Source: an uncultured Bacteroidales bacterium (GTDB lineage Bacteria; Bacteroidota; Bacteroidia; Bacteroidales; CHK158-818). Taken from it: a stretch of 64,000 nt of DNA. This document shows positions 1-64,000 of this stretch, piece after piece. The notes beneath the pieces were generated by a model. The model had not been told where the DNA came from. It ran no database searches and was given only the letters and a program-made list of their open reading frames with translations. Location: the NCBI GenBank assembly GCA_949300615.1, contig CASGEW010000010.1, positions 391 through 64,390 of the forward strand, read 5' to 3'. How positions within the stretch are numbered: position 1 is the stretch's first letter; the number at the start of each line of letters is the position of its first letter. A program made the translations under genes and the position numbers.

Positions 1-431
1 AGTGCTGAGACAATTTGCGGGTTCAATCGGGTACAAATCTCTTTTCTATTACGGATACCCTCGATCAGATTTTCTATACATTGAAATTGTGTAGGGGTTA
101 GCGAAACAAGAGGATGGAAACGAATGTAAACATGACTTTGGGTGTCGGCGATGGAGTCGAGGGAAGAAAGAACGAAATCGAAATCGGCCCTTCCTACAAC
201 TCCTTGTAGATCGTCACTGAAACTGTGGATGTATGTTTGAGAGAAAGCGGGATATATGTATAAGTCTCCCTCTTGTATATTGTACGGATGCTCGTCCATT
301 ATAAGGGATATCTTTCCGCGTTTACAAAGTAAAAATCCGTTCTGTTCAAGACAAATTACGGAATTATGTCTCTTTACGTTGTCGCTGTTTATATTTAATA
401 TCTCGACATTGGAAACTTCGATCGTATTCAT
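1..431 (-). CDS. AraC-type transcriptional regulator, N-terminal portion (partial; continues past the window start)
   Basis: Manual reverse translation from the ATG at 431-429 gives MNTIEVSNVEILNINSDNVKRHNSVICLEQNGFLLCKRGKISLIMDEHPYNIQEGDLYIYPAFSQTYIHSFSDDLQGVVGRADFDFVLSS..., open to position 1. The effector-domain layout with the S-D-(D/F)-x-G..DFDF pattern resembles Bacteroidota AraC regulators. It is divergent from an efflux operon. The HTH part is outside the window. Confidence 0.5.
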   Translation of the reverse strand, partial: MNTIEVSNVEILNINSDNVKRHNSVICLEQNGFLLCKRGKISLIMDEHPYNIQEGDLYIYPAFSQTYIHSFSDDLQGVVGRADFDFVLSSLDSIADTQSHVYIRFHPLVSLTPTQFQCIENLIEGIRNRKEICTRLNPQIVSA

Positions 432-597
432 GTTTTATCAGGTTTTTCTACAAAGGAAACAAAAAAGAGACAAAAAGGATGCATTTTCTGTGTTATAATC
501 GCTGAAAATCGAACATATTGTACAATGATGCGGCGTTTTCGTTCCCCTGTATCTTCCTTTTATCGCCTAACTTTAAATTTTAATTTAAATATTATAT

Positions 598-1668
598 ATG
601 AGAAAGAATCATGTTATAGCATGGATGCTCATGGGGGGATTGCTGTGGGTTTGTTCATGCAATCATCGGGAGACAGCGGAAACAGAAGTAACCAATGTCC
701 GTCTTTTTACGGTCAAGAGTTCGGATGTAATGTCTGTACAGGATTTTCCGGGACGAGTTTTGGCCGATGAAGAGGTGAATTTAGCGTTTAAAGTCGGCGG
801 AACGTTGATACGTGTGTATGTCGAAGATGGAAGCGAGGTCAAGAAAGGGCAACTTGTGGCGGAAATTGATCCACGGGATTATCAAGTTCAGTTCGATGCG
901 ACGCAGGCAGTGTATTTGAGTGTTAAATCGGAAGCCGAACGAGTGATGGCGCTTTATGCCGACAGCGTGGGTACGGCTAATACATACGACAAAGTACGTT
1001 ATGGATTACAGCAGATGAGTGCTAAGTATGAAAATGCCCGGAATCAGTTGGCCGATACAAAAATCTATGCTCCATTTAACGGGTATGTACAAAAACGGAT
1101 GTTTGATCCTCCGACAGTTGTTGCTGCTGGGATGCCTGTCGTGTCGCTTGTTTCTGAAAGTCGGCTGCTTATTGAAATCAATATTCCGGCTTCTTCCTAC
1201 ATCCGACGCAAGGAGATTGTTTCTTTTTGTACTTCGTTTGATTTTATCCCTCATCAAGAAATTCCGCTTCGTTTGGTCAGCGTGGCTCCTAAGGCGAATG
1301 CCAATCAGCTGTACGCGGTACGTCTTGCGTTTCCGCAAGGGATGCCTTCTCAACCTTCGCCCGGGATGAGTGCCATGGTTAAGGTTCTATTTAATGATAC
1401 GATAGAAGGAAAGACGGAGGTTCCATCTTCTGCATTGTTCAACAAAAATGGACGAAGCTGTGTCTGGGTTTATGATGAAAAAAACGGGGTAGTAAAGCAA
1501 CGTGACGTATCGGTAGAGCGATTCGATACCCAAGGCAATGCTATTCTTAAACAGGGAATCTCCGCCGGAGAATCGGTTGTTGCTTTCGGAGTCCATAAGC
1601 TGAATGATAACCAGAAAGTGAAACCGGTAACATCTGAAAGCGAAACCAATATAGGAGGTTTGTTATGA
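598..1668 (+). CDS. efflux RND transporter periplasmic adaptor (membrane-fusion/HlyD-like) lipoprotein
   Basis: 356-aa ORF with an ATG start and a lipoprotein-type signal (LLWVCSC). It carries MFP-family lipoyl-hairpin motifs (GQLVAEIDPRDYQ ... TKIYAPFNGYV). It overlaps the downstream pump gene by 4 nt. Confidence 0.9.
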   Translation: MRKNHVIAWMLMGGLLWVCSCNHRETAETEVTNVRLFTVKSSDVMSVQDFPGRVLADEEVNLAFKVGGTLIRVYVEDGSEVKKGQLVAEIDPRDYQVQFDATQAVYLSVKSEAERVMALYADSVGTANTYDKVRYGLQQMSAKYENARNQLADTKIYAPFNGYVQKRMFDPPTVVAAGMPVVSLVSESRLLIEINIPASSYIRRKEIVSFCTSFDFIPHQEIPLRLVSVAPKANANQLYAVRLAFPQGMPSQPSPGMSAMVKVLFNDTIEGKTEVPSSALFNKNGRSCVWVYDEKNGVVKQRDVSVERFDTQGNAILKQGISAGESVVAFGVHKLNDNQKVKPVTSESETNIGGLL

Positions 1669-4600
1669 TTGATTTAGGAAAGTGGGTTTTCGATAACAAG
1701 AAATTGGTCTATTTCTTGGTGGCCGTTTTATGTGTCGGAGGAGTTTATGCCGCATACGACATGAGTAAATTGGAAGATCCGGAAATCAAGGTTAAAATGG
1801 CGATGGTCGTGGCAACCCGTCCCGGGGCTTCTGCTCATGAAATGGAAATGGAAGTTACAGAGCCGTTGGAAAAAAGCATACGTACCATTGGTGAAGTGGA
1901 TTGTGTATATAGTTGGTCGTACAATGATTTGGCGATTCTCCAAGTGGAAATGAAACGAACCATTCCCGATGATGAGATTGAACAATGTTGGGATATGCTT
2001 CGCCGCAAAGTATCGGATACGGAAGCTGTTTTACCGGAAGGTTCATCGGTGCAGGTCCAGGATGATTTTGGTTTGGTATATGGGATGCTATATACATTGA
2101 CCGGGAGTGGTATGGATTTTCGTCAGTTGTCTGATTATGCCCGGTTGATACAGCGTGAATTGAAAAATCTGGAAGGTGTGGCCCGTGTTATTGTTTACGG
2201 GGAACAGGAAAAATGCATCAACATCGAGATGCTTCCCGAACGCATGGCAACATTGGGCGTTTCTCCTGCCGAGGTACTCCTTACGTTAAAAGGACAGAAC
2301 GGTATTTTTTATACGGGATATTACGATAACGGGTCTAAACGGGTGCGTGTAACGGTCAACGATAAGTTTCGGGAAGTGGAGCAGATTCGGCAAATGATCA
2401 TACAGGGACATGAGAATGATCTGTTGCGTTTATGCGATATTGCAAAGGTGAAAGAGGATTATATCACCCCGGTACGCAATGCCATGAATTATAACGGGGA
2501 ACCTGCTTTGGGTATTGCCGTTGCTGCGGCTTCGGGGACGGATATCCTGAAAGTGGAACAGAACGTAGAGCGACGGTTGGCAAAATTGAAAGAGGACCTT
2601 TTCCCGGCAGGAGTCGAATATCACAAGGTTTTTTATCAACCTGAACGGGTGAAGAGCGCTTTGACGACCTTTTTTATCAATTTGGTAGAGTCTGTAATCA
2701 TCGTTGTGGCTATTTTGATGCTTACCATGGGTTTTAAAAGTGGTGTGATTATAGGTTTGAGTTTGATCATTACGGTTGCCGGATCGATTTTCCTGTTGGG
2801 TGTGGCCGACGGATCCATGCAGCGGGTATCATTGGCGACGTTTATTTTGGCGATGGGGATGTTGGTGGATAATGCCATTGTGATAATTGATGGGATTCTG
2901 GTTGATTTGAAACGGGGTAAACCGCGTATGGAGGCAATGACTGCTATCGGAAGAAAAACCGCTATCCCGTTACTTGGAGCTACACTCATTGCTATTCTTG
3001 CGTTTCTTCCTGTATTCCTTTCTCCCGATACGGCAGGTGTTTATGTCAGGGATTTGTTCATTGTTCTTGCCGTATCTCTCTTGTTGAGCTGGATATTGGC
3101 CCTTGTTCATGTTCCTTTGATGGCGAACAGTTGGTTGAGGTCGTCCTGCTCGGAGAAAAAAGATGAAAAGGCTTTGTACGACGGTCGTGTATATAGTTGG
3201 CTTCGGGCTGCCCTGAATTTTGGATTGCGTCACAGGGTTTCCTCTATTTTTGTGGCAGTTGTTTTCGTGGCTTTGAGTGTATTCGGTTATCCATTTATGC
3301 GCCAAGGATTTTCCCTGATATGGAATACGACCAGCTTTATATGGAATATAAACTTCCGGAGGGGATCAATTCCGATCAGGTGGCCAGGGATTTGGAGGAG
3401 ATACGTACTTACTTGAAAAAATATCCGGAAATCCGGGATGTTACAACTTCGATTGGAGGTACGCCCGCTCGTTATAATCTTGTACGCAGCGTTGCTACTC
3501 CGTCGTTGTCGTATGGAGAGTTGATCATAGATTTTGAATCACCTGAATCGTTGGAGGAAAAAATAGATGAGATTCAGCAATATCTTTTGACTCAGTATCC
3601 GGATGCCTATGTCAAACTGAAAAGGTATAATATCATGTATAAAAAATACCCTATTGAGGCGTTGTTTACGGGTCCCGACCCTGCCGTACTCCATGCTTTG
3701 GCCGATTCTGCCCGGAGAATAATGGAACAAACGCCCGAAGTTTGTCTTATTACGACCGATTGGGAACCGCGTATGCCGGTATTGGAGATTGATTACGATC
3801 AACCCTCGGAACGCCGTTCCGGTTTGAGCAGGCAAGATATTTCAACCTCCGTGCTGTCTGCAACAGGAGGAATTCCCGTAGGGAACTTTTACGATGGTAT
3901 ATATAAAAATACGATCTATTTAAAATGTGTGGAACAACAGGGAGAAAAGATGGACAACCTGGAAAATGTTCCTCTGTTTTCAGCCCTACCCAACATAAGC
4001 AGTTTGTTGGATGAAGAGACTCTGTTGAAAATAGAGACAGGGACAATGGACCTGAGCGATCTGATCGAATCGGCTATGCATACTACTCCGTTGAAACAGG
4101 TTAGCCAAGGTATAAACGTGGGATGGGAGGTCCCTGTCGTCCCTCGTTATAACGGACAACGTGCACAGACTGTCATGTGTTCGCCTGCACCGGGGATTGA
4201 AACCGAGAAGGCTCGGAAGGCCATTGCCGAAAAGATAGAAAATTTGCCTTTTCCCGAGGGATACAAATTGCAATGGATGGGGGAAAAGGATGCCAGTACA
4301 CAGACCATGCACGATTTGTTTAAGAACGTGCCATTGGGTATTGTCCTGATGTTGGTAATTCTTATTTTCTTGTTCAAGGATTATCGTAAACCGATGATTA
4401 TCATTTGTTGTGTCCCACTGCTTGCCATAGGTATAGTCGGGGCTATATTGTTGACAGGACAATCGTTCACGTTTTGTGCCATTGTCGGTGCATTGGGATT
4501 GATTGGTATGATGATAAAGAATTGTATTGTGTTGTTGGACGAGATAGAAGAGCAGATTCAGTCCGGCATAAAGCCCCGGAAGGCTCTTGTGTCCAGTTCA

Positions 4601-4789
4601 GAAAGCCGTTTGCGCCCTGTAATGATGGCCTCTTTAACGACCATTCTCGGGATGATACCGTTACTGAATGACCCCTTGTTTGGTTCGATGGCGGTTACCA
4701 TAATGGGTGGTCTGTTTTTTTCTACGTTGGCAACGTTGTTTTTTGTACCGGTGTTCTATGCAATGTTTTTCAAAATTAAAATAAAATGA
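1665..4789 (+). pseudogene. efflux RND transporter permease (AcrB/HAE1-like), frame broken by a 1-nt deletion in a T-run (true pseudogene or assembly error)
   Basis: Two overlapping ORFs (1665..3416 in frame 0, 3197..4789 in frame 2) together make about 1040 aa of RND pump. The frame-0 reading ...PFMRQGF continues in frame 2 as FPDMEYDQLYMEYKLPEG. A fifth T in the run at 3309-3312 restores GFFPDMEYDQ. Confidence 0.85.
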
Positions 4790-6123
4790 AACGAATATTG
4801 TTATATATATTGTTCGGTATCCCGTTTATGGGGTATGCACAGACGGTTATGACATTGGATGATTGTATCCGGTTGGCGAAAGAAAATAATAAGAAGATAG
4901 GGGCATCTGAACAACTGTTTTTGTCTTCTTTGCATGATAGACATGGGGCAAAGTCTCTTTTCTTCCCATCGTTTTCTTTAACAGGGGGAACTCTTTACTC
5001 TACTTCCGATGGATCGTATTCGAGCGGTAACGCACATCTTCCTGTTTTGGATGCAGACGGTATCCCTACCGGACAGTCGGCTTTTTTCCCGGGTTTTGAC
5101 CTTTCTTACGATTTGGGTTGGATATACAACGGAGGTATCAAAGTAGAACAACCCATTTATATGGGTGGTAAAATACAGGCAGGGTATCGAATGGCAAAAA
5201 TAGGAAATGAGATTGCCGGTTTGAACAAGCGCTTGACGGAAGCGGAGATCATTGTGGAAACATCCCGTGCATATGCGGAGGTGGTGCGTACCAAGGAATT
5301 GATGCAAGTGGCGGTTGCTTACCACGGTTTGTTGACGGAATTGATGCGCACGGTGGAAAGTGGCCGAAAACATGGAATGAAATCGCAAAATGAGGTGTTG
5401 AAGGTGAAGGTTAAGTTGAATGAGAGTGAGTTGAATTTACGCCGTGCAGAGAACGGGCATCGGTTAGCAAAGATGAATTTGTGCTATTATATCGGTGTCC
5501 CGTTGACGAAACAAATAGAGATAGACGGGATATTGCCTGATACGAGCGATGATTATGGTCGGGATTCTTCTATTTGTAATAGGCCGGAATATCAGATATT
5601 CGAGCAAAAAGTGGGGTTGGCAAAGCAACAAATTGTTGTGGCAAGGAGCGAGTATTTACCGCAAATAGGTTTGGTGGGACAGTATGGTTATTCTAACGGC
5701 ATTGAATTGAACGGCTGCAAATTGTTCGATGACTGGAATCTTCATGTTGGCATACAGCTTTCCATTCCGGTTTTTGATTTTGGACGTCGGATGAATAAGA
5801 TAAAATCGGCCCAATTTCAATATGCTCAGAAACAGATGGAGCGCGAGGATGCTAATGAACAAATGATGCTTGAAATGGCTCAGTCGTTTAATACTCTGGA
5901 CGAGGCTTTTCTTGAACGGGATTTAGCGGAATCGTCGGTAACTTCGGCGGAAGAGAATCTGCGGACGAGTCGCCTGCAATATGAAAAGGGGGTTGAACTG
6001 CTTTCGGATTATCTGGAAGCACAGACCTTATGGCAACAGGCTCGACAGACTCAGGTGGATGCTCGCATCAATTGTTTCCTGAGATGGCTCGAATACCAAA
6101 AGACGACAGGGAACATAAATTGA
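4786..6123 (+). CDS. TolC-family outer-membrane efflux protein
   Basis: 445-aa ORF with a signal peptide and two repeated alpha-helical/beta-barrel halves typical of OMF proteins. It overlaps the RND pump stop by 4 nt and is the third gene of the efflux operon. Confidence 0.9.
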   Translation: MKRILLYILFGIPFMGYAQTVMTLDDCIRLAKENNKKIGASEQLFLSSLHDRHGAKSLFFPSFSLTGGTLYSTSDGSYSSGNAHLPVLDADGIPTGQSAFFPGFDLSYDLGWIYNGGIKVEQPIYMGGKIQAGYRMAKIGNEIAGLNKRLTEAEIIVETSRAYAEVVRTKELMQVAVAYHGLLTELMRTVESGRKHGMKSQNEVLKVKVKLNESELNLRRAENGHRLAKMNLCYYIGVPLTKQIEIDGILPDTSDDYGRDSSICNRPEYQIFEQKVGLAKQQIVVARSEYLPQIGLVGQYGYSNGIELNGCKLFDDWNLHVGIQLSIPVFDFGRRMNKIKSAQFQYAQKQMEREDANEQMMLEMAQSFNTLDEAFLERDLAESSVTSAEENLRTSRLQYEKGVELLSDYLEAQTLWQQARQTQVDARINCFLRWLEYQKTTGNIN

Positions 6124-6214
6124 TAACCGAGGTGTTGGCCGTTGATACCTGCCGTATGACATATCCGGAAATGGTCAGAGAGAATTAGAATAACAAACTT
6201 AAAAATATTTGAAT

Positions 6215-6433
6215 ATGAACTGGAACAGAAATGCAATCGGGAAGAATGCCGGTATCGTATGGGAAGTTTTAAACGATAACGAAATGTTGTGGGAAGAGTT
6301 GTTGGAAAGTACGGGGCTTTCTCCCTTGGAATTGGCAAGCGCTATTGGTTGGCTGGCACGGGAAAATAAGGTAAACGTCCATTTTAATCGAGATGAGACT
6401 TATTTTAGTATTTATCACGAGAATTATTTTTGA
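6215..6433 (+). CDS. small winged-helix protein (DUF2582-like)
   Basis: The track ORF starts at a TTG (6209); the first ATG is at 6215. The sequence NAGIVWEVLNDNEMLWEELLESTGLSPLELASAIGWLARENKV matches the pattern I associate with DUF2582 wHTH proteins of Bacteroidota. Confidence 0.6.
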   Translation: MNWNRNAIGKNAGIVWEVLNDNEMLWEELLESTGLSPLELASAIGWLARENKVNVHFNRDETYFSIYHENYF

Positions 6434-6560
6434 TGGGGATCGGAAAAGCTCGGGGAAACAGGGGGAGTATGTCTCTTGTTTTTATGAGAGTGGAATGATA
6501 GAAAATAGATTGATCCTGTTTATGGGGTAATAAAATGCCCGGTATTTGGTTAAAAAAAGC

Positions 6561-6596
6561 ACCCCCGAATAGAACAATATTGTTTTATCCGGGGGT
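6561..6596. terminator. imperfect stem-loop between convergent genes
   Basis: acccccgaatagaacaat/attgttttatccgggggt pairs at 16 of 18 positions. It is preceded by an A7 run and followed by T-rich sequence. It lies between the DUF2582-like gene (+) and the fumarase gene (-). Confidence 0.5.
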
Positions 6597-6764
6597 AACC
6601 TTTCTAAGGGTGTTTATCCTACATCTTATGTTGTTTGTGCAGATGTTGTACCTTTAATAGATACATTGTTTCTTGCTTTTCAGTGTATGATTCGTCCAGG
6701 TGTTTCGGATCAAGAGGCGAAAATTTATTCCTGATTTCCGATGTATTGTTTATTGGCAAGATAC

Positions 6765-8405
6765 TTAGCATTTCCCTGGGCAACGGGGTTTTAACTGTTT
6801 GAAGAAGTCGTTGCCTTTGTCATCTACCAAAATGAAGGCGGGGAAATCTTCTACCTCTATTTTCCAGATAGCCTCCATTCCCAGTTCGGGGTATTCAATA
6901 CATTCGATGCTCTTGATGTTGTTTTGGGCCAGGATGGCAGCCGGTCCTCCGATAGATCCCAGGTAGAATCCGCCATGTTTTTTGCAGGCGTCGGTAACAG
7001 CTTGGCTGCGGTTTCCTTTGGCCAGCATGATCATGCTGCCTCCGTGTTCCTGGAACAGGTCAACGTACGGGTCCATACGGCCGGCCGTGGTGGGGCCCAT
7101 GGAGCCGCAAGCCATCCCTTTGGGCGTTTTAGCCGGTCCGGCATAGTAAATGGGGTGGTCTTTGATGTATTGGGGTAACTCTTCGCCCCGGTCTAACCGT
7201 TCTTTTAACTTGGCGTGGGCGATGTCGCGGCCTACAATGATCGTACCGTTCAGTGACAAGCGGGTGGCTACCGGGTATTTGGTCAACTCTTTCAAGATGT
7301 TTTCCATCGGTTGGTTCAGGTCTATTTTTACGGCATCACCTTCGCCGGCTTGACGCAATTCTTCCGGGATCAGTTCGCCGGGTTTGTCATCCATCTTTTC
7401 GATCCAGATACCTTCTTGGTTGATTTTGCATTTGATGTTGCGGTCGGCCGAGCAGGAGACGCCCAAGCCGATCGGGCAGGAGGCTCCGTGGCGGGGCAGG
7501 CGGATGATACGGACATCGTGGGCCATGTATTTCCCTCCGAATTGTGCGCCTAATCCGATTTTGTAAGCCTCTTCCAAAACCAGTTTTTCGAGTTCTATGT
7601 CGCGGAAAGCGCGGCCGTATTCGTTGCCGGTGGTCGGCAGCTCGTCGTAGTAATGGGTGGAGGCCAGTTTTACGGTCAGCAGGTTCTTTTCGGCCGAAGT
7701 CCCCCCGATGACGAATGCGATATGGTAGGGAGGGCAGGCTGCTGTTCCGAGGGTTTTCATCTTTTCTACCAAAAAAGGCACTAAGGTTGCCGGGTTCAAT
7801 ACGGCTTTGGTCTCTTGGTACAGGTAGGTCTTGTTAGCAGAACCTCCTCCTTTGGTAACGCAAAGGAATTTGTATTCCATCCCCTCCGTGGCTTCGATGT
7901 CTATTTGTGCCGGAAGGTTGCATTTGGTGTTTACTTCGTCGTACATGGTCAGCGGGGCGTTCTGGGAGTAGCGCAGGTTCTCTTCGGTATATGTCTTGTA
8001 AACCCCTTTTGACAGCGCTTCTTCGTCGCAGTAACCGGTCCATACCTGTTGCCCTTTCTCGCCGTGGATAATGGCGGTTCCCGTGTCCTGGCAAAGCGGG
8101 AGTTTCCCTTTGGCCGATACTTCGGCATTGCGCAGGAATGTCAAGGCTACGTATTTGTCGTTGTCGCTGGCTTCGGGGTCGCTCAATATCTTGGCTACTT
8201 GCTCGTTGTGCGAACGGCGGAGCAGGAAAGAGACATCCCGGAAAGCGGCATTGGCCATGGCCGTCAGTCCCTCTTTTTCTATTTTCAGGATGGGTTTCCC
8301 TTCAAATTCGCTGACCGATACGTAATCTTTGGTGAGTAAATAATATTCTGTCTTATCAGGCCCTAAATCGAACATGGGTTGATAGTGGAATTCGGGTGTT
8401 GCCAT
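6765..8405 (-). CDS. class I (Fe-S, FumA/FumB-type) fumarate hydratase
   Basis: 546-aa ORF beginning [31 protein letters not shown], with ...CQDTGTAII... and ...GGTSAE.... Length and motifs are typical of class I fumarases. Confidence 0.95.
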
Positions 8406-8438
8406 ATCAGTAAAGTATTTAAGTTTTGTTTTGTCCTA

Positions 8439-8446
8439 CAAAAATA
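8439..8446 (-). promoter_or_regulatory. -7 box (TATTTTTG on the minus strand) for the fumarase gene
   Basis: caaaaata on the plus strand equals TAnnTTTG on the minus strand, 34 nt upstream of the ATG at 8405. Confidence 0.5.
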
Positions 8447-8558
8447 CGGAATCTTTTCTATATGGGGAAAGGCTGTTCTCGCTAAATTTTTGCTTTTGTA
8501 TCTCTCTTTGCCTGATATGGTAAAAAAACAATATGAAGCTTTTTGAGAAAGATGATGT

Positions 8559-8568
8559 TTTTATAACA
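8559..8568 (+). promoter_or_regulatory. TTTTATAACA motif copy upstream of phage-type locus A
   Basis: Exact 10-mer, 91 nt upstream of the ATG at 8659. The same 10-mer occurs twice in the portal/876-aa intergenic region. Confidence 0.3.
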
Positions 8569-8658
8569 TGGATGGAGGAACTATTTATGCTTGTTTTGCA
8601 TTGTCAATGGGAAATATGGTAAAAAACCATCTATTAAAAACTAATTAAAAAATAAGTT

Positions 8659-9426
8659 ATGGAAAATTTTATGGAACAGAATGACGAACGGGTACAAAAG
8701 ACTCCCCGTGAGTTGTTGCGTGAAAAATTGTTGCAGTACTATCCCGACCGGAAGGTGGAGTCGGACGATGACCTTTTCGATTTGCTTTGTGAGTACGACT
8801 CGCAGATCAGCAGTTGTTACAACCGTTTGAAAGATGGACAGTTGAAATTGGCTTACCTGTTTAACGAGCATCCCAGAGTGGGGGCCTTTATTTCGGATGT
8901 TGTGTCGGGCGATGACGCGTTGTTGGCTTGTGTCCGTCATTTCGGGAAAGAATTGTTGGAAAGCGGGAACGATTTTGACACGTTGGATCGGATTCGCCGC
9001 GAAGATATGATTTACCGCGAACGACGTATGCAGCAGCGGGCCATGGAGGAAGAACGGGAACAAAATTGGGAACGCAGCGAACGTATCATTGCGGCGTTCA
9101 AAACGCAGCATGGCTTGTCGGACGAGGTGTTCGATCGCTTTCTGGAAGAGGTGTACGATTTGGTGGAGAGTATCTTCATGGGTAAATTCTCCATGCGGAC
9201 ACTGGAACTCCTCTACCGGGGGATGAATTATGAGTCGGACATGATGCAGGCCGAGATGAATGGTGAGATACGGGGAAAGAATCAGCGGATTGTCCTGGAA
9301 CGGGAACGGGCTGCCGGCGATTCGGTGCCTTCGTTGCATAACCGTACTTCGGTCGGAGCTCTTGACGACGATGACAGATTACCTCTTGCCGGATATCGCC
9401 GACAACCTTCGGTGTGGGATTTATAA
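8659..9426 (+). CDS. putative capsid scaffolding protein
   Basis: 255 aa, highly charged and acidic, with helix-prone repeats (RREDMIYRERRMQQRAMEEEREQNWERSERI). It sits immediately upstream of the capsid-like gene. The call rests on position and composition only. Confidence 0.45.
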   Translation: MENFMEQNDERVQKTPRELLREKLLQYYPDRKVESDDDLFDLLCEYDSQISSCYNRLKDGQLKLAYLFNEHPRVGAFISDVVSGDDALLACVRHFGKELLESGNDFDTLDRIRREDMIYRERRMQQRAMEEEREQNWERSERIIAAFKTQHGLSDEVFDRFLEEVYDLVESIFMGKFSMRTLELLYRGMNYESDMMQAEMNGEIRGKNQRIVLERERAAGDSVPSLHNRTSVGALDDDDRLPLAGYRRQPSVWDL

Positions 9427-9475
9427 CAAGGCCTTTGGGTAAAATTCTATGTATAACTTTAATGATTAAACAAAC

Positions 9476-10861
9476 ATGAGAAAAAAAGTATTTCAGTTTT
9501 TGAAGTCGGAGAACTTTTTGCTTTTTGCATTGGCGCTGATAGCGATAGCTGTTAGCCTTTGTTCGAATGATGGCGTATTGGTTGCGGCTGTTTTTGCCGG
9601 AGCATCGGGTAGTAAGATTGTGTCGGGAGAGTCGCTGACAACCGATATCAGCCGGAGAGAAAGTCCGGACCTGTTGATGAATGAGGTGGATAATGTCATC
9701 ACGAAGATCCGTCCGTTGTCAACCCCGATTGATCAGATTTCGCGCGTGGCCAGAGCCCGCAAAAGCCAGTCGATGATTGTCGATTACTATTCGGTAGATG
9801 TGAAACCGAGCCGTACTACGGTAAAAACCGCTTATACGGAACCCGATAGCGAAGATGCTACGGCCAATGCTCAGCGGGTGAAACTGGCTACGGCCAACGA
9901 TGAAATTTTTGAAGTGTCCGAAACGTTGCTTTTGCCCGGATTGAAAGGTTACGAGGCTGATGGAACGACCTTGTCGAAGTCTGATTTGGTGTTGTATGTG
10001 TCGTCAAAAGATGAGGATGGGTCTATTTATGTCTATGCCATCAACGGGAAGAAAATCGGTACGATTGAAAATTGCGTGCCTTCGCTCTCGGCAGGACAGG
10101 CCATTATCCGAATGGGGCGTGCTGCGACCGAATTGGATGTACAGACCGGTCAGTTTGAGGCGTTGCCTGTCAAGGAGCAGAATTTCTGCCAGATTTTCAA
10201 AATGCAGATTGAAGAATCTACGTTGCAGAAAATTGCCAAAAAGAATGTTCCTTGGAGATTCTCGGATTCGGAAGAGGCTGCCATTTTCGATATGCGCCTG
10301 GGAATGGAGAAGACCTTTATGTTTGGTGTAAAACGTCAGATTTACGATGCCAAAAAGAAAGAGTCTGTTTACCTGACCGGAGGTATCTGGTGGCAGGCCG
10401 GTAAGGAGTATGAATACGATGCTTCGGCTGGATTTACCCAGAACGATTTGGTGGACATTATGAAAGAGGCCTTTACCGGGAATGGCGGTACGAAACGGAA
10501 AATGTTGGTGGGCGGATCGGATTTGATTGCCGCCATCAATAAAATGGAGATTACCAAGGTGATTAATGCCAGTGAAACCACGGCGGCATTCGGGATGGAT
10601 TTCACCCAGATCGTATCGAAATTCGGGAAACTGGGGGTTATCTTCTCAGAAGTCTTTGATGATTGCGGTATGTCCGGTTACGGATTTATCGTAGATCCCG
10701 ATTTGATCACCAAGTGGTCGCATATCCCGTTCGGGAAAGAGCAGCTTGACCTGAAAAAGGCCGGTATCCGAAATGTGGATGCTACGGTACTTACCGAAGC
10801 CAGCTGTTTGACGCTCCGTTATCCGGCGGCCCATATGCGTATCGTTCCCCAAGGAGCATAA
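9476..10861 (+). CDS. putative major capsid protein (HK97-fold type)
   Basis: 461 aa. Its position after the scaffold-like gene fits, as do motifs I associate with podoviral/HK97-like coat proteins (SPDLLMNEVDNVITKIRPLSTPIDQISR; GMEKTFMFGVKRQ; GGIWWQAGKEY). The N-terminal ~65 aa are unusually hydrophobic, so the start is uncertain. Confidence 0.65.
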   Translation: MRKKVFQFLKSENFLLFALALIAIAVSLCSNDGVLVAAVFAGASGSKIVSGESLTTDISRRESPDLLMNEVDNVITKIRPLSTPIDQISRVARARKSQSMIVDYYSVDVKPSRTTVKTAYTEPDSEDATANAQRVKLATANDEIFEVSETLLLPGLKGYEADGTTLSKSDLVLYVSSKDEDGSIYVYAINGKKIGTIENCVPSLSAGQAIIRMGRAATELDVQTGQFEALPVKEQNFCQIFKMQIEESTLQKIAKKNVPWRFSDSEEAAIFDMRLGMEKTFMFGVKRQIYDAKKKESVYLTGGIWWQAGKEYEYDASAGFTQNDLVDIMKEAFTGNGGTKRKMLVGGSDLIAAINKMEITKVINASETTAAFGMDFTQIVSKFGKLGVIFSEVFDDCGMSGYGFIVDPDLITKWSHIPFGKEQLDLKKAGIRNVDATVLTEASCLTLRYPAAHMRIVPQGA

Positions 10862-10902
10862 GCTGTTTGTCTGGGGCTTGTGATTGATTCTTTTTGAAAG
10901 GT

Positions 10903-10957
10903 CGGATTGCCCTGTATGTTTCATGTTGGTGAGAGATAGGGGGCAATCCGTTTCTTT
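10903..10957 (+). terminator. stem-loop plus T-rich tail after the capsid-like gene
   Basis: cggattgccc (10903-10912) pairs with gggcaatccg (10941-10950), followed by tttctttatt. Confidence 0.45.
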
Positions 10958-10971
10958 ATTATTAAAATGCA

Positions 10972-11361
10972 ATGTTTATGGATGATATAAAAATATATAC
11001 GACCCGCCATGGGAATTTAAGTATCCCTTTGTGCGTGGATGGCAAGCAAACCCGGATACGGTTTGTATCCAAAGATAACATAGTGGGGTTTTATGTTACC
11101 GCCGATAAGGCGATACAGCAGGCCGTAGAGTCGATACCGGCTTTCGGTACCAAAATTCAGTTGCAGGCGTCCGGTTACCGGCCTGCGGAGGAGATGGAGA
11201 TTCCGCTGGCTCCTGTCGAAGGTATTACCACGTGGCAGGCTGCCCGTGAATATTTGTGTAAGCCGCCCTATTCAGAGCCGAAAAGGGGACTGAATACGCC
11301 CGAAAAGATTCGTGCCCGAGCCAAAAAGCTGGGACTTTTCTTCCCAGAAATAAAAGAGTGA
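10972..11361 (+). CDS. hypothetical protein (virion module)
   Basis: 129-aa ORF with an ATG start, co-directional between the capsid-like and fibre genes. No motif recognised. Confidence 0.55.
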   Translation: MFMDDIKIYTTRHGNLSIPLCVDGKQTRIRFVSKDNIVGFYVTADKAIQQAVESIPAFGTKIQLQASGYRPAEEMEIPLAPVEGITTWQAAREYLCKPPYSEPKRGLNTPEKIRARAKKLGLFFPEIKE

Positions 11362-11387
11362 GTAGATTAATTTAAAAACAACCAGTT

Positions 11388-14300
11388 ATGCAATATTGTA
11401 ATTTACACGACCGTTCTAATGGATTGTTTCTGGGCTATTTCTCTATGTTGACCGAGGTGTTGAGTAAATATCCCGAAGGGGTACCGGAAGGTAGTTATTT
11501 CGTGAATGGCGAGACGTTGTCTATCTGGGTATGGAACGATGCGGAAAAAGAGTGGATGGATACGAATCGTCCCATGCAAAGCCCGTTGTCGGGTGTAGTG
11601 GATGACCCGGCAACATACCGTCCCGAGGTGGTCAAAGGGGTGAAGGCCTATTATTTGTATATTTCGCCGCCGGCGGACAATCTTTGTTTTGTCCATTTTG
11701 TCAATGGGGATGAACCCTTGCGGATAACGGTTGAACAATCGGCTGTTATCAGCCTGTTTTGGGACGGCGACTTTTGGCACGTGTATATCACTCCTGTTAA
11801 ATTGGAGGCGTTTCAAGCGGAGGCTTATACCGATTTTCGGTTTCAGCTGTCAACCTCGGAAGATACCCCTCCACAGGTGAATCGGCTTTCAGTTAATCCG
11901 GGGGAGGGTTGGGTGTCGCAAATCCCGGAATCTGGTGAAGGGTTGTTTTTGTGGATGATCAGCGCTAAGTTGGATGGTAACGGCGATTTTTGCGATGCCG
12001 AAACCGGCTGGTCGGCTCCTGTTCGTCTGACCGGGGACAAAGGTTCTACCGGCCCTAACGGAGAAAACAGCTATTGTATGGTGTTGAGCAACGACAGCCA
12101 TACGATTCCCTGTCAGAAAGATGGTTCTGGCGGTTATTACGACGGGGCTCATACTACGTGTTATGTCTTTGAGGGGAGCGTGGATATTTCGTCGCAATAT
12201 ACCTTCAACGTAATCGTTCCCGATGGAGTTGTATATACACTGGGAAACCAGAACCGTACGGTGGTGGTTTCCGATATGGAGGATGATTCGGCTACTATTA
12301 CCTTTATCGGCGAATGTCTGGATAAACCTACCTTGTTTAAAATATTTTCTTTGGCTAAAAGCAAACAGGGTTTCGACGGCGATCCGGCTGTAACGTATCG
12401 ACTTTCGGTGTCGGATATTGTTGTAAGGCAGACCTCGGCAGGGTTGAGGGTTCCCGAGCAGTTGACGGTGGAGTCTCTGGTCCAAACGGCCGGAGAAGTT
12501 CCGACTCTTTTCCCGGCATATTTTTTGGTAGAAGGAATAAAGGAAGACTCTTCTCGTACGACGTTGTTGTCAACCACCTCCCCGGTATCGTCAGTCTCTT
12601 TCCCGACGTTGTCTGAATACGACTCTTTTGAAATAACGTTGTATAAAGATTATACTGCGGAAGGAGGATTCCAGAACCGGTTGGATCGTGAGAATATACC
12701 GGTTTTATGCGATGGCGCTGACGGCGTAGGAAGTGTTGGTGCCGTGTTGAGGCCGCGCGGAGAGTGGAGTAATACCAAGATATACGGTTGTTTCGATGCG
12801 TACCGGGATGTGGTCATTTATGGGGAAGATCGAAAATATTATGTTGCCAAAGAGGGGATCGGTTCTATACCGGTGGGAACACTGCCTACCAATACCATTT
12901 ATTGGGAACCGTTTGACGATTACGAGAATATTGCTACCGGATTGTTGTTGGCCGATAACGCATATATCGACATTCTCGGGACGAGTGGTATTCGTATAGG
13001 CAATTACCCCAATTGTTGGGAGATGACGGCGGGAACAATTGTTCACCGGGTTTCTGGATTGTCTTTAACGGCTGATGGCGTATTGTCTGCCCCGGATGGT
13101 TTGCATATAAAGATTGGCAATAATACGATTGCCGATTTTACGGATCAAAAGATTCAAACTTCCGTAACAGAGGTAAAAAGTTATACGGATAATAAGGTTT
13201 CAGATCTACAAATCGGTGGCCGGAATCTATTACCCAACTCAAAAGATGTAAGCGATACGCCTACCTCTTTTGCGGTAGGATATTTGGCTGCATATAGAAA
13301 TTTAACGAGGACCTTAAACGCAGGCGAGACGGTTATTTTTTCATACAGCGGAGTAACATCGAATAGTATTGTTGGATTCGCTTTATATAGTTTAAATTCT
13401 TCCATAGATGTTTTTCCGGCGAATACTCCGGTAACGTTGACGAAGAGTTACGAGCATTTTCGAGTTAGAGTGTCCTCTTCGGCGGCTTTTGCCGCTGCTT
13501 ATATGAAGTTGGAAGTTGGTACAAAAGCAACGGATTGGTCGCCTGCCCCGGAGGATGTACAAGATGAGTTGGACGATAAAGTAGCTACGACGGTTTATAA
13601 TACTGGGATCACACAGTTACAAAGCAGCATTAATTCCAAAGTAAGCCAAACCGATTTCGATGCTTTGGGAAACCGCATCTCTGCGGTTGAAACGGAAATA
13701 ATCCAAACGCCTAATAAAATAACCCAGGCAATAAAGGAAACAAGTATAGGGGGCGATAATCTTCTACCCAATCTACAACAGCGGTGGGCACGAGGACGTT
13801 TTAATTCTTCAACAGGAGCTATTGAGGTGCCATCAGGTACAGGTTGGAGTTATGTGCGAATAAATATATACTGTGCAGAATTTTTCCCGGTAAACGGAGG
13901 AGAAACGCTGGTATTTTCAGCTCCGACGGATCATTCGTACACGTGTTTTCCTGCTCAGTATGATGCGAGCAAGACGTTTATACCTGTTGCACCAGAGCTT
14001 TATTATATGCGTAATTATTACGATGAAAATCAGCCTGATAATTTAAAGTTTTTAACGTTAAAGCCGCAAACGAGATACGTGCGTTGGCAGATACAATGTT
14101 CATACGGAAGCGAGACAGGAGATTTTTACCCATCTTGGTTTGAGACAAACCATGCACAAGTAGAGATAGGTACTAAGCCGTCGGCGTATAAGACGCCGTT
14201 TACCGATGTAACCTATACAGGTATTGATATACAGCAGGGAAAGATTTTTCTTACGTCCGACAAGGTAGAAATATCGGGTTCACTTATTGTCAAAGGTATC

Positions 14301-14864
14301 CAGAACGGAGGGATTAACGTAGGAGGAAACTGCATCATTACCAGTACGGGGTTGATTACTGCCAAAGGAGCGACCATCGAGGGGAAAATAACGGCAACGA
14401 GCGGAAGCATAGGAGGGGTAAGCATAAGCAATAGCCGTATAGGTATTGATTCAAGTAGCTCTACTGCTGTTGGCTCTTTCCTCGCTGCCGGATACTTAGG
14501 AGTAAGAAGTAAGGCCAATTATTTTCGGGTCGATGCGAATGACGCAGAGTTACAATGTACGATAAACAAGCAAAGCGACACAACACCCTGTATAGATATT
14601 AAGAATACATCTACATCCGGCGGGTCAACGGCTGCAACAGCCATCCGGGCGTTCGGTAAAAACGAGTTATACGGAGGAGTTCAAATTATAACGGCAAATG
14701 CAACGCTAATAGACGATGCTGCTCCTAAAATAGAGGTAACCCGAACCGATTTAAAAGTAACGTTGCGATATAATAATACCGGAACGTATGTAACCGGCTA
14801 TTTAAGGATAACATCATCACCGGCAACCGGAGGAGCTGCGACAGTACAATTTGTAAGAGACTAA
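11388..14864 (+). CDS. tail fibre / receptor-binding protein
   Basis: 1158 aa. It has a short collagen-like run GDKGSTGPNGEN (12033-12068). Two tandem modules each start IGG(R/D)NLLPN and end (K)LE(V/I)GTK..., the first continuing into the DWSPAPED motif common in prophage fibres, and are separated by a coiled-coil-like spacer. The C-terminal segment is Gly/Ser/Thr/Ile-rich. Confidence 0.7.
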   Translation: MQYCNLHDRSNGLFLGYFSMLTEVLSKYPEGVPEGSYFVNGETLSIWVWNDAEKEWMDTNRPMQSPLSGVVDDPATYRPEVVKGVKAYYLYISPPADNLCFVHFVNGDEPLRITVEQSAVISLFWDGDFWHVYITPVKLEAFQAEAYTDFRFQLSTSEDTPPQVNRLSVNPGEGWVSQIPESGEGLFLWMISAKLDGNGDFCDAETGWSAPVRLTGDKGSTGPNGENSYCMVLSNDSHTIPCQKDGSGGYYDGAHTTCYVFEGSVDISSQYTFNVIVPDGVVYTLGNQNRTVVVSDMEDDSATITFIGECLDKPTLFKIFSLAKSKQGFDGDPAVTYRLSVSDIVVRQTSAGLRVPEQLTVESLVQTAGEVPTLFPAYFLVEGIKEDSSRTTLLSTTSPVSSVSFPTLSEYDSFEITLYKDYTAEGGFQNRLDRENIPVLCDGADGVGSVGAVLRPRGEWSNTKIYGCFDAYRDVVIYGEDRKYYVAKEGIGSIPVGTLPTNTIYWEPFDDYENIATGLLLADNAYIDILGTSGIRIGNYPNCWEMTAGTIVHRVSGLSLTADGVLSAPDGLHIKIGNNTIADFTDQKIQTSVTEVKSYTDNKVSDLQIGGRNLLPNSKDVSDTPTSFAVGYLAAYRNLTRTLNAGETVIFSYSGVTSNSIVGFALYSLNSSIDVFPANTPVTLTKSYEHFRVRVSSSAAFAAAYMKLEVGTKATDWSPAPEDVQDELDDKVATTVYNTGITQLQSSINSKVSQTDFDALGNRISAVETEIIQTPNKITQAIKETSIGGDNLLPNLQQRWARGRFNSSTGAIEVPSGTGWSYVRINIYCAEFFPVNGGETLVFSAPTDHSYTCFPAQYDASKTFIPVAPELYYMRNYYDENQPDNLKFLTLKPQTRYVRWQIQCSYGSETGDFYPSWFETNHAQVEIGTKPSAYKTPFTDVTYTGIDIQQGKIFLTSDKVEISGSLIVKGIQNGGINVGGNCIITSTGLITAKGATIEGKITATSGSIGGVSISNSRIGIDSSSSTAVGSFLAAGYLGVRSKANYFRVDANDAELQCTINKQSDTTPCIDIKNTSTSGGSTAATAIRAFGKNELYGGVQIITANATLIDDAAPKIEVTRTDLKVTLRYNNTGTYVTGYLRITSSPATGGAATVQFVRD

Positions 14865-14885
14865 ACACTAAAAACAGACAAAACA

Positions 14886-15155
14886 ATGAAACTGAATTTA
14901 AAAGAGTTGCCCGTCGAAGTATCGCCTGACGGCACGATAGAAAACAGAGATGTCCGCACACAGATGGGCAATCTGCTGTGGAACTTTTCGCAAGACATTG
15001 CCCTTTCCGACGTCGGGAGGGAGATTTACCGCAGCGAGGGTGAGATCGAGGTGGCCGATGTATATCGGGAGGGAATCGAAGACCTGGTAAAACGATCAAC
15101 CTTTTTTGCCCCCGTCAAGCGGGCCATATTGAAACAACTTAATACTAACCCATAA
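14886..15155 (+). CDS. hypothetical protein (virion module)
   Basis: 89-aa ORF with an ATG start, 21 nt after the fibre stop. Confidence 0.5.
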   Translation: MKLNLKELPVEVSPDGTIENRDVRTQMGNLLWNFSQDIALSDVGREIYRSEGEIEVADVYREGIEDLVKRSTFFAPVKRAILKQLNTNP

Positions 15156-15176
15156 AAAGAATAGGAGGAATAAATC

Positions 15177-15500
15177 ATGTTAGAAAAAATCAAAACCACC
15201 GTAACCGTAGAAGCGCGAAAAGAGACCGATAACGCGTTGTATCAGTTGAACTATTCGGTCGTGGATAATAGCTTGACGTCTATAAACTGTTCGGTCAATA
15301 AAAAGACTGTTGTACAGGTAGATGCCCCCGAGGGGCAACAATTTGCCGAACAACAGGTGTATGCCGGCAACGTCTATCTGACGAACGGGCACATTACCTG
15401 TTCCATTCCGCAGGGGAATGACGCTACCGCTTATATGGCCGATTTTATGGCGATGGTTGAAGAGATCGAGAGCGACATCGAGACTGAAATCTCAGCATAA
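15177..15500 (+). CDS. hypothetical protein (virion module)
   Basis: 107-aa ORF with an ATG start preceded by aggagg, with an acidic C-terminus. Confidence 0.5.
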   Translation: MLEKIKTTVTVEARKETDNALYQLNYSVVDNSLTSINCSVNKKTVVQVDAPEGQQFAEQQVYAGNVYLTNGHITCSIPQGNDATAYMADFMAMVEEIESDIETEISA

Positions 15501-15527
15501 ACAGCAAAGGAATAAGGAGACGAAGCG

Positions 15528-16154
15528 ATGAAAATCAGTACAGAAGAGTTGAAAAATCTGGTCAAGACCGATATGGAGGAGCTCTCGCCCCAGTGGGAGA
15601 GTGAGGTGTTGCAGACCGACGCCATCGGGATAGAGCGGTATATCGAGACGAAACTGCCCGAGGCCATTCGGCAGGTTTTGTTGTCGGTTTCTCCCAGTAT
15701 GCTGGAAGCCGTTCCGTTCGATGCTGCGCTTTTGCCCCAGAAAAACCAGGATGGCAGCGGTATCGTCCCTCTTCCCGAGGATTGGATGAAGATGGTTTCG
15801 TTCAAGATGAAAGGGTGGAACCGTCCGGTAACCGAGTTCCTTGCCGAGGAGGATCCGCTTGCCATTCGCCAGCAGAATCTCTTTTTGCGGGGCGGTAGTC
15901 TCAAACCGGTTTGTGTGATAGGGCATACCCCCGAGGGCATTTTGTCGCTGTTCTATTATTCGTTACCTGCCTATGTGCGGGTGCATGAGATAGAGCAGGC
16001 GCTCTACCTGCCCTTGCCCAAAGAGGTGGATGGGGCGTACGATTTTCCCCGTCGGTTGATGCCGGAGGTTTGTTACGTGTGTGCCGCTTTGGTGTACGAT
16101 ATTCTGGGACGTCCCGATATGGCAGCCGTGATGAGAGAGCGTGTAACCCTTTAA
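15528..16154 (+). CDS. hypothetical virion protein (possible head-tail adaptor)
   Basis: 208-aa ORF. The pattern LPEDWMKMVSFKMKGWNRPVTEF...PLAIRQQNLFLRGGSLKPV resembles connector/adaptor-type proteins of Bacteroides phages as I recall them. The functional call is weak. Confidence 0.4.
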   Translation: MKISTEELKNLVKTDMEELSPQWESEVLQTDAIGIERYIETKLPEAIRQVLLSVSPSMLEAVPFDAALLPQKNQDGSGIVPLPEDWMKMVSFKMKGWNRPVTEFLAEEDPLAIRQQNLFLRGGSLKPVCVIGHTPEGILSLFYYSLPAYVRVHEIEQALYLPLPKEVDGAYDFPRRLMPEVCYVCAALVYDILGRPDMAAVMRERVTL

Positions 16155-16167
16155 AAATGTTTTTGAT

Positions 16168-16557
16168 ATGACACGATTGAGTTATTATTATGGATTGAAA
16201 GCAGCTATGAAGGATTATCCCGAGGGGGGGATGGCCGGCGACTGTTTCGTCAATGGCGAGACCTGCTCTATCTGGATGTGGGACCCCGTTTGCCGGGAAT
16301 GGACCGATACCAACCGTCCGTTGCAAAGCCCCTTGGCGGGGTTGATTATTGATGCGGCCACATTCTGCCCTTCGGTACATCCCGGCGTTCGGTGCGTATA
16401 TCTGTTCGTTTCGGGTACGGGCGGGACATTCGAGTTTCCCTATTTCCGCAACGAGGATATACCGTTGAAGGTGGTGTTGTCGGGACCGTCTCAGGTTTGG
16501 TTGTATTGGAACGGCGACAATTGGGAGGTACAGGTAATCCCTTCGGTTGCCGAGTAG
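16168..16557 (+). CDS. fibre N-terminal-domain paralog (stand-alone 129-aa protein)
   Basis: By my eye alignment it matches residues ~20-150 of the 1158-aa fibre at roughly 40-45% identity: DYPEGGMAGDCFVNGETCSIWMWD..REWTDTNRPLQSPLAG versus KYPEGVPEGSYFVNGETLSIWVWN..KEWMDTNRPMQSPLSG. Confidence 0.7.
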   Translation: MTRLSYYYGLKAAMKDYPEGGMAGDCFVNGETCSIWMWDPVCREWTDTNRPLQSPLAGLIIDAATFCPSVHPGVRCVYLFVSGTGGTFEFPYFRNEDIPLKVVLSGPSQVWLYWNGDNWEVQVIPSVAE

Positions 16558-16571
16558 TGTAGAACCGATGC

Positions 16572-16628
16572 CGGGGAGCAAATTTCCGAGATGAGGTAAA
16601 CCGGTGTTTACGGGCGGTTTGCTCCCCG
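16572..16628 (+). terminator. nested stem-loop between the structural and lysis genes
   Basis: cggggagcaaa (16572-16582) pairs with tttgctccccg (16618-16628). An inner hairpin gtaaac/gtttac lies at 16596-16611. It is followed by acattttatt. Confidence 0.4.
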
Positions 16629-16649
16629 ACATTTTATTCATGTACGGAT

Positions 16650-17105
16650 ATGACGAAATTATTTATTACGATTGTTTTCCCCGTGTGGGCGTTGTCGGCG
16701 CAAGAGGGGTTGAGAGTGTTTCTTTTGCCGTTGTGGCCGATGTATGTTTTGTTTGCGGCATTGGTGCTGGCCGATTTACGTCTGGGGGTACGTGCAGCCC
16801 GTCTTCGTGGCGAGGTGGTACGCCGCAGCCGGGCGTGGCGACGGACACTGTCGAAATATATCGACTATTGTTGTGTGGTAACGGCGTGTAAGATGTTCGA
16901 CGATTTTATCGTTTCGCAGTACAGCGTGCCGTTGGTTTACATTTCGTTTTGTTTGGTGTTGGCATGGGTGGAGTTGGATTCGGTGTTTTCCAACTTCGGC
17001 GAGTTGCACGGCATCAATGTCTTGAAAGCTGTCAAGCAGTTTATAAATGAGAAAATATCGATTGATTTACCCGAAAAAGAAGATAGAAGAGATGCAGATA
17101 AGTGA
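16650..17105 (+). CDS. phage holin-family membrane protein
   Basis: 151 aa with several hydrophobic helices. The motif LADLRLGVRAARLRGEVVRRSRAWRRTLSKYIDYCCVV resembles the holin_4_1-type family. It lies directly upstream of, and overlaps, the endolysin gene. Confidence 0.65.
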   Translation: MTKLFITIVFPVWALSAQEGLRVFLLPLWPMYVLFAALVLADLRLGVRAARLRGEVVRRSRAWRRTLSKYIDYCCVVTACKMFDDFIVSQYSVPLVYISFCLVLAWVELDSVFSNFGELHGINVLKAVKQFINEKISIDLPEKEDRRDADK

Positions 17106-17490
17106 ACATTTTTCGATGGACGAGTTTTGTATAAGCGATACGGCCAAGCGGCTTGGTATCGCCAATTTGCCCGACCAGGAGGCATCCGAATCGTTGGTTT
17201 ATCTGGTTCGGAACTTGCTCGAACCCTTGCGTCGGGCGTACGGGAAGCCCCTACACATAAACAGCGGCTACCGTTGTCCGGCCCTGAACCGGGCGGTGGG
17301 AGGCGTCTCCTCTTCCCAGCATTTGAAAGGAGAGGCGGCCGATATTTCGTGCGACGATCCGGTTGCGTTGTTGCAGCAGTTGCGCCAGACGGAGCTTGTC
17401 TTTGATCAGGCCATTCTTTACCCTACGTTTTTACATGTGTCGCTTCGCCGTCAGAATAACCGGCAGCGTATTATCATCAAAAAAAAATAG
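17092..17490 (+). CDS. peptidase M15-family (D-Ala-D-Ala carboxypeptidase-like) endolysin
   Basis: MQISEHFSMDEFCISDTAKRLGIAN...INSGYRCPALNRAVGGVSSSQHLKGEAADI carries the H..D...H zinc-peptidase M15A pattern. I prefer the ATG at 17092, which overlaps the holin stop by 14 nt, to the ATG at 17047 given in the track. Confidence 0.8.
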   Translation: MQISEHFSMDEFCISDTAKRLGIANLPDQEASESLVYLVRNLLEPLRRAYGKPLHINSGYRCPALNRAVGGVSSSQHLKGEAADISCDDPVALLQQLRQTELVFDQAILYPTFLHVSLRRQNNRQRIIIKKK

Positions 17491-17496
17491 ACCGCT

Positions 17497-19368
17497 ATGA
17501 ATAGAGAAACGAAAAGATTTACGGAATATGCCCCTGGTAGGACGATGGGGCAGGATGAAAAATCAAACGTTTTCGACTGGGACTTTCCCGAACGTGAGTT
17601 GAGTTATCAAGAACTGTCCGGCTATGGCTCTCCTTCGGAGTACAGCCGATTTGCGGGTAGCGACTCCCCGCTTTCGCAACGGAAATTGCTTGCGTGGCTG
17701 AACGCGCCTCCCTCCGAGGGCGTTACCGGCAGGAGACCGCAAGAGAGCCAGCCTTATGCCGACCTTTCGTGGCGCAATTACGGGACATCGCCCGGTCGTA
17801 CGATCGAACCCGTTACCGTCGGTAGCTCTCCCGAAGAGAATTTTTCGTATTCGGGCCTTTCCCGTTACGCCGATGTGTCCCCCTCGTATAACCGGCAGCC
17901 ATATCCCAATTTCGATGCAGAGCATTGGGAACAGGCTTTCTTGCCGAAAACCGGTAAACGGATGGATTTATTGTCCCATTTCGGGATGCCCGATCCGGAT
18001 ACCGTTGCGCATCGGGTAGCGACGGATACGGACGATTTCCCCGATTACGGGTATTATTACGATACAAAAAGCCAGGCGTGGAAACAGTCTTTTCCGCCGT
18101 CGTACCTGGTAGCTCCCCGCTACCTCCCTCCGGAAGAGACGAAGTCCCAAGATTTGCCGGTATATGCCGGTATCTTTAAAAACTATCTCAACCACAGCGG
18201 GCCTACCGATTTCGTAGAGCTCCCGGTACCCTATGTGCAGGAGGGCGAAGCGGACTTTACCGAGGCGCTCCAACCCAATGATACGCAGGCCCGCAGCCTG
18301 GCCCGCCATTCGTGGAAACAGTATATGTACAAAGAAGCCCCCGAGGCCTATAAGGCGTTGGAATATGCCAAATCCAAGGGCCAAAAGACGGCATGGATTC
18401 CCACGCCCTATTTAGAACAACACGGCATACGGCCGTTAAGTCCCTATGTCTGGCAGAAAGATATCTATGACCAGGCCATGCAAAACAGCGACCATGAACA
18501 GCTGTGGAGCGACTTGACCGGATTGAAGGAGTTTAAATGGGATATGCCTTCGTTGTTTGATGGGTGGATGCATTCCGACCGGAAGTACGAACCTTTTTGG
18601 GCAAAAGAACCCGAAAAATCGCAAAAAAGTATTACTTTTGATGATGTAACCAAGCAGGTCAACAAACTGTGTCTGGAAGACAAGGATAATTTGTTTTTGA
18701 TGGCGCCGTTAGATTCGATAAACAAGGCGTGGCGGTCGCAGTCACCAAGTAAATGTTACGATTTTTGTGTAGATATTGCCAAAAACTTGGGGCAAGCACA
18801 GACCGGTAATTCGGAACGAATTATCCCGTTTACCTATCAGCGAAATCAGACGGGTACGCATTTCTACTATGGAGACAAAGCGGAGAGCTATAAAAGGGCT
18901 ATCAGCGTTATAGACAGGCATCTGTTGAATAAACGGGCTGTCATTATGGGGTTGGATTATAGATTTGATGGAATAAATAAAGATGGAACAGATCATTTTG
19001 TATTGTTGGTGGGGAAGGGGTACGACCCCGAGAGGAAACAATATTACTACCTGTATGCCGATCCCGGACGGAAAACGTTGCAAGGAGGGGTATCGGAAGA
19101 AAACCGAATCTACCTGGACGACAAACGTTGTATCTTGTCCGGGGAAAAAACGGGAAAGACAAACAAGGATTGGAGTAACAACTATGTGTTGACCCATGTC
19201 CGTCCAAACGATGGGAAAGATGAAGAAACCGAAAGTGTAGCAAATATATATAAAGTATTAAGCAACCAAAGTCATGAAGATAAACAACCGTTCGGTTATG
19301 AAAATGGCGATACTATGTTTATTCGCAATTATGATTCTGACAATCTTTACAACAAGTTGTCGAAATAG
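17497..19368 (+). CDS. hypothetical 623-aa protein with a Pro/Tyr/Ser-rich N-half and a possible papain-fold (CHAP/C39-like) C-terminal domain
   Basis: Candidate catalytic Cys420 sits in SPSKCYDFCVDIAKNLG (nt 18754-18756). Candidate His500 sits in GTDHFVLLVGKGYD (nt 18994-18996). The domain call is inference only. Confidence 0.5.
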   Translation: MNRETKRFTEYAPGRTMGQDEKSNVFDWDFPERELSYQELSGYGSPSEYSRFAGSDSPLSQRKLLAWLNAPPSEGVTGRRPQESQPYADLSWRNYGTSPGRTIEPVTVGSSPEENFSYSGLSRYADVSPSYNRQPYPNFDAEHWEQAFLPKTGKRMDLLSHFGMPDPDTVAHRVATDTDDFPDYGYYYDTKSQAWKQSFPPSYLVAPRYLPPEETKSQDLPVYAGIFKNYLNHSGPTDFVELPVPYVQEGEADFTEALQPNDTQARSLARHSWKQYMYKEAPEAYKALEYAKSKGQKTAWIPTPYLEQHGIRPLSPYVWQKDIYDQAMQNSDHEQLWSDLTGLKEFKWDMPSLFDGWMHSDRKYEPFWAKEPEKSQKSITFDDVTKQVNKLCLEDKDNLFLMAPLDSINKAWRSQSPSKCYDFCVDIAKNLGQAQTGNSERIIPFTYQRNQTGTHFYYGDKAESYKRAISVIDRHLLNKRAVIMGLDYRFDGINKDGTDHFVLLVGKGYDPERKQYYYLYADPGRKTLQGGVSEENRIYLDDKRCILSGEKTGKTNKDWSNNYVLTHVRPNDGKDEETESVANIYKVLSNQSHEDKQPFGYENGDTMFIRNYDSDNLYNKLSK

Positions 19369-21034
19369 TACGAAGCCGTCCTCCCCGGTAGAGCCGGACA
19401 GCAGTACCTTGTCTGGGCCGGTAAAGCAAGAGGCCGACATCGTGAGAAATATTTACCGGGACAAGGCGAAGCACATCTTGCTGGATGAGTCGATGTACCG
19501 GAGCCCGGTACCGGGGGTAGGCTTTCCGGATATGGACAGCATGGTATTGGGCGAAGATTATCACAAGAAATTAGCGGCCCTGAATCTGCCCTACTGTTGG
19601 AACAGTAATGATGTTTATCCATTGACATATGATATCGAAGATTACCACCGACACCTTCGGACCGATCTTTTGTACAGCCATAACGCTCCACTTCCCTGGA
19701 AAAACGACGCGATAGGCTTTACCGAATACAACGGCATCAACCGGAGGCCGATAGGAATTTCTTTTGTTATCGACGGGAAGTTCCCTACCAACGGGCCCTA
19801 CCAGTTTTTGACGGGTATCTTTAATACAGAATGTCAGGGAACTAGTTTCTGCCGGTTTTATTACACCTATACGTACGACGGGAAGTTGATAGATATGTTG
19901 CCGACCTTCTACACCCGACTTTGGGGCATCATGACAGAATCGGAGGTACTGCCCGATTTGTCGATACGCAAAACCTCCATTCAGGTGGATCGGGTGGAAT
20001 TTACCATGCCCGATACAACGGGATATACGGATGAAGACTTTATAATGGATCCTCCTATCGATGAAAGAAGTAATTACAACGATACTCTTTTGGGTCGCCG
20101 GATAGACAGCTATTACCAGCTGACGCCGGATGGCCGTTTCGAGTTGCGCCGGCAGTTGGAGTATCCCCGAAGAGAGTACACGATAACACAATTGTATAAA
20201 TTAGACAGTCTGAATTATGTAAATAAAAGAACGGGAAGGCAGGTAAACGTTATCGATATCATTCCCCAGGACAGCAGCCGGGCCCGCTGGACGTTGGACA
20301 TGGATCGTCGATACCTTCCCCCCGGCGGCCGGCACAACCGCTCTACCGAAGATCTGACGGTAACGGGGAGCGATCGTCCCGACATCCGTTACCCGTTGCA
20401 AGAGAGTATCCCCTTCGACACACTCTTCCTGGGCCGTATCGGCTGGGCACAACTGCCCTTCTATGCGGACACGGCCGGCGTCCCCCCCAGCCGCTGGTAC
20501 CGGGATCGAAGCACCGTCTCGCCGGGCCGTCCGTCAGTAGATTTAAGCAACTTCCCCTCGATAGCCGTCGATGAGTTCGGCCAGGCCATCAAGACCGGAT
20601 TGCCCGACACGATCACCTCCCCGCTCATCCGCCTCGACTACCTGTTACCCAGCAACGGCCCCTACCTGTTTGTTTACGGCACCTACGGCACCCCCCGCGA
20701 GCCCTACTGGGGATACTACGCCACATTCGACCCGAAGAGCGGTCGGTTGATAGACCACCTGTTAGCCAAAGAGTGGGGCATGGGCATGACCACGTTAGAG
20801 AGCGAAGTCAGTACAGACTTACGAATTCGTACCACCCAGATCAACTTTTTCGACACCTACCGTTTCAGCACCCCCGGGCAGCCGCTCCGAGGCCAGCGTA
20901 TAGACCGTTACTACCGGTTGACGCCCGAAGGCAAGTTCGAGCCGGAGCGGACAGACCGTTATTCGGTACGTCCGTACGACATCACCGAGCTGGAACACAC
21001 CCGTCTGTACGAAACCGCCGAAACCCCGGAATAG
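19298..21034 (+). CDS. lipoprotein with an internally duplicated domain
   Basis: Signal MKMAILCLFAIMILTIFTTSC; the ORF could also start at 19274. Two homologous halves (about aa 165-310 and 453-580) share LP(T/S)NGPY...G(K/R)LID...SEV..DL(S/R)IR(K/T)T.I......RID.YY.LTP.G.FE. It overlaps the upstream ORF by ~70 nt. Confidence 0.7.
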   Translation: MKMAILCLFAIMILTIFTTSCRNSTKPSSPVEPDSSTLSGPVKQEADIVRNIYRDKAKHILLDESMYRSPVPGVGFPDMDSMVLGEDYHKKLAALNLPYCWNSNDVYPLTYDIEDYHRHLRTDLLYSHNAPLPWKNDAIGFTEYNGINRRPIGISFVIDGKFPTNGPYQFLTGIFNTECQGTSFCRFYYTYTYDGKLIDMLPTFYTRLWGIMTESEVLPDLSIRKTSIQVDRVEFTMPDTTGYTDEDFIMDPPIDERSNYNDTLLGRRIDSYYQLTPDGRFELRRQLEYPRREYTITQLYKLDSLNYVNKRTGRQVNVIDIIPQDSSRARWTLDMDRRYLPPGGRHNRSTEDLTVTGSDRPDIRYPLQESIPFDTLFLGRIGWAQLPFYADTAGVPPSRWYRDRSTVSPGRPSVDLSNFPSIAVDEFGQAIKTGLPDTITSPLIRLDYLLPSNGPYLFVYGTYGTPREPYWGYYATFDPKSGRLIDHLLAKEWGMGMTTLESEVSTDLRIRTTQINFFDTYRFSTPGQPLRGQRIDRYYRLTPEGKFEPERTDRYSVRPYDITELEHTRLYETAETPE

Positions 21035-21043
21035 TTTAGAAAT

Positions 21044-21082
21044 AAAAAAAGAAGAGATTGTATCGGCAATCTCTTCTTTTTT
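21044..21082. terminator. bidirectional intrinsic terminator
   Basis: The element reads A7-gaagagattg-tatcgg-caatctcttc-T6, between the end of locus A (21034) and the mscL stop (21087). Confidence 0.8.
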
Positions 21083-21086
21083 ATAC

Positions 21087-21518
21087 CTATTTTTTATTTT
21101 GCAACAGGTCGCGAATCTGGGTCAGTAGTTGTACCTCTTCGCTTGGCGGAGGTGGTGTGGCGGGGGTCTCTTCTTTTTTGCGCGAAAGTTTCCCCATCAA
21201 TTTAATCAGGAGGAATATGGCAAACGAGATGATCAAGAAATCGACCGTAACCTGGATAAAATTCCCATAGTTCAGCGTAACGGCCGGGACCGTTTCGCCT
21301 GCGGCATTGACCGATGCGTGGGCAAGGGTAATTTTCAGGTTGGTGAAGTTGATACCGCCCAACAGCAATCCGACAACCGGCATGATGAGGTCAGAGACGG
21401 CCGATGATACGATCTTGCCGAACGCGGCCCCGATAATGATACCCACGGCCATGTCTATCACGTTGCCGCGCATGATAAACTTTTTGAAATCCGAAATGAA
21501 TGGAGACTGTTTCATCAT
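21087..21518 (-). CDS. mscL: large-conductance mechanosensitive channel
   Basis: 143 aa. [40 protein letters not shown] is the canonical MscL N-terminus. Confidence 0.95.
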
Positions 21519-21554
21519 ATCAAGAAAACAGTTTGGAAAGGAAAAAGTTTGGTG

Positions 21555-22412
21555 TTATCCGTAACAAATTTCGCCTTTTTCATTGCGGTATTCGTCGAAA
21601 CTCTTGTTGTATTGCGTCATGGCCCGGAGGCTCATGCCCATGCTCGAAAATCCGCCGTCGTGGTAGAGGTTCTGCATGGTAACTTTCCGGGTCAGGTCGG
21701 AGAACATGACGATACAGTAGTCGGCACATTCGTCGGCATTGGCATTGCCCAGCGGCGACATCCGGTTCGAGAAATCCATCAGCGACTCCATCCCTTTTAC
21801 TCCGCTACCGGCCGTTGTCATGGTAGGCGACTGGGAGATGGTATTGATGCGGACATTCTTTTCGCGGCCGTAAATGTAGCCGAAGCTGCGGGCGATGGAT
21901 TCAAGCAGCGCTTTGGCGTCGGCCATGTCGTTGTACCCGAAAAGCGTACGTTGTGCCGCTACATAAGACAGGGCCAGGATAGAACCTCCTTCGGCGATGG
22001 CATCCATCTTTTTGGCCGTTTGTATCATTTTGTGAAAGGAGATGGCCGATATGTCGAGCGTTTTGTTGAGCATATCGTAATCGAGGTCGTCGTAGGGGCG
22101 TTTCTTGCGCACGTTCGGCGACATCCCGATGGAGTGGAGCACGAAGTCTATTTTCCCTCCCAAAATCTCCATCGATTTGCAAAATACCATTTCCAGGTCT
22201 TCTACGTTGGTAGCATCGGCCGGGATGACCTCTGCGTTGAGTTTCTTTCCCAGCGAGGATACCTCGCCCATACGTACGGCTACCGGAGTGTTGGACAGGG
22301 TGATGGTGGCACCCTCCTCTACGGCACGTTCGGCAACTTTCCAGGCAATGGACATTTCGTTGAGGGCTCCGAAAATGACCCCTCTTTTCCCTTTTAATAG
22401 ATTATAGCTCAT
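21555..22412 (-). CDS. fabI: enoyl-[acyl-carrier-protein] reductase (NADH)
   Basis: 285 aa. It begins LKGKRGVIFGALNEMSIAWKVAERA and contains ...LSYVAAQR...; SDR FabI pattern. Confidence 0.95.
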   Translation of the reverse strand: MSYNLLKGKRGVIFGALNEMSIAWKVAERAVEEGATITLSNTPVAVRMGEVSSLGKKLNAEVIPADATNVEDLEMVFCKSMEILGGKIDFVLHSIGMSPNVRKKRPYDDLDYDMLNKTLDISAISFHKMIQTAKKMDAIAEGGSILALSYVAAQRTLFGYNDMADAKALLESIARSFGYIYGREKNVRINTISQSPTMTTAGSGVKGMESLMDFSNRMSPLGNANADECADYCIVMFSDLTRKVTMQNLYHDGGFSSMGMSLRAMTQYNKSFDEYRNEKGEICYG

Positions 22413-22471
22413 GAGCTTGTTTTTTTAGTTTGTTTTTATGGCAAATGAGTTTCATTGCCAATTTCGGGGGG

Positions 22472-22479
22472 CAAAGATA
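22472..22479 (-). promoter_or_regulatory. -7 box (TATCTTTG on the minus strand) for fabI
   Basis: caaagata on the plus strand, 60 nt upstream of the fabI ATG (22412). Confidence 0.45.
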
Positions 22480-22599
22480 GAAATATCTTTTATAATGACA
22501 ATCAAGGATATTCTTCTTCGGTATATTTATCAGAAAAATAAAAAAACGTTTTTTTTACTTTTTATCGGCTTAAATCGTCTGTTTTTTGAAAGAATCTTT

Positions 22600-22607
22600 T
22601 ATCTTTG
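22600..22607 (+). promoter_or_regulatory. -7 box TATCTTTG for the ROK kinase gene
   Basis: Matches TAnnTTTG, 38 nt upstream of the ATG at 22645. Confidence 0.5.
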
Positions 22608-22644
22608 CCCTAACACAAATTTAATAATATATAAAACACACAAA

Positions 22645-23610
22645 ATGACCATGAGCAAACCTTATGTAGTCGGAATAGATATTGGTGGAACCAATACCGT
22701 ATTCGGCATTGTAGATGCCCGTGGAACCATCATCGCAAGTGGTTCTATCAAAACGCAAAAGTATAGTGAAGTTGAAGATTACGTAAAAAACCTTTCCGAA
22801 GAACTGACCAAATTGATCGTTCAGGAAAAGGTGGCAGACCAGATTACCGGTATCGGTGTGGGTGCTCCTAACGGAAACTACTATACCGGAACAATAGAAT
22901 TTGCTCCCAATCTGCCGTGGAAAGGCGTTGTACCTTTGGCTCAGATGCTTTCAGAAAAAACAGGTTACCCCGTATCGTTGACCAACGACGCCAATGCAGC
23001 GGCCATCGGTGAAATGACCTACGGAGCAGCCCGCGGTATCAAAGACTTTATCATGATTACCCTCGGAACAGGAGTAGGTAGCGGTATCGTTATAAACGGA
23101 CAGTTGGTATATGGCCACGACGGGTTTGCCGGCGAGCTGGGCCACGTGATTATGCGTCGCGGAAACGGCCGCTTGTGCGGTTGCGGACGTACCGGATGTC
23201 TGGAAGCATACGCTTCGGCTACGGGTGTGGCTCGTACAGCACGCGAATTCCTCGAAATACGGAACGAACAGAGTTTGTTGCGTCAAATTCCCATCCAGGA
23301 CATCACCTCCAAAGATGTATACGACGCTGCCATTGCCGGCGATAAAATGGCTGCTGAAATCTTTGAATATACCGGAAATATGTTGGGAGAAGCCTTTGCT
23401 GACTTCGTAGCATTTTCAAGTCCCAAGGCAATCGTTATTTTCGGCGGTTTGGCAAAATCGGGCGAATTGATTATGAAACCCATTCGCGAATCGTTGGATC
23501 GTAACATCCTGCCTATTTACCGAGGCAAAGTAAAAGTAATTCCCTCAGAATTGAAAGAGAGCGATGCCGCCGTATTGGGCGCAAGCGCACTGGGCTGGGA
23601 AGCAAAATAA
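22645..23610 (+). CDS. ROK-family sugar kinase (glucokinase-like)
   Basis: MTMSKPYVVGIDIGGTNTVFGIVD (ATP-binding DxGGT) and the ROK zinc motif GHVIMRRGNGRLCGCGRTGCLE. The track ORF start at 22438 is an upstream extension through the promoter region. Confidence 0.9.
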   Translation: MTMSKPYVVGIDIGGTNTVFGIVDARGTIIASGSIKTQKYSEVEDYVKNLSEELTKLIVQEKVADQITGIGVGAPNGNYYTGTIEFAPNLPWKGVVPLAQMLSEKTGYPVSLTNDANAAAIGEMTYGAARGIKDFIMITLGTGVGSGIVINGQLVYGHDGFAGELGHVIMRRGNGRLCGCGRTGCLEAYASATGVARTAREFLEIRNEQSLLRQIPIQDITSKDVYDAAIAGDKMAAEIFEYTGNMLGEAFADFVAFSSPKAIVIFGGLAKSGELIMKPIRESLDRNILPIYRGKVKVIPSELKESDAAVLGASALGWEAK

Positions 23611-23643
23611 CGACCAAAACTTTTCTTAATTATCTGTAAAAGG

Positions 23644-23678
23644 GGCTGTCTGACGTAAGTCGGGTGGCCTCTTTTTTT
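23644..23678 (+). terminator. intrinsic terminator of the ROK kinase gene
   Basis: The RNA stem GGCUGUCUGAC-GUAA-GUCGGGUGGCC has 11 bp including G-U pairs, followed by UCUUUUUUU. Confidence 0.7.
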
Positions 23679-23707
23679 GTAGGATTCTCCCAAATAGAGA
23701 GACATCG

Positions 23708-23716
23708 CCCCCCCCC
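23708..23716. repeat. C9 homopolymer tract in the terminase 5' region
   Basis: cgCCCCCCCCCgcgggg; it sits inside the palindrome ccccgcgggg, 95 nt upstream of the ATG at 23811. Confidence 0.9.
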
Positions 23717-23754
23717 GCGGGGAGTTTCTGTTTTTTTCTCATGTTGCCGGGTTG

Positions 23755-23762
23755 TCATAACA
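23755..23762 (+). promoter_or_regulatory. degenerate copy (TCATAACA) of the TTTTATAACA motif
   Basis: It matches 7 of the last 8 positions of the 10-mer (8 of 10 overall). It lies 49 nt upstream of the terminase ATG. Confidence 0.2.
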
Positions 23763-23810
23763 TCGGGATAAGAACCGTTTTTCGTTTTTTTGTCTGTAAA
23801 TGATAAGGAA

Positions 23811-25814
23811 ATGAAAGATGTTGATATAGAAAATATTATAAAAGAAAACAATCGTAGGTTGTCGGTTTTGTCCGAGGTATATGATCCCGTATCGGGAGAA
23901 GGTTGTTATGGCAAGGAGCGTCTTGTTTTATCTTTGTCCGACGCACCGATCCCCCGGCAGTACATCCCGGTAAAGATGGCACAGGAGTCAATCCTGATAC
24001 AACAGTTGCTGTGTACGGGCTCCATCGGAGAATATGTATCGAGCGTGTTGGAACACCCTGATGGAGAATCAATCCGGGAACAGGTCTGGAAAAAGATTGT
24101 AGAAACCCGTATCCGTTACGATTTCGAGTTCTGGGCGGCAATGTTCGTCGAGATAAAAGACAAGCAGAGCGATAGCGATATCCCTTTTGTTTTGAATCGT
24201 CCCCAACGGCGGTTGTTGGCATCGTTCGAGCAGATGAGAGAGCAGGAGAAACCCATCCGAGTCGTTCTTCTGAAAGCCCGTCAGTGGGGCGGTTCGACGC
24301 TGGTGCAAATCTATATGGCGTGGATACAGCTGGTACACCGTCGGAACTGGAACAGCGTGATTTGTGCCCATCTCAAAGACAGTGCCGCCAATATCAAGGG
24401 GATGTATGCCAAGCTGTTAGAGCGTTATCCGCCGTGGTTGCTGGGTACGGACGGGCCGGTAAAATTCCATCCTTACGAACGCAGTGTCAATACCTCAGTC
24501 ATTAAACAAACCGGATGCCGGGTAACGATCGGATCGGCCGAAACGCCCGAGTCGATACGGGGGGCCGACGCTGTTATGGCCCATTTGTCGGAGGTGGCCT
24601 TTTGGCCCCGTACCCGGCAAAAGTCGCCCGAACAGTTGATCCGTTCCGTTTGCGGGTCGGTAGCCTTGTTGCCCTATTCCGTCGTTGTGCTGGAAAGTAC
24701 GGCCAACGGTACGGGGAACTATTTCCACCGTGAGTGCGAACGGGCCAAACGGGGCGAAAGCGACAAACAGTTTCTCTTTGTCCCGTGGTATGAAATAGAG
24801 ATGTATTCCTCACCGATAGCAGATTACGAAGCCTTCATCGAGGCAATGGATGATTATGAACATTTCCTGTGGGAGCAGGGGGCCACACTCGAAGCCATAC
24901 ACTGGTACCGGCAGAAACGGAGGGAGTATCCCGAGCACGCCGACATGATGGCAGAATATCCGTCAGACGATGTAGAGGCCTTTACCTATTCGGGCGAGCG
25001 GGTGTTCGACGTCAAACAGGTACAGCGTTTGCGTAAAAACTGCATCGACCCTGAGTTTGTCGGGGAGGTATATGGCCGGGCGTCGCACGGGAAAGAGGCG
25101 TTGGAAGATTTGAAATTCAGCGCCGAGCCGGGAGGGTTGTTGGCTGTTTGGTCGATGCCTGCCGACGAACACAACGTACGGGACCGTTACGTTACCGTAG
25201 TCGATATCGGGGGACGTTCCTGTAAAGCCGACTATTCGGTTATCGTCGTCTTTGACCGTTACTGGATGATGTTTGGCGGAGTGCCTGAAATCGTGGCGCA
25301 GTGGCGCGGGCATACCGACCACGACCTGTTGGCATGGAAAGCCGTTCAGATAGCCTCGTTTTACCATCGCTCCCTGTTGGTGATAGAGAGTAACACCCTG
25401 GAAACAGAAAATACCGATGGCGAACATTCCGAATATATTCTCGATACCATCGCCTCGGTCTATGACCGGCTGTATGCCCGGGCCACCGCAGGACAGATTC
25501 GGGAAAACCTACCCACCCGTTGGGGATTTCACATGAACCGTTCTACCAAGACGTTGATTATCAACCATCAGATCAATATGTTGCGAGAGAACGGATACAT
25601 TGAACGCGACCTGTTGGCCTGTTACGAGCACGATGTGTTTGAAAAGAAACCGAACGGCAGTTTCGGGGCCATGGACGGGCATCACGACGATGTGCTGATA
25701 ACCCGTTGCATAGGCAATTATGTATGTTATACCGAGCCGTTGCCCGCGTTTGTTGCTGAACGGGAAAAGAAAAAAGAGAATCCCGGATTTCCCGTGAGCG
25801 AGGCCTCTTTTTGA
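23811..25814 (+). CDS. phage terminase large subunit (locus B, stand-alone)
   Basis: The track ORF starts at a TTG (23790); the first ATG is at 23811. It has an ATPase motif LLKARQWGGSTLV (terminase Walker-A-like K-x-R-Q-x-G-x-S). Its nuclease-type acidic motifs are YVTVVDIGGRSCKADYSVIVVFD and GHHDDVLITRCIG. Length about 667 aa. Confidence 0.75.
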   Translation: MKDVDIENIIKENNRRLSVLSEVYDPVSGEGCYGKERLVLSLSDAPIPRQYIPVKMAQESILIQQLLCTGSIGEYVSSVLEHPDGESIREQVWKKIVETRIRYDFEFWAAMFVEIKDKQSDSDIPFVLNRPQRRLLASFEQMREQEKPIRVVLLKARQWGGSTLVQIYMAWIQLVHRRNWNSVICAHLKDSAANIKGMYAKLLERYPPWLLGTDGPVKFHPYERSVNTSVIKQTGCRVTIGSAETPESIRGADAVMAHLSEVAFWPRTRQKSPEQLIRSVCGSVALLPYSVVVLESTANGTGNYFHRECERAKRGESDKQFLFVPWYEIEMYSSPIADYEAFIEAMDDYEHFLWEQGATLEAIHWYRQKRREYPEHADMMAEYPSDDVEAFTYSGERVFDVKQVQRLRKNCIDPEFVGEVYGRASHGKEALEDLKFSAEPGGLLAVWSMPADEHNVRDRYVTVVDIGGRSCKADYSVIVVFDRYWMMFGGVPEIVAQWRGHTDHDLLAWKAVQIASFYHRSLLVIESNTLETENTDGEHSEYILDTIASVYDRLYARATAGQIRENLPTRWGFHMNRSTKTLIINHQINMLRENGYIERDLLACYEHDVFEKKPNGSFGAMDGHHDDVLITRCIGNYVCYTEPLPAFVAEREKKKENPGFPVSEASF

Positions 25815-25821
25815 ACCGCTT

Positions 25822-25842
25822 GCCGGTGTCGGCTGTTTTTTT
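25822..25842 (+). terminator. weak stem plus T7 after the terminase gene
   Basis: A 4-bp stem (gccg-gtgt-cggc) followed by tgttttttt. Confidence 0.3.
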
Positions 25843-25878
25843 CTTGGCCAGAAAATTGAATGAAAAGCCAATAACGTT

Positions 25879-25886
25879 TATTTTTG
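25879..25886 (+). promoter_or_regulatory. -7 box TATTTTTG for copA
   Basis: Matches TAnnTTTG, 34 nt upstream of the ATG at 25920. Confidence 0.5.
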
Positions 25887-25919
25887 TATCCTTATGTGGA
25901 ATCGAAATAAATAATAGAA

Positions 25920-28134
25920 ATGGGGAAAGTCGTCTCTAAGATATATCCGGTGCTCGATATGCACTGTGCCGCTTGTGCCCAGGCGGTAGAAAAAGGAGTC
26001 AAGCACCTGCGTGGGGTGGAGAAAGCTGATGTAAATCTGGCCTTGAACGTTTTGTATGTCGATTTCGACAAGGAGAAAATATCGCCGGAAAAGTTGCAAA
26101 AAGAGGTACAGGCACTGGGGTACGACCTGATCATAGAAGAGGAGAACAGTTTTGAAAAGCAGGAAAAAGAGCAGAAGAAACATTATCGGCAGATGAAACG
26201 CCGTACCGTAGGGGCCTGGCTTTTCTCGATACCGGTATTTCTGTTGTCGATGGGGTTTATCCACGCGGAAAATGCCAACTGGATCATGTTCGGGTTGACG
26301 CTACCGGTGATGTTGATATTCGGTAGGACATTCTATATCAGCGGCTTCAAACAGTTGATCCATTTTCGTGCCAACATGGACACATTGGTGGCCCTCAGTA
26401 CCACGATTGCCTTTCTGTTCAGCCTGTTCAATACCCTTTATCCTGAATTTTGGATGAGCCAGAACATCGAGCCGCATGTATATTACGAGGCGGTGGATGT
26501 GGTGATTGCTTTTGTCCTGTTGGGTAAATTGATGGAGGAGCGTGCCAAAGGCAGTACCACCGAGGCGTTGAAGAAACTGATCGGGTTGCAGGCCCGCAAG
26601 GCTCGGGTAGAAACCGACGAGGGGTTGAAAATCATTCCTGTTTCCCTCTTGAAAAAAGATATGATTGTCAGCATCCGTCCCGGGGAGAAGATACCCGTAG
26701 ATGGCATCCTGACCGAAGGTTCTTCGTTTGTGGACGAAAGCATGATAACCGGCGAGCCGGTAGCCGTAGAGAAAGATCCCGGCAGCAAAGTGTATGCCGG
26801 AACCATTAACCAAAAAGGAGCATTCCGTTTTCGGGCTACCGAGGTGGGGGCCGATACCTTCCTGTCGCAAATTATCCGGATGGTACAGGAGGCACAAGGT
26901 AGCAAGGCCCCTGTACAGCGGTTGGTCGATAAAATCTCCAATATCTTTGTTCCGGCGGTTATCGGAATCGCCGTTCTGACCTGTATCCTCTGGATGGTGA
27001 TAGGCGGGACTCCCTATTTCTCCTATGCCCTGCTTTCGGCCGTATCGGTGTTGGTGATAGCCTGCCCCTGTGCCTTGGGATTGGCTACTCCTACGGCGTT
27101 GATGGTCGGTATAGGGAAAGGGGCCGAAAACCATATCTTAATCAAAGAGGCCCTTGCGCTCGAACAGATGAAAAGGGTCGATACGGTTGTATTCGACAAA
27201 ACCGGTACCCTTACCCAAGGACGGCCTTCGGTAGTTCAGCTGGTGCGCATGGGGAGAGAGGCCGATAGGGTGATGCCGTTGTTGTATCGGGCCGAACAGA
27301 TGTCCGAACATCCCTTGGCAGAGGCGGTGGTAAAATACATCGAGGCGAGCGGGTTGCTTACCTATTACCGAAATGATACCATCGAAGATTTTACCGAAAG
27401 GAGTCCTCTTTCGTTGCGGTCAGGAACGTTATTGGGTCGGTAACGAGGCGTTACTTTCTGACCAGAAGATACCGACTGATGACGTTGTGAAAGAGCGTAT
27501 AAAAGAGTGGCAGGAAGAGGGCAAAAGTATCGTTTTGTTTGGCGATACGAAAGCTATATGGGTCATGGCCGCTATCTCAGATCCGATCAAGCCGAAGTCG
27601 GTAGAGGCTATCGCCCGGCTCAAAGAGATGGGTATCGAGGTGTGTATGCTCACTGGCGATAACGAACGGACGGCACAAGCCATTGCTCGTCAGGCGGGAA
27701 TAGACCGGGTACGGGCATCGGCCCTTCCTTCGGACAAGGAACACTATGTCCGTTCGTTACAGCAGCAAGGCCGAGTGGTGGCCATGGTAGGCGACGGGAT
27801 CAACGACTCGCAGGCATTGGCAGTTGCCGATGTCAGCGTAGCCATGGGGAGAGGTACCGATGTGGCGATGAGCGTTGCGATGATGACCCTCATTACCTCC
27901 GATTTAACCCTCCTTCCCAAGGCGATTGTCCTTTCAAAAGAGACGGTAGCGTGTATGCGTCGGAACCTCTTCTGGGCCTTCATATATAATGTGATTGCCA
28001 TTCCGGTTGCAGCCGGAATCTTGTTCCCCCTTTGCGGGTTTTTGTTGAACCCGATGATTGCCGGTGCGGCGATGGCTTTCAGTTCCGTATCGGTGGTGCT
28101 GAACAGTTTGCGATTGAAACGAATTATTTTATAA
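25920..28134 (+). pseudogene. copA: copper-translocating P1B-type ATPase, frame broken by a +1 shift (true pseudogene or assembly error)
   Basis: ORFs 25920..27443 (frame 0) and 27373..28134 (frame 1) together carry the N-terminal HMA CxxC motif (MHCAACA), CPC (IACPCALG), DKTGT, and GDGINDS. The shift lies within 27373-27443. Candidate sites are the T4 run at 27389-27392 and the A3 run at 27396-27398. Confidence 0.9.
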
Positions 28135-28144
28135 AAATAGAACG

Positions 28145-28357
28145 ATGGAAACAATGCAGTTTAAAACCAACGCCAAATGTGGTGGATGCGTGGCTCAGAT
28201 AGGAGCTAAGCTAAACAACATTTTAAAGGAAGAGCAGTGGACTATCGATTTGAAGAGTCCGGACCGAACGTTGTCGGTAACTACCGACCTGCCCGAACAG
28301 GCCATTGTCGATGCCGTGCGTGAAGCCGGCTTTACCGCCCAACGGATAACAAAATGA
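28145..28357 (+). CDS. heavy-metal-associated domain protein (CopZ-like metallochaperone)
   Basis: 70 aa with a KCGGC metal-binding motif and a ferredoxin-like HMA length, directly after copA. Confidence 0.75.
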   Translation: METMQFKTNAKCGGCVAQIGAKLNNILKEEQWTIDLKSPDRTLSVTTDLPEQAIVDAVREAGFTAQRITK

Positions 28358-28390
28358 CATAAGGGAGAGGTTAAAAGCCTCTCCCTTATG
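28358..28390. terminator. bidirectional stem-loop terminator
   Basis: cataagggagagg-ttaaaag-cctctcccttatg is a 13-bp perfect stem between convergent genes. Confidence 0.75.
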
Positions 28391-28391
28391 T

Positions 28392-29306
28392 TTATAACGG
28401 TTTGAAAACAACTTCCAACCCGTCGTAGGCCGCCTTTAAGGGAGTCGGCAGTTGGGCATCTAGTTCGGCTTGTGTCCCATGTAGCGTACGGGCCAAATGG
28501 GTAAGGAAGACCGGTTGTCCGGGTGGAGGGGTATAGCGTTTCGTATTTTCCAATACTTTGACGGTTCTCATTACGCCATCTACGCTGGTGTGGGTAAAAA
28601 GCCTGAAATCAGTATCCTGGCCCATTCCCATGGTAGCTTCCATGATAAGCCCAGTTAGAGGTTTCCCGTTTGGGTCATGGGCGTCGATGCCGATGATGCG
28701 TGTGGCAACGGCCGGAAGCCCTCCGGTGTCGGTAGCGTACAATACCCGGGCTCCGTCTTTCTCGATAAGATAAAGAAGAGCCTGTTCAAAAATATTCTCA
28801 GTAGCATGGTTGGCAGGGACAGGGGTGATGGTCAGATTGCTTAGTTTTATTTTCTGCCCGATGTGAAGAGGCGTGATTTCAGGCATGGGACAATTCAGTT
28901 CCGTAGCTGCATTTTGAAATATTTTTACGGCCATATCGTACCACGTTTGGCTGAGGAAAACCTGTTTTATGCCTGCCCGTAAAGCCGTCATGGAATTGAA
29001 GTGGTCGCCGTGCGAATGGGTGTAAAAAATCGTGTCGGGATGAGCATCGGCAGGAATCATATCGACGGCAATAGGGGTGAGATCGATCAGGATGTGTTTT
29101 TCTATCAGAATACTTGATAACCGGCGTATCTCTCCGCGTTCGTCTTTGCCGTTCCAGTCGGCGGCCCCCGTACCTAAAAAACGGATGGCTATACCGTTTT
29201 GTTTTTGGTTTGTCGAAATATCCCTATCCAGAATACTGTTTACGGAAGTTGCCGAAACCGCTAACGGCGACGATATAGCTGCTTTTACAAATGTCCTTCT
29301 GTCCAT
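28392..29306 (-). CDS. MBL-fold metallo-hydrolase with a Tat-like signal
   Basis: 304 aa. The N-terminus is MDRRTFVKAAISSPLAV (twin-arginine type). It carries the HxHxDH motif YTHSHGDHF. Confidence 0.8.
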   Translation of the reverse strand: MDRRTFVKAAISSPLAVSATSVNSILDRDISTNQKQNGIAIRFLGTGAADWNGKDERGEIRRLSSILIEKHILIDLTPIAVDMIPADAHPDTIFYTHSHGDHFNSMTALRAGIKQVFLSQTWYDMAVKIFQNAATELNCPMPEITPLHIGQKIKLSNLTITPVPANHATENIFEQALLYLIEKDGARVLYATDTGGLPAVATRIIGIDAHDPNGKPLTGLIMEATMGMGQDTDFRLFTHTSVDGVMRTVKVLENTKRYTPPPGQPVFLTHLARTLHGTQAELDAQLPTPLKAAYDGLEVVFKPL

Positions 29307-29348
29307 AACTTGTCTCTGCTTGATGTTTGGAAAAATACAAAAATTCTC

Positions 29349-30404
29349 TTACCGCATATATTTTAAATGGGAGTTGTCGGTTACGACACGGTTGTCTTGT
29401 ATATGCAGGTTAAAGAACATACCCGATCCTCCGTCGTTTGCCGTTTCGAGGATTTTGTTTTCCGTGGTGGCATTGTGTTGGGCAAAGCCGGCATTCATAT
29501 TCATTACGTCTGAATTAAACGCACCTTCCGATTTGAATACAACGTGTTTCTTTCCGCGTTTTGAATACCAATAAGCGTAACAGTTGTTGTAAAGGCTTCG
29601 TCCGTTTTTGATGTAGAATGCCGTAGCAAACTCGTCGCTGTAACAAAAATCGTACCAGTTGTTTTGTTGCTCATCCAGGAATCCGCAACTGGTTTCGTAT
29701 TCGTTGTCCGATCCGTAATACAGCGGATGGATATTGCGTAATATGTTGGCCTCTGATCGGATACAAAATCCGATGTGTACCCCACCGATTCGCATATTGG
29801 TAAATGTGTTGTCGTAGCCCTCTACCAATACGCCGATACAGTCGGGATTGTTGTTGCCGACAATATTTACATTGTGTATGTCGCAGTCGGAGGAACCGTT
29901 GTTGGCTCCGGGTTTGATATGGATACCCAACGTAACGTTTTTGATGGAGGTGTTGCGTATGACGGTTTCGCGGCCGTTGTCGATCGAGATACCTTTGGCA
30001 ATTCCACTGCCGTCGATAACACCTCCGTCAAGGTAGTAGTTGCTACCGGGAGTTTGAATGTTATTGGCCGGATCTTTGCCACCCAGGCGGATCATCGCTT
30101 CTGAGGAAGACCAGTTATCGGCCGCCTTGATAATGGCGTAGTTGGAGAGTTCGAGGGCGACGCTTTTCGAGGGAGAGGCAGGTGTCAGAATCGGTTTGCT
30201 GATCAGATAGACCCCGTCGGGGAAATAAATAGTACGATTGGGGTTGGAGTCTATGATTCTTTGCAAAGCGTCGCTTACATCAGCCTTGCCGTCAGTTTTG
30301 ACGTGCACGGCTACATCTTTGTCCTTAGGAGCATGAAGCCCTAAAACGGATATGGTCATCATCATTGCCATGAATGACAAGGTTAATCGCTTGGTATGTT
30401 TCAT
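29349..30404 (-). CDS. secreted right-handed beta-helix protein (pectate-lyase-superfamily / GH28-related)
   Basis: 351 aa with a signal peptide. DVSDALQRIIDSNPNRTIYFPDGVYLISKPI is typical of Pectate_lyase_3-type N-termini. The body has repetitive N/G/I-rich beta-helix coils. Confidence 0.6.
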   Translation of the reverse strand: MKHTKRLTLSFMAMMMTISVLGLHAPKDKDVAVHVKTDGKADVSDALQRIIDSNPNRTIYFPDGVYLISKPILTPASPSKSVALELSNYAIIKAADNWSSSEAMIRLGGKDPANNIQTPGSNYYLDGGVIDGSGIAKGISIDNGRETVIRNTSIKNVTLGIHIKPGANNGSSDCDIHNVNIVGNNNPDCIGVLVEGYDNTFTNMRIGGVHIGFCIRSEANILRNIHPLYYGSDNEYETSCGFLDEQQNNWYDFCYSDEFATAFYIKNGRSLYNNCYAYWYSKRGKKHVVFKSEGAFNSDVMNMNAGFAQHNATTENKILETANDGGSGMFFNLHIQDNRVVTDNSHLKYMR

Positions 30405-30600
30405 GTTTCAGGAAGGTGTTCTTATTGTTGAATCTGAATTGTTCCGTTCGTGACGCCAAAGGTTAAAAAACAGAGGCAAGTTAAAGGAAATATGGGGAAT
30501 TTGCAAATACGAGAAGGAAAACTCTTGTTCAGTCCGCAGTTTCAACCGCTATCTTTCTCTTGTACGGTAAAAAAAAATAGGCGTAGGGCGTATCTTTTAA

Positions 30601-30638
30601 AGATCGAAGGGCAGTTCATTTGAACTGCCCTTCGATCT
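30601..30638 (-). terminator. alaS terminator hairpin
   Basis: agatcgaagggcagttca-tt-tgaactgcccttcgatct is an 18-bp perfect stem, 18 nt downstream of the alaS stop. Confidence 0.7.
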
Positions 30639-30655
30639 TATAGGTAAATAGCAAT

Positions 30656-33274
30656 TTATTTCTCTGCCAGTTCGATGATTTTGTCGATAGCGGCACTGAG
30701 GCCTTCGGCATCCTTCCCGCCGGCTTGTGCAAAATGTGGTTGTCCGCCTCCTCCTCCGTGGATGAGTTTGGCTCCTTCGCGAACCAGTGCCGAGGCGTTC
30801 AATCCGGCAGCTACCAAATCGTCGCTAAGCATAACCGTCAGCAACGGTTTGTTGTTAAATACGGTTCCGGCGACAAACAGCAGGTGCTCTTTGATTTCTC
30901 CGCGTAACTGGAACGCAATGTCTTTGATTGCTTCGGGGCGGATTTCTGTTTTTGTTTGGATAACCTTCATTCCCGACCGTTCCTGTATCTGTTTGATGAG
31001 GAGATTTTTCAAAGTAGTTACTTTTTCTTTGAAAAACTCTTCTGCCTGTCTTTTTAATTCGGCATTTTCTTCGATGGCCTTTTGGATGGCTGCGGTCAGG
31101 TTTGGAGCATTGTTGAACAGGCTGCGTACCTCTTTCAACATATCCTGTTGGAGGTTAATCAACTCTTCCACCTTTCCTGCGGTAACGGCCTCTATCCGTC
31201 GTATGCCTGCTGCAATGGAGCTTTCAGATAAAATCTTGACCATCCCGATGTTTCCGGTAGAGGCAACGTGCGTACCCCCGCAAAGCTCGATGGAAGATCC
31301 GTATTTGATGACACGTACCTCTTCGCCGTATTTTTCGCCGAAAAGTGCCATGGCGCCCAGTTTGCGGGCTTCGGCTATCGGCATGGAGCGGTTCTCTTCC
31401 AGCGGTTCGTTCCGGCGGATCTTTTCGTTGGCCAGCCGTTCCACTTCGCGTAGCTCTTCGTCGGTTACTTTCTGGAAATGGGAGAAGTCGAACCGCAGGC
31501 TTTCGGGGCCTACCAACGACCCTTTTTGTTCTACGTGCGTACCCAGTACGGTGCGTAAGGCTTCGTGCAACAGGTGTGTAGCCGTATGGTTGCACGCCGT
31601 TGCCTGACGGGCTTTTTTGTCGATTACGGCGTGGAATGTAGCCGTTACGTCCTGAGGCAGGCGTTGGGTGATGTGTACGCCTAAGTTGTTCTCTTTTTTG
31701 GTAGTGATTACCCGGATGGTTTCTTCTTCGCCTATCAGTTCTCCGCTGTCGCCTACCTGTCCCCCGCTTTCGGCATAGAAGGGGGTTTTGTCCAAAACGA
31801 TTTGGTACAGTTCCTGGTTTTTCTGTTTGATTTTGCGGTAACGCAATATCTCGGCATCACATTCGGTAAAGTCGTATCCGATAAAGTGGGGTTCTCCCTC
31901 TTTGAGGACGATCCAGTCTCCCGTTTCAACAGCGGCGGCATTGCGTGCCCGCTCTTTCTGCTGTTGCATCTGGGTATTGAACTCTTCCAGGTCGGCAGTC
32001 AAGCCGTTCTCTTTTAGAATCAGTTCCGTCAGGTCGAGCGGGAATCCGAAGGTGTCGTACAAGGTAAAGGCATCTACTCCGCTGATTCTCTTTTTCCCCT
32101 CTTTCTGGGCATCGGCCATCACTTTGTCGAGTAGCCGGATACCGGTTTCCAGCGTACGCAGGAAAGACTCTTCTTCCTCTTTGATTACTTTCTCGATCAA
32201 TGTCTTTTGTGCCGACAGTTCTGGATAGGCATCGCCCATGGTATCGATCAGGGCCGGCAGCAGTTTGTACAGGAATGCCTGTTTCTGCCCTAAGAATGTG
32301 TAGCCGTAGCGGACAGCCCGGCGCAAGATGCGGCGGATGACATATCCGGCTTTGGCGTTCGAGGGCAGTTGTCCGTCGGTGATGGCGAACGAGATGGTAC
32401 GGATGTGGTCGGCGATGACGCGCATGGCGATGTCGCTTTGTTCCGACTCTCCGTATCGCTTTCCGCACAATATCCCGATGGCCGCGATAATGGGTTGGAA
32501 AACATCGGTGTCGTAGTTGGATGTCTTGCCTTGTATGGCCATACAGAGGCGTTCAAATCCCATACCCGTGTCGATTACTTTCGCCGGCAGGCTTTCGAGC
32601 GATCCGTCCGCTCTGCGGTTGTATTGCATGAATACCAGGTTCCAGATCTCTATCACCTGCGGATGGCTTTTATTGACCAGTTCCAATCCGTCGATTTCAG
32701 CCCGTTCCCGGTCGCTTCGCAGGTCGATGTGGATTTCCGAGCAGGGGCCGCACGGTCCGGTGTCGCCCATTTCCCAGAAATTATCCTTGCGGTTGCCGTT
32801 GATGATGCGTTCTTTGGGTAAGAACCGTTCCCAATATCCGGCGGCTTCGTTGTCGCGTTCCAGCCCTTCGGGGGCATATCCTTCAAATACGGTAGCGTAC
32901 AAGCGGTCGGGACTCAGTTTGAGTACGTCCACCAGGTATTCCCAGGCCCATTCGATAGCCTCTTTCTTGAAATAGTCGCCGAACGACCAGTTGCCCAGCA
33001 TCTCGAACATCGTGTGGTGATAGGTATCCAGCCCCACCTCTTCCAGGTCGTTGTGCTTGCCGCTTACCCGGAGGCACTTTTGGGAGTCGGCCACCCGTTT
33101 ATATTTAGCCGTGGTATTACCCAGGATAATATCTTTGAACTGGTTCATCCCCGCGTTGGTGAACATCAGGGTAGGGTCGTCTTTTACCACCATCGGAGCC
33201 GAAGGAACAATTTGGTGGCCCTTGGTTGCAAAAAAGTCTTTGAATGACTGTCTGATTTCTTTGGCTGTGCGCAT
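30656..33274 (-). CDS. alaS: alanine--tRNA ligase
   Basis: 872 aa from [29 protein letters not shown]. It has class II motifs, the editing domain (HTATHLLH ... CGGTH) and a C-terminal DHHA1-type region. The track ORF extends 83 codons upstream spuriously. Confidence 0.97.
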
Positions 33275-33371
33275 ATTCTGTTTTATGTTAAATTTACATT
33301 TTTTCGGGAATCCAATCCGATAAACATCCAAAATATCTTCCCGTAATATTAATATTCTGAAAAACAATTTG

Positions 33372-33379
33372 CAAAAATA
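33372..33379 (-). promoter_or_regulatory. -7 box (TATTTTTG on the minus strand) candidate for alaS
   Basis: caaaaata on the plus strand, ~98 nt upstream of the ATG at 33274. Confidence 0.35.
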
Positions 33380-33390
33380 ACGCAAAATAT

Positions 33391-33398
33391 TAATTTTG
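33391..33398 (+). promoter_or_regulatory. -7 box TAATTTTG candidate for the M23 peptidase gene
   Basis: Matches TAnnTTTG, ~92 nt upstream of the ATG at 33490. Confidence 0.35.
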
Positions 33399-33489
33399 CG
33401 CCTATTGTGGCATGAAAAAATGCTAATAGTTTCCCCGAAAATACCGTATTTCGACGGTCGATGCCGGGAAAAAAGAGGCTCATATACGC

Positions 33490-34461
33490 ATGAGAAAAAA
33501 GATATATTACATATATAACCCAACCACGCTGAACTATGATCGGGTTTATCCCTCTTTGTGGGAACGGATTTTTACCGTCATGCGCCATCTGTTTATGGGT
33601 ATTCTGATTGGTGTGGGTATTTTTGCCGGATTGAATTATTTCATCGACTCACCGCAGGAAAAGAAGATGAAGAAAGAGCAGGAGGAGCTTCTTTTGCAGT
33701 ACAACCTGATGTCGAAGCAGTTGGATGAGGCCTTGACGGTGCTTTCCGATATCCAGCAACGGGACGATAACCTGTACCGAGTCCTTTTACAAGGCGAACC
33801 CATACCGGCTACCACCCGAAAAGCCGGCCTGGGAGCAGACAACCGTTATAACCACCTCTCCTCATTGCCGGATGCCGACCTGGTGATATCCACGGCAAAA
33901 AAGGTGGACCAGTTGCGGCGTCAACTCTACATACAGGCCCAGTCGTTCGATGAGATTGTCGAATTGGGACGTACCCACGAAGATCGGTTGAAATGTATCC
34001 CCGCCATACAACCTGTTGCCAATAAAGATTTGAAACGTACCGCTTCCGGTTACGGATGGCGTACCGACCCCATTTACAAGACTCGCCGTTTTCACGAGGG
34101 GATGGATTTTACAGCCCCTATTGGGACACCGGTTTATGTAACGGGCGACGGAACGGTTGAGTTTGCCGGTTGGCAAAAAGGGTATGGAAACACGGTGGTG
34201 ATAGACCACGGCTATGGATATAAAACACGTTATGCCCACCTGAGTAAAATATTGACGCAAAGGGCCCGTAAGGTAAAACGCGGCGAGGAGATTGCTTTGG
34301 TGGGGAATACCGGTAAATCTACCGGGCCGCATCTGCATTACGAAGTAATCTACAAAGGCCAGCACGTGAATCCGGTTAATTACTATTACATGGATTTGTC
34401 GCCGGAGGAATATGATAATATGATACAGTTGGCTGAAAACCAAGGACAAGTAATGGATTGA
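33490..34461 (+). CDS. M23-family metallopeptidase (membrane-anchored)
   Basis: 323 aa with an N-terminal TM segment, a coiled-coil and the LytM motifs HEGMDF ... [15 protein letters not shown]. Confidence 0.9.
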
Positions 34462-34463
34462 TT

Positions 34464-34790
34464 ATGGGAAGAGACGAGAATAAACTGTACTACACTATCG
34501 GAGAGGTGGCGGAGATGTTTCAGGTAAATGAATCATTGCTCCGTTTCTGGGAAAAAGAGTTCGACATTTTGTCTCCCCGCAAATCCGATCGGGGAACGCG
34601 CCGTTACAGCCGCGAAGATGTGGACCATGTAGCGTTGATTTATCACTTGGTCAAGGAGAAGAAACTAACCTTGGCAGGTGCCCGGAAACAACTCAAAGAC
34701 AATAAAGAGGGGGTAAAGCGTACGCATGAGGTGATTGCCCGTCTGGTGTCTATCCGCGAGGAGTTGACTGCTATCCGTGACGAGTTGTAA
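34464..34790 (+). CDS. MerR-family transcriptional regulator
   Basis: YYTIGEVAEMFQVNESLLRFWEKEFDILSPRKSDRGTRRYSREDV is a MerR-type HTH. The ATG at 34464 is preferred to the TTG at 34458. Confidence 0.75.
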   Translation: MGRDENKLYYTIGEVAEMFQVNESLLRFWEKEFDILSPRKSDRGTRRYSREDVDHVALIYHLVKEKKLTLAGARKQLKDNKEGVKRTHEVIARLVSIREELTAIRDEL

Positions 34791-34891
34791 CGAAGGTGGT
34801 GTGGGTGTGCCGCACGTTCTTTAAATAGAAAAGATTCTATAATTTCATTCAATCAGTATTTGTATGGACATTGGGCATTGCCCGGATAAGA

Positions 34892-34922
34892 AATAACCTC
34901 GGATCATCCATCCGAGGTTATT
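34892..34922. terminator. bidirectional stem-loop terminator
   Basis: aataacctcgga-tcatcca-tccgaggttatt is a 12-bp stem with T-rich flanks on both strands, between merR (+) and murF-alr (-). Confidence 0.7.
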
Positions 34923-34950
34923 CCGTTTTCTTATCGGTATTCTTGTGCGA

Positions 34951-37419
34951 TTATTCCCTGAAATAGACACGTTTTACGCGGGCCGATATGGAAGCGAGCA
35001 CTTCGTAGGGGATGGTCCCCAGCAGGTCCGATATTTCGGTAACCGGTTGGTTGTCTCCGAAGATTTCCACCTTGTCGCCTTCCTCACATTCAATGTCGGT
35101 TACATCTACCATGCAGACATCCATGCAGATGTTGCCTACTACCGGCGCCTTTTTCCCCTTGATGATTACGTGTCCTATGCCGTTTCCCAGGTGGCGGTCG
35201 AAACCGTCGGCGTACCCGATGGGTATGGCCGCTATGCGCGAATCCCGGGTCAATACGCCTTTACGGCTGTATCCTACGGTCTCTCCTGCCGGTAGCTCCT
35301 TAATTTGCAGGATAGTGGTTTTCAGCGTACTCACGTTGCGCAGTCCCTCTTCTCCGGCGCAAGGGATACCGTATAACCCGATGCCCAATCGAACAATGTC
35401 CATTTGTGCTTCCGGGAAACGGTATATACCGGCCGTATTCAAAATATGCCGCAAGACCCGTTGGGTAGAGGCTTCTTGCAAAGCGTCGGCACATTCGGTG
35501 AATACGGCGATCTGTTTTCGGGTAAAATCGTCGAACTCGGGATTGTCGCTTCCTGCCAGGTGCGAGAATACCGAGCGGGGGACAACAGAGGGTTGTGATT
35601 TTAAAATGGAGACCAGCTCGGGAACATCCTCCTTGACAAATCCCAGCCGGTGCATACCCGAGTCGATCTTGATGTGTATGGGATAACGGGTAACGCCCAG
35701 CCGTTCGGCTTCGCGGATAAAAGCATTCAATAGTTTAAAGCTGTATATCTCCGGTTCCAGCGAATAGCTGAACAGTGTCCGGAAACTGCTCATTTCCGGG
35801 TTCATCACCATGATGGGCATGGTGATACCGGCTTTTCGCAATTCAGCCCCTTCATCGGCAACAGCCACGGCCACATATTCGCATCCGTGTTCTTGCAGGG
35901 TTTTGGCCACTTCGTACGACCCGGCACCGTACCCGAAAGCCTTGACCATACAGATCATCTTGGTGCCGCTTTTGAGCCTCTGTCGGTAGAAGTTGTAGTT
36001 GTTTACAACGGCATCGAGATTGACTTCGAGGATCGTTTCATGCTGTTTCAGTTCCAACTCTTCCGAGATGCGTTCAAAATGGAACTCCCGCGAGCCTTTT
36101 ATCAACACGATTTCGTGTTTGAAGTTTTCGATGCTCTCGTCCATGAGAAAAGAGGTGGTATTCGGGAAAAACTCTTTCTCGATGTTTGTAAAGATTTTGG
36201 CGTTTTCCGATATATTGGTTCCGATACCGATCAAGCGGTCTATCCCTTTGCGTTGCAACACGTCTGCCACTTTGCGGTAGAGCGTCGAGCTGAGCATACC
36301 CGTTTGCAGGATATCCGACAATATCAGGGTCTTGCGCATATCGGACCCGGCCGATCGCCGCACCAGAAAATCGAGTGCTATCTCCAAGGAGTTGATATCG
36401 GAGTTATAGGTATCGTTTATAATCAGGCAGTCATTACGCCCCTCTTTTACCTCCATCCGCATGGCTACCGGTTCCAGTTTCTCCATTCGTTCAGTGATGA
36501 CTTGCGGTGATATACCTAAATATAACAGGGCAGCTAAACAATGGATGGCATTTTCGACCGAGGCATCTTCGATAAACGGAATCTTAAACCGGTTGATGTA
36601 TCGCAAGTAAGAGTATTCAATATCGGTATAGGTGTCGTGTTTCTCTATTTTCGAGATGTAGAGAGGGCTTTCCCGGTCGGTTTTTGACCAGGCGATCTCC
36701 CTGGAAGTGAGGCACATCTTTTCGACACAATCGGAAATGAGCAGATTATCGCCGTTGTATATGATGATGTCGGACCCTTTGAAAAGTTCTAATTTCTCCA
36801 TGCACTTTTCTTGCAGGGAGTGGAATCCGCCCTGATGCGCATCGCCCAGGTTGGTCAATATCCCTATTTTGGGACGTATGACGGTGGCAATCTTGTCCAT
36901 TTCGCCCACTTCCGAGATGCCGGCTTCAAAGATGGCCAGACCGGTACTATTATTCATTTGCCAGACGGACAACGGAACGCCGATCTGCGAGTTGTAGCTG
37001 CGTGGCGAGCGTACCACGTTGTAGTCTGATTGCAAAAGCTGGTACAGCCACTCTTTTACGATGGTCTTGCCGTTGCTGCCCGAAATGCCGATAACGGGGA
37101 TATCGAATTTCTTGCGGTGAAATGCCGCCAACTGTTGCAACGCTTGCAACGTATTGGGTACGAACAACAGGTTTATATCGGGTAGTTTCTGAATTTCGGG
37201 CGACGTATGGCTAACCACAAAGTTGCGTACCCCCTGTTTGTATAGTCCGAAAATATACCGGTGCCCGTCGTTGCGCTGGGTAACTAAGGCAAAAAAGAGG
37301 CTCTCTTCCGGGAATGTCAATGACCGGCTGTCGGTCAGCAGTACCGAGATGTTGCTGTCGGTCAGGTGTTGGTATTCGGCTTTGATGATATGGGCAATTT
37401 CTTGTATCGAATAGTTCAT
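34951..37419 (-). CDS. bifunctional UDP-N-acetylmuramoyl-tripeptide--D-alanyl-D-alanine ligase / alanine racemase
   Basis: 822 aa. The N-half is a Mur ligase (GISGSNGKT). The C-half is an alanine racemase (PLP-lysine context MVKAFGYGAGSYEVA). This fusion is typical of Bacteroidota. Confidence 0.9.
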   Translation of the reverse strand: MNYSIQEIAHIIKAEYQHLTDSNISVLLTDSRSLTFPEESLFFALVTQRNDGHRYIFGLYKQGVRNFVVSHTSPEIQKLPDINLLFVPNTLQALQQLAAFHRKKFDIPVIGISGSNGKTIVKEWLYQLLQSDYNVVRSPRSYNSQIGVPLSVWQMNNSTGLAIFEAGISEVGEMDKIATVIRPKIGILTNLGDAHQGGFHSLQEKCMEKLELFKGSDIIIYNGDNLLISDCVEKMCLTSREIAWSKTDRESPLYISKIEKHDTYTDIEYSYLRYINRFKIPFIEDASVENAIHCLAALLYLGISPQVITERMEKLEPVAMRMEVKEGRNDCLIINDTYNSDINSLEIALDFLVRRSAGSDMRKTLILSDILQTGMLSSTLYRKVADVLQRKGIDRLIGIGTNISENAKIFTNIEKEFFPNTTSFLMDESIENFKHEIVLIKGSREFHFERISEELELKQHETILEVNLDAVVNNYNFYRQRLKSGTKMICMVKAFGYGAGSYEVAKTLQEHGCEYVAVAVADEGAELRKAGITMPIMVMNPEMSSFRTLFSYSLEPEIYSFKLLNAFIREAERLGVTRYPIHIKIDSGMHRLGFVKEDVPELVSILKSQPSVVPRSVFSHLAGSDNPEFDDFTRKQIAVFTECADALQEASTQRVLRHILNTAGIYRFPEAQMDIVRLGIGLYGIPCAGEEGLRNVSTLKTTILQIKELPAGETVGYSRKGVLTRDSRIAAIPIGYADGFDRHLGNGIGHVIIKGKKAPVVGNICMDVCMVDVTDIECEEGDKVEIFGDNQPVTEISDLLGTIPYEVLASISARVKRVYFRE

Positions 37420-38414
37420 ATCGAGTTAAATGCGGTTAGTTGTGTTTCTATTTGCGCTATTTCATTTGTTACATCAAAGTAAGGATATTTTTTTCGGATT
37501 TCTTCCAGTTTAAACAAGTTTTGCATTATGAAATCTTTGTATGCAGATGATGTTACTGAGAAAGGCCGGTGGTTGAGAGACGATTTTATTTTGTCCCAAG
37601 TATTTACCAGCGATTGCGTCTCCTCCGAAAAATAGGTCTGGCAAAAGCGTTCCCAGAGATATTCTATGGCCGTATCCGAGGGATGGGTCATGTCGGGGGC
37701 ATAGAACCGGTAGTCGCGCAATTCATCCATCATGATTTCGTATGCCGGGAAATAAAACGTGTTTGGCAGAGAATTGATCAGCCTTTCGATAGCCAACAGC
37801 AGGATTGCCTTGCTCAACTGGTTTCCGTGGGCTCCGTCTTTCAGGTGGCGGATGGGACTTACGGTAAAAAGAACGTTTAGTTGTGGATTCCGTTTTCGCA
37901 GGGAGGTGATTACCGTTTGCCACTCTTGCGCGATCTCTTCTGCCGAGAGGCGTTCGCGCGAGAAGAGTTTTTCGGGCATTTTATGGCAGTTGGCTACTAC
38001 GTTCCCGTTCTCTTTCAACCGATAGACATAAGCGGTCCCAAAAGTAACCATCAGACAGTCCAGGTGTAACAGGTGGTCGGATGAGGCGATGATGCGTTCG
38101 TTGATTTGTTGCAGGCAGGTGGTTGCATCGGGGTGCGAGAAGCGCGAATGGTGGGCGAAACTGTGCATCATCCCTTGATGAGCAAAGAGGTCATCGGGTG
38201 TAAATAGCCGTTTATCCGCCAATATTTGCAGGGACGATGCGATGGAGCAGGGGTTGTAAAGTACGCCGAACGGGTTGATGTCGATAGAAAATTTTTGTTC
38301 GGCCAATTTCCCTCCGATGTTTTCGCTGAAACATGAACCCAACGAGAGGATCCGGTGTTTATGATTCAATGTAAACGCGCTTTTGTCTATCTTTACAGGA
38401 GTCCTGAAATCCAT
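37416..38414 (-). CDS. GSCFA-domain protein
   Basis: 332 aa with the motif LSLGSCFSENIG near the N-terminus. It overlaps the murF-alr start by 4 nt. Confidence 0.8.
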   Translation of the reverse strand: MDFRTPVKIDKSAFTLNHKHRILSLGSCFSENIGGKLAEQKFSIDINPFGVLYNPCSIASSLQILADKRLFTPDDLFAHQGMMHSFAHHSRFSHPDATTCLQQINERIIASSDHLLHLDCLMVTFGTAYVYRLKENGNVVANCHKMPEKLFSRERLSAEEIAQEWQTVITSLRKRNPQLNVLFTVSPIRHLKDGAHGNQLSKAILLLAIERLINSLPNTFYFPAYEIMMDELRDYRFYAPDMTHPSDTAIEYLWERFCQTYFSEETQSLVNTWDKIKSSLNHRPFSVTSSAYKDFIMQNLFKLEEIRKKYPYFDVTNEIAQIETQLTAFNSI

Positions 38415-38550
38415 TTGTCTGTTTTTATGAGTAGCGAAGATAAGCTATTTTATCGGGAACGGCCAAAAAATAGCTACTTTTTGTGACGGTGATAAGCGTG
38501 TAATAAAAATGAAACAAAAATGTAATTCGTTTTTTTTCCTGTTTCGGCCG

Positions 38551-38578
38551 ATTATCGGTTTCTTTGTAAACCGATAAT
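38551..38578 (+). promoter_or_regulatory. perfect 11-bp hairpin/palindrome just upstream of phoU
   Basis: attatcggttt-ctttgt-aaaccgataat ends 28 nt before the phoU ATG. Confidence 0.3.
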
Positions 38579-38605
38579 TTGGTCATTCAAAAAATATAAA
38601 AGAAG

Positions 38606-39289
38606 ATGAAATATATAGAGAACGAGCTGGACGGATTGAAACGTGAAATCCTGGAAATGTGGTCGTTGGTAGATTCTCAATTGAACCGGGCAGGAGAGGC
38701 GCTGTTGTCGCTTGACCGGGATCTGGCCAAGGAGGTGGTTTACCGTGAGAAACGGGTGAATGCCTTTGAACTGAAAATAGACAGCGACTGCGAAGATATC
38801 ATTGCACTGTATGCCCCCGTGGCGGTCGATTTGCGTTTCGTACTGGCCGTTTTGAAAATCAATACCAATTTGGAACGTATCGCCGACTTTTGCGAAGGAA
38901 TAGCGCAGTTCGTATTGAAATATCCCAGCATCAGTATCGATGCCGAATTGTTCGACAAAGCCCGGATACGTACCATGCTTTCCATTGTCAAGGAGATGTT
39001 GCAGTCCGGTAAGGAGGCATTGGAGGAAGAGAAATCGTCGTTGGCCGTTTCTATCTTTGAAAAAGACAGTCAGGTGGACGAGCTCAACCACGGAGCGACG
39101 GGCATTATCGCCGATTATTTGCAGCAATATCCCGACCGGGCGGCCGAATGTTTGAATTTGATTGGCATCATCCGCAAAATGGAACGTATCGGCGACCATT
39201 GTAACAATATGGCCGAAGAAATTGTCTTTTATTTAGATGCAAAAGTGTTGAAACATAGTGGACTACCCGAGGATCAAGCGGAACGATGA
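38606..39289 (+). CDS. phoU: phosphate signalling complex protein PhoU
   Basis: 227 aa with two PhoU repeats (ERIADFCEGIA ... ERIGDHCNNMAEE). Confidence 0.9.
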   Translation: MKYIENELDGLKREILEMWSLVDSQLNRAGEALLSLDRDLAKEVVYREKRVNAFELKIDSDCEDIIALYAPVAVDLRFVLAVLKINTNLERIADFCEGIAQFVLKYPSISIDAELFDKARIRTMLSIVKEMLQSGKEALEEEKSSLAVSIFEKDSQVDELNHGATGIIADYLQQYPDRAAECLNLIGIIRKMERIGDHCNNMAEEIVFYLDAKVLKHSGLPEDQAER

Positions 39290-39646
39290 AATCCGGTCGG
39301 GGATCACACTTCTGGTATTGCTGGCCGTTTTTGTCGCTTTAAATTCATTTTTATGAGTGAGTATTGTTGTCAATTCTTTTCCTCTTTTTCGTCCGGTGTA
39401 AAGGATGTTGCTATGTTAAAAAAAACGAGTGTATAAGAGTTTCTGTTAAAAGCGGTAGCTGTTTGGCCTGCCCATCCCTCAAAAATCTTGATAGGTCTAA
39501 TTTTTGTAAACCTCCTGAAATAGGTTACCGTTAAGTACCGAGAAAGCATCCGATTGGCCCCTTTCCCGGGATAGAGGTCCATTGTTATAATCTGTTTATT
39601 AATGTCTATATCTCCAAAAAGGCCATTCTACAAGCCGAAAAATGTG

Positions 39647-39654
39647 TACTTTTG
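39647..39654 (+). promoter_or_regulatory. -7 box TACTTTTG for the GH43 gene
   Basis: Matches TAnnTTTG, 18 nt upstream of the ATG at 39672. Confidence 0.45.
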
Positions 39655-39671
39655 TACGCTAAAAAAAGAGT

Positions 39672-40685
39672 ATGTCATTCAAGTATAATTTCAGTCTGAT
39701 TGCGAAATTAGGATTATATTCTTTCCTGTTATTAAGCTGTCATGCAGAAGCCCGTCAAGAGGCAGAAAAAGAGAAATACTGCAACCCTGTTTCCCGGTAT
39801 AGTCTGCCCGATCCCACAGTTATACAGGCAGAAGACGGAACCTTTTATCTGTATGCTACCGAAGACATCCGAAATACCCCGATTCTCCATTCGCCCGATT
39901 TGGTAAATTGGACGTTGATAGGAACCGCCTTTACGCGTGATACCCGTCCCGACTTTGAACCGAAGGGAGGAATCTGGGCTCCTGACATCAACTACATCAA
40001 CGGACAATATGTGCTGTTCTACTCCATGTCTGTTTGGGGAGGAGAGTGGACATGCGGCATCGGTGTGGCAACGGCCGAAAAACCTTACGGTCCGTTTACG
40101 GACCGAGGAAAATTGTTCCGAAGCAATGAAATAGAAGTACAAAACTCCATCGACCCATTCTATATAGAGGAGGATGGAAAGAAATATCTCTTTTGGGGAA
40201 GTTTCAGGGGTATATACGGTATCGAGTTGTCGGACGACGGCTTGTCGGTAAAACCCGGGGCACAGAAAACGCAAATTGCCGGTACGGCGTACGAGGGGAC
40301 CTATATACACAAACATAACGGCTATTACTACCTGTTTGCTTCGATAGGCTCTTGCTGCGAGGGGATTAAAAGTACCTATACCACGGTAGTAGGTCGCTCT
40401 AAGAAACTGTTCGGCCCGTATGTAGATAAACAAGGCCGGCCGATGTTGGGAAATCACCACGAAGTGGTAATACACAAAAACGATTCGTTTGTAGGTACAG
40501 GACATAACTCGGAAATCGTTACCGATAAGAATGGCGACGACTGGGTGCTTTATCACGCCGTAGATCTGAACAACCCGGGTGGCCGTAAATTGATGCTCGA
40601 CCGGGTTCGGTGGAAAGCCGGCTGGCCCTATGTGGAGAACAGCACGCCCTCGTCGGTGTCGGATGTACCTTATTGGGGAGAATAA
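39672..40685 (+). CDS. glycoside hydrolase family 43 protein
   Basis: 337 aa with a signal peptide. The motifs are LPDPTVIQAEDGTFYLYATED, GGIWAPDI and GHNS, as in five-bladed propeller GH43 enzymes. Confidence 0.85.
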   Translation: MSFKYNFSLIAKLGLYSFLLLSCHAEARQEAEKEKYCNPVSRYSLPDPTVIQAEDGTFYLYATEDIRNTPILHSPDLVNWTLIGTAFTRDTRPDFEPKGGIWAPDINYINGQYVLFYSMSVWGGEWTCGIGVATAEKPYGPFTDRGKLFRSNEIEVQNSIDPFYIEEDGKKYLFWGSFRGIYGIELSDDGLSVKPGAQKTQIAGTAYEGTYIHKHNGYYYLFASIGSCCEGIKSTYTTVVGRSKKLFGPYVDKQGRPMLGNHHEVVIHKNDSFVGTGHNSEIVTDKNGDDWVLYHAVDLNNPGGRKLMLDRVRWKAGWPYVENSTPSSVSDVPYWGE

Positions 40686-40700
40686 CAGTAAACTATTTTT

Positions 40701-42080
40701 ATGGATACAGAAAGAAGTAAAAAGCTCGGTACGGAGAGTATAGGCAAGTTATTGTGGTCGTATTCCATTCCTTCCATCATCAGTATGGTGGCGGTAGCCC
40801 TTTACAATATCGTGGACCGGATATTTATCGGGCAGGGGGTAGGTCCTTTGGCCATCTCGGGATTGGCATTGACCTTGCCGTTGATGACGTTGATTACCGC
40901 GATAGGGACGTTGGTGGGGGTCGGTGCGGCCTCGCGAATGTCTATCGTGTTGGGGAAAGGAGATGTGGAGTGGGCTCGCAACATCTTGGGCAACGCCCTG
41001 ATTTTGACTTTTATTATGTCGGCTATTTTTATCACTTTGGCTTTGACATATATGGAAGAGATTCTGGTTATATTCGGCGGTAGCGAACAGACTATTCCGT
41101 ATGCGCGGGAATTTCTGCAACTGGTTATTCCCGGCAGTCTTTTTTCCAATCTCTCTTTCAGTTTGAGCGGGTTGATGCGGGCATCGGGTTATCCGATCAA
41201 GTCGATGGTGGTGATCATCTCCGGCGTTGTGTTGAATGTGATTTTAGCGGCCCTGTTTATCTTTGTATTTAATATGGGTATCCGCGGAGCAGCGTTGGCT
41301 ACGGTTATATCCATGTTTATGAGTGCCCTGTTTGCCATCTCCCATTTCTGTTTACCGGGCAGCTACATCCGCTTCTTCCGGCGCTGTTTCAAATTGAAAT
41401 TCTTTATTATCCGCAATATTGTTTCGATTGGTTTGGCTCCTTTTTTGTTGAATGTGGTGGCCAGTTCCGTCAATGCGTTACTGAATGTGTCGTTGGTTAC
41501 TTATGGCGGCGATTTGGCGGTAGGCGCATTTGGCATTATCAACAGCTATATGTTGTTTGTCGTTATGATTGTCATGGGATTGTGTCAAGGTATGCAACCC
41601 ATCGTCGGATACAATTACGGCGCAGAAAAGCGGGGACGGGTAAAACAGACGTTGAAACTGACCATACAAGTGGCCTCGATTATCGTAGTTTCCGGGTTCA
41701 TTTTGGGAGAGTTGTTGACCTCGCAGCTGGTAAGAGCCTTTACCGACAACGAAGAGCTGATGGATATTACCGAACGTGGTATGCGCATTACCTTTGCTTT
41801 GATGCCTCTGATCGGCTTCCAGATAACCACCGCCAATTTTTTCCAGTTCATCAGCAAAGCAGGCATTGCCATCATCCTGTCGTTGTCGCGGCAGTTGATA
41901 TTCCTGATGCCCGCCATTTATATCTGTTCCCGTTTGTGGGGGTTGACAGGCGTTTGGATGGCCATTCCCGCATCCGATTTCTTCTCGACCTTTGTAACGG
42001 CGTTGGCCTTGTGGAAGGTAAGAGCGATTTTTGTGGACAAACCGTTGTTGGCGGAACAACCCTCTTTATCGAATAAATAA
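40701..42080 (+). CDS. MATE-family efflux transporter
   Basis: 459 aa with 12 predicted hydrophobic helices. The N-terminus is IGKLLWSYSIPSIISMVAVALYNIVDRIFIGQGVG. Confidence 0.9.
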   Translation: MDTERSKKLGTESIGKLLWSYSIPSIISMVAVALYNIVDRIFIGQGVGPLAISGLALTLPLMTLITAIGTLVGVGAASRMSIVLGKGDVEWARNILGNALILTFIMSAIFITLALTYMEEILVIFGGSEQTIPYAREFLQLVIPGSLFSNLSFSLSGLMRASGYPIKSMVVIISGVVLNVILAALFIFVFNMGIRGAALATVISMFMSALFAISHFCLPGSYIRFFRRCFKLKFFIIRNIVSIGLAPFLLNVVASSVNALLNVSLVTYGGDLAVGAFGIINSYMLFVVMIVMGLCQGMQPIVGYNYGAEKRGRVKQTLKLTIQVASIIVVSGFILGELLTSQLVRAFTDNEELMDITERGMRITFALMPLIGFQITTANFFQFISKAGIAIILSLSRQLIFLMPAIYICSRLWGLTGVWMAIPASDFFSTFVTALALWKVRAIFVDKPLLAEQPSLSNK

Positions 42081-42203
42081 AAAGAGACGATAACTTTCTA
42101 AACAAAACGATCGGCCTCATAGAGAAAGGCGTTGGTATGGGCCGTTCGGGAGGAGGCTAAAAATAATCGTCTCTGTCTGGATGGATATTAGAACATAAAA
42201 TGT

Positions 42204-42211
42204 TATTTTTG
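42204..42211 (+). promoter_or_regulatory. -7 box TATTTTTG for the DUF1573 gene
   Basis: Matches TAnnTTTG, 35 nt upstream of the ATG at 42246. Confidence 0.45.
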
Positions 42212-42245
42212 TGTTTACATAACGAAAAATAAAAAATAAGCAGAC

Positions 42246-43331
42246 ATGAAACAGCTTTTTGTTGTGTTACTTGTTACATTCGTTTCTGTGGCTACCGTTT
42301 TTTCCCAGAAGAGTTCCAAGATAGAATTTAAGGAAACACTCCATGATTTTGGTAGTTTTTCCGAGGATATGAAAAAAGTAACGTGTAAATTTACCTTCAC
42401 CAATACCGGCGATGTGCCTTTGGCCATTGTGCGGGCAACGGCTGCGTGCGGTTGCACCCAACCGGAATATCCCGAAGAACCGGTTATGCCCGGGAAGACA
42501 GGAACCATCACCGTTACCTATAACGCCGAAGGAGCACCCGGATCATTCCAGAAGACGATCAACGTTTACAGTACGGCCAAACCCGAGAAGGTGGTTTTAT
42601 CCATTAAAGGGACCGTTATCCCCTCCCAATCGAGAGAAAATCCTTCGTATCCGTACAAGATGGGAGATTTGCATTTATCGAACACCACCCTTCCCTTTTT
42701 TGACGTCTATCTGGATAAGCCCAAGACCGAAAAGATTCCGGTGATAAACGAAGGCAAGAAGCTACTTTCCCTGGCGTTTGACCATGTCCCCCGCCATTTG
42801 TCGGTGGTAGCAGTCCCCTCGGTATTGAAACCCAAGGAAAAAGGAGAGATCGTAATTACTTACCGGGCCGAAAAGGCAAAGGATTGGGGATTGCGACGGG
42901 ACGAGTTCTTTGTCGCATTTTCGGGAGAGAACAAATTCAATCCGGAGTATAAGATCGCCGTAACGGCAAACATCCTCGAAGATTTTTCGGATTTGAGCCA
43001 GGAGGAGTTGGAAAAAGCCCCGAAAATGGAGCTCTCCCAGCAAAAGATTGATTTTGGAGCCGTCCAGGGAACCGATAAGGTAAAAAGAGAGTTGACAATA
43101 ACCAATACCGGAAAGAAGACGTTGTCTATCCGGAAAATTCAGACAGATGCAGACATCGTCTCGGTCCAGACATCGTCTCATTCGATCGCTCCGGGTAAAA
43201 GCGAAACGATCACCTTGACACTCGACCCCTCGGGCGTACCCGGTAAGATGTTGAACAAATTATTGTCGATCGTAACCAACGATCCCCAAAACCCGTTTGT
43301 CTCCGTCCGGTTGGTCGGAACGTTTGAATAA
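42246..43331 (+). CDS. DUF1573-domain protein (three Ig-like repeats)
   Basis: 361 aa with a signal peptide. The signature is HDFGSF....VTCKFTFTNTGDVPLAIVRATAACGCTQPEYPEEPVMPGKTGTITVTYN. Confidence 0.85.
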   Translation: MKQLFVVLLVTFVSVATVFSQKSSKIEFKETLHDFGSFSEDMKKVTCKFTFTNTGDVPLAIVRATAACGCTQPEYPEEPVMPGKTGTITVTYNAEGAPGSFQKTINVYSTAKPEKVVLSIKGTVIPSQSRENPSYPYKMGDLHLSNTTLPFFDVYLDKPKTEKIPVINEGKKLLSLAFDHVPRHLSVVAVPSVLKPKEKGEIVITYRAEKAKDWGLRRDEFFVAFSGENKFNPEYKIAVTANILEDFSDLSQEELEKAPKMELSQQKIDFGAVQGTDKVKRELTITNTGKKTLSIRKIQTDADIVSVQTSSHSIAPGKSETITLTLDPSGVPGKMLNKLLSIVTNDPQNPFVSVRLVGTFE

Positions 43332-43346
43332 CCCAAAATCCAGCAC

Positions 43347-44444
43347 ATGGAACACATAGAAAACAACAAAGAGTTCGAAGGCTTGACCGTAAACAAAGGG
43401 ATAGACCAGCCCCCTACGGTGAACCCCTATTTGAATAAGGTCCGGACAGCCCGCCGCCGTACCTATACGGCTTCGGAATTTGTCGAGGCCATTGTCAAAG
43501 GCGACATCACCATGCTGTCGCAGGCCGTTACGCTGATAGAGAGCAATCGTTACGAACATCAGACATTGGCGCAGGAGGTCATCGAAAAATGTTTGCCTTT
43601 TTCCGGGAATTCCGTCCGGGTAGGGATTACCGGTGTTCCCGGAGCCGGGAAGAGTACCTCGATCGACGCTTTCGGGCTGCATGTGTTGGAGCGGGGCGGG
43701 AAGTTGGCAGTATTGGCCATCGACCCCAGCAGTGAACGTTCCAAAGGCAGTATTTTGGGCGACAAGACCCGTATGGAGCGGTTGGCCGTACACAAACGGG
43801 CCTTTGTGCGGCCTTCGCCTTCGGCCGGATCGTTGGGGGGAGTAGCCCGCAAAACCAGAGAAACCATTGTGTTGTGCGAGGCCGCCGGGTTCGATACGAT
43901 TTTTGTAGAGACCGTCGGGGTAGGACAGTCCGAAACAGCCGTACACTCCATGGTCGATTTCTTCCTGCTCATCCAGTTGGCCGGTACCGGCGACGAGTTG
44001 CAGGGAATCAAACGCGGCATCATGGAGATGGCCGACGGGATTGTCATCAACAAAGCCGATGGCAACAACATCGAAAAAGCCAAATTGGCGGCGGCACAAT
44101 TCCGCAACGCCCTGCACCTGTTTCCCCCTACGCTGTCGGGATGGACACCCCAGGTATTGACCTATTCCGGATATTATGAAATCGGCATACCCGAGGTATG
44201 GAAGATGGTGGACGATTACGTGGCGTTTACCCGCAAAAACGGTTTTTTTGAACACAAACGCCATGAACAGTCCAAATATTGGATGTTCGAGACGATAAAT
44301 GAACAGTTGAAAGAACATTTCTACCGCAATCCGGAAATAGAAGCGATGCTGGCAGAAAAGGTCTCCCGTGTATTGAATTCCGACCAAACCTCTTTCACCG
44401 CAGCAAAAGAGGTGTTGGATTATTATTTCAACTCGTTGAAGTAG
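43347..44444 (+). CDS. meaB: methylmalonyl-CoA mutase-associated GTPase MeaB (ArgK)
   Basis: 365 aa with P-loop GITGVPGAGKST, ETVGVGQSE and INKADG motifs. Confidence 0.9.
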   Translation: MEHIENNKEFEGLTVNKGIDQPPTVNPYLNKVRTARRRTYTASEFVEAIVKGDITMLSQAVTLIESNRYEHQTLAQEVIEKCLPFSGNSVRVGITGVPGAGKSTSIDAFGLHVLERGGKLAVLAIDPSSERSKGSILGDKTRMERLAVHKRAFVRPSPSAGSLGGVARKTRETIVLCEAAGFDTIFVETVGVGQSETAVHSMVDFFLLIQLAGTGDELQGIKRGIMEMADGIVINKADGNNIEKAKLAAAQFRNALHLFPPTLSGWTPQVLTYSGYYEIGIPEVWKMVDDYVAFTRKNGFFEHKRHEQSKYWMFETINEQLKEHFYRNPEIEAMLAEKVSRVLNSDQTSFTAAKEVLDYYFNSLK

Positions 44445-44568
44445 AACAAATCGTTCTTTTTGTGGGATAGGAGAGTGTCCTATCCGGAGCATGTTAGTGC
44501 CCCGTCTGCTTGATTTTTTTGCGTATCTTTGCTACGAAAACATATTGCGAGTTTATAAATCGGTAAGT

Positions 44569-45261
44569 ATGAAATACGTTTTATCTTTTCTATTAATCTG
44601 GCTCTGGGTCGGGACGACGTTATCGGCCCAGTTGATCGAAGATGCCATAGAGGTTCCCGATATGGAGGAGATACAGACGCAGATAAACGACCCCTCCTCG
44701 CCGTTGTACTATCCGGCCTTGATGAAACGTTACCTGGACAACGATACCACGTTGAATTTAGCTGAATATAGGTGCCTTTATTTAGGATACAGTTTTCAGG
44801 AAGATTACAATCCATACCGGGTGGTAGAGCATACCGACCGTTTGAAAGAGTTGTATGCCAGGTCTGATTACGACGAATTTGTGTGCGACTCGATCATCAA
44901 ATACGCCCGTCTGGCCATCGATGATTTCCCGTTCGATTTAAGGCAGATGAATATGTTGGTATATGCCTATCGGTGCAAGGGAGATAAAGAGCAGGAGGCT
45001 TTGTGGGGGTATAAACTGAAAAGCATCGTAGATGCCATCCTCTCCACCGGAGATGGTCAAACCCGCGAATCGGCCTGGTTTGTCATCTATCCAGCACACG
45101 AATACGATATTATCAACCGATTGGGGCTCACCGTTACTTCGTATGTGTTTGAGGAGCCCTGTTATGACCATCTGAAAGTCGATACCAATCCATTTAAGGT
45201 TGAAGGTTATTATTTCAATGTAAGCCGTATCCTGACCGTATTTGAGCAAAAGTATAAATAG
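44569..45261 (+). CDS. secreted DUF4919-like protein
   Basis: The start is chosen at MKYVLSFLLIWLWVGTTLSAQ (signal peptide). The segment YYPALMKRYLDNDTTLNLAEYRCLYLGYSFQEDYNPY resembles DUF4919 as I recall it. Confidence 0.55.
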   Translation: MKYVLSFLLIWLWVGTTLSAQLIEDAIEVPDMEEIQTQINDPSSPLYYPALMKRYLDNDTTLNLAEYRCLYLGYSFQEDYNPYRVVEHTDRLKELYARSDYDEFVCDSIIKYARLAIDDFPFDLRQMNMLVYAYRCKGDKEQEALWGYKLKSIVDAILSTGDGQTRESAWFVIYPAHEYDIINRLGLTVTSYVFEEPCYDHLKVDTNPFKVEGYYFNVSRILTVFEQKYK

Positions 45262-45283
45262 CGTTTGCTGCCGATTCAAGAAA

Positions 45284-45325
45284 GAACCGGGCAAGACGAT
45301 TCTACAAGAACGTTTTGCCCGGTTC
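45284..45325. terminator. stem-loop terminator (mainly for the portal gene on the minus strand)
   Basis: gaaccgggcaa (45284-45294) pairs with ttgcccggttc (45315-45325). There is a T-rich tail on the minus strand. Confidence 0.6.
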
Positions 45326-45370
45326 CGGTATGGAAAGAAAAACGAAAATCCGTTGTTGTTCGGTAAAAAT

Positions 45371-47359
45371 TTATTGGGATATTTCCGACGGCATATGGGT
45401 TACTGGCGAAAGTACAGTGTTCGGCTGTGCCGTTTGTCCGTTTGCGTTGTTCGGTATCCCGTAACCGTTTGCCATAGCCTGTTGTTGGTTTAACAGTTCC
45501 TGTTGCATCTTTTCCTTTACCTGCTGTATACTTTGCAACAAGCGGTCGGCAAAGGGGAAAGAACCGTTTTCGAGCAGCATTTCCAGTGAGATCTGTCCCA
45601 TCCGGAACAGCTCCATCAACAGCTCGTTCGATGCCATCCGGTAGGTAGGGTTGGTGCTCGATTCGCAGATTGAGAGGTCGAACTCCACATCCCGAACCTT
45701 TTGCGGGTTGTACATTTTCGCCTCTTTGTCATATACACTTCCGGCGATGTTCAGATAACGGGCTTCTCGATAGAATTGTTGAACCGTTTTCATCACCTTG
45801 GTATCCCGTTCTTCCCGGAACGATTTGAACGATTCAAACAGGTCGATTAAGTTCAAGCTCGAATTTTGAGTCTGTTGCGCATACAATACCCCCGAGGTAA
45901 CGGTCGTAGCGACTTTCCCCTGCATGGCCCCGTGGATACCCGATATATCTTCTATCAGGCGTAATTGCAAATTGAGCAGTTCGTATGCCCCCACGTTGGT
46001 AGCATTGGTCGAGATCTGTTGAGGCAGTACCCCGCCGGGTTTGGGCTTAAACAGGATAATACCGTTGTACCGTGTCCACTGTTCGGCCACATCTTCAATA
46101 GACATCCCGTCCGGAATCTGGTCTTCCGGGAAAAGCAGCACCCCTTTGGCGCTGGCCCCCATGATAAAGTCGATCAAGGTTATCAGTCGGTTGATATAAC
46201 GCTGTTGGTCGATAATATCCTCTACAAACGAATGTATCTCACCGTCCATCAACGGGTAGAGTTTAAAGACGTACGGATGTTCCCCGTGCCAGTAGGGAGT
46301 CTCCCCTTCGTCCAGAGTATGGCCGAAAGGGGTAAAAAAACGGTAATACCAATAGCGGTCTATAAACCACTCGGTTTCAATCAGCGCTACCTTCTCCGGA
46401 GCAATGCCTTTTTGTGCGGCTTCCTCCAAGCGCATCCGGTTTATCGCCTCTATCTCCTGCATCCGTTCCATCTCCTCTTTGTAATAATCTCCGGTTAACG
46501 TATCGTGGCAGCGCAGACGCTCTTTGTTTTCAAGCGTCCATACCTCGATGATACGGCACAAATGGGGCTCGGTGGCGATTAAAAAATCGAGGTTGTCGAG
46601 GTTGTCCGATGTCAGCGCCTCAAACGATCGGGAAATCTCTTCGCGGGTAGCCTGATTATACAGCTCCCGGAGCTGTTTGGCCCTGCGGCGCGAACCTTTG
46701 GCAAACTTGCTGACCACATCGGCAATCGGCACGTCGTGCAGTTCGCCTATTAAAGTACAGTCCCAAAGTCGAACATCCTCCATCGCGTTGAAAAATACGC
46801 GGTTCGGGTTTACGACATCCACCCAGACATCCATCCGGTTGTTTCGCCACCCGTATCCTATTTTGTGGAAGCACGTTCCCGAGACGACAAACTCTTCCAT
46901 CGTCCGGCCGTCTATTTCCCAGAGGTGGTTCATCTGGTAAACGTATTGCATGGCCACGCTCATCATCTCGCCCGCTTTCTGTTCTTCCCGGTCGCGGGAT
47001 ATGCAGACCGGTTCGGTTTGTACGTTGCGGAACTGTCCGACGATGTTCTTTACCATCTGGCGCACCAGGTTGTTTTTGAGCGGAATCTTTCCTTGCTCTT
47101 TGAGGTATTGTTCTTCGGTAATGGTGCGGCCGTCAGGAGTTTCGATTTTATCGTTCCATTGTTTGCCGAAGGTATAGTTCCGGCTGCGGCAGCGTTTCTT
47201 CCGAAAATGTTCGATGTTGTCCCAGGCACGTTTGGCTTGGAGCAGAACGTCGAGATGCGATCTGTCCAAATCGAACGTCTCATCCGTACGGTTCCTTTTT
47301 TGTTTGCCTAAGGAGCTGTCATTCCCTTCCGTAGAGAAATTAATTTCTGTCTTTTCCAT
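45371..47359 (-). CDS. phage portal protein
   Basis: The track start at 47368 is a TTG; the ATG at 47359 gives MEKTEINF.... Length is ~662 aa. The N-terminal pattern AKRAWDNIEHFRKKRCRSRNYTFGKQWND (Y-x-x-G-x-Q-W), overall size and Gln/Asn-rich C-terminal tail resemble podoviral portals. Confidence 0.7.
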   Translation of the reverse strand: MEKTEINFSTEGNDSSLGKQKRNRTDETFDLDRSHLDVLLQAKRAWDNIEHFRKKRCRSRNYTFGKQWNDKIETPDGRTITEEQYLKEQGKIPLKNNLVRQMVKNIVGQFRNVQTEPVCISRDREEQKAGEMMSVAMQYVYQMNHLWEIDGRTMEEFVVSGTCFHKIGYGWRNNRMDVWVDVVNPNRVFFNAMEDVRLWDCTLIGELHDVPIADVVSKFAKGSRRRAKQLRELYNQATREEISRSFEALTSDNLDNLDFLIATEPHLCRIIEVWTLENKERLRCHDTLTGDYYKEEMERMQEIEAINRMRLEEAAQKGIAPEKVALIETEWFIDRYWYYRFFTPFGHTLDEGETPYWHGEHPYVFKLYPLMDGEIHSFVEDIIDQQRYINRLITLIDFIMGASAKGVLLFPEDQIPDGMSIEDVAEQWTRYNGIILFKPKPGGVLPQQISTNATNVGAYELLNLQLRLIEDISGIHGAMQGKVATTVTSGVLYAQQTQNSSLNLIDLFESFKSFREERDTKVMKTVQQFYREARYLNIAGSVYDKEAKMYNPQKVRDVEFDLSICESSTNPTYRMASNELLMELFRMGQISLEMLLENGSFPFADRLLQSIQQVKEKMQQELLNQQQAMANGYGIPNNANGQTAQPNTVLSPVTHMPSEISQ

Positions 47360-47413
47360 ATAAATCAAAAGATTAAATATTTTCTGTGTTGCAAATAACG
47401 GGAATGTTGAGTC

Positions 47414-47472
47414 CGATCTTATGTTATAAAATAAGAATCGAGCGCTCCGGCTTCGATCTTGATTTTATAACA
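47414..47472. promoter_or_regulatory. imperfect palindrome / repeat array in the divergent portal-876aa control region
   Basis: The arms tgttataaaa (47422-47431) and ttttataaca (47463-47472) are exact reverse complements. The 7-mer cgatctt occurs at 47414-47420 and 47454-47460, with a near-inverted aagaatcg at 47433-47440. Confidence 0.4.
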
Positions 47473-47528
47473 GGAGCATCCTTTTCTCCGATTGTATTTT
47501 TACCTGCGAAAACAAAACTTAAAAATTT

Positions 47529-50159
47529 ATGGAACAGATTAATTTGACGTTTAAGGGAGAGACGCACTGTCCTCCTGCGGGAACATCGCCTGAGGGTGAT
47601 TGCAGCCACGTGGTCAATCTTCGGTATAAAGATGGCGCATGGCGGCCGGTCGGTCTTCCGGAGGTGCTCTATACACCGGCGGATACATCCCGGAAAATTA
47701 TATTCGTGCATAAGAACGAATCGTACGAGCATTATATCTCGTACGATGGGACTACTGTTTATTACGAATGTTGTGAAGACGAGGGCGTATTGCAACCGGT
47801 AGATTTTCCCAAGTTGGCCGATTTGCCGGAGCTGAAAAAAATTGAATCATGCGGCAATACGCTGATCTTTTTATCCCGTTCAGGTATCTCTTACGCCCTG
47901 TTCAGTGCCGGGAATTACCAATACCTGGGCGAAAAACCGGAACTTCCGCAGTTGATGTTTTATTATAACCCGGCACAAACCGAGACGGGGACCGTCCCTG
48001 CCTATACGCTCAACGAGGAAGCTTTACAAGCCGAAGGTTACCAGTTGGATGACGATGACATTATCGCTTTTTCCAATTTGGTTACAGGTACCTATAATAA
48101 ATTGAAATACGACCTGGAACAAGTCGGTACGCTTTCACATCCGGTACTGGTAAAATATGCCTTGCGGCTTTACGATGGCTCTTACATGATGTCTTCGCCA
48201 GCCATACTTTTGTTGCCTTTCGATTCAGTTCGGCGTTTCCAGCAGTACAAAGTCCCGTGTACCAAATCGGGATCGTCCGTTACGGGGTTCGAAGAGCATG
48301 AACTCTCTTTGACAGGATATAAGATATTGTATGATATGTCATTATTCAATCTGTCCAAATGGCTCGATATCGTAATGTCTCTCGATATTTTTGTCTCGCA
48401 GGAGATTATTCCGCTGAAACAAGGGGAATTCTTCTCGGAATCGACCGTTGCCGATGAACAGTACGACGGACAGCAAAAAACCGTGTTGACTTGCGATATA
48501 CCCGAACGTTCTTATGGCGAGATATGCTCTTCGATTGCCGAAGAGACGCAGTTTTATCTGGTTGCCTCCTTGGAGGTGGACAAAATGCCCAATCCGTATA
48601 AAGCCATAGAATTGCCCTTGTCGGATAAATTGAGTACGCTGGTGCATCAACCGGCGCTCCCTTCGGACGATTTTACCCACCACAGCCTCTTGCCTGAGGT
48701 ATCGTATATCTATAACAGTCGGTTGCATTTAGGAGCAGCCAGTACTCGGTTTTTCAGCGGATTTCAGTTGAGCAGTTTCCAACTGGGACAACCTCGTTGT
48801 AACGGTTATTTCTCCGGACACGGAGAAGATCATCGCGTTATCTATTTCACCAAAGTGTATGTGGAGGTAACGATAAAGGGAACCGGAGGTTCCGGGAAAG
48901 TAGTCCGGGGGATGGTAGCTCCGAATACGACTTCTTTCCCGGTCATAGGAGTTTCTCCCTACTTGTCGTATCCCGACACCCGGGCAGTGAAAATGAAAAT
49001 CTCCGGGGTTGATATAGCCGGGAAGGTGTATAACTATGAATGTACATTGACACCCTCCTCCACTCAGAATGTTGCCTATTATATAGATGAGTCGTTGAAA
49101 CCGGTAGCCTTTACTGAGTCGGACGATAATCCGGATGCACCTTTTTCCATCCCTGAATACGAACCGGTAATCGAATACACCGAGAACAAGTTGCGCGTAT
49201 CCGAAGTAAATAATCCATTCTTGTTCCCGATGGAGCAGACTTATACCTTGTCTTCTGGCCGTATTTTAGGTATGGGTGCTGCTGTTGCCGCATTATCGCA
49301 GGGACAGTATGGCGAGTTTCCGCTATACGTCTTTACGACCGAAGGCGTTTGGGCGATGCAGGTTGGGACGGGTGAAGTGGTATATGGCAGTCAGCATCCG
49401 GTAAACCGGGAGGTATGCAACAATCCCGCATCAATTACCCCGATAGACCAGGCGTTGGTTTATACTACGGATAGAGGCGTGATGCTGTTGGACGGTAGTC
49501 AGAGTACCTTGTTGTCGCAGCCGATGACCGGTCGCTCCGATGCGTTTCCCGGAGAGATACCACAAGAGATGGACGAGGAGATTCGTGCCGTGTTGTCGGA
49601 CGATACCCTGTTTGCCGATTATCTGTTGGATGCAGAAATCGGTTATAACTATGCCTATAATGAGCTGATCGTCTTGAATCCGGCCTATTCGTATTATTAT
49701 GTATTGGGCCTCGACGTGGGGATGTGGTATCGCCGGACGGGAGCCATATCCGGATTGTGTCGCGATTATCCGGATGCATTGGCAACGGACGTCTCGGGAA
49801 AGCTGTTTCATCTGGGGAAAGAGAATTTCGACCAAAAGATACCGGTGGCTCTTGTATCCAGGGCATTGAAATTCATACCGAATATGTATAAAAAGATTCG
49901 TCGTCTTTTTGTGCGTGTTTTCGGGGAAGACGTGGCGCTGAATCTCTCCTTATGGGGTGCACATGAAGCCAATAGTCGTTATGGATGTTTGTGCCGTACA
50001 GAGGGTCAGGGATTTGTTCCCGGGCGTATTCCGCTATCGCTGTGTTGTCCTTCTTTCCGCTATTACCGGTTGGTGTTGGATGGTAAAGTGGACGATACGT
50101 TCTTCTTGGAGTCTGCTGACTTTACTTTGGCTGCGGGCGGTTCTTCCAAAGAGCAGTAA
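47529..50159 (+). CDS. large virion structural-like protein (possible tail nozzle/tubular protein)
   Basis: Uninterrupted 876-aa ORF divergent from the portal gene. The N-terminal pattern SPEGDCSHVVNLRYKDGAWRPVG is reminiscent of podoviral nozzle proteins. This is a weak call based on position and resemblance. Confidence 0.45.
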   Translation: MEQINLTFKGETHCPPAGTSPEGDCSHVVNLRYKDGAWRPVGLPEVLYTPADTSRKIIFVHKNESYEHYISYDGTTVYYECCEDEGVLQPVDFPKLADLPELKKIESCGNTLIFLSRSGISYALFSAGNYQYLGEKPELPQLMFYYNPAQTETGTVPAYTLNEEALQAEGYQLDDDDIIAFSNLVTGTYNKLKYDLEQVGTLSHPVLVKYALRLYDGSYMMSSPAILLLPFDSVRRFQQYKVPCTKSGSSVTGFEEHELSLTGYKILYDMSLFNLSKWLDIVMSLDIFVSQEIIPLKQGEFFSESTVADEQYDGQQKTVLTCDIPERSYGEICSSIAEETQFYLVASLEVDKMPNPYKAIELPLSDKLSTLVHQPALPSDDFTHHSLLPEVSYIYNSRLHLGAASTRFFSGFQLSSFQLGQPRCNGYFSGHGEDHRVIYFTKVYVEVTIKGTGGSGKVVRGMVAPNTTSFPVIGVSPYLSYPDTRAVKMKISGVDIAGKVYNYECTLTPSSTQNVAYYIDESLKPVAFTESDDNPDAPFSIPEYEPVIEYTENKLRVSEVNNPFLFPMEQTYTLSSGRILGMGAAVAALSQGQYGEFPLYVFTTEGVWAMQVGTGEVVYGSQHPVNREVCNNPASITPIDQALVYTTDRGVMLLDGSQSTLLSQPMTGRSDAFPGEIPQEMDEEIRAVLSDDTLFADYLLDAEIGYNYAYNELIVLNPAYSYYYVLGLDVGMWYRRTGAISGLCRDYPDALATDVSGKLFHLGKENFDQKIPVALVSRALKFIPNMYKKIRRLFVRVFGEDVALNLSLWGAHEANSRYGCLCRTEGQGFVPGRIPLSLCCPSFRYYRLVLDGKVDDTFFLESADFTLAAGGSSKEQ

Positions 50160-50176
50160 GAATGCATCTCCAAAAA

Positions 50177-50210
50177 AATCCCCCCGAGGCAGTAGAGCAG
50201 CGGGGGGATT
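50177..50210. terminator. bidirectional intrinsic terminator
   Basis: aatccccccg-14 nt loop-cggggggatt, with A7 upstream and a T-rich downstream flank, between the 876-aa gene (+) and ompH (-). Confidence 0.7.
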
Positions 50211-50233
50211 CTTGTTTAATCTATTATTTGGGG

Positions 50234-50854
50234 CTATTTCTCCTTGGAATATTCCGCATTCAGTAATTGGATAACCTCTTCGGTGATGTCGCACTGGGGA
50301 TCGGCCAACAGAATGTTGTCGTTTCCTGAATTACTGAAAATAACCTTGTATTTTTTCTCCTTGTTATATTCTTGCAAGAAAGAGGATATCTTTTTGGCAA
50401 TCAAATCAGAAGCCCGTTTGCTTTCAAGGGCCAGGTTTTGATTGTGGCGCTCTTGTAGTTCTCGTAATTCGGTCTCTTTTTTACCGAGAGCTTCATAACT
50501 GCTCTGTTGGGATTCTGTTGATAAGAAAGCGTTGTTTTGTAGTTTGTTTTGGTATTCCTCTATCATTTTTTGAAACTCTTTGTTTTTAGCTTCAATCTCT
50601 CTTCTGTTGTTTGTGGCCATTTGAATGAATCCCTCATTCAAATCCTTTGCATATAGATAATGTTGTAAGAGCGAATCAGTATTGATATAGGCTATATCGT
50701 TTGAGGTATTTGTGGCAGGTTCTTTGGCTGCCGCATTGTTCGTAGTTGCCGGAGCAGGAGTTTGTTCATCCGCTTTGGAGGCACACCGGGTAAAGCCCAG
50801 CATGACAGAAACCAATAGTAAGGCATGAACCATGAATTTTTTATTTCTCATCAT
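50234..50854 (-). CDS. OmpH/Skp-family periplasmic chaperone
   Basis: 206 aa with a signal peptide, a long coiled-coil (EIEAKNKEFQKMIEEYQNKLQNN) and a C-terminal KYKVIFSNSG...ITEEVIQLLN. Confidence 0.8.
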   Translation of the reverse strand: MMRNKKFMVHALLLVSVMLGFTRCASKADEQTPAPATTNNAAAKEPATNTSNDIAYINTDSLLQHYLYAKDLNEGFIQMATNNRREIEAKNKEFQKMIEEYQNKLQNNAFLSTESQQSSYEALGKKETELRELQERHNQNLALESKRASDLIAKKISSFLQEYNKEKKYKVIFSNSGNDNILLADPQCDITEEVIQLLNAEYSKEK

Positions 50855-50890
50855 ATAAGGTTAGTAATTAGTTAGATGTATGTTATAGCG

Positions 50891-51100
50891 TTAATTAATC
50901 ATTCTATCTTCCAAAACTTTTCTTTTCCGGTCGCGGGCATCGGTAGAGATTGCGCACGTAATGCCTTTGTCGGCAAGCGCCTTGTTGGCTCCGATGTGGG
51001 GATTAGGAAACCTGCCTCCTTTTTTTACTATAATTTTTATAGCCAACAGCATGAATGCAATCGCTATAAAGCCCAATGTAAAAAGAATAGTATATAACAT
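50891..51100 (-). CDS. small single-pass membrane protein
   Basis: 69 aa with an N-terminal TM helix (MLYTILFTLGFIAIAFMLLAIKII) and a basic C-terminus. No family recognised. Confidence 0.45.
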   Translation of the reverse strand: MLYTILFTLGFIAIAFMLLAIKIIVKKGGRFPNPHIGANKALADKGITCAISTDARDRKRKVLEDRMIN

Positions 51101-51138
51101 TTTAATTTATAGAGTTCGATGTCAGCAGGGCTAAATTT

Positions 51139-51189
51139 GGAAAATAGAATTTTCATTTGCCTTTGCTTTTGCCTTTCACTATATTTGTA
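51139..51189 (+). repeat. promoter-like repeat copy 1 (-33 TTTG at 51155-51158, -7 TATATTTG at 51179-51186)
   Basis: ttttcatttgcctttgcttttgcctttcactatatttgtag, with 20-nt spacing between the -33 and -7 elements. Confidence 0.55.
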
Positions 51190-51220
51190 GAATATAGGAG
51201 ACGGCTCGGCATAATCAAAT

Positions 51221-51272
51221 CAGAAAACGAGGTTTTCATTTGCCTCTGCGCTCGCCTTTCACTATATTTGTG
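51221..51272 (+). repeat. promoter-like repeat copy 2 (-7 TATATTTG at 51262-51269)
   Basis: ttttcatttgcctctgcgctcgcctttcactatatttgtgg is ~85% identical to copy 1 and lies 82 nt downstream of it. Confidence 0.55.
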
Positions 51273-51422
51273 GATGCAAATATAAAAATAAACTCCGATT
51301 AATATTCTTTTTTGTGTCGGTTGGAGCTATATATTTAGTCCTAATTAGCAAAAAAGGAAGAAAACGGGCGCTTTTTCTTTATATTTAAGTGATTTTTTTG
51401 TTTGACTTAACATTTATGTACT

Positions 51423-52886
51423 ATGCAAATAACAGACTTGAAGCCAGCATTGATCTGGCACTATTTTCATGAAATTACCCAAGTACCCCGCCCTTCAAAG
51501 AAAGAAGAAAAGATACGGGCATACTTGTTAAACTTTGCCCAGACGCAAGGATTGGACGTAAAACAAGATAAGATAGGTAATATCTTGATGTCGAAGCCCG
51601 CCTCTGCGGGGTGTGAAAACGCTCCGGTGGTTACCTTACAGTCGCATATGGATATGGTGTGTGAAAAGAATGGAGATATAGAGCACAATTTCGATACCGA
51701 TCCGATACAGACGGTTATAGAAGGCGAATGGGTTCGTGCACAGGGAACTACGCTGGGAGCCGACAACGGGATCGGTATGGCGGCACAATTGGCTGTTTTA
51801 GCAGACAAAAGTTTGAAACACGGCCCGATAAATGCTCTGTTCACCGTTGACGAAGAGACCGGCCTGACTGGCGCTTTCAACATGGAAGATAAGATGATTG
51901 AGGGGAGCTATCTGTTGAATCTCGATTCCGAAGACGAAGGGCAGCTCTTTATCGGTTGTGCCGGCGGGATAGACACCACGGCCGTATTTACATACAGTCC
52001 CAGTATGTTGCCCGATAATTATCAATATTTCAAAATCTCGGTAAAAAATTTGTTGGGAGGACACTCGGGCGGCGATATCCACCGTGGCAGAGGCAATGCC
52101 AACCGGATATTGGCCCGTTTCCTGTGGCAGTCGGCACAAAAATACGATATGATTATGAGCCGTATTGACGGCGGTAATTTGCGGAACGCTATCCCCCGCG
52201 AAGCCTCAGCCATAATAGGTATCCACAAGAACGACAAAGAGAAGATGCGGGTCGATCTGAACCTGTATATTGCCGTTATGGAGGAAGAGTTGAAAGGTAT
52301 AGAGCCGAACTTTACGATGACGATGGAGCATGAACCCGAACCCGAGCATTGCATTGATCGGCGCACCACGGCTGCCTTGATCGAGGCATTGTATGCCTGC
52401 CCGCACGGTGTAGTGGCGATGAGCCGGGATATGGAGGGGTTGGTTCAGACATCCACCAACCTGGCTTCGGTCAAGATGCCGGGCGAAAACAAGATTGTGG
52501 TTGCCACCAGTCAGCGGAGTTCAGTAGAGTCCGAAAAGTATGACATTGCCCGTCGGGTAGAGTGCCTGTTCACGTTGGCCGGAGCTACGGTTTCGCACAG
52601 TGACGGTTATCCGGGCTGGAAACCGAATGTAAAATCACCGATCTTGTCGTTGGCCGTAGCCGCCTATGAAGACCTGTTCGGCGTCAAACCGCTGATTACC
52701 GCTATCCATGCAGGATTGGAATGTGGATTGTTCTTGAAAAAGCATCCGCAGCTGGATATGGTCTCTTTCGGTCCGACATTGAGCGGAGTACACTCCCCGG
52801 ATGAAAAGATGCACATCCCCTCGGTCGAAAAGTTCTGGAAACATTTGACGGCCATTTTGGAAAAAGTAGCGGAAACGAAGGCCTGA
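51423..52886 (+). CDS. pepD: aminoacyl-histidine dipeptidase (M20 family, Xaa-His dipeptidase)
   Basis: 487 aa. The sequence IWHYFHEITQVPRPSKKEEKIRAYL...LQSHMDMV...GADNGIG...DEETGLTGA matches PepD. Confidence 0.9.
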   Translation: MQITDLKPALIWHYFHEITQVPRPSKKEEKIRAYLLNFAQTQGLDVKQDKIGNILMSKPASAGCENAPVVTLQSHMDMVCEKNGDIEHNFDTDPIQTVIEGEWVRAQGTTLGADNGIGMAAQLAVLADKSLKHGPINALFTVDEETGLTGAFNMEDKMIEGSYLLNLDSEDEGQLFIGCAGGIDTTAVFTYSPSMLPDNYQYFKISVKNLLGGHSGGDIHRGRGNANRILARFLWQSAQKYDMIMSRIDGGNLRNAIPREASAIIGIHKNDKEKMRVDLNLYIAVMEEELKGIEPNFTMTMEHEPEPEHCIDRRTTAALIEALYACPHGVVAMSRDMEGLVQTSTNLASVKMPGENKIVVATSQRSSVESEKYDIARRVECLFTLAGATVSHSDGYPGWKPNVKSPILSLAVAAYEDLFGVKPLITAIHAGLECGLFLKKHPQLDMVSFGPTLSGVHSPDEKMHIPSVEKFWKHLTAILEKVAETKA

Positions 52887-52910
52887 TCATTTTCGTTACA
52901 GACCATATAG

Positions 52911-52960
52911 AAGCAAACTCCCGGCTCGTTTTCAACGAAGCCGGGAGTTTGCTTGTTTTG
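52911..52960 (+). terminator. pepD intrinsic terminator
   Basis: A 16-bp perfect stem aagcaaactcccggct/agccgggagtttgctt followed by gttttg. Confidence 0.75.
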
Positions 52961-53108
52961 TTCCCTCTTCGTTCTTTTTGGGGGAGAGAAGAAGTGTACA
53001 GCTTTTCCCTGAAAAGCTGCGATACGAAAGTTTCCTTCCGTGGTGACATAGAAAATGATACGATGCAGGCAAGGCAAGAAATCATTTTTTCATGTAAAAA
53101 TAATGATG

Positions 53109-53116
53109 TACCTTTG
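53109..53116 (+). promoter_or_regulatory. -7 box TACCTTTG for metA
   Basis: Matches TAnnTTTG, 23 nt upstream of the ATG at 53139. Confidence 0.5.
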
Positions 53117-53138
53117 CTTAGCCTAAAAGGAGATTGTT

Positions 53139-54056
53139 ATGCCATTAAAATTACCAGCCAAATTACCAGCTATTGAGTTGTTGAAAGCGGAGAACATCTT
53201 TGTGATGGATGACCAGCGAGCCTCCCGTCAGGATATTCGTCCGTTGCGGATTGTTATTCTCAATCTGATGCCGCTGAAAATCATGACCGAAACAGATTTG
53301 ATACGCCTCCTTTCCAATACTCCGTTGCAGGTGGAGATTGATTTGCTGATGACCTCCAACCATATATCCAAGAATACCCCTATCGAGCATATCAAAGCGT
53401 TTTATAAGGATTTCTCGGAAATAGAGGCCCAAAATTATGACGGGATGATCATTACCGGCGCGCCCGTAGAGCAGATGGAATTTGAGGAGGTAAACTATTG
53501 GGACGAAATAACCTCCATTTTCGATTGGGCACGTACGCACGTAACCTCTACGTTGTATATCTGTTGGGCCGCACAAGCCGGGTTGTATCATTTTTATGAT
53601 ATTCCCAAATATCCGTTATCGGCCAAAATGTTCGGTATTTTCCGCCATACGGTAACCGATAGCCATAATCCTATATTCCGGGGGTTTGACGATGAATTTT
53701 ATGTTCCGCACAGTCGGCATACCGAGATACGCCGGGAAGATATTTTGAAAGTTTCTGACCTAAAACTGTTGTCTGAGTCGAAAGAGTCGGGCGTTTATAT
53801 GGTCATGGCCCGCGGGGGACGAGAGTTCTTTATTACCGGACATTCCGAATATTCTCCTTATACGCTTGATACCGAATACAAAAGAGATAAGGGTAAGGGC
53901 CTGGACATTGATATCCCCAAAAACTATTACCGCGACAATAACCCCGAACTGCCTCCGGTAGTTCGCTGGCGTGCTCATGCCAATCTGTTGTTCTCTAATT
54001 GGTTGAACTATTTTGTTTACCAGGAAACCCCTTACGATATTCGCGATATAAAATAG
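53139..54056 (+). CDS. metA: homoserine O-acyltransferase (MetA family)
   Basis: 305 aa. The sequence [37 protein letters not shown]...YICWAAQAG matches MetA. Confidence 0.9.
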
Positions 54057-54061
54057 CAGGT

Positions 54062-55891
54062 ATGCAGGCGGTTCGTCCCATAGAGTTGTTGGCTCCCGCA
54101 AAAACGGCAGAAATCGGGGTCGAGGCGATAAGGCACGGCGCCGATGCTGTTTATATCGGAGCACCCCGGTTCAGTGCCCGTGCCTCGGCCGGAAACCGAG
54201 TGGAGGACATTGCCCGGTTGGTGCAATATGCCCACCGGTTCAATGCCCGCGTATATGTTGCCTTGAATACTATCCTGAAAGACGACGAGTTAGACGAGGT
54301 CCGTTCCCTGATTTTCTCCTTATATAATATAGGAGTAGATGCCTTGATTGTGCAGGATATGGGAATTTTGGAACTCGATATTCCCCCTATCGCATTGCAC
54401 GCCAGCACGCAGGCCGACAACCGGACGGTAGAGAAAGTCCGGTTCCTTGAATCTGTCGGCTTTTCTCAGGTTGTTTTGGCTCGGGAACTTTCCGTTGCGC
54501 AGATTCGGCAGATAGCCGTCGATACAACCGTCCCGTTGGAAGTATTTGTGCATGGAGCCTTGTGCGTCAGTTACAGCGGACAGTGCTATTTGAGCCATCG
54601 TATGTGCGGTCGGAGCGCCAATCGGGGCGAGTGCGCTCAATATTGTCGGTTGCCTTATACCCTGAAAGATGCCGACGGGAATATCTTATTGAAAGATAAA
54701 CATATCCTCTCTCTGAAAGATCTGAATCTTTCTTGCGAATTAGCGTCTCTAATAGACACAGGAGCCTCTTCGCTTAAAATAGAGGGGCGTTTGAAAGAGA
54801 TGAGCTATGTAAAGAATGTAACGGCCTATTACCGACAGAGGCTGGATGAGATTTTTCAAAAAGATTCCCGTTATAAGCGTTCTTCTGATGGGAAAAGTCA
54901 TTTTTTCTTTCTTCCTGACCTCCGGAAAAGTTTTAACCGGGGCTTCTCTTCCTATTTTATTCATGGAGAGAGGGAGGCTTCGCTCTGTTCTTGGGATACT
55001 CCCAAGTCTCAAGGCGAGGAGATAGGGCGTGTTAAGGAGGTATCGCAGCAAAGTTTTACTGTTTCGGGAAAATCCCCGTTAAATAATGGCGACGGATTAT
55101 GTTATATAAATAAAGGAGGTGTATTCGCAGGTTTTCGTATCAACAAAACGGAAGGGAATCGTGTCTATCCGGCAGAGAAGGTACTGCTTTCTCCCGGTAC
55201 GCTACTTTACCGCAATTACGACCATGAATTTGAAAAGACGTTGAGTAAAAAGTCGGCAGAACGACGCATCGGTTTAGATATAGATTTGTCGGAGTCGGAC
55301 GACGGCTTTGTCTTGTGTCTGACGGATGAGATCGGGCAGACCGTCTCTGTTGCATTGAAGGTAAAAAAAGAAGAAGCACATACCCCTCAGCGGGAAAACA
55401 TCATCCGGCAATTATCCAAAATGGGCGATACCCTTTTTGAGGTTCGGCAATTTACCTGCCGCCTTTCCAGGGACTGGTTTGTCTCCTCTTCGCTTTGGTC
55501 GGACCTTCGCCGTAGGGCGGTAAATCAACTTGTAGCACAGAGAGATGCGTCCTATTGCCGGGCGTTGAGACCGTCAGTGTCTGATGAAAAGTGCGAATAT
55601 CCGGAGAAAGAGCTCTCCTACCGGGGCAATGTGTCGAACCGGCAGGCTCGTCGGTTTTATGAAAAGCACGGGGTAGAACATATTGACCCGGCATTTGAAT
55701 GTGCCCCTTCGGGAGATGTCCCGTTGATGCTTACCAAATATTGCGTCAAATACACATTGGGTATGTGTCCCCACTCTTCGCCAAAAAGAAAGTGCCGGGA
55801 ACCGTTGACGTTACACGCGAAAAACATTGTTCTGCGTTTGGCGTTCGATTGCCGGCATTGTGAAATGCAGGTGTATGATAATCGTTCGTAA
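54062..55891 (+). CDS. peptidase U32-family protein
   Basis: 609 aa from the ATG at 54062 (MQAVRPIELLAPAKTAEIGVEAIRHGADAVYIG); the track start at 53999 is a TTG. It carries the U32 signature region E.FVHGALCVSYSGQC. Confidence 0.85.
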   Translation: MQAVRPIELLAPAKTAEIGVEAIRHGADAVYIGAPRFSARASAGNRVEDIARLVQYAHRFNARVYVALNTILKDDELDEVRSLIFSLYNIGVDALIVQDMGILELDIPPIALHASTQADNRTVEKVRFLESVGFSQVVLARELSVAQIRQIAVDTTVPLEVFVHGALCVSYSGQCYLSHRMCGRSANRGECAQYCRLPYTLKDADGNILLKDKHILSLKDLNLSCELASLIDTGASSLKIEGRLKEMSYVKNVTAYYRQRLDEIFQKDSRYKRSSDGKSHFFFLPDLRKSFNRGFSSYFIHGEREASLCSWDTPKSQGEEIGRVKEVSQQSFTVSGKSPLNNGDGLCYINKGGVFAGFRINKTEGNRVYPAEKVLLSPGTLLYRNYDHEFEKTLSKKSAERRIGLDIDLSESDDGFVLCLTDEIGQTVSVALKVKKEEAHTPQRENIIRQLSKMGDTLFEVRQFTCRLSRDWFVSSSLWSDLRRRAVNQLVAQRDASYCRALRPSVSDEKCEYPEKELSYRGNVSNRQARRFYEKHGVEHIDPAFECAPSGDVPLMLTKYCVKYTLGMCPHSSPKRKCREPLTLHAKNIVLRLAFDCRHCEMQVYDNRS

Positions 55892-55899
55892 GCCCGATG

Positions 55900-56544
55900 C
55901 TATTCTTCTTGTTTAGTCAGTACGAATCCCAATAACATCCCGTCGTATTGCTCAGCTAATTGGCCGATAGTCTTTAACGTCGTATTGTTGCTGTTTGAGG
56001 CGATAATTTGTATCACATCCAGGATTTTATCGGCATTGAACAATAGCGTCAGGTTGTTGTCGGATAGGGAGGCCGTGGCATCTACCGAACTCAATGTGAT
56101 TAGTTTGAGCGCTTCAAAAGAGAGTGTAAGCGTTTTTTCTTCGGCATTAATCTGGAAACTTCCTCCCAATCCGTTGGTGGCATTCGCTTTCAAGGTCGTG
56201 GTGAAAGTGCTGTCTGCCGCATTGAATGTAAATTTCATATTTTCCGTTATGCCCACTTTGGTGTAAATCTCTGCCAGTTTGTCTTCGATCTGGCTGGCGG
56301 CAAGCGCTCCCCCGGCCTTTTTCAAGAGATCGTCGCTTTTAAATTCGCAGGCAGGTTTGGAATATTTCCACGTGCCGTTTAACGCTTCGGCAGTAAGCGA
56401 CTTGCCTCCGAGAATCGTACCCACAGCCTCTTCTATTGAGCCGGAACTGAACAAATCTTTCAGGGATATTTGCGAAGATGCGGAAAATGGAGCATACCAG
56501 CTGCATAATCCGAAAACAAAGAAGGTTATAAATAGTTTTTTCAT
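55900..56544 (-). CDS. DUF4923-like secreted lipocalin-type protein
   Basis: 214 aa with a signal peptide. The motifs are LNGTWKYSKPACEFKSDDLLKKAGGALAASQIEDKL and a C-terminal YDGMLLGFVLTK. Confidence 0.6.
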   Translation of the reverse strand: MKKLFITFFVFGLCSWYAPFSASSQISLKDLFSSGSIEEAVGTILGGKSLTAEALNGTWKYSKPACEFKSDDLLKKAGGALAASQIEDKLAEIYTKVGITENMKFTFNAADSTFTTTLKANATNGLGGSFQINAEEKTLTLSFEALKLITLSSVDATASLSDNNLTLLFNADKILDVIQIIASNSNNTTLKTIGQLAEQYDGMLLGFVLTKQEE

Positions 56545-56569
56545 AGAATGTATGTGTTTGGTTTGAAAG

Positions 56570-56577
56570 CAAAGATA
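56570..56577 (-). promoter_or_regulatory. -7 box (TATCTTTG on the minus strand) for the DUF4923-like gene
   Basis: caaagata on the plus strand, 26 nt upstream of the ATG at 56544. Confidence 0.45.
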
Positions 56578-56921
56578 CGAGATTTTTTGGTTATTGGGAA
56601 GATAAAATCAAGAGAAAGATATGTCGGAAAGAGATATTCTTATGGAGAGGCGTCAATAGTTTTTTATTCAAAAGAACGTTCAAATGAAGAGTAATATTTT
56701 CTGTCCGGCATAAAGATTTTTGCCGAAATCCAGCAAATTAACCTTTCTTGTGATTCTCTTTTGATGAAACATCCGATTATGGAACTGTTTTCGGCGGTTT
56801 TGCGATGGATGTATATTGTTGATAGATAAGTCTTTGGTTCTGTCTTGGAGGAATAAAATACCTGCTCGAATTTTTTTTAAAATCTTTGTCTCAAACAGTT
56901 TATTTAGAGCACAATATTTTG

Positions 56922-56929
56922 TATTTTTG
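56922..56929 (+). promoter_or_regulatory. -7 box TATTTTTG for purH
   Basis: Matches TAnnTTTG, 27 nt upstream of the ATG at 56956. Confidence 0.5.
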
Positions 56930-56955
56930 CGCAAGAAAATATTAAATGGATATAT

Positions 56956-58479
56956 ATGTCTGGAAACAAGAAAATTAAAACCGCATTGGTGTCGGTATTC
57001 CATAAAGATGGATTGGATGACATTCTGAAAAAGTTGCACAGTGAAGGTGTAAAGTTCATTTCGACGGGCGGTACCCAGTCGTTTATCGAATCGTTGGGAT
57101 TTCCGTGTGAAACGGTTGAATCGCTGACCGGTTATCCTTCCATATTGGGAGGTCGTGTAAAAACACTTCACCCCAAAGTATTTGGCGGTATTTTGTGCCG
57201 TCGGGAAATGGCAGGGGATTTGCAGCAGATAGTTCAATACGAAATACCGGAAATCGATTTGGTGATAGTCGATTTGTATCCGTTTGAACAGACCGTGGCA
57301 TCGGGAGCCGATGAACAGGCCATTATCGAAAAGATAGATATCGGCGGTATTTCGTTGATTCGTGCAGCCGCAAAAAATTTCAAAGATGTAATCATTGTCG
57401 CTTCCAAGGCACAATACAATCCGTTGATGAAATTGTTGGAAGAAAAAGGGGCAGAGTCGTCGTTGGAAGATCGTAAATGGTTCGCCAAAGAGGCGTTTGC
57501 CGTCTCTTCGGGATACGATACAGCCATATTCAACTATTTCGATAACGAAGAGGGAAGCGCATTCCGGTATGCCGCAAACGATGCCAAACATTTGCGCTAT
57601 GGCGAGAATCCCCATCAAAAAGGGCTGTTCTTCGGGAAATTTGAAGATATGTTTGAACAGTTGCAGGGGAAAGAAATTTCATACAACAATTTGTTGGACA
57701 TCGATGCTGCCGTTTCGTTGATCAACGAGTTCGACGACCTGACGTTCGCCATATTGAAGCATAACAACGCTTGTGGTATCGCCTCCCGGCCTACCATGTT
57801 GGAAGCGTGGAAAGATGCCTTGGCTGGTGACCCCGTTTCAGCATTCGGCGGTATTCTGGTCACCAATGGCGTGATAGATAAAGCCTCGGCAGAAGAGATC
57901 AATAAAATCTTCTTTGAAGTCATTATCGCCCCCGATTATGACACCGATGCCCTCGAAATATTGATGCAGAAAAAGAACCGTATCATCCTGATACGGAAAG
58001 ATACAGCCGTTTCATCCGTACAGTTCCGCTCTCTGCTGAACGGCGTCTTGGTACAAGACAAGGATTTAAGTATCCAAACGGCCGCCGATCTGACCCCGAT
58101 GACCCGCAAACAACCTACTGCTTCTGAAATAGAAGACCTCTTGTTTGCCAATAAGTTGGTAAAAAACAGCAAGAGTAATGCCATCACGTTGGTAAAGAAC
58201 AAACAATTGTGCGCCAGCGGTGTAGGGCAGACTTCGCGGGTAGATGCCTTGAAGCAGGCTATCGAAAAGGCTAAATCATTCGGATTTGACCTGACGGGAG
58301 CCGTCATGGCCTCCGATGCATTCTTCCCCTTCCCCGACTGTGTGGAGATAGCCGACAAGGCCGGTATTACAGCCGTTATACAACCCGGAGGGTCTATCAA
58401 AGACAACCTCTCTGTTGAATATTGCGACGAACATGGATTGGCTATGGTAAAAACCGGTATCCGTCATTTTAAACATTAA
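56956..58479 (+). CDS. purH: bifunctional AICAR formyltransferase / IMP cyclohydrolase
   Basis: 507 aa. It begins KTALVSVFHKDGL and contains STGGT, VKTLHPKVFGGIL, and ends QPGGSIKD...MVKTGIRHFKH. Confidence 0.97.
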   Translation: MSGNKKIKTALVSVFHKDGLDDILKKLHSEGVKFISTGGTQSFIESLGFPCETVESLTGYPSILGGRVKTLHPKVFGGILCRREMAGDLQQIVQYEIPEIDLVIVDLYPFEQTVASGADEQAIIEKIDIGGISLIRAAAKNFKDVIIVASKAQYNPLMKLLEEKGAESSLEDRKWFAKEAFAVSSGYDTAIFNYFDNEEGSAFRYAANDAKHLRYGENPHQKGLFFGKFEDMFEQLQGKEISYNNLLDIDAAVSLINEFDDLTFAILKHNNACGIASRPTMLEAWKDALAGDPVSAFGGILVTNGVIDKASAEEINKIFFEVIIAPDYDTDALEILMQKKNRIILIRKDTAVSSVQFRSLLNGVLVQDKDLSIQTAADLTPMTRKQPTASEIEDLLFANKLVKNSKSNAITLVKNKQLCASGVGQTSRVDALKQAIEKAKSFGFDLTGAVMASDAFFPFPDCVEIADKAGITAVIQPGGSIKDNLSVEYCDEHGLAMVKTGIRHFKH

Positions 58480-58533
58480 TTCATACAACCTTGCTCTTTG
58501 TAGAAAAGAGTCGAAAAAACAAGTAAAAAACAG

Positions 58534-59556
58534 ATGGGATTATTCTCTTTTACACAAGAAATAGCAATCGATTTGGGTACGGCCAATACGATTATCATAC
58601 ACAACGATAAAATCGTGGTGGACGAACCCTCGGTGGTAGCTTTGGATAAACGTACGGACCGCTTGTTGGCCGTAGGGGAAAAAGCACGTCAGATGCATGG
58701 TAAAACCCATGAAAATATACGGACTATCCGTCCGTTGCGCGACGGGGTGATAGCCGATTTTTACGCCGCGGAACAGATGATACGCGGGATGGTCAAGATG
58801 GTAAGTTCCAAAAGCCGGTGGTTTGCACCACCCTCGTTGCGGATGGTGGTATGTATCCCCTCGGGCAGTACCGAAGTGGAGATTCGTGCTGTGCGCGACT
58901 CGTCTGAACATGCCGGAGGCCGCGATGTATATATGATTTACGAACCGATGGCCGCCGCTATCGGTATCGGGTTGGACGTAGAAGCACCCGAAGGGAACAT
59001 GATTGTGGATATAGGAGGCGGTTCCACCGAGATAGCCGTTATCTCGCTAGGAGGTATCGTATCCAACAAGTCCATCCGTATCGCAGGCGATGACTTGACT
59101 GCCGATATTCAGGAGTATATGCGCCGCCAACACAATGTAAAAGTGGGTGAACGTACGGCCGAACTGATAAAAATAAACGTAGGGTCGGCATTGACCGAGC
59201 TGGATAACGCCCCCGAAGATTATATCGTTCACGGGCCGAACCAGATGACCGCTTTGCCGATGGAAGTGCCTGTTTCGTATCAAGAGGTGGCACATTGCAT
59301 CGAGAAGTCCATCTCGAAGATTGAAGCCGCCGTGTTGAGTGCCTTGGAGCAGACCCCTCCCGAACTGTATGCCGATGTGGTTCGTAACGGTATCTATTTA
59401 GCCGGAGGCGGTGCTTTGTTGCGCGGACTGGATAAACGATTGACAGACAAAATCGGTATTCCTTTCCATATTGCCGAAGATCCGTTGCATGCCGTTGCCA
59501 AAGGAACAGGTGTTGCCCTTAAAAATATTTCCCGATTCTCGTTCCTGATACGATAA
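58534..59556 (+). CDS. mreB: rod shape-determining protein MreB
   Basis: 340 aa. The actin-fold motifs are IAIDLGTANT, VDIGGGSTEIAVISLGG and GIYLAGGGALLRGLD. Confidence 0.97.
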   Translation: MGLFSFTQEIAIDLGTANTIIIHNDKIVVDEPSVVALDKRTDRLLAVGEKARQMHGKTHENIRTIRPLRDGVIADFYAAEQMIRGMVKMVSSKSRWFAPPSLRMVVCIPSGSTEVEIRAVRDSSEHAGGRDVYMIYEPMAAAIGIGLDVEAPEGNMIVDIGGGSTEIAVISLGGIVSNKSIRIAGDDLTADIQEYMRRQHNVKVGERTAELIKINVGSALTELDNAPEDYIVHGPNQMTALPMEVPVSYQEVAHCIEKSISKIEAAVLSALEQTPPELYADVVRNGIYLAGGGALLRGLDKRLTDKIGIPFHIAEDPLHAVAKGTGVALKNISRFSFLIR

Positions 59557-59669
59557 TCGGTTTCAGCAGAAAAGGTCGCGAGTTACAAAAAGCGGGAAGG
59601 GTTTCCCTCTTTTTGCAGCTCGTTGACTTTGTTTAGTAATTTGTATATTCCCTCTGTTTCTACTGCGAT

Positions 59670-60506
59670 ATGCGTAACCTGATCTCTTTCTTAATCAAGC
59701 ACAGCGTATGGATATTGACCATCTTTTATGTGGTTATCAGCGCCATCCTGCTTTTCCGGTTTAACGCTTACCAACAGAGTGTTTTCTTTTCGTCGGCCAA
59801 TCAGGTGTCGGGTTGGGTCTATTCGTTGTCGGGAAATGTTACGGGGTATTTCGGATTGCGCGAGATAAACCGGGATTTACAGGAACGGAACGGTTTCTTG
59901 GAGATGGAGGTTGCCCGCCTTAAAAGGTTATTGGACTCTGGCGATTACAAAATGTTGACGGAGTATGCATCCAAAGATACGGTCCTGTTGAGATATAATT
60001 TTCAGGTGGCCCAGGTCATTAATAACAGCGTGATGCGTCCGGCCAATTACATTACCATCAACAAGGGTAGCGATGACGGTATCAAAACAGAGATGGGGGT
60101 GATAGGTCGGAATGGCGTTGTGGGCAAGGTCGATGTCGTGGGGAAAAACTTTTCCCGGGTCATATCCTTGCTTAATCCCAAATGGAGGCTTAGCTGCAAA
60201 GTGAAATACAGCGACTACTTCGGCTCTTTGGTATGGGATGGGCAGGATGCCCGTTATGCGGTATTGGAAGAGCTGCCCCGGCATGTCGATTTTGCCATAG
60301 GCGATACGATTGTCACCAGCGGATTTTCGTCTGTTTTTCCCGAAGGTATTTTTGTGGGAACCATCAAAGAGTATTCCAAACAAAAGAACGATAATTTCTA
60401 TGCGTTGAAGATAGAGCTATCGACCGATTTTTACCGATTGAACGATGTCCTGGTGATTGATTGTCCCGGACAGGAAGAACGCAAGGAGATAGAAGAAAGG
60501 AATTAG
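59670..60506 (+). CDS. mreC: rod shape-determining protein MreC
   Basis: 278 aa with an N-terminal TM, a coiled-coil and GDTIVTSGFSSVFPEGIFVGTI. It follows mreB. Confidence 0.85.
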   Translation: MRNLISFLIKHSVWILTIFYVVISAILLFRFNAYQQSVFFSSANQVSGWVYSLSGNVTGYFGLREINRDLQERNGFLEMEVARLKRLLDSGDYKMLTEYASKDTVLLRYNFQVAQVINNSVMRPANYITINKGSDDGIKTEMGVIGRNGVVGKVDVVGKNFSRVISLLNPKWRLSCKVKYSDYFGSLVWDGQDARYAVLEELPRHVDFAIGDTIVTSGFSSVFPEGIFVGTIKEYSKQKNDNFYALKIELSTDFYRLNDVLVIDCPGQEERKEIEERN

Positions 60507-60510
60507 AGGT

Positions 60511-61023
60511 ATGAGCAAGGAGATTATTTCATATATCGTACTGTTTGTCGTACTTGTCCTGTTGCAGGTAATGGTTTTGAACCATATCAGCGTGATGGGT
60601 TATGGCATACCGTTGCTCTATATCTATTTTATTTTGGTTTTGCCGGCATCGTTGTCGCCCAATTGGGTGGTTACATTAGGCTTTTTGCTGGGTTTGACAA
60701 TAGACCTCTTTTGCGATACGCCGGGGATGAATGCGTTGGCATCGACGGTAACATCTGCTGTACGCCAACCGATGTTGAGTATGTATATCTCACGGGAGGA
60801 TGTCCCGGTGGCAGTCCCTTCGGCCCATTCGTTGGGGATGGGCGTGTTTCTCAAATATGCTTTGGTCATGGTACTCATCCAGAATGTACTGATTTATACG
60901 ATCGAAGCCTTTACCATTTTCCACTACCTGACGCTGTTGCTGAAAATCGTTTCGGGTACGTTTCTCTCTTTTATATTGATTATCGGTATTGAAAGTCTAA
61001 AATTGAGCAAAAGTGAAAAATGA
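60511..61023 (+). CDS. mreD: rod shape-determining protein MreD
   Basis: 170-aa polytopic membrane protein between mreC and the PBP2 gene. Confidence 0.75.
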   Translation: MSKEIISYIVLFVVLVLLQVMVLNHISVMGYGIPLLYIYFILVLPASLSPNWVVTLGFLLGLTIDLFCDTPGMNALASTVTSAVRQPMLSMYISREDVPVAVPSAHSLGMGVFLKYALVMVLIQNVLIYTIEAFTIFHYLTLLLKIVSGTFLSFILIIGIESLKLSKSEK

Positions 61024-62884
61024 CGAATATGGATTGAACAGACGCAGGTTTGTCATCGGAGGCATGGTGGTTGTCCTGTTTCTGATTTATGTTATCCGTC
61101 TGTTCGTATTGCAGGTCATGGATAGTGACTATAAATCTTTTGCCGACAGCAACGCATTCTTGAAAAAGACGCAATATCCTTCGCGCGGATTAATTTATGA
61201 CCGCAACGATAAATTGCTGGTCTATAATCAGCCGGCCTATGATGTAATGCTCATTATGCGAGAGGTAGAACCTTTCGATACGCTCGATTTTTGTCAAACG
61301 CTGGGCATTACCCGGGAAGAGTTTGACCGCAGGGTGGTGAATATGAAAGACCGGCGGAAAAATCCCGGATACTCTTCGTACACCCCACAGACTTTCATGA
61401 CACAGCTTTCGGCCAAGGATTACGGCCGTTTGCAGGAGAAGCTGTACAAATTCCCCGGATTCTATACGCAGAACCGTATGTTGCGGCAATATGCGTTTGC
61501 AACCTCTCCCCATATATTGGGTAATTTGCGCGAGGTATCCCAACGGGAGATAGAAAAGGACGATTATTACGTACGGGGCGACAATATCGGCGATTTGGGC
61601 GTAGAGAAATCGTATGAAACATACTTGCGGGGTATCAAAGGCAAGGAAATTTTGTTGCGCGATGCGCACGGACGTATCAAGGGGCGTTATGAGGAGGGTC
61701 GTTTCGATATCCCTCCGCAATCTGGCAAGAACATCAAATTGAGCATCGATGTTGATTTGCAGATGTACGGCGAACAGTTGATGCAGAATAAGAAAGGCGC
61801 CATCGTTGCCATAGAACCGGCCACGGGCGAAATCTTGGCGATGGTTTCCAGCCCGACGTATGATCCCTCATTGTTAGTGGGGCGCCAGCGGGGAAATAAT
61901 TATATGGCACTGATCAAAGATCCGCAGAAACCGTTGTTCGACCGAACCGTTTCAATGGCCAATCCTCCCGGATCGACCTTCAAACCGGCGCAGGGGTTGA
62001 TCTTTTTACAGGAGGGAATCGTAACGGAACAAACCTTGTATCCTTGTGCCAGCGGCTTTAACGTAGGAAATTTCCATTTAGGCTGCCACTCGCACAGTTC
62101 TCCTCTGGCATTGGCTCCTGCCATTGCTACCTCGTGCAATGCCTATTTCTGTTACGGTTTGCGCAGTATGCTGGAAAACAGAACCAAGTATCCCGATATT
62201 GTAACGGCGCTCAATACATGGCGCGATTATATGAAATCGATGGGGTACGGTTATAAGTTGGGAGTAGATATTCCCAATGAGGTGAGAGGGTTTATCCCCA
62301 ATGGGAATTTTTATAGCGACAAGGTTTTCAATACAACCCGTTGGCGGGCGTTGAACATCATCTCCATCGCAATCGGGCAGGGGGAGATTCTGGCTACTCC
62401 TGTGCAAATCTGTAATCTGGCTGCCACGATTGCCAATCGAGGATACTACATAATTCCCCATGTGGTAAAAGAGATACAGGATACGGTTATCCCGGCCCAA
62501 TATACCGAGAAACATCATACGATGGTACAGCGGCACAACTATGAGATTGTGGTTGAGGGGATGCGGAACGCCGTTCTGGGAGGTACGTGCCGGTTGGCGG
62601 CATTCCCCGGTGTGGAGGTTTGCGGAAAGACCGGGACAACCCAGAATCCCCACGGGAAGGATCACTCGGTATTTATGGGATTTGCGCCCAAAGAGAATCC
62701 CCAGATAGCTGTTGTGGTTTATGTGGAGAATGCCGGTTTTGGGGCCACATACGGAGTCCCTATCGGCAGTTTGATGATGGAGAAGTATTTGAACGATACC
62801 ATATCGGTAGAACGAAAATATTTGGAAGAACGGATGTTTAACTCAAACACGATGATATACAGTGGTATTTTTGCGAGAGATTAA
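61013..62884 (+). CDS. mrdA: penicillin-binding protein 2 (elongasome transpeptidase)
   Basis: 623 aa with an apparent GTG start overlapping the mreD stop. It has an N-terminal TM and the motifs STFKP (SxxK), SCN (SxN) and KTGT. Confidence 0.9.
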
Positions 62885-64000
62885 TACGTGGAAAGCATTG
62901 GACTGGTGGACGGTGTTGATTTATGCCATTCTTGTCTTTTCGGGGATGGTGAGCATCTATGCCGCCAGTTATGACTTTGACGGAGCCAGTATGTTTGATT
63001 GGACAGAACGTTCGGGGAAACAGTTGATGTGGATCGGACTGTCGTTCGTACTGGCATTTGTTATTCTTATGCTTGATTACCGGGTATATGAAACGTATGC
63101 CTATCTCATCTATTTCGTAACTATTTTGTTGTTGATAGCTACTATCTTTTTGGCTTCCGACATCAAGGGGTCCCGTTCGTGGCTTGAACTGGGGTTTGTC
63201 AATTTGCAACCGGCCGAGTTCGCTAAGTTTGCCACCTCTTTGGCTTTGGCCAGGTTGATGGACAGCTATAATTTCAGATTGACAAAACCTGTGAATTTTA
63301 TCCGGGCCGTCTTTCTGATTTTATTGCCCATGGTGTTGATTGTTTTGCAGCGAGAAACGGGATCGGCATTGGTTTACGGTTCGTTGGCTTTCGTGTTGTA
63401 CCGGGAAGGAATGTCGGGAACCGTGTTGTTTGCCGGGTTGTGTGCCATCGTCTTTTTTGTGTTGGGGATCAAATATTCTGCGGTTATGTGGAATGAGACC
63501 CCGCTGGGCGAGTTTTTGGTCCTGACTTTGATTCTTGCCGTCGTTATATTTGCCTTACGTTTATATTATCGGGACAACCGGATATCGAATAACCTTTTGT
63601 TTGTATCCGTATTGACGGCTGTTGTATTTTGGATATTGACCTTCTTTGATATTCGTGTCAATTATGTCTATCCGGTGTTGGGTATCATTGGTTTTTCTGT
63701 GGTTTATTTGCTGCTGGTCTATTTGCAGGTCCGTGTTCGGAAACTTTTGATGATAGCGCTTTTCCCGGTTATTTTTACCGGCTATTTGTTTTCGGTAGAT
63801 TACGTCTTTTCGTCCGTTTTAGAGCCGCATCAGCAGGTTCGTATCCGGGTTTCTCTGGGGATGGAGGACGATCCCAGGGGAGCGGGGTATAATGTGAACC
63901 AGTCGGTGATAGCCATAGGTTCCGGTGGTTTTGCCGGAAAAGGTTTCTTGAATGGCACGCAGACGAAGTTGAAATATGTACCGGAACAGGACACCGATTT
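62862..64000 (+). CDS. rodA: rod shape-determining protein RodA (SEDS family), 3'-truncated by the window end
   Basis: An open frame not listed in the track because it has no stop. The sequence runs ...[29 protein letters not shown]...[18 protein letters not shown]...SALVY...[16 protein letters not shown]. The start is uncertain (GTG at 62862 or TTG at 62871) and overlaps the end of mrdA. Confidence 0.85.

Follow-up and report, generated by a model that had tools for sequence, protein, structure and literature searches.

The window, by which we mean the whole 64-kb stretch of DNA analysed here, is part of a chromosome close to that of Candidatus Gallibacteroides avistercoris, and it carries phage-type genes that are dispersed among housekeeping genes. 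A phage-derived structural and lysis operon, recognised by Pfam and PHROG matches, occupies positions 8659-21034 of the plus strand. It includes a scaffold-like gene (8659-9426), which matches phrog_22323 and stands in the scaffold position, a gene for an SU10-type major capsid protein (9476-10861; Pfam E 2e-46), a 129-aa ORF (10972-11361), a gene for a tail-like protein of 1158 aa (11388-14864), and the holin (16650-17105) and M15 endolysin (17047-17490) genes of the first cluster, as well as small ORFs and genes for a 623-aa and a 586-aa protein. A bidirectional terminator with a 16-bp stem (21045-21082) closes the operon and sits between it and mscL. The large terminase gene, terL (23811-25814, plus strand), was identified by terminase large subunit PHROGs, its start being set after homologues of 667 aa, and it stands by itself, flanked by genes for a ROK kinase and a P-type ATPase. 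Further along are a P22-type portal gene on the minus strand (45371-47359; E 6e-41) and, divergent from it, a plus-strand gene for an 876-aa phage-type protein (47529-50159; phrog_32516, E 3e-89).

The neighbours of these loci include fumarase, mscL, fabI-like, ROK, P-type ATPase, meaB, DUF4919 and skp genes. Within the 64-kb window we found no integrase, repressor or replication gene, no recombinase gene and no tRNA, and Rfam and tRNA scans of the window were empty. The setting is shared by relatives: the placement of the scaffold operon beside fumarase is kept across genera and in about 60 metagenome loci, the complete genome of Barnesiella viscericola has housekeeping genes around its portal gene, and in Coprobacter tertius and the relative L008 the orthologue of the 876-aa gene is again transcribed away from the portal gene. 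Values of dN/dS for the phage-type genes range from 0.03 to 0.08 (against the relative L001, 0.03 for the portal gene and 0.05 for the 876-aa gene), which denotes strong purifying selection and thus indicates that the genes are functional.

A preliminary description of this DNA had pointed to a 10-mer, TTTTATAACA, upstream of these units. Our exact scan of both strands returned the sites it gave, and the word occurs exactly three times in the window, at 8559-8568 (plus strand), 47422-47431 (minus strand) and 47463-47472 (plus strand). Dinucleotide shuffles give an expectation of 0.25 copies, and none of 100 shuffles reached three; the chance expectation of 0.1 proposed earlier was therefore of the right order but a little low. 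The reported distances also hold, with 91 nt from the 10-mer to the ATG of the scaffold-like gene at 8659, 57 nt to that of the 876-aa gene at 47529 and 63 nt to the minus-strand ATG of the portal gene at 47359. The variant described before terL is present as gTCATAACA at 23754-23762, where the degenerate box proper, TCATAACA, covers 23755-23762 on the plus strand and ends 49 nt before the ATG at 23811. As had been noted, the two copies at 47.4 kb are the arms of a palindrome, which we measured as a 20-nt inverted repeat, 85% complementary, with 11 nt between the arms. The 10-mer alone is not the whole signal: the window-wide check of its one-mismatch variants gave 13 against 6.6 expected, a weak enrichment, which directs attention to the two-part element in which it lies.

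In that element, all four sites are alike. A T-rich flank precedes the upstream box, (T)TATAACA, which is followed by 22 nt and then by an 8-mer ending in TTT(G/A), and the orientation relative to the downstream gene is the same throughout. The 8-mer, which resembles the -7 promoter box of Bacteroidota, reads TTGTTTTG before the scaffold-like gene (8591-8598, plus strand, exactly 22 nt downstream of the upstream box), TTTTTTTG before terL (23785-23792, plus strand), GTTATTTG before the portal gene (47392-47399, minus strand) and TATTTTTA before the 876-aa gene (47495-47502, plus strand); it ends in TTTG at three of these sites and in TTTA at the last. The conserved core of the upstream box is TTATAACA, which covers 8561-8568 at the scaffold site. 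On both strands of the window, the pattern ATAACA-N22-NNNNTTT[GA] has exactly four matches, namely the four phage-type loci. Among dyads consisting of a 6-mer and a 3-mer at gaps of 10-30 in the four 150-nt upstream regions, only ATAACA-26-TTT was present in all four, and not one of 1000 shuffles yielded any dyad common to all of them. Counted over the whole window at gap 22 from TTTG, ATAACA has three cases, a number equalled by other 6-mers and not significant by itself, so the window alone is not decisive and the case rests on position and on conservation across genomes.

Some copies of the parts stand outside this layout. The related 8-mer TGTTATAA, listed earlier as occurring elsewhere in the window, is indeed present at 491-498 and 39583-39590. 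Of the additional TTATAACA copies, the one at 491-498 (minus strand) has a gap of 23 and precedes an AraC-like gene adjoining an RND efflux operon, probably by chance; that at 9421-9428 lies across the stop codon of the scaffold gene, and neither it nor the one at 39583-39590 is followed by a -7 box. The three matches to TTATCG-N22-TTTG in the window all fall inside coding regions. Scans with the two-part pattern and with a position weight matrix (PWM) found no further composite site inside the 8659-21034 operon, and a sigma-70-type promoter scan is uninformative for Bacteroidota.

The two-box layout is found before the same genes at orthologous loci in Coprobacter, Barnesiella and uncultured relatives. 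About 60 related loci carry a lineage-specific version of the box at the position orthologous to the scaffold box, and at the fumarase/scaffold junction every lineage has [box]-N22-TT(T/A)CTTTG, the orthologues of the scaffold -7-like box reading TTTCTTTG or TTACTTTG. In Coprobacter tertius, C. fastidiosus, Barnesiella and uncultured lineages, terL, the portal gene and other genes of phage type are likewise preceded by the layout, and in relatives it stands before a small gene preceding terL and before an operon encoding proteins of 192, 167 and 825 aa. Relatives' upstream boxes can be written TTAT(A/C)(A/G/C)CA and vary by lineage (TTATAACA, TTATCGCA, ATATCACA, TTATAGGT, CTGCCA), while a given version is common to the dispersed loci within one lineage or genome. 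Thus C. tertius has an identical ATTTTCAGTTATCGCATAGG before the portal gene and terL, Barnesiella has (TGTAT-N4-)CTGCCA at the portal, scaffold, terL and 169-aa operon loci, and a box version recurs in L100 (CCGCCATTATAGGT twice), L004 (TGTCATTATAGCAACC twice) and L005 (TTCAGCAACC twice). There are exceptions: the 870-aa side of C. tertius has a gap of 23, and the 848-aa side of L008 has ATAACA without a TTTG-type box at gap 22.

Conservation is also seen where neutral sequence has been lost. In the relative L002, whose synonymous sites are saturated (pS 0.73), the intergenic region between the portal and 876-aa genes keeps CTGTTATAAAATCA, ATTTTATAACATAA and CCGTTATTTGC, the last being a block that covers the portal -7-like box, together with the -7 block of the opposite side, while the spacers have diverged. 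The portal upstream box is conserved in both L001 and L002, as is TAT(T/C)TTTA, the -7-like box of the 876-aa gene. For terL, whose own upstream box is degenerate, the relative L089 (84%) has a perfect TTATAACA-N22-TTTTTTTG with the same spacing and a -7-like box identical to that of the window.

The same regularities appear in quantitative form. In a spacing control over about 800 kb of loci, 27 unique sites had a gap of 22 against 0-3 at each other gap from 14 to 30, and a corresponding control for the Barnesiella box CTGCCA gave 16 sites at gap 22 against 0-4 at other gaps; as the related loci share ancestry, these counts are of non-independent events. Conservation around the upstream box reaches over about 16 nt, and the columns of the spacer carry almost no information. 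A PWM trained on 19 sites from other genera only, when run over the 128,000 positions of the window, placed the portal (23.5 bits), scaffold (20.6 bits) and 876-aa (16.3 bits) sites at ranks 1, 2 and 3, compared with a shuffle maximum of 11.9 +/- 2.8 bits; the terL site, at 11.5 bits and rank 6, does not exceed that maximum.

On this evidence, the boxes very probably constitute a shared functional promoter element that defines one regulon. Mere chance, with an AT-rich word coming up repeatedly in intergenic DNA that is itself AT-rich, would accord with the composition of the motif, with the bare enrichment of one-mismatch variants, with the TTATAACA copies at 491, 9421 and 39583 that have no gap-22 box and with the other 6-mers that equal the window-wide gap-22 count, but it is effectively refuted by the foreign-trained PWM, which predicts the window sites, and by the spacing control; nor would it explain why no shuffles give three exact copies or a shared dyad, or why the layout is kept across genera with strict spacing. 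It is also very improbable that the palindrome has a structural or recombinational role (as a hairpin, a bidirectional terminator or invertase/integrase repeats) with the other copies coincidental. The 20-nt, 85% complementary inverted repeat at 47422-47472 is what such an element would look like, and Bacteroidales commonly have invertible promoters flanked by inverted repeats. However, no terminator is needed between divergent genes, the 11 nt between the arms are too few for an invertible promoter, no recombinase gene lies nearby in the window, the scaffold and terL sites are single copies, and in Coprobacter the boxes are adjacent or the promoters face to face. The palindrome at 47.4 kb is, on sequence comparison, two back-to-back divergent promoters and not a conserved dyad. 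The window shares the inverted repeat with L001 and L002; C. tertius has its boxes side by side, and the promoters of the terS-like/192-aa pair face each other and overlap. Since the arrangement of the two boxes differs in Coprobacter, we rejected the palindrome as a functional unit, and an inverted repeat with fixed arm spacing is not conserved across the loci and relatives. The preliminary description had proposed a shared operator or an alternative-sigma promoter element; its promoter-element part agrees with the fixed orientation, the 22-nt gap, the cross-genus layout and the lineage co-variation, and the symmetric-operator part is not supported.

Canonical Bacteroides promoters (PMC7366714) combine a -33 TTTG with a -7 TAnnTTTG at a spacing that varies. 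The elements described here resemble them in a downstream box that ends in TTTG and an upstream element in the -33 region, and differ in having a specific box of 8-16 nt in place of the -33 TTTG, a gap fixed at 22 and, for the TA, mostly TT. The -33 TTTG is absent from all four window promoters. TA is present in the -7 box of one of the four, and A occupies position 2 in 7 of the 19 foreign sites; TTTCTTTG is the commonest -7-like form, and the TTTG is invariant except for the TTTA at the 876-aa gene. With the 8-mer centred at -7, the conserved stretch of 16 nt would span about -49 to -34. The spacing between the -33 and -7 elements of primary-sigma promoters is 19-21 nt, so the 22-nt gap is 1-3 nt longer, which fits neither an activator nor a sigma-factor model perfectly.

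We tentatively favour a model in which a dedicated activator, bound in a class-II-like position, reads the box and cooperates with the primary sigma factor. The 10-mer is very probably the upstream half of a two-part promoter, where it takes the place of the normal -33 element, and one copy of this promoter heads each dispersed unit of the P22/SU10-like phage gene set (the scaffold-capsid-tail-lysis operon, terL, the portal gene and the 876-aa gene). Lacking a -33 TTTG, and with a -7 box usually without the conserved A, the core promoter may be too weak to fire with the housekeeping sigma factor alone; a dedicated DNA-binding factor would recognise the box and recruit or complete RNA polymerase, and because it would read the box at all loci, these would switch on together. 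Both this co-regulation and the nature of the factor, like the transcription start, the positive control and any production of particles, are inferred from the sequence. Candidates for the regulator in relatives are proteins of 134/140 aa (phrog_27246), proteins of 83-85 aa and the products of the 192/167/825-aa operon, none of which has a homologue in the window. Searches of Pfam, NCBIfam, PHROGs and PDB with the small conserved proteins that accompany the loci gave no informative hit, and in the window none of the loci has a sigma factor or regulator gene beside it.

A close second, though less likely than not, is direct reading of both boxes by an alternative sigma factor of phage or host origin that is dedicated to these promoters. 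Its region 4 would read TTATnnCA (CTGCCA in Barnesiella) and its region 2 T(T/A)TnTTTG, and the late operon of PBSX, which uses the sigma-like Xpf, provides a precedent. Such a factor would suit the strictly invariant spacing, as opposed to the variable spacing reported for primary-sigma promoters, the departure of the -7 box from TAnnTTTG at the normally conserved A (kept in the 7 foreign sites mentioned above) and the placement of the upstream box where a -33/-35 element would be. It sits poorly with the retention of TTTG, a hallmark of the primary sigma factor, with a gap that exceeds the 19-21 nt of a -33/-7 pair, with an upstream element of about 16 nt, longer than a typical -35 element, and with the lack of a sigma gene in or beside any locus inspected. 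Improbable, in our judgement, is a repressor operator, CI-like or of the host, that overlaps the -33 region and holds the phage-derived genes off for as long as the repressor stays in place. A dedicated repressor would equally account for a shared lineage-specific site at all loci, and two of the window copies do make an inverted repeat; yet the site is asymmetric with an orientation fixed relative to the gene, repression has no need of a site held at exactly 22 nt from the -7 box, the copies are not consistently arranged as a dyad, and core promoters without the -33 TTTG and mostly without the -7 TA look activator-dependent and not strong and repressed.

Other known classes of element were also compared. 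ECF-sigma promoters pair a -35 element of the GGAAC/GTAAC type with a -10 element of the CGT type about 16-17 nt apart; nothing conserved stands at that distance after the box. The DnaA box is the 9-mer TTATNCACA; the window sites read TTATAACAT or TTATAACAG, and no lineage has the C of position 6. The invertible promoters of Bacteroidales were set aside on the 11-nt distance between the arms and the lack of a recombinase in the window. A Crp/Fnr-type dyad, TTGAT-N4-ATCAC, is near-perfect in L020-L031 and absent in most other relatives and in Barnesiella. Middle promoters of phage T4, in which a MotA box replaces the -35 element, and class II promoters, whose activator sites are centred near -41.5, likewise keep the core downstream element and place a factor-specific box at a fixed distance from it. 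The analogy is confined to layout, and the analysis turned up no protein resembling MotA/AsiA or Crp/Fnr. T4 middle promoters time a block of phage genes, and by analogy the window promoters may do the same.

The closest sequenced phages are the temperate Bacteroides phages BF1-TP2, BKO1-TP3 and BS-TP4, with capsid proteins about 40% identical. They share the divergent terL-portal / scaffold-capsid layout and are, unlike the dispersed window loci, complete genomes of 64-68 kb with regulatory genes. BF1-TP2 has a repeated box of its own, GGGTAAGATTTATCGTT-N20-(C/G)ATATTTG, at two promoters, which differs from that of the window in both sequence and gap; BS-TP4 has no such repeated box, and no element identical to that of the window was found in these related true phages. 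A DnaA_C-domain protein of BF1-TP2 is unrelated to the regulator candidates from the relatives.

Gene transfer agents (GTAs), whose particles take up host DNA at random and carry it to other cells and which, for want of a replication, integration or lysogeny module, are incapable of propagating themselves, offer a parallel. The RcGTA of Rhodobacter capsulatus is encoded by phage-derived genes at several host chromosomal loci (PMC5026251), and GTA genes are switched on together by a dedicated direct activator, GafA in RcGTA and GafYZ in the CcGTA of Caulobacter (PMC6363796; 10.1101/2023.11.12.565669). The window is like these systems in having phage-derived structural, packaging and lysis genes at several chromosomal loci. 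It differs in belonging to Bacteroidota and not Alphaproteobacteria, in its P22-type portal and SU10-type capsid, which point to podovirus-like ancestry, and in its promoter grammar of the -7 TTTG type. FpGTA, a podovirus-like element resembling a GTA in the gut commensal Faecalibacterium, comes from another phylum, Bacillota; the paper describing it reports lateral transduction in Bacteroides/Bacteroidales and assigns GTA activity to Oscillospiraceae and Ruminococcaceae, not Bacteroidales. We found no GTA reported for Bacteroidales in the literature searched.

Head, packaging, tail and lysis genes of phage origin lie in the chromosome and, judging by their neighbours, synteny and dN/dS, are inherited vertically; they are dispersed, and the 64 kb contain no integrase, repressor or replication gene. 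A possible reading, which we put forward with some reserve, is that the box serves as the cis-regulatory code for a GTA-like system of Bacteroidota not described before, in which a dedicated factor fires the scattered genes of a domesticated podovirus. Such a system would have been inherited vertically across Barnesiellaceae and related gut Bacteroidales, and the specificity of the factor would have co-evolved with all of its promoters (TTATAACA, TTATCGCA, TTATAGGT, CTGCCA). If this is true, a scan for the box, the 22-nt gap and TTTG would, for a dominant gut phylum, define the full regulon of a domesticated phage, and the box would offer a direct route to the regulator, by DNA pull-down or by phylogenetic co-variation with the box variants. 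The system would also be a natural case of transcription-factor specificity and dispersed target sites changing together, and it would bear on the mobilisation of chromosomal DNA among gut Bacteroidales.

The two strands of the window together contain exactly three copies of the 10-mer TTTTATAACA, at 8559-8568 (+), 47422-47431 (-) and 47463-47472 (+), as the preliminary description had it; the expectation by shuffling is 0.25, and three copies were reached in 0 of 100 shuffles. The distances to start codons reported there were likewise recovered from the sequence, with 91 nt to 8659 for the scaffold copy, 63 nt to the minus-strand ATG at 47359 for the portal copy, 57 nt to 47529 for the 876-aa copy, and 49 nt to the ATG at 23811 for the terL variant gTCATAACA (23754-23762, +). 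One-mismatch variants, counted over the window, showed only a weak enrichment (13 observed, 6.6 expected).

Reading 3' of every copy reveals the same layout in the four phage-type units, namely a box, 22 nt and an 8-mer: TTATAACA and TTGTTTTG for the scaffold unit, TTATAACA and TATTTTTA for the 876-aa unit, TTATAACA and GTTATTTG for the portal unit on the minus strand, and TCATAACA and TTTTTTTG for terL. The pattern ATAACA-N22-NNNNTTT[GA] has four matches in the window, which are these four units, and an unbiased dyad search for any 6-mer, gap and 3-mer common to the four upstream regions yielded ATAACA-26-TTT alone, any such dyad appearing in 0 of 1000 shuffles. Counts of 6-mers at gap 22 across the whole window were not distinctive. 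The promoter of Bacteroidota comprises a -7 box, TAnnTTTG, and a TTTG at -33 (PMC7366714); the downstream 8-mer resembles this -7 box, and the -33 TTTG is absent from the four copies of the window, where the upstream box occupies its position. On sequence grounds, the 10-mer is half of a predicted two-part element.

Other box-like sequences were also observed in the window. ATTTATAACA at 9419-9428 overlaps the stop codon of the scaffold gene, 48 nt 5' of the capsid ATG, and is probably not a promoter, because a TTTG box sought at gap 22 was not present. At 460-498 on the minus strand, GATTATAACA-N23-CTTTTTTG lies 5' of an AraC-like gene that is truncated (minus strand, 3-431) and transcribed divergently to an RND efflux operon; this element, with the same box as the phage-type loci and a gap of 23 vs 22, could be either a chance match or an additional regulon member.

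In approximately 800 kb of fetched loci, which are related and not independent samples, a scan for box-N(g)-NNNNTTTG with g from 14 to 30 found 27 unique sites at g = 22, against 0-3 for each of the other gaps. The same scan with the Barnesiella box gave 16 sites at gap 22 vs 0-4 at other gaps, and 22 of the 23 unique gap-22 sites outside the close relatives of the window were at the expected intergenic positions. Further, a position weight matrix (PWM) trained exclusively on 19 sites from other genera had its three highest scores among 128,000 window positions at the portal (23.5 bits), scaffold (20.6 bits) and 876-aa (16.3 bits) sites, in that order, compared with a shuffle maximum of 11.9 +/- 2.8; the terL site came sixth with 11.5 bits, a score not significant by itself. 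Beyond the columns forced by the search, information was found in a T-rich flank, about 8 nt long, immediately 5' of the box and in T(T/A)T(C/A) before TTTG, and the columns of the 22-nt spacer carry almost none.

The element is also conserved among relatives. In a locus with a portal 82% identical to that of the window (L002), synonymous sites are saturated (pS 0.73), and the aligned portal/876 intergenic region keeps both upstream boxes and both -7 blocks with diverged spacers. In another relative, L089, terL (84% identical) is preceded by a perfect TTATAACA-N22-TTTTTTTG, from which the terL copy of the window is best read as a degenerate form of a genuine site. In other genera, the scaffold gene has the same layout in front, the putative promoters reading box-N22-TTTCTTTG with the box TTATAACA (L009), TTATAGCA (L010), TTATCACA (L016), TTATCGCA (L018), ATATCGCA (L020) or ATATCACA (L021-L031), and box-N22-TTACTTTG with the box CTATCGCA (L032) or TGTATGAAGCTGCCA (Barnesiella-like). 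The element also stands before terL in C. tertius, C. fastidiosus and a Barnesiella-like genome, the portal gene in C. tertius, L008 and B. viscericola, and, in relatives, a small gene preceding terL and a 192/167/825-aa operon not found in the window. Two exceptions to the layout in other genera are both on the side of the 876-aa homologue.

Additionally, a block TTGTTTTTTTCTC(A/G)TGTTG at 23729-23747, about 8 nt 5' of the terL box, is kept between the window and L089 despite diverged flanks. A further transcription unit of the predicted regulon was seen in L090, L091, L006, L004, L005 and L100, with the box of the respective lineage present in five lineages; its first gene encodes a 170-200-aa protein with a hydrophobic N-terminus, followed by ~167-aa and 800-1340-aa proteins. 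This unit is absent from the window, and the system therefore has more loci elsewhere in the source genome.

The upstream box varies between lineages and is common to dispersed loci within one lineage or genome, while the -7 box remains constant. In C. tertius, one and the same 20-mer, ATTTTCAGTTATCGCATAGG, lies upstream of the portal and terL genes of a single contig; in Barnesiella, the portal, scaffold and terL genes and a 169-aa operon all have CTGCCA; L100 has CCGCCATTATAGGT twice, and L004 and L005 have TGTCATTATAGCAACC and TTCAGCAACC, respectively, as divergent pairs. Such co-variation would be expected if a dedicated DNA-binding factor had evolved together with its sites.

The two copies at 47.4 kb were correctly recognised earlier as arms of a palindrome, a 20-nt inverted repeat (85% complementary) that L001 and L002 have conserved. 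The two boxes lie side by side in C. tertius, and in the Coprobacter terS-like/192-aa pair two putative promoters overlap face to face; the 22-nt distance from each box to its own -7 box holds across these arrangements. Because of this constant distance, the palindrome is best explained as two divergent promoters, and with the arrangement itself changing, a dyad operator, a hairpin and an invertase site were rejected. Of the shared operator or alternative-sigma element first proposed, a shared promoter element is supported by spacing, conservation and the foreign-trained PWM, and a dyad operator is not; that the box is a repressor operator of any kind is improbable.

With architecture, strict spacing, conservation and co-variation as observed features of the element, the question is what reads it. 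Lacking the -33 TTTG and usually the A of TAnnTTTG, the core promoters would be weak for the housekeeping sigma factor, and a dedicated positive factor reading the box would be needed for their use. Centring the 8-mer at -7 would put the conserved 16-nt upstream element at about -49 to -34, the position of a class-II activator, overlapping the -33 element. We tentatively favour, at slightly less than an even chance, a dedicated activator that acts together with the primary sigma factor, because TTTG is retained, the upstream element is long and the gap is slightly too long for a sigma factor. These same features speak against an alternative sigma factor reading the element, which we consider somewhat less likely, a close second, with the invariant spacing and non-canonical -7 box in its favour. 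The factor was sought among small conserved proteins near the loci (Pfam, NCBIfam, PHROG, PDB) and not found. A conserved protein of ~135-140 aa (phrog_27246) adjoins terL in L089 (4190-4594, -) and L100 (8567-8989, -), the two sharing 26% identity and an internal repeat (AERYYVT.../APRFFIS...); it has no homologue in the window and may function as a small terminase or as a regulator. The L089 intergenic region beside its gene contains a perfect palindrome, AGTTATAATACAACA-N-TGTTGTATTATAACT.

The genes that follow the motif are phage-type and encode a scaffold-position protein (phrog_22323), an SU10-type major capsid protein, a 1158-aa tail-like protein, a holin and M15 endolysin, the large terminase, a P22-type portal and the 876-aa protein (phrog_32516). 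Between these loci the DNA is ordinary chromosome throughout the window, including fumarase, mscL, a fabI-like reductase, ROK kinase, P-type ATPase, alaS, murF-alr, phoU, a MATE pump, meaB, skp, metA, purH, mreBCD and PBP2, and a search of the 64 kb for tRNA, integrase and repressor genes returned none. A Candidatus Gallibacteroides avistercoris MAG has a portal 98% identical to that of the window, Barnesiella viscericola and Coprobacter species have chromosomal homologues of portal and terL at 60-70% identity, and the fumarase to scaffold-capsid junction is syntenic in ~60 metagenome loci. Strong purifying selection acts on the phage-type genes, with dN/dS against L001 of 0.03 (portal) and 0.05 (876-aa gene). 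The set is best described as vertically inherited, dispersed and domesticated, that is, gene transfer agent (GTA)-like.

For the adjacent portal and 876-aa genes (45371-50159), dS to the same relative, L001, differs threefold (0.33 vs 0.91), a difference that points to recombination or allele exchange having affected the 876-aa gene; amino-acid identities are 98% and 91%. The scaffold/capsid leader contains a small hairpin, ATGGT-AAAAA-ACCAT (8616-8630), and hairpins with other stem sequences occupy the same leader position, ~15-30 nt 3' of the -7 box, in L016, L018, L020-L025, L032 and L034; they may be 5' stabilisers or regulatory stem-loops. The heavy-metal P-type ATPase (25920-28134) consists of two overlapping ORFs (25920-27443 and 27373-28134), as does the AcrB-type pump (1665-4789; 1665-3416 and 3197-4789), whose split recurs unchanged in two further assemblies, L094 and L095; either frameshifts or natural two-part genes account for these splits.

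In the related temperate Bacteroides phage BF1-TP2, a different two-part element, GGGTAAGATTTATCGTT-N20-(C/G)ATATTTG, is repeated at 12040-12084 and 18960-19004, with one copy before the ant/rha operon and one before the scaffold-capsid operon. Since the second copy overlaps the annotated gp57 start, this gene probably begins at the ATG at 19031 instead. In the literature searched, no GTA is reported for Bacteroidales, and a gut study found GTA activity in Oscillospiraceae and Ruminococcaceae only (PMC12946183). Nor does that literature describe a co-regulated domesticated-phage regulon in Bacteroidota, and the element would represent a new type of promoter serving a system of a known kind, a regulon of dispersed, domesticated phage genes under common control.

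Follow-up and report, generated by a model that had tools for sequence, protein, structure and literature searches.

A dispersed phage-derived gene set in gut Bacteroidales that looks like a domesticated, gene-transfer-agent-like particle system

Phage-type genes that stand in three separate blocks among the core genes of a gut Bacteroidales bacterium raise the question of whether they are a prophage or a set kept by the host. Here, we analyzed a window of 64,000 nucleotides in which a sequence-only reading had placed such blocks (A, 8659-21034; B, 23811-25814; C, 45371-50159) and had proposed a host-maintained, phage-derived set rather than a prophage. All three blocks are in place, and profile searches together with a recurring arrangement in relatives support the proposal and show a phage-derived gene set held by the host lineage. 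Since relatives retain this scattered set, with strong selection acting on it, the set looks, as far as sequence can tell, like a domesticated, gene-transfer-agent-like particle system, which has not yet been described in this phylum.

Block A lies on the + strand and opens with a scaffold-like protein of 255 aa (8659-9426; phrog_22323, 1e-29), whose role we infer from its position 5' of the capsid gene. The same slot is filled in two phage relatives, L108 (28% identity) and BF1-TP2, the latter matching in gene order without a sequence match to the window's product; the charged protein has a C-terminal tail, R-x-S-[VI]-W, that also occurs in Coprobacter fastidiosus and BF1-TP2. The major capsid protein that follows is of the SU10/DUF5309 type (461 aa, 9476-10861; SU10_MCP, 2.4e-46; phrog_26635, 4e-96) and shares 41% identity with the BF1-TP2 capsid protein and 68-70% with Coprobacter orthologues, which are also fumarase-adjacent. 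Directly 3' of the capsid gene lies a gene for a small conserved virion-module protein (129 aa, 10972-11361), with homologues in the same position in BF1-TP2 (32% identity), the IMG/VR contig L108 (36%) and Coprobacter (41-50%). Next comes a fibre or receptor-binding protein of 1158 aa (11388-14864; several PHROG "tail protein" families, best 1.6e-13) with a conserved N-terminal attachment domain (about aa 10-140) and a variable C-terminal part. Shorter fibres (324-486 aa) of Coprobacter and phage-like contigs share 40-46% identity with its N-terminus; in strains L002 and L003, region 13675-14277 is swapped out and 14277-14864 is just 84-85% identical, compared to 93-99% for the remainder of block A.

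Downstream of the fibre gene are a virion-module ORF of 89 aa (14886-15155), present in all independent assemblies and without a match to any family, an ORF of 107 aa (15177-15500; phrog_29137, 6.7e-10), and p208, a conserved virion-module protein of 208 aa (15528-16154; phrog_22135, 1.7e-23) whose homologues lie 1-2 kb past the capsid gene in canonical prophages and BF1-TP2 and also occur in Coprobacter blocks. A paralogue of the fibre attachment domain follows (129 aa, 16168-16557; 41-44% amino acid identity to related fibre N-termini), and a 69-nt repeat with 72% nucleotide identity links the fibre gene (11469-11537) with 16216-16284. The lysis genes encode a holin (151 aa, 16650-17105; Phage_holin_4_1, 1.3e-6) and an M15 endolysin (124 aa with the start used in other assemblies, 17116-17490, in an ORF that opens at 17047; Peptidase_M15_3, 4e-20; phrog_894 endolysin, 5e-36). 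The block ends with what had been read as two large accessory ORFs: p623 (623 aa, 17497-19368), which carries in-frame indels and has no match in Pfam, PHROGs, NCBIfam or PADLOC, and p586 (586 aa, 19274-21034), which has a lipoprotein-type N-terminus (a hydrophobic stretch with Cys at its end) and no phage, Pfam, NCBIfam or PADLOC match. Both ORFs are uncertain members of the system, with homologues seen in the same species only.

Block B is a single gene between ROK and copA, encoding a large terminase of 667 aa from its ATG (23811-25814, + strand; phrog_2, 2.9e-20) in an ORF that opens at TTG 23790. Aligned over 98% of its length, it shares 46% identity with its counterpart in Bacteroides phage BF1-TP2, and its ATPase and nuclease motif residues are invariant across 13 sequences of 57-84% identity. 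In block C, a P22-type portal protein of 662 aa from its ATG (45371-47359, - strand; P22_portal, 5.6e-41; phrog_156, 2e-76), with 65-67% identity in Barnesiella viscericola and C. tertius, is divergent from p876, a conserved virion-type protein of 876 aa (47529-50159, + strand; phrog_32516, 2.5e-89). In profile searches, p876 also weakly matches internal-virion-protein families; it shares 26% identity with BF1-TP2 gp33 and 38% with the product of an 870-aa gene of C. tertius that is likewise portal-divergent.

By Pfam, the genes between the blocks belong to the host, as the sequence-only reading had it: fumarase, MscL, FabI, ROK, CopA, AlaS, M23 and MerR, and further MurF-Alr, GSCFA, PhoU, GH43, MatE, MeaB and OmpH. 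They are single-copy core genes in conserved host order, and the phage-type genes equal the host in base composition (GC3 0.58 vs 0.56). Profile searches confirmed the earlier capsid, portal, terminase, fibre, holin and endolysin calls. Among the window ORFs searched (100 aa or longer), none matched an integrase, repressor or replication family; the blocks have no att-like direct repeats on their flanks, and profile searches of the window found no contractile sheath or tape-measure gene. A small terminase, head-tail adaptor or tail nozzle could likewise not be identified in the window, and most small proteins could be assigned no function by search. Relatives hold one more conserved unit, with genes of about 85, 175, 165-190 and 790-825 aa, which is absent from the window; the phage-derived set in the window is incomplete, and other parts lie outside it.

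The dispersed arrangement that the sequence-only reading had proposed looking for recurs in relatives, with the same host neighbours across species and genera. Among Barnesiellaceae (the window's species near Ca. Gallibacteroides avistercoris, and Coprobacter, Caccoplasma and Barnesiella), the genes are always split, as are the capsid and terminase genes of Muribaculaceae. The capsid gene lay within 10 kb of the terminase at none of 28 Barnesiellaceae and none of 22 Muribaculaceae loci (50 species-level), and the terminase within 10 kb of the capsid gene at 0/80 metagenome loci. The two are about 383 kb apart on contig UMGS48 NODE_1; in C. tertius, terminase and portal are separated by 44 kb and the capsid gene is on another contig. 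On the other hand, 18 genome loci from other Bacteroidales genera carry capsid and portal genes beside the terminase.

Recurring host neighbours are fumarase for scaffold-capsid (window, sister species, C. fastidiosus, C. tertius and about 45 metagenome loci), fabI-ROK and alaS-murF. In C. tertius, the terminase adjoins the GSCFA-murF/alr-MerR-M23-alaS cluster and the portal adjoins fabI-ROK; block C flanks in a sister species are identical to those of the window, and Muribaculaceae host flanks were checked in one isolate only. In an NJ tree, the split terminases fall into one clade (81/100 bootstraps), and a contiguous phage-like contig from IMG/VR branches immediately outside it, which suggests that the split set has a single origin. 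The fumarase tree disagrees with the capsid tree, so some recombinational exchange has occurred and inheritance is not purely vertical. Single protein variants of C. fastidiosus recur in 163 collection blocks for the terminase and 314 for the capsid protein, as core genes would show.

We found, post hoc, a candidate cis-element that the units may share. A sense-oriented copy, TGTTTTTATAACA (8556-8568, + strand), lies 91 nt 5' of the scaffold start codon and is kept at the same distance in a sister species (L102) despite saturated dS. A degenerate copy, TGTCATAACA (23753-23762, + strand), lies 49 nt 5' of the terminase ATG, and the sister species has TATTATAACA at the equivalent site, 47 nt upstream. 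The divergent control region between portal and p876 (47419-47472) holds two inverted perfect copies, TTATTTTATAACA and TGATTTTATAACA, 63 and 57 nt from the portal and p876 start codons, respectively, and the inverted pair is also found in sister species L104. Allowing at most one mismatch, TKATTTTATAACA has four matches in 64 kb, three of which precede phage-derived units, and the TTATAACA element is present upstream in the window, sister species and Coprobacter, including before the unit outside the window. Across 33 relatives, it is only 4.7-fold enriched in A+T-rich upstream zones, and some lineages showed no copy. Each block had also been described as bracketed by terminators. This holds after p586, where a bidirectional hairpin with a 16-bp stem marks the block A/mscL boundary (21046-21082; z = -5.9 vs shuffles), after ROK (a good hairpin, 23638-23675), after the portal gene (45283-45326, - strand; z = -3.4 vs shuffles) and after p876 (GC-rich, 50177-50210, + strand; z = -2.5), but the hairpin 3' of the terminase is weak, and the total terminator count hardly exceeds that of shuffles.

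What would such a set do? The sequences show its history: an ancestor of Barnesiellaceae, probably also of Muribaculaceae, took in a podovirus of the BF1-TP2 kind, with an SU10-type capsid and a P22-type portal. Its replication, lysogeny and integration genes are gone from every locus examined, and its head, packaging, fibre and lysis genes were split into several transcription units among core genes. These units have since been handed down with the chromosome, and purifying selection on them matches in strength that on housekeeping genes. We lean towards the view, as a somewhat probable one, that the set works as a gene transfer agent kept by the host. A dedicated regulator would co-activate all units via the TTATAACA element, 47-91 nt 5' of each first gene. 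Procapsids would be built from scaffold, capsid and portal proteins, and the large terminase, with its invariant motifs, would load headfuls of any DNA at hand; since no phage genome is present, we propose that this DNA would be the host chromosome. A short tail would be completed by the small conserved proteins, p876 and the unit that lies beyond the window, and the fibre would dock on it through its conserved N-terminal domain. Holin and M15 endolysin would lyse the producer cell, and the strain-variable C-terminal part of the fibre would set which cells the particles bind. The three blocks span 41.5 kb, less than the 64-68 kb of related phage genomes, so a capsid of unchanged ancestral size would have room for all three in one headful; an inability of the set to transfer itself is established for relatives, where 383 kb intervene, and not for the window's species. 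Circumstantial evidence for gene transfer comes from mouse VLP fractions, which are rich in Muribaculaceae DNA of uniform coverage that no identified mechanism accounts for (10.64898/2026.07.08.737213).

A domesticated set with a use other than gene transfer is a less likely but serious possibility. Such uses could be PBSX-style particles that kill or act like bacteriocins, packaging and export of one particular mobile element or of damaged DNA, programmed lysis or the release of public goods, or a block on infection by relatives of the ancestral phage. What speaks for maintenance by the host fits these uses equally well and is silent on what the particles do, the strain-variable fibre could define a killing spectrum no less than a recipient range, conservation extends to the lysis cassette, and no partner genes for DNA uptake or recombination were seen. 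However, DNA packaging, for which tailocin-like killers have no need, is indicated by a terminase and portal that are intact and have invariant catalytic residues; the lack of a contractile sheath or tape-measure gene and of any PADLOC defence match also argues against such uses.

The sequence-only reading had offered the alternative of an old prophage broken by rearrangements, with pieces decaying neutrally and still intact by chance, which we consider very improbable. In its favor, acrB and copA are split in the window, so the genome or its assembly carries some disruptions; the terminase of one relative (L039) has two stop codons; and p623 and p586 evolve faster, with within-species pN/pS of about 0.4 (0.43 and 0.40). 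Small virion and lysis genes have within-species pN/pS of 0.03-0.19 (89-aa ORF, 0.03; 107-aa ORF, 0.11; p208, 0.12; holin, 0.19; endolysin, 0.11). Computed against the sister species at saturated dS, dN/dS is 0.05 for the capsid, 0.04 for the portal and 0.08 for p876, well below 1 as expected of a maintained set and within the 0.01-0.09 of flanking host genes. Amino acid divergence equals that of housekeeping neighbours: terminase dN is 0.09 against the sister species, equal to neighbouring copA, and in comparisons across genera dN of 0.23-0.26 matches that of murF-alr and M23. Two families have intact orthologues, in no fewer than 50 species-level genomes, and positions adjacent to the same host genes are conserved. 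Near-identical DNA in distant hosts, as recent independent insertions would leave, is not seen. Chance survival is refuted by these findings; neutral ORFs of 460-1160 codons would not outlast about 2 substitutions per synonymous site.

Least probable of all is a chimeric assembly, or an active prophage with captured host genes that is mobile as a unit: the source is probably a metagenome-assembled contig and the 41.5-kb span would fit the ancestral capsid, but the layout is no chimera because the fumarase/block A junction, block C flanks and terminase-copA junction were reproduced in assemblies made independently from separate samples (all four marker proteins are also together on one 81-kb public contig), and the core genes between the blocks, the lack of an integrase or att site and units in relatives 44-383 kb apart or on different contigs speak against a live phage.

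The closest true relatives by sequence are the phages BF1-TP2, BKO1-TP3 and BS-TP4 (PQ571263, PQ571269 and PQ571277), with which related prophages of Bacteroides, Phocaeicola, Prevotella and Butyricimonas were grouped. Identities to Bacteroides phages are 40-41% for the capsid, 46% for the terminase, 44-49% for the portal, 26% for p876 and 31% for p208, and the local order of scaffold, capsid, small protein and 208-aa protein is shared. Unlike the window, in which host genes part the structural genes, these phages have contiguous genomes of 64-68 kb, in BF1-TP2 with the run from scaffold and capsid to endolysin divergent from terminase-portal, and they encode recombination, replication, methylase and anti-repressor functions as well as a giant protein of 3,633 aa, all absent from the window.

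Three particle systems invite comparison with the Bacteroidales set, a putative particle system. PBSX of Bacillus subtilis consists of host-kept defective particles, which fill with random host DNA and leave the cell by lysis. Host-kept genes for defective phage particles are the shared trait, but PBSX is one contiguous myovirus-type cluster, a killer with a contractile tail, whereas the Bacteroidales set is scattered and lacks genes for a sheath or tape measure. RcGTA, of Rhodobacter capsulatus and relatives in the Alphaproteobacteria, is alike in its set of head, packaging, tail-fibre and lysis genes without replication or integration genes, its split over several chromosomal loci, its vertical inheritance, under purifying selection, throughout a large clade of hosts and, presumably, a co-switched regulon (GTA background and the summary in PMC12946183). 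On the other hand, its host phylum differs, homology goes no further than the general HK97-fold and terminase level, and RcGTA is siphovirus-derived with a 15-kb main cluster; the Bacteroidales set stems from a podovirus-like phage and is much more broken up, its terminase, portal and capsid genes all lying in different places. FpGTA of Faecalibacterium prausnitzii (Bacillota), found via host DNA in VLPs, comprises two operons about 125 kb apart and is near-ubiquitous in its genus, and its particles and their packaging of 8-9 kb fragments have been demonstrated experimentally (PMC12946183). FpGTA holds TerS-TerL-portal-scaffold-capsid in one 10.5-kb operon, in contrast to the separate units of the Bacteroidales set, and shares with it a gut commensal host, a podovirus-like morphology or origin and a gene set in separated units.

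We found phage-type genes in three blocks, A, B and C, at the positions where a sequence-only reading had placed them, and the capsid, portal, terminase, fibre, holin and endolysin calls of that reading were all borne out in profile searches. Block A lies on the plus strand and starts with a scaffold-position protein of 255 aa (8659-9426; phrog_22323, unknown function), the major capsid protein (9476-10861; SU10_MCP, 2.4e-46), p129a (129 aa, 10972-11361; the p-numbers give the ORF length in aa), and a fibre of 1158 aa with PHROG tail-protein matches (11388-14864). The small ORFs p89, p107, p208 and p129b, the last being free-standing (129 aa, 16168-16557), lie between the fibre and the holin (16650-17105; Phage_holin_4_1), which is followed by an M15 endolysin (17047/17116-17490) and by p623 (17497-19368, 623 aa) and p586 (19274-21034, 586 aa), which have no family match and may simply be host surface proteins. 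The large terminase is the sole gene of block B (23811-25814; phrog_2, 2.9e-20), and block C holds a P22-type portal (45371-47359, minus strand; 5.6e-41) divergent from p876, a member of PHROG family 32516 of unknown function. A hydrophobic segment at aa 14-30 of the capsid protein resembles a signal peptide or transmembrane helix, which is unusual for capsid proteins; it is conserved in Coprobacter orthologues and in phage BF1-TP2, and may be a cleaved pro-segment.

Pfam searches identified ordinary host genes between the blocks, including fumarase, MscL, FabI, a ROK kinase, CopA, AlaS, an M23 peptidase, MerR, MurF-Alr, GSCFA, PhoU, GH43, MatE, DUF1573, MeaB, DUF4919 and OmpH. No match to integrase, repressor or replication families was found in any searched window ORF or in the flanks of the relatives' loci, and a repeat search found no att-like repeats around the blocks, in agreement with what had been read from the sequence; a tRNA scan of the window was also negative. 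Phage-type and host genes have similar GC3 (0.58 vs 0.56) and likewise matching G+C. Two host genes are broken into overlapping ORFs, namely an AcrB-type RND pump (1665-3416 and 3197-4789) and the CopA P-type ATPase (25920-27443 and 27373-28134), through frameshifts that reflect either genuine pseudogenes or errors in the assembly. The phage-type ORFs, unlike these, are all intact, as the sequence-only reading had stated for the large ones. A pectate-lyase-like protein of 351 aa encoded between copA and alaS (29349-30404, minus strand; beta-helix domain PF12708, 5.6e-10) was considered as a fourth phage piece; phage tailspikes also use this fold, but since the protein has no PHROG match we treated it as host. 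The M23 peptidase and MerR genes beside alaS were also excluded from the set, since they match phage families via generic domains only and occupy the same host cluster in Coprobacter tertius. Judged by its proteins, the source is Candidatus Gallibacteroides avistercoris or closely related to it: its capsid protein is 98% identical to one of that name, and portal and p876 share 90%-identity clusters with proteins so named. Identical copies of the window's capsid, terminase, portal and p876 proteins are likewise all recorded on public contigs of up to 81,411 bp, presumably a single contig.

A terminase-alignment scan of the genome collection found a relative in at least 585 species-level genomes. 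For the best 80 of these terminase loci, we searched flanks of up to 10 kb by tblastn with all window phage-type proteins and built a neighbor-joining tree of the terminases. One class of loci keeps the genes contiguous as in phages, with terminases 44-53% identical to that of the window, in Bacteroides, Phocaeicola, Prevotella, Alloprevotella, Butyricimonas, Parabacteroides, Rikenellaceae and others; capsid and portal adjoin the terminase in 18 loci of this class, and scaffold and p208 homologues are present in most. In the split class, where the genes stand apart among host genes, terminases are 57-84% identical and come from Coprobacter, Caccoplasma, Barnesiella and related MAGs (28 loci), with Muribaculaceae as a sister group within the class (22 loci). 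None of these 50 split-class loci, all among the best 80, has a capsid or scaffold gene within 10 kb of the terminase, and their terminases form one clade in 81 of 100 bootstraps. A capsid-alignment scan of metagenomes gave a terminase within 10 kb in 0 of 80 loci. The units of relatives are 44-383 kb apart or on different contigs: the 1.287-Mb contig NODE_1 of UMGS48 has its capsid near 401 kb and its terminase near 785 kb, and in C. tertius 44 kb separate the terminase from the portal, both in surroundings of ribosomal-protein, IF-2 and suf genes, and the capsid is on a different contig. Heminiphilus faecis, an isolate of Muribaculaceae, has both a p876-like gene and the terminase between seryl-tRNA synthetase/AraC and Na/Ca exchanger/GH2 genes.

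Other arrangements were also seen in these loci. Terminases of ruminant "Bacteroidaceae" MAGs form a separate clade (retrieved loci L071, L074, L086 and L089, and the related L077, L085, L097 and L098), and four of the eight loci have a capsid and a p876-like gene within 10 kb and no portal. The sole split-class terminase with in-frame stops (n = 2) is that of a Bacteroidales SGB3004 MAG (L039, 10001-11797), which is either a true lineage loss or a MAG error.

The dispersed genes keep the same host neighbours in several species, as the sequence-only reading had proposed to check, and they do so even across genera. The scaffold-capsid pair directly adjoins fumarase in the window, in the sister species, in Coprobacter fastidiosus, in C. 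tertius and in about 45 metagenome loci from several lineages. Block C of the sister species has exactly the flanks of the window, with U32-HTS-...-M20-OmpH on the side of p876 and DUF4919-MeaB-DUF1573-MatE-GH43-PhoU-GSCFA-MurF on the side of the divergent portal. In C. tertius, the terminase adjoins GSCFA-MurF/Alr-MerR-M23-AlaS and the portal adjoins FabI-ROK, the very host clusters that separate the window's blocks, and the complete genome of Barnesiella viscericola DSM 18177 has a lone portal and, 3 kb on, four more conserved genes beside FabI-ROK. Such shared positions across genera are what a single ancient insertion, inherited and then locally rearranged, would leave; independent insertions would not. 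What we found is accordingly no contiguous, att-bounded prophage with an integrase, but genes split by core host genes in an arrangement kept across genera.

Selection on these genes resembles that on host genes. Against the sister species, dN/dS is 0.05 for the capsid, 0.04 for the portal, 0.08 for p876 and 0.12 for p129a, well below 1 as had been proposed for a maintained set, though with dS saturated at about 1.6-2.8; flanking host genes give 0.01-0.09, and the terminase has a dN of 0.094 next to 0.079 for neighbouring CopA. Since dS is saturated between genera, that comparison was made as dN against host genes only, and capsid, terminase and portal (0.23-0.26) compare with MurF-Alr (0.23), the M23 peptidase (0.26) and AlaS (0.18). 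Within the species, pN/pS is 0.03-0.19 for p89, p107, p208, p129b, holin and endolysin, and about 0.4 for p623 and p586. The complete lack of non-synonymous capsid differences within the species was discarded as evidence, being an artefact of retrieval by identical protein. A KARQWGGST segment is invariant in 13 of 13 terminases (57-84% identity), and we take it to be a Walker A motif whose lysine is N-terminal, a form found in several terminases; the downstream acidic/coupling residues and nuclease aspartates are also kept in all 13. One C. fastidiosus terminase variant recurs in 163 blocks of the collection, and one capsid variant of that species in 314, which is the behaviour of core genes, not of a prophage.

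Together, the positions, the dN/dS values and the single split-terminase clade indicate inheritance along the lineage under purifying selection across the clade, with a conflict between fumarase and capsid trees as a caveat. A lineage with 63% capsid identity to the window has 92-93% fumarase identity, and Coprobacter is 68-70% identical in the capsid and 81% in fumarase. Among the loci compared (L001-L005, L102 of the sister species, and L130-L160), fumarase (6765-8405) is 100% DNA-identical within the species, and the adjacent phage-derived stretch of block A (8659-16557) has a pS of 0.05-0.2. The tree conflict and the identical fumarase therefore point to some recombinational exchange of fumarase or of the phage-derived block.

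The only INPHARED phages that clearly match all three markers are BF1-TP2, BKO1-TP3 and BS-TP4, with genomes of 64-68 kb and identities of 40-41% for the capsid, 46% for the terminase and 44-49% for the portal. BF1-TP2 carries on one strand the order scaffold, capsid, small protein, p208 homologue, large virion proteins and endolysin, and this structural run is divergent from two small genes followed by the terminase and then the portal; the remainder includes Erf, RusA, a replication initiator, methylases, an anti-repressor and a giant protein of 3,633 aa. Window homologues exist for its capsid, p129a, p208, terminase, portal and p876, and none of its replication and regulation genes is found in the window. 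Two IMG/VR contigs of 39-43 kb (IMGVR_UViG_3300045988_177377, or L108, and _173752, or L109) have the genes still contiguous. One arm carries a 202-aa gene, the terminase and a 153-aa gene; the divergent arm carries the scaffold, capsid, p129a and p208 genes and a fibre of 454 aa, and p876 follows at a greater distance. With 57-62% identity to the window and a terminase branching directly outside the split clade, these contigs are the nearest "undomesticated" relative. The scaffold-position protein and the fibre N-terminal domain of the window match L108, and the 153-aa ORF (phrog_27246) is a small-terminase candidate.

Profile searches of PDB sequences, NCBIfam and PADLOC did not reveal a small terminase, adaptor or nozzle in the window. 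Against PDB sequences, neither single-protein queries nor profiles of p208, p876 and a 788-aa protein gave a match, the unknown small and large proteins had none in NCBIfam or PADLOC either, and a single-sequence AlphaFold model of p208 (pLDDT 35) offered no functional clue. Relatives carry an extra conserved unit, absent from the window, with genes of about 85, 175, 165-190 and 790-825 aa (L012 6058-9919, L019 5976-9938, L103 1-3652 and L017 15121-19492). It is usually divergent from the terminase; the sister species has this unit at a distance of 6 kb from the terminase, beyond SSB, CNNM, ACPS and FKBP genes. The 790-825-aa protein matches positions 2312-2463 of phrog_14770, a profile of 3,427 positions and thus reminiscent in size of the giant protein of BF1-TP2, and is probably a shortened remnant of the ancestral phage's giant virion protein.

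A candidate element centred on TTATAACA occurs in sense orientation 5' of the first gene of each unit, 47-91 nt upstream across the window, the sister species and Coprobacter. It reads TGTTTTTATAACA before the scaffold gene (91 nt upstream), TTATTTTATAACA before the portal (63 nt), TGATTTTATAACA before p876 (57 nt) and, in degenerate form, TGTCATAACA before the terminase (49 nt). The 64-kb window has four matches with at most one mismatch, three of which precede phage-derived units. All units of the sister species, including the one absent from the window, are preceded by the element at unchanged distances, and in Coprobacter it precedes the unit upstream of the terminase. Bacteroides-type -7 boxes have the consensus TAnnTTTG, and such a box lies about 30-35 nt downstream of the element in these Coprobacter promoters, which would place the element near -40. 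Across 33 relatives, the element, which was found post hoc, is enriched only 4.7-fold in upstream zones, which are A+T-rich, and several of the lineages scanned have no recognisable copy. We regard the element as a lead for co-regulation, not as proof, and no regulator of the scattered loci was identified. Consensus promoter and terminator scans gave counts at or near shuffle level and are uninformative for Bacteroidota. Nine consecutive C (23708-23716), located between the ROK terminator and the promoter region of the terminase, might serve phase variation by strand slippage or might give rise to sequencing errors. The M20 peptidase gene is preceded by what looks like a promoter in two copies, a 42-nt sequence with a Bacteroides-type -7 box (TATATTTG) repeated in tandem at 88% identity (51150-51191 and 51233-51274).

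About 130 aa at the N-terminus of the fibre form a conserved domain, common to the 324-486-aa fibres of Coprobacter and the phage-like contigs and duplicated as p129b (related stretches 11469-11537 and 16216-16284). This free-standing copy might be left over from a second fibre gene, or might compete for the fibre docking site or act there as an adaptor. The C-terminal part of the fibre is mosaic: two other strains of this species have no DNA similarity to the window at 13675-14277 and only 84-85% identity at 14277-14864, with neighbouring genes 93-100% identical. Cassette exchange in receptor-binding domains is typical of proteins that bind variable cell surfaces, and the mosaicism may be a sign that the product meets other cells.

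The comparative tests that the sequence-only reading had proposed support its main inference, and the set very probably consists of host-maintained, phage-derived particle genes, not of a prophage. Phage structural, packaging and lysis genes stand on the host chromosome without replication, integration or lysogeny modules, and their organisation and evolutionary behaviour (dispersed, clade-wide, under purifying selection) appear to match the definition of a gene transfer agent (GTA) or viriform. That the set works as a GTA is the likeliest mechanism, with about an even chance of being correct. Domestication for another use, the main rival, would share the host-maintained organisation and seems less likely to us. 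A GTA particle is too small for the full set of its own genes, which the spacing of 44-383 kb or the different contigs in relatives would fit; blocks A-C, however, span 41.5 kb, less than the 64-68 kb of the related phage genomes, with a further unit outside the window, and a particle of this species may be large enough for the three blocks. That prophage fragments have stayed intact by chance, the alternative first offered, would allow for the uninterrupted ORFs, but we reject it as highly improbable given the conserved positions and the purifying selection. The fuller GTA account, a podovirus-derived, ancient Bacteroidales GTA domesticated once before the Barnesiellaceae/Muribaculaceae split, with a regulon of at least 4-5 scattered units, and the first in Bacteroidota, is put forward tentatively, at somewhat short of even chances. 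The set is conserved at least in Barnesiellaceae and probably in Muribaculaceae.

The relatives form an unusually clear domestication series from free phage to contiguous prophage to scattered host regulon. If the reading is true, this would be an independent, podovirus-derived and highly dispersed GTA-like system in a phylum without a described one. If the particles carry DNA, Barnesiellaceae and Muribaculaceae, which are common gut families, would have their own, so far unrecognised, host-controlled exchange of chromosomal DNA, with a bearing on strain evolution, on the spread of resistance and polysaccharide-utilisation genes, and on how "bacterial contamination" in gut viromes is read. Virus-like particle (VLP) fractions from mice contain abundant Muribaculaceae (Duncaniella) DNA with uniform coverage and no mechanism identified (2026 preprint, 10.64898/2026.07.08.737213); a true GTA could explain this DNA, which is compatible with the present system and proves nothing about it. 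Since C. fastidiosus, C. tertius, B. viscericola and H. faecis are cultured, the hypothesis is directly testable.

GTAs are known in detail from few lineages, mostly Alphaproteobacteria, and a full-text literature search for a GTA, viriform or domesticated prophage in Bacteroidales, Bacteroidota, Muribaculaceae, Barnesiella or Coprobacter found no such system described. No GTA-named family was among the Pfam, PHROGs and NCBIfam matches. The set is kept apart from the RcGTA-like (Rhodogtaviriformidae), BaGTA and VSH-1 systems by its best matches (SU10_MCP, P22_portal and BF1-TP2-type phages); since these matches point to a different phage ancestor, we do not file it in those families. One gut GTA has been described, FpGTA of Faecalibacterium (Bacillota), published in 2026 (PMC12946183). 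Compared to FpGTA, the present set belongs to another phylum and is far more fragmented.

Follow-up and report, generated by a model that had tools for sequence, protein, structure and literature searches.

A stand-alone large-terminase gene in gut Bacteroidales, probably a working part of a dispersed phage-derived system

The stretch of DNA analysed here, 64 kb long and referred to as the window, comes from a genome closely related to Ca. Gallibacteroides avistercoris. Between a ROK kinase gene and copA it carries a 2.0-kb ORF on the + strand that encodes a large terminase (TerL). The ORF listing places its start at a TTG at 23790; the start is almost certainly the ATG at 23811, since translation from there yields 667 aa, the length of all close homologues. 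In phages, terL usually adjoins the small terminase gene and/or the portal gene. That context is absent here, and the isolation of the gene between a sugar kinase and copA described in a first-pass annotation of this DNA is borne out: the 200-nt spacer upstream contains no ORF, locus A stops 2.8 kb short of TerL, its last ORF ending at 21034, and the portal gene (45371-47368) lies 19.6 kb away. The gene and its immediate surroundings are as follows.

23638-23677, + strand: intrinsic terminator closing the ROK kinase transcript (RNA folding)
23727-23810, + strand: TerL 5' region that travels with the gene (pairwise alignment with L085)
23811-25814, + strand: TerL (large terminase), 667 aa (PHROG_2, T4 gp17 profile match, fold match, >7,400 homologues)
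25822-25842, + strand: weak hairpin (GCCG/CGGC) plus T7 in the TerL-copA gap (4-bp GC stem; z +0.53)
25879-25886, + strand: copA -7 promoter box TATTTTTG (exact TAnnTTTG, 34 nt before the copA ATG)

The upstream terminator has a 17-bp stem, a 4-nt GUAA loop and a U7 tail. Its folding energy (dG -23 kcal/mol, z -2.96) was equalled by 0 of 200 shuffles, and the earlier claim of a good intrinsic terminator between the ROK kinase and TerL stands. RNA folding was needed to find it, a simple promoter/terminator pattern scan having overlooked this strong element. Given its A-tract and T-tract flanks, it could act in both directions. A second GC hairpin at about 23708-23722, followed by a T-run, was considered as a terminator and rejected, being no stabler than shuffles (z 0.38). 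The T7-tailed stem downstream of TerL, also put forward as a terminator, did not hold up, since its stem is of 4 bp and the region folds no better than shuffles. Insulation of TerL from copA is plausible. The copA -7 box is canonical, as claimed. TAnnTTTG boxes precede 9 of the 31 host gene starts examined; in the phage-derived loci, counting orf623 and orf586, none of 12 starts has one. These numbers are too low to carry a solid statistical conclusion. The copA gene itself is frameshifted in this assembly, which indicates some damage in the assembly or strain. The TerL 5' region is kept in a sister species of 84% identity (L085) despite a different upstream gene.

TerL consists of an N-terminal extension, an ATPase domain and an RNase-H-like nuclease domain, in that order. 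PHROG_2, terminase large subunit, matches residues 129-650 with an E value of 2.9e-20, and a T4 gp17 profile matches in both domains. A structure model built from an 11-sequence alignment (pLDDT 66.6, enough for fold assignment, not for active-site geometry) returned as top Foldseek matches T4 gp17 (E 1.4e-13) and the T7 and HK97 TerL proteins; the nuclease domain of RB49 gp17 matched the model with TMt 0.74. Pfam gave no match to TerL even at E values up to 1, and neither NCBIfam nor PADLOC matched TerL, portal, capsid, orf876, orf1158, orf255, orf208, orf623, orf586 or the small ORF, which leaves the system without a curated name and a defence role without sequence support. By homology and predicted fold, the ORF is a full-length large terminase with the two-domain TerL architecture. 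Its catalytic motifs lie at the following positions.

24273-24299, + strand: deviant Walker A, K155-A-R-Q-W-G-G-S-T163 (aligned to T4 gp17 SRQLGKTT)
24576-24593, + strand: deviant Walker B and catalytic Glu, M-A-H-L-S260-E261 (aligned to T4 gp17 MIYIDE)
25203-25205, + strand: nuclease Asp465 in VVDIGGRS (invariant column among relatives)
25386-25388, + strand: nuclease Glu526 in VIESNT (invariant column among relatives)
25680-25691, + strand: HHDD motif (D626/D627), third nuclease acidic site (aligned to T4 gp17 GYHDDLVMS and the RB49 nuclease domain)

The KARQWGGST and D...D/HHDD motifs initially noted in the TerL-like ORF were located, and the PHROG_2, profile and fold matches secure its identity. 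The reading of an ATPase motif needs qualification: the motif is present but not in canonical form. Compared with T4 gp17 (PDB 3CPE, 3EZK), which likewise combines an ATPase and an RNase-H-like nuclease domain, TerL is about 14% identical and has an extra N-terminal region of about 125 aa. The P-loop Arg-Gln, the catalytic Glu after Walker B and the nuclease HDD motif align between the two, whereas gp17 K166 falls opposite G161 and gp17 D255 opposite S260. The TerL lysine (K155) stands instead at the start of the loop, an arrangement that we take to resemble the lambda gpA-type P-loop KSARVGYS. Since gp17 E256 falls opposite E261, the catalytic Glu is kept. KARQWGGST is unchanged in 85 relatives, isolated temperate Bacteroides phages included, and Walker B reads HL(S/T)E in nearly all of them, phage BF1-TP2 among these, and HCTE in two. 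Because they are conserved in this way, the non-canonical Walker motifs are best regarded as family traits and not as decay. The TerL Walker A is compatible with function, and the presence of both Walker motifs in isolated phages suggests activity. The acidic metal-binding residues of the nuclease (D465, E526 and D626/D627) are all present and form invariant columns, so that alignment to TerL families, proposed beforehand as a check on the catalytic residues, finds the nuclease residues and the Walker Glu retained.

Further phage-derived genes lie on both sides of TerL in the window.

8659-17490, + strand: locus A, partner genes (Pfam and PHROG matches)
8659-9426, + strand: orf255 (phrog_22323), locus A
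9476-10861, + strand: SU10-type major capsid protein (PF17236 SU10_MCP), locus A
between the capsid gene and the 1158-aa tail-like gene, + strand: orf129a, locus A
11388-14864, + strand: 1158-aa tail-like protein (orf1158), locus A
after the tail-like gene, + strand: orf208 (phrog_22135), then orf129b, locus A
16650-17105, + strand: holin, locus A
ending at 17490, + strand: M15 endolysin, locus A
45371-47368, - strand: P22-type portal (PF16510 P22_portal, E 5.6e-41; 44% identity to the BF1-TP2 portal)
47529-50159, + strand: 876-aa virion-protein-like gene, orf876 (phrog_32516, PHROG E 2.5e-89)

The gene order of locus A is colinear with viral contigs, and phage BF1-TP2 has matches to orf129a, orf208, the capsid protein, TerL and the portal; orf876 shows weak matches to internal virion proteins. 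These parts are interleaved with mscL, fabI, ROK, copA, alaS, murF-alr and other host genes. The window holds the gene content expected of a gene transfer agent (GTA), namely capsid, portal, TerL, tail-like protein, holin and M15 endolysin, and in those of its long ORFs that were scanned against Pfam, within these 64 kb of the genome, there were no integrase or replication domains. The window contains no tRNA genes, and the layout of an intact prophage, in which capsid operon, TerL and portal adjoin one another within a contiguous phage genome that also has genes for regulation and integration, is not seen in it. To its right, about 10 kb from another assembly of the same species carries housekeeping genes only (mreBCD, pbp2, rodA, purA, fur). 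For this genome, neither the F1-F6-big operon nor the small ORF known from relatives turned up within the 64 kb and these 10 kb. The three loci together span 41.5 kb, compared with 64-68 kb for the genomes of related phages, so that a single headful could in principle carry all three in this species. Within the species, the tail-like orf1158 and orf623 are hypervariable (69% and 93% identity, dN/dS 0.35-0.46), compared with 99% identity for TerL.

In 23 related loci TerL is preceded by a conserved ORF of 83-90 aa, a candidate small terminase, and in most related genera TerL both follows this ORF and faces a divergent three-gene operon. An HMM of the 83-90 aa family, searched against all six frames of the window as the small-terminase search that had been suggested, gave no match (best E 0.61). 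The statement that TerL stands alone without a small-terminase ORF is therefore right for the window and does not extend to most related genera. The linkage of TerL to the 83-90 aa ORF and the divergent operon is, on this comparison, lost in the lineage of the window.

Phage and prophage relatives of 44-57% identity hold capsid, TerL and portal together. Genome loci at 44-51% identity have a capsid gene on the opposite strand and, in most, a portal gene within about 5 kb of TerL; among 80 IMG/VR loci, where the best viral TerL is 57% identical, a capsid gene lies within 10 kb in 69 and a portal gene in 66. The corresponding counts for the capsid gene are 0/24 in Barnesiellaceae-type and 0/19 in Muribaculaceae-type loci. 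In neighbour-joining trees of MAG-derived sequences, with taxon labels as in the deposited records, the Barnesiellaceae-type clade has 98% bootstrap support, the Muribaculaceae-type clade 100% and the two together 96%. The window TerL falls inside this joint clade, which is confined to Barnesiellaceae-type and Muribaculaceae genomes with TerL apart from the capsid gene and whose sister group comprises viral contigs (L098-L100) and a 3-kb genome contig (L028). The phage TerL clade mixes host families, whereas the stand-alone TerL clade tracks host taxonomy.

Local gene order is preserved. The order ROK-TerL-copA holds within the species, its TerL-copA part also in the sister species of 84% identity, and the fumarase/orf255-capsid arrangement recurs in Coprobacter, where capsid (68-70%) and TerL (69-71%) identities run in parallel. 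DUF4919-portal-orf876 synteny is kept in L003, L005, L007 and L008, in all of which TerL lies 1.5-2.3 kb from this group. In a Muribaculaceae genome the capsid gene is near-solitary. The MAG RGIG9116 has a stand-alone TerL (L051) plus a second TerL with an adjacent portal gene (L066), and compact related prophages occur in Muribaculaceae hosts (L053, L058, L077).

In every pair tested TerL dN/dS was 0.04-0.1 (pairwise NG86, with dS saturated between genera), the same range as for secA, fabI, copA and alaS, and this holds over amino-acid divergences from 0.7% to more than 30%. Between L005 and L008, dS was 0.30 for TerL, 0.28 for portal, 0.29 for orf876 and 0.31 for the host DUF4919 gene; TerL dS matches that of the flanking host genes. 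The GC content of TerL (0.52), its GC3 (0.61) and its CAI (0.79) are like those of alaS and fumarase, a host-like composition on which recent horizontal acquisition was rejected. The suggestion in the first-pass annotation that the gene is under selection for function despite its lost synteny is supported by the low dN/dS, the invariant catalytic motifs, the 96% clade, the agreement of dS with the host flanks and the host-like codons. TerL and the scattered phage genes appear to have passed down vertically in two bacterial families, with strong selection acting on them.

A short sequence recurs upstream of these genes. Exact copies of TTTTATAACA number three in the 64 kb (both strands), each upstream of a phage-derived unit and correctly oriented; the units are orf255, portal and orf876.

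8559-8568, + strand: TTTTATAACA upstream of the orf255-capsid operon (1/3 exact copies)
9419-9428, + strand: 1-mismatch copy of TTTTATAACA before the capsid gene (48 nt before the capsid ATG)
47422-47472, unstranded: 20-nt inverted repeat in the portal/orf876 divergent spacer (repeat search; exact motif matches)

Each arm of the inverted repeat holds TTTTATAACA aimed at its own gene, portal or orf876. The TerL 5' region contains TGTCATAACA (23753-23762), a copy with two mismatches that stands 49 nt before the ATG, the same distance as the capsid copy, and a -7-like TTTTTTTG at 23785-23792. Sister loci L085, L092 and L094 have a single exact copy of TTTTATAACA each, upstream of the F1 operon. 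Locus L003, of Caccoplasma type, has three exact copies of ATTTGATAAA, all of them either before TerL or in the portal/orf876 spacer, and L004, L005, L006, L008 and L009 have one exact ATTTGATAAA each in one or the other of these places. A direct repeat, ATATGGTAAAAAA(A/C), present twice upstream of orf255, was rejected as a shared element, being absent at TerL and in the portal/orf876 spacer. The shared 10-mer is short and AT-rich, and the TerL copy is off at two positions; with these limits, orf255, capsid, portal, orf876 and the F1 operon have a lineage-specific 10-mer in common in their upstream regions, of which TerL has a degenerate version, and this is a putative common control. Both the GTA-like framing and the link of TerL to loci A and C gain support from this shared motif.

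Taken together, we lean towards the view that TerL still works, as one component of an old phage-head system of the Barnesiellaceae-type/Muribaculaceae lineage that has been domesticated and dispersed and is probably GTA-like. TerL would be produced along with the capsid and portal, the tail-like protein and the lysis proteins, coupled by a common promoter-region element (TTTTATAACA in the window lineage, ATTTGATAAA in a sister lineage). It would dock on portal-containing procapsids, move DNA by ATP hydrolysis and cut it with the RNase-H-like nuclease. The particles would carry host DNA, given that no integrase or replication module and no recognisable linked sequence-specific small terminase were seen in the sequence covered, and would be released by holin/endolysin lysis, as in a gene-transfer-agent-like system. 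We put forward more tentatively, as a serious possibility, that this is an ancient GTA of gut Bacteroidales: an SU10-capsid phage of the 64-68 kb type would have been domesticated before the Barnesiellaceae-type/Muribaculaceae split, its genes scattered to single-gene loci with the lineage-specific promoter element forming a regulon, and host DNA moved between cells in mammalian and avian guts. If so, it would be the first GTA in Bacteroidota, possibly with a much larger headful than classical GTAs.

The domestication evidence applies equally to phage-head genes that are functional but build a particle for something other than gene transfer, such as interference with relatives of the ancestral phage, killing or delivery, or DNA disposal or export. 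Relatives of that phage still infect Muribaculaceae and other Bacteroidales, compact prophages occur in Muribaculaceae hosts, RGIG9116 harbours both kinds of TerL, and orf1158 and orf623 are hypervariable in the way that receptor-binding or arms-race proteins would be. A GTA is, however, also compatible with hypervariable tail proteins, PADLOC defence models match none of the proteins tested, and DNA-filled particles that are released would need just what is retained here, a complete motor with intact nuclease, a portal and lysis genes; we consider a non-transfer particle unlikely, though not negligibly so. That TerL alone was co-opted as a cellular ATP-dependent DNA translocase or nuclease (e.g. 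in repair, defence or chromosome processing), its capsid work lost, is quite improbable. The absence of capsid and portal genes within 10 kb in Muribaculaceae and several Barnesiellaceae loci, the loss of the linked 83-90 aa ORF in the window and the degenerate TerL copy of the shared motif would fit, but capsid identities parallel those of TerL in Coprobacter, portal and orf876 have the same dS as TerL, the motif related to that of capsid and portal stands at the same distance from the TerL start, and TerL is still close to DUF4919-portal-orf876 in four loci.

Packaging in trans for a mobile element, whether a satellite or a defective prophage elsewhere, would make the function of the stand-alone TerL a selfish one. 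The genome was seen in part (64 kb and about 10 kb to the right), leaving room for a second terL or a complete prophage, and Bacteroidales commonly harbour compact members of this phage family. We nevertheless judge this very improbable, as TerL and the capsid locus occupy fixed chromosomal sites beside host genes across species and genera with dS equal to the flanks, and a mobile partner leaves unexplained why each taxonomically coherent clade belongs to one host lineage. Exceedingly improbable, finally, is a leftover of a decaying prophage split by rearrangements and intact by chance or through recent break-up. TerL is parted from its usual neighbours, the adjoining copA is frameshifted and no Pfam or NCBIfam model recognises TerL; against this stand the low dN/dS at all divergences, the invariance of all catalytic columns, the clade across two families (96-100% bootstrap), fully host-like codon usage and a conserved promoter region that moves with the gene. 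We reject this reading on dN/dS and regard it as close to refuted.

Muribaculaceae and Barnesiellaceae are major gut commensals of mice, humans and poultry. If their conserved, scattered genes for terminase, capsid and portal give rise to particles that carry DNA, these bacteria would have an inbuilt means of horizontal gene transfer; in their phylum, conjugative elements and true phages have until now been credited with most of the exchange. Such particles could explain part of the bacterial DNA in gut virus-like-particle fractions; in one murine transductome Muribaculaceae account for about 19%. Single phage genes within housekeeping regions are not necessarily prophage debris. NCBIfam recognises none of the phage-derived proteins tested, and it and Pfam both miss the terminase; the system would therefore probably escape routine annotation as well as programs that look for prophages or GTAs. 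With an upstream motif specific to the lineage and with hosts that can be cultured (Coprobacter fastidiosus, Barnesiella, Muribaculum), the hypothesis is open to direct testing.

A literature search on Bacteroidales, Muribaculaceae or Barnesiella GTAs, domestication of DUF5309/SU10 capsids and orphan terminases found nothing relevant. Like FpGTA of Faecalibacterium (Nat Commun 2026, PMC12946183), the present system resides in gut commensals. In FpGTA one 10.5-kb operon is accompanied by an adjacent small-terminase candidate, and host DNA was seen to be packaged in nanopore data (PMC12946183), whereas the window system is split over several loci and has a TerL without an adjacent small subunit. 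With the GTAs in general, as summarised in PMC12946183 and PMC11841831 (RcGTA of Rhodobacter, other alphaproteobacterial GTAs, BaGTA, VSH-1, Dd1 and VTA), it has in common chromosomally fixed phage-derived structural, packaging and lysis genes, multi-locus organisation and a lack of nearby integrase or replication genes. It also shares with them vertical inheritance and purifying selection, here seen in a clade that follows host families (96-100% bootstrap), dN/dS of 0.04-0.1 and kept synteny. It differs in its phylum, Bacteroidota, in being dispersed much further, down to single-gene loci, and in having no sequence relationship to them, with an SU10/DUF5309-type capsid, a P22-type portal and an origin in a 64-68 kb phage lineage. 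The RcGTA head genes encode a Phage_capsid-type capsid protein and a Phage_portal-type portal. Capsid (PF17236) and portal (PF16510) are not homologous to these in the window, which points to a phage lineage independent of RcGTA.

The closest isolated phages are the temperate Bacteroides phages BF1-TP2, BKO1-TP3 and BS-TP4 (PQ571263, PQ571269, PQ571277; Liu et al. 2025, PMC12694917), whose TerL proteins are 45-46% identical over 96-99% of the length, that of BF1-TP2 at 46%. They have in common with the window Walker A KARQWGGST, Walker B HL(S/T)E, the nuclease motifs, the SU10-type capsid, the portal, orf208 and orf129a. The TerL gene of these phages is part of a contiguous genome of 64-68 kb in which capsid operon and portal are adjacent, small ORFs come directly upstream and regulators such as Rha, Ant and XRE occur. 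The window TerL, in contrast, stands by itself between a sugar kinase gene and copA, with its partners 2.8 and 19.6 kb off among housekeeping genes.

In the ORF listing the orphan large-terminase gene (TerL) runs from a TTG at 23790 to 25814 (674 aa). However, since all close homologues are 667 aa long we place the start at the in-frame ATG at 23811. The gene lies between a ROK sugar kinase gene upstream (ending at 23610) and copA downstream (starting at 25920), and the 200-nt spacer 5' of TerL contains no ORF. The motifs named in the first-pass annotation were all located where it had put them, as listed here with the other features of the locus.

8.6-21.0 kb, phage-like cluster: SU10-type capsid, tail-like 1158-aa protein, holin, M15 endolysin, then two large unassigned ORFs
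Between ROK and TerL, intrinsic terminator: 17-bp stem, GUAA loop, U7 tail; dG -23 kcal/mol, z -2.96 (RNA folding against shuffles)
24273-24299, + strand, Walker A motif KARQWGGST
25203-25205, + strand, D465 of nuclease motif VVDIGGRS
25386-25388, + strand, E526 of nuclease motif VIESNT
25680-25691, + strand, nuclease motif HHDD
45371-47368, - strand, P22-type portal, 19.6 kb downstream of TerL

TerL had been described as isolated from both head genes and portal, and it is: the phage-like cluster ends 2.8 kb upstream of it, and host genes separate the phage-derived parts (mscL, fabI, ROK, copA, alaS, murF-alr, GH43, MatE and other housekeeping genes). The terminator between ROK and TerL was missed by a consensus terminator scan and detected by folding, and it is a strong one. 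The T7-tailed stem downstream of TerL is present, but the strength attributed to it was not borne out, as it has a 4-bp GC stem in a region that folds no better than shuffled sequence (z +0.53). The copA -7 box, TATTTTTG, is an exact match. Apart from how strong this downstream stem is as a terminator, the original observation is confirmed. We detected no tRNA genes in the 64-kb window and no integrase or replication domains among the window ORFs scanned against Pfam. A compact prophage was rejected, the phage-derived parts being scattered among host genes.

Two host genes in the window are split. copA (25920-28134) is present as two overlapping ORFs (25920-27443 and 27373-28134). Two further assemblies of this species have copA as one uninterrupted gene of 741 aa, so the window copy carries a frameshift, which is due to an assembly error or else marks a strain-specific pseudogene. 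An AcrB-type RND transporter gene (1665-4789) consists of two ORFs (583 aa and about 458 aa), and since these are called in two independent assemblies the split is probably real and not an error.

TerL has no match in Pfam or NCBIfam. PHROG_2 (terminase large subunit) covers its residues 129-650 (E 2.9e-20), and a profile built from 11 members of the TerL family matches both the ATPase and the nuclease domain of T4 gp17. The best solved relatives of the TerL AlphaFold model, which is of moderate quality (mean pLDDT just 66.6), are T4 gp17 (E 1.4e-13), the T7 and HK97 TerL proteins and the nuclease domain of RB49 gp17 (TMt 0.74). The first-pass annotation had called for a check of the catalytic residues, and the outcome is divided: the nuclease acidic residues are invariant across the family alignment and the catalytic Glu of Walker B (E261) is retained, but the Walker A Lys and Walker B Asp positions are non-canonical. 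Where gp17 has SRQLGKT, TerL has ARQWGGS, with Gly at the canonical lysine position (gp17 K166), and where gp17 has MIYIDE, TerL has MAHLSE, with Ser for Asp. A lysine (K155) occupies the first position of the Walker A loop, presumably the same placement as in the lambda gpA P-loop KSARVGYS. These unusual motifs are not signs of decay: across 85 family members, phage BF1-TP2 (46% identity) among them, KARQWGGST never varies and HL(S/T)E hardly does. BF1-TP2, BKO1-TP3 and BS-TP4, which carry related TerL proteins, come from one collection of isolated or induced temperate phages.

Several lines of evidence show that TerL is intact, under selection and passed on vertically, in agreement with the earlier proposal that the orphan gene is under selection. 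Pairwise NG86 comparisons gave TerL dN/dS values of 0.04-0.1 in all 20-odd pairs with unsaturated dS (amino-acid divergence 0.7% to about 20%; dS between genera is saturated), as compared with 0.02 for secA, 0.013 for fabI, 0.03-0.07 for copA and 0.04 for alaS. The synonymous divergence of TerL is that of neighbouring genes: between homologue loci L005 and L008, the dS values of TerL, the portal, orf876 (an 876-aa virion-protein-like gene divergent from the portal) and a host DUF4919 gene are 0.30, 0.28, 0.29 and 0.31, and inside the window's species it is 0.07-0.10 for TerL and 0.01 to 0.43 for ROK, fabI, copA and alaS. Composition is host-like as well (GC 0.52, GC3 0.61, codon adaptation to window host genes 0.79), resembling alaS or fumarase.

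Synteny is retained at several depths. The ROK-TerL-copA order is kept within the species, TerL-copA adjacency in the 84%-identity sister species, and the fumarase|orf255-capsid arrangement in Coprobacter; four Caccoplasma/Coprobacter-type loci share the order DUF4919-portal-orf876, and one Muribaculaceae genome has a near-solitary capsid gene between surA and a cation-efflux gene. Capsid identities to given taxa run parallel to those of TerL: Coprobacter proteins are 68-70% (capsid) and 69-71% (TerL) identical to those of the window, and for Muribaculaceae the figures are 56-65% for the capsids so labelled among the matches listed and about 50% for TerL. The capsid protein of the window, a stretch of Bacteroidales chromosome, is 98% identical to one of Candidatus Gallibacteroides avistercoris. 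NCBI taxonomy lists that genus under Bacteroidaceae incertae sedis, but all comparisons made here set it beside Coprobacter and Barnesiella.

The TerL family is large (more than 7,400 database matches), with relatives encoded by at least 590 stretches of species-representative genomes and at least 597 stretches of IMG/VR viral contigs. Mapping the window proteins onto 80 genome loci (10 kb each side of the TerL homologue; mostly metagenome-assembled genomes, with taxon labels those of the submitters) revealed two kinds of locus, compact and stand-alone. Compact loci, labelled Bacteroides, Phocaeicola, Prevotella, Alistipes, Butyricimonas, Parabacteroides, Porphyromonas and some Muribaculaceae, encode TerL proteins 44-51% identical to ours and carry orf208, capsid and orf255 (all three on the opposite strand), then TerL and mostly the portal too, all within about 5 kb of TerL. 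Phage BF1-TP2 is arranged likewise. Viral contigs are also compact, with a capsid within 10 kb in 69 of 80 and a portal in 66 of 80; the closest viral TerL among the matches listed is 57% identical to that of the window. Stand-alone loci belong to Coprobacter, Caccoplasma, Barnesiella and unnamed relatives (57-84% identity) and to most Muribaculaceae (about 50%). Not one of the 24 Barnesiellaceae-type or 19 Muribaculaceae-type loci has a capsid gene within 10 kb of TerL, and a portal lies within that distance in four Barnesiellaceae-type loci only.

A neighbour-joining tree of TerL (100 bootstraps) recovered the Barnesiellaceae-type clade (98%), the Muribaculaceae-type clade (100%) and their union (96%). 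This joint stand-alone clade is nested inside phage diversity, its sister group being the compact viral contigs L098-L100 and a 3-kb genome contig (L028), and it tracks host taxonomy; the compact clade mixes host families, such that, for example, one Muribaculaceae and one Butyricimonas locus are 95% identical. One MAG, RGIG9116, contains a stand-alone TerL (L051, 60% identity) and a second, partial TerL (L066, 55%) beside a portal and an orf876-like gene; these could be domesticated and phage-type copies together, or a binning artefact. The window's own genome, of which 64 kb were visible, might likewise have a second terL or a complete related prophage elsewhere.

The first-pass annotation found no small terminase beside TerL and proposed a search for one, which yielded a candidate in relatives and none in the window. 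An ORF of 83-90 aa is located in 23 loci (9668-9919 in L082, 3380-3652 in the sister-species locus L085, and 21 others), directly upstream of TerL in most and abutting or overlapping the TerL start in Barnesiella-type loci. Its family is narrow (147 database matches), has conserved cysteines (consensus ...ILxLCYxRLxELIPECTSEVNLLKCIEILEK...IADTLDRLAALR) and matches nothing in Pfam, PHROG, NCBIfam or PADLOC. Because of its size and position it is an obvious small-terminase candidate, and we regard its product as a candidate small terminase or packaging accessory. Upstream of it, in the opposite direction, is an operon encoding proteins of ~800 aa (weakly matching phrog_14770, a 3,427-aa phage protein family), ~185 aa (F6) and ~180 aa (F1). 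Three examples, all reading away from the small ORF and TerL, are as follows.

L082, 6058-9543, three-gene operon
L085, 1-3284, three-gene operon
L092, 930-4475, three-gene operon

The operon is not in the window, and a six-frame search of the window for the small ORF gave no match (best E 0.61). Thus TerL does sit alone in the window, as first described, but most Barnesiellaceae-type loci have the small ORF and divergent operon upstream. At L085 and L021 the small ORF is parted from TerL and still beside F1; in the sister species TerL is ~6 kb away from the small ORF and its operon, with host genes in between (ssb, acpS and genes for a 3-keto-disaccharide hydrolase, a CNNM-family protein and an FKBP). 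The absence of the small ORF from the window and its separation in the sister species therefore argue that rearrangement parted TerL from its usual upstream partner in this lineage. Some 85 nt of TerL 5' region are conserved between window and sister species despite different upstream genes, which supports the earlier suggestion that TerL is an independent transcription unit. Directly upstream of the sister-species TerL are three small minus-strand ORFs with no counterpart in the window (L085 8201-9594; L092 12681-14592); two match PHROGs with no assigned function, and in L092 and L094 one of the ORFs is rhomboid-like, resembling gp59 of BF1-TP2 in this.

The 10-mer TTTTATAACA occurs exactly three times in the 64-kb window, counting both strands.

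8559, + strand, TTTTATAACA 91 nt before orf255
47431, - strand, TTTTATAACA 54 nt before the portal
47463, + strand, TTTTATAACA 57 nt before orf876

The divergent portal|orf876 spacer contains an inverted repeat of 20 nt (47422-47472), its arms 85% complementary and 11 nt apart, and each arm holds one of the latter two copies; the repeat may act as an operator in addition to providing two promoter elements. The capsid gene has a one-mismatch copy ending 48 nt upstream of its ATG, and TGTCATAACA ends 49 nt before the TerL ATG, where the sister species has TATTATAACA. The sole exact TTTTATAACA of three sister-genus loci is upstream of the F1 operon. Caccoplasma/Coprobacter-type loci have a related 10-mer, ATTTGATAAA, in equivalent positions: L003 has just three exact copies, placed ahead of TerL and at either side of the portal|orf876 spacer, and others precede TerL in L004, L006 and L009 and orf876 in L005 and L008. 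In the window a T-rich, -7-like element follows the motif at a distance of 22-25 nt, and we therefore read the motif as the -33 region of a promoter. Exact Bacteroides-type -7 boxes (TAnnTTTG) precede 9 of the 31 host gene starts examined in the window and none of the 12 phage-derived ones, counting those of orf623 and orf586, the two large ORFs. This pattern suggests a dedicated promoter class co-varying across the dispersed loci within each lineage, that is, a putative regulon; we count it as suggestive and not as proof because the motif is short, AT-rich and degenerate at TerL.

In three rabbit-gut (Lapin) MAG loci an exact TTTTATAACA is found just upstream of a conserved ORF of ~100 aa termed F9 (L004 8823, L006 13431, L009 13449). 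F9 is also downstream of TerL in L003, L005, L007, L008 and L021, and may be a further member of the dispersed system. Upstream of orf255, a direct repeat, ATATGGTAAAAAA(A/C)CA, is present at 8515-8530 and 8614-8629, 99 nt apart; allowing two mismatches, the window has six matches against 0.8 expected, but neither TerL nor the portal|orf876 spacer has one.

Compared with another assembly of the same species, the tail-like 1158-aa protein (11388-14864) and orf623 (17497-19368) are 69% and 93% identical, with dN/dS of 0.35-0.46, and TerL, orf208 and M15 are 99-100% identical. Such hypervariability is what one expects of receptor-binding proteins. At the end of the cluster, orf586 (19274-21034) overlaps orf623 by ~95 nt, has a lipoprotein-like signal start (…FTTSC) and matches no family; it may be of phage origin or a lipoprotein of the host.

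The same chromosome retains genes for a procapsid (capsid, orf255, portal), tail or virion proteins (orf1158, orf876) and lysis (holin, M15), and no phage regulatory, integration or replication genes lie near them. It is likely that TerL still works as one component of a domesticated phage-head system. In the mechanism we propose, the dispersed loci would be co-expressed, and TerL would dock on the portal, pump DNA into procapsids and cut it by a headful-type mechanism. Presumably lacking both an excisable genome and a packaging signal specific to the element, the system would package host DNA and release its particles by lysis; a system of this kind would work as a gene transfer agent (GTA). 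We hold this complete explanation, including GTA-like packaging of host DNA, to be somewhat favoured. That the particles deliver DNA between cells, making this a true ancient GTA, is a more tentative proposition. Since the three window loci span 41.5 kb, less than the 64-68 kb genomes of related phages, it is not obvious in this species that the system cannot package its own genes, as is expected of a GTA; that it cannot is suggested by the F1/small-ORF locus not being among these loci and by the greater scatter of the parts in other genera.

The same domesticated particle might serve an end other than gene transfer, for instance interfering with phages or killing/delivery; we consider this unlikely, though it is the foremost of the rivals. 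Takeover of TerL alone for a cellular function would suit its solitary position in the window; portal and orf876 share its synonymous divergence between L005 and L008, and this reading is very improbable. Slightly less probable still is that TerL acts in trans for a mobile element; the many compact phage relatives speak for this, and the agreement of the stand-alone clade with host taxonomy against it. Least credible of all is a neutral remnant: TerL has lost its phage neighbours, yet it is a selected gene.

A literature search covering Bacteroidales, Muribaculaceae and Barnesiellaceae found no described GTA or domesticated phage-head system; a transductomics preprint reports that Muribaculaceae DNA makes up ~19% of a murine virus-like-particle fraction, with no mechanism named. 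TerL thus belongs to a dispersed, family-level system of phage origin in gut Bacteroidales, one that has apparently not been described before and is best explained as GTA-like. By way of life its closest counterparts are the GTAs and the FpGTA of Faecalibacterium (PMC12946183). The families of its capsid and portal differ from those of RcGTA, so it falls outside that lineage; by descent it is closest to the BF1-TP2-like temperate Bacteroides phages and their uncultured IMG/VR relatives.
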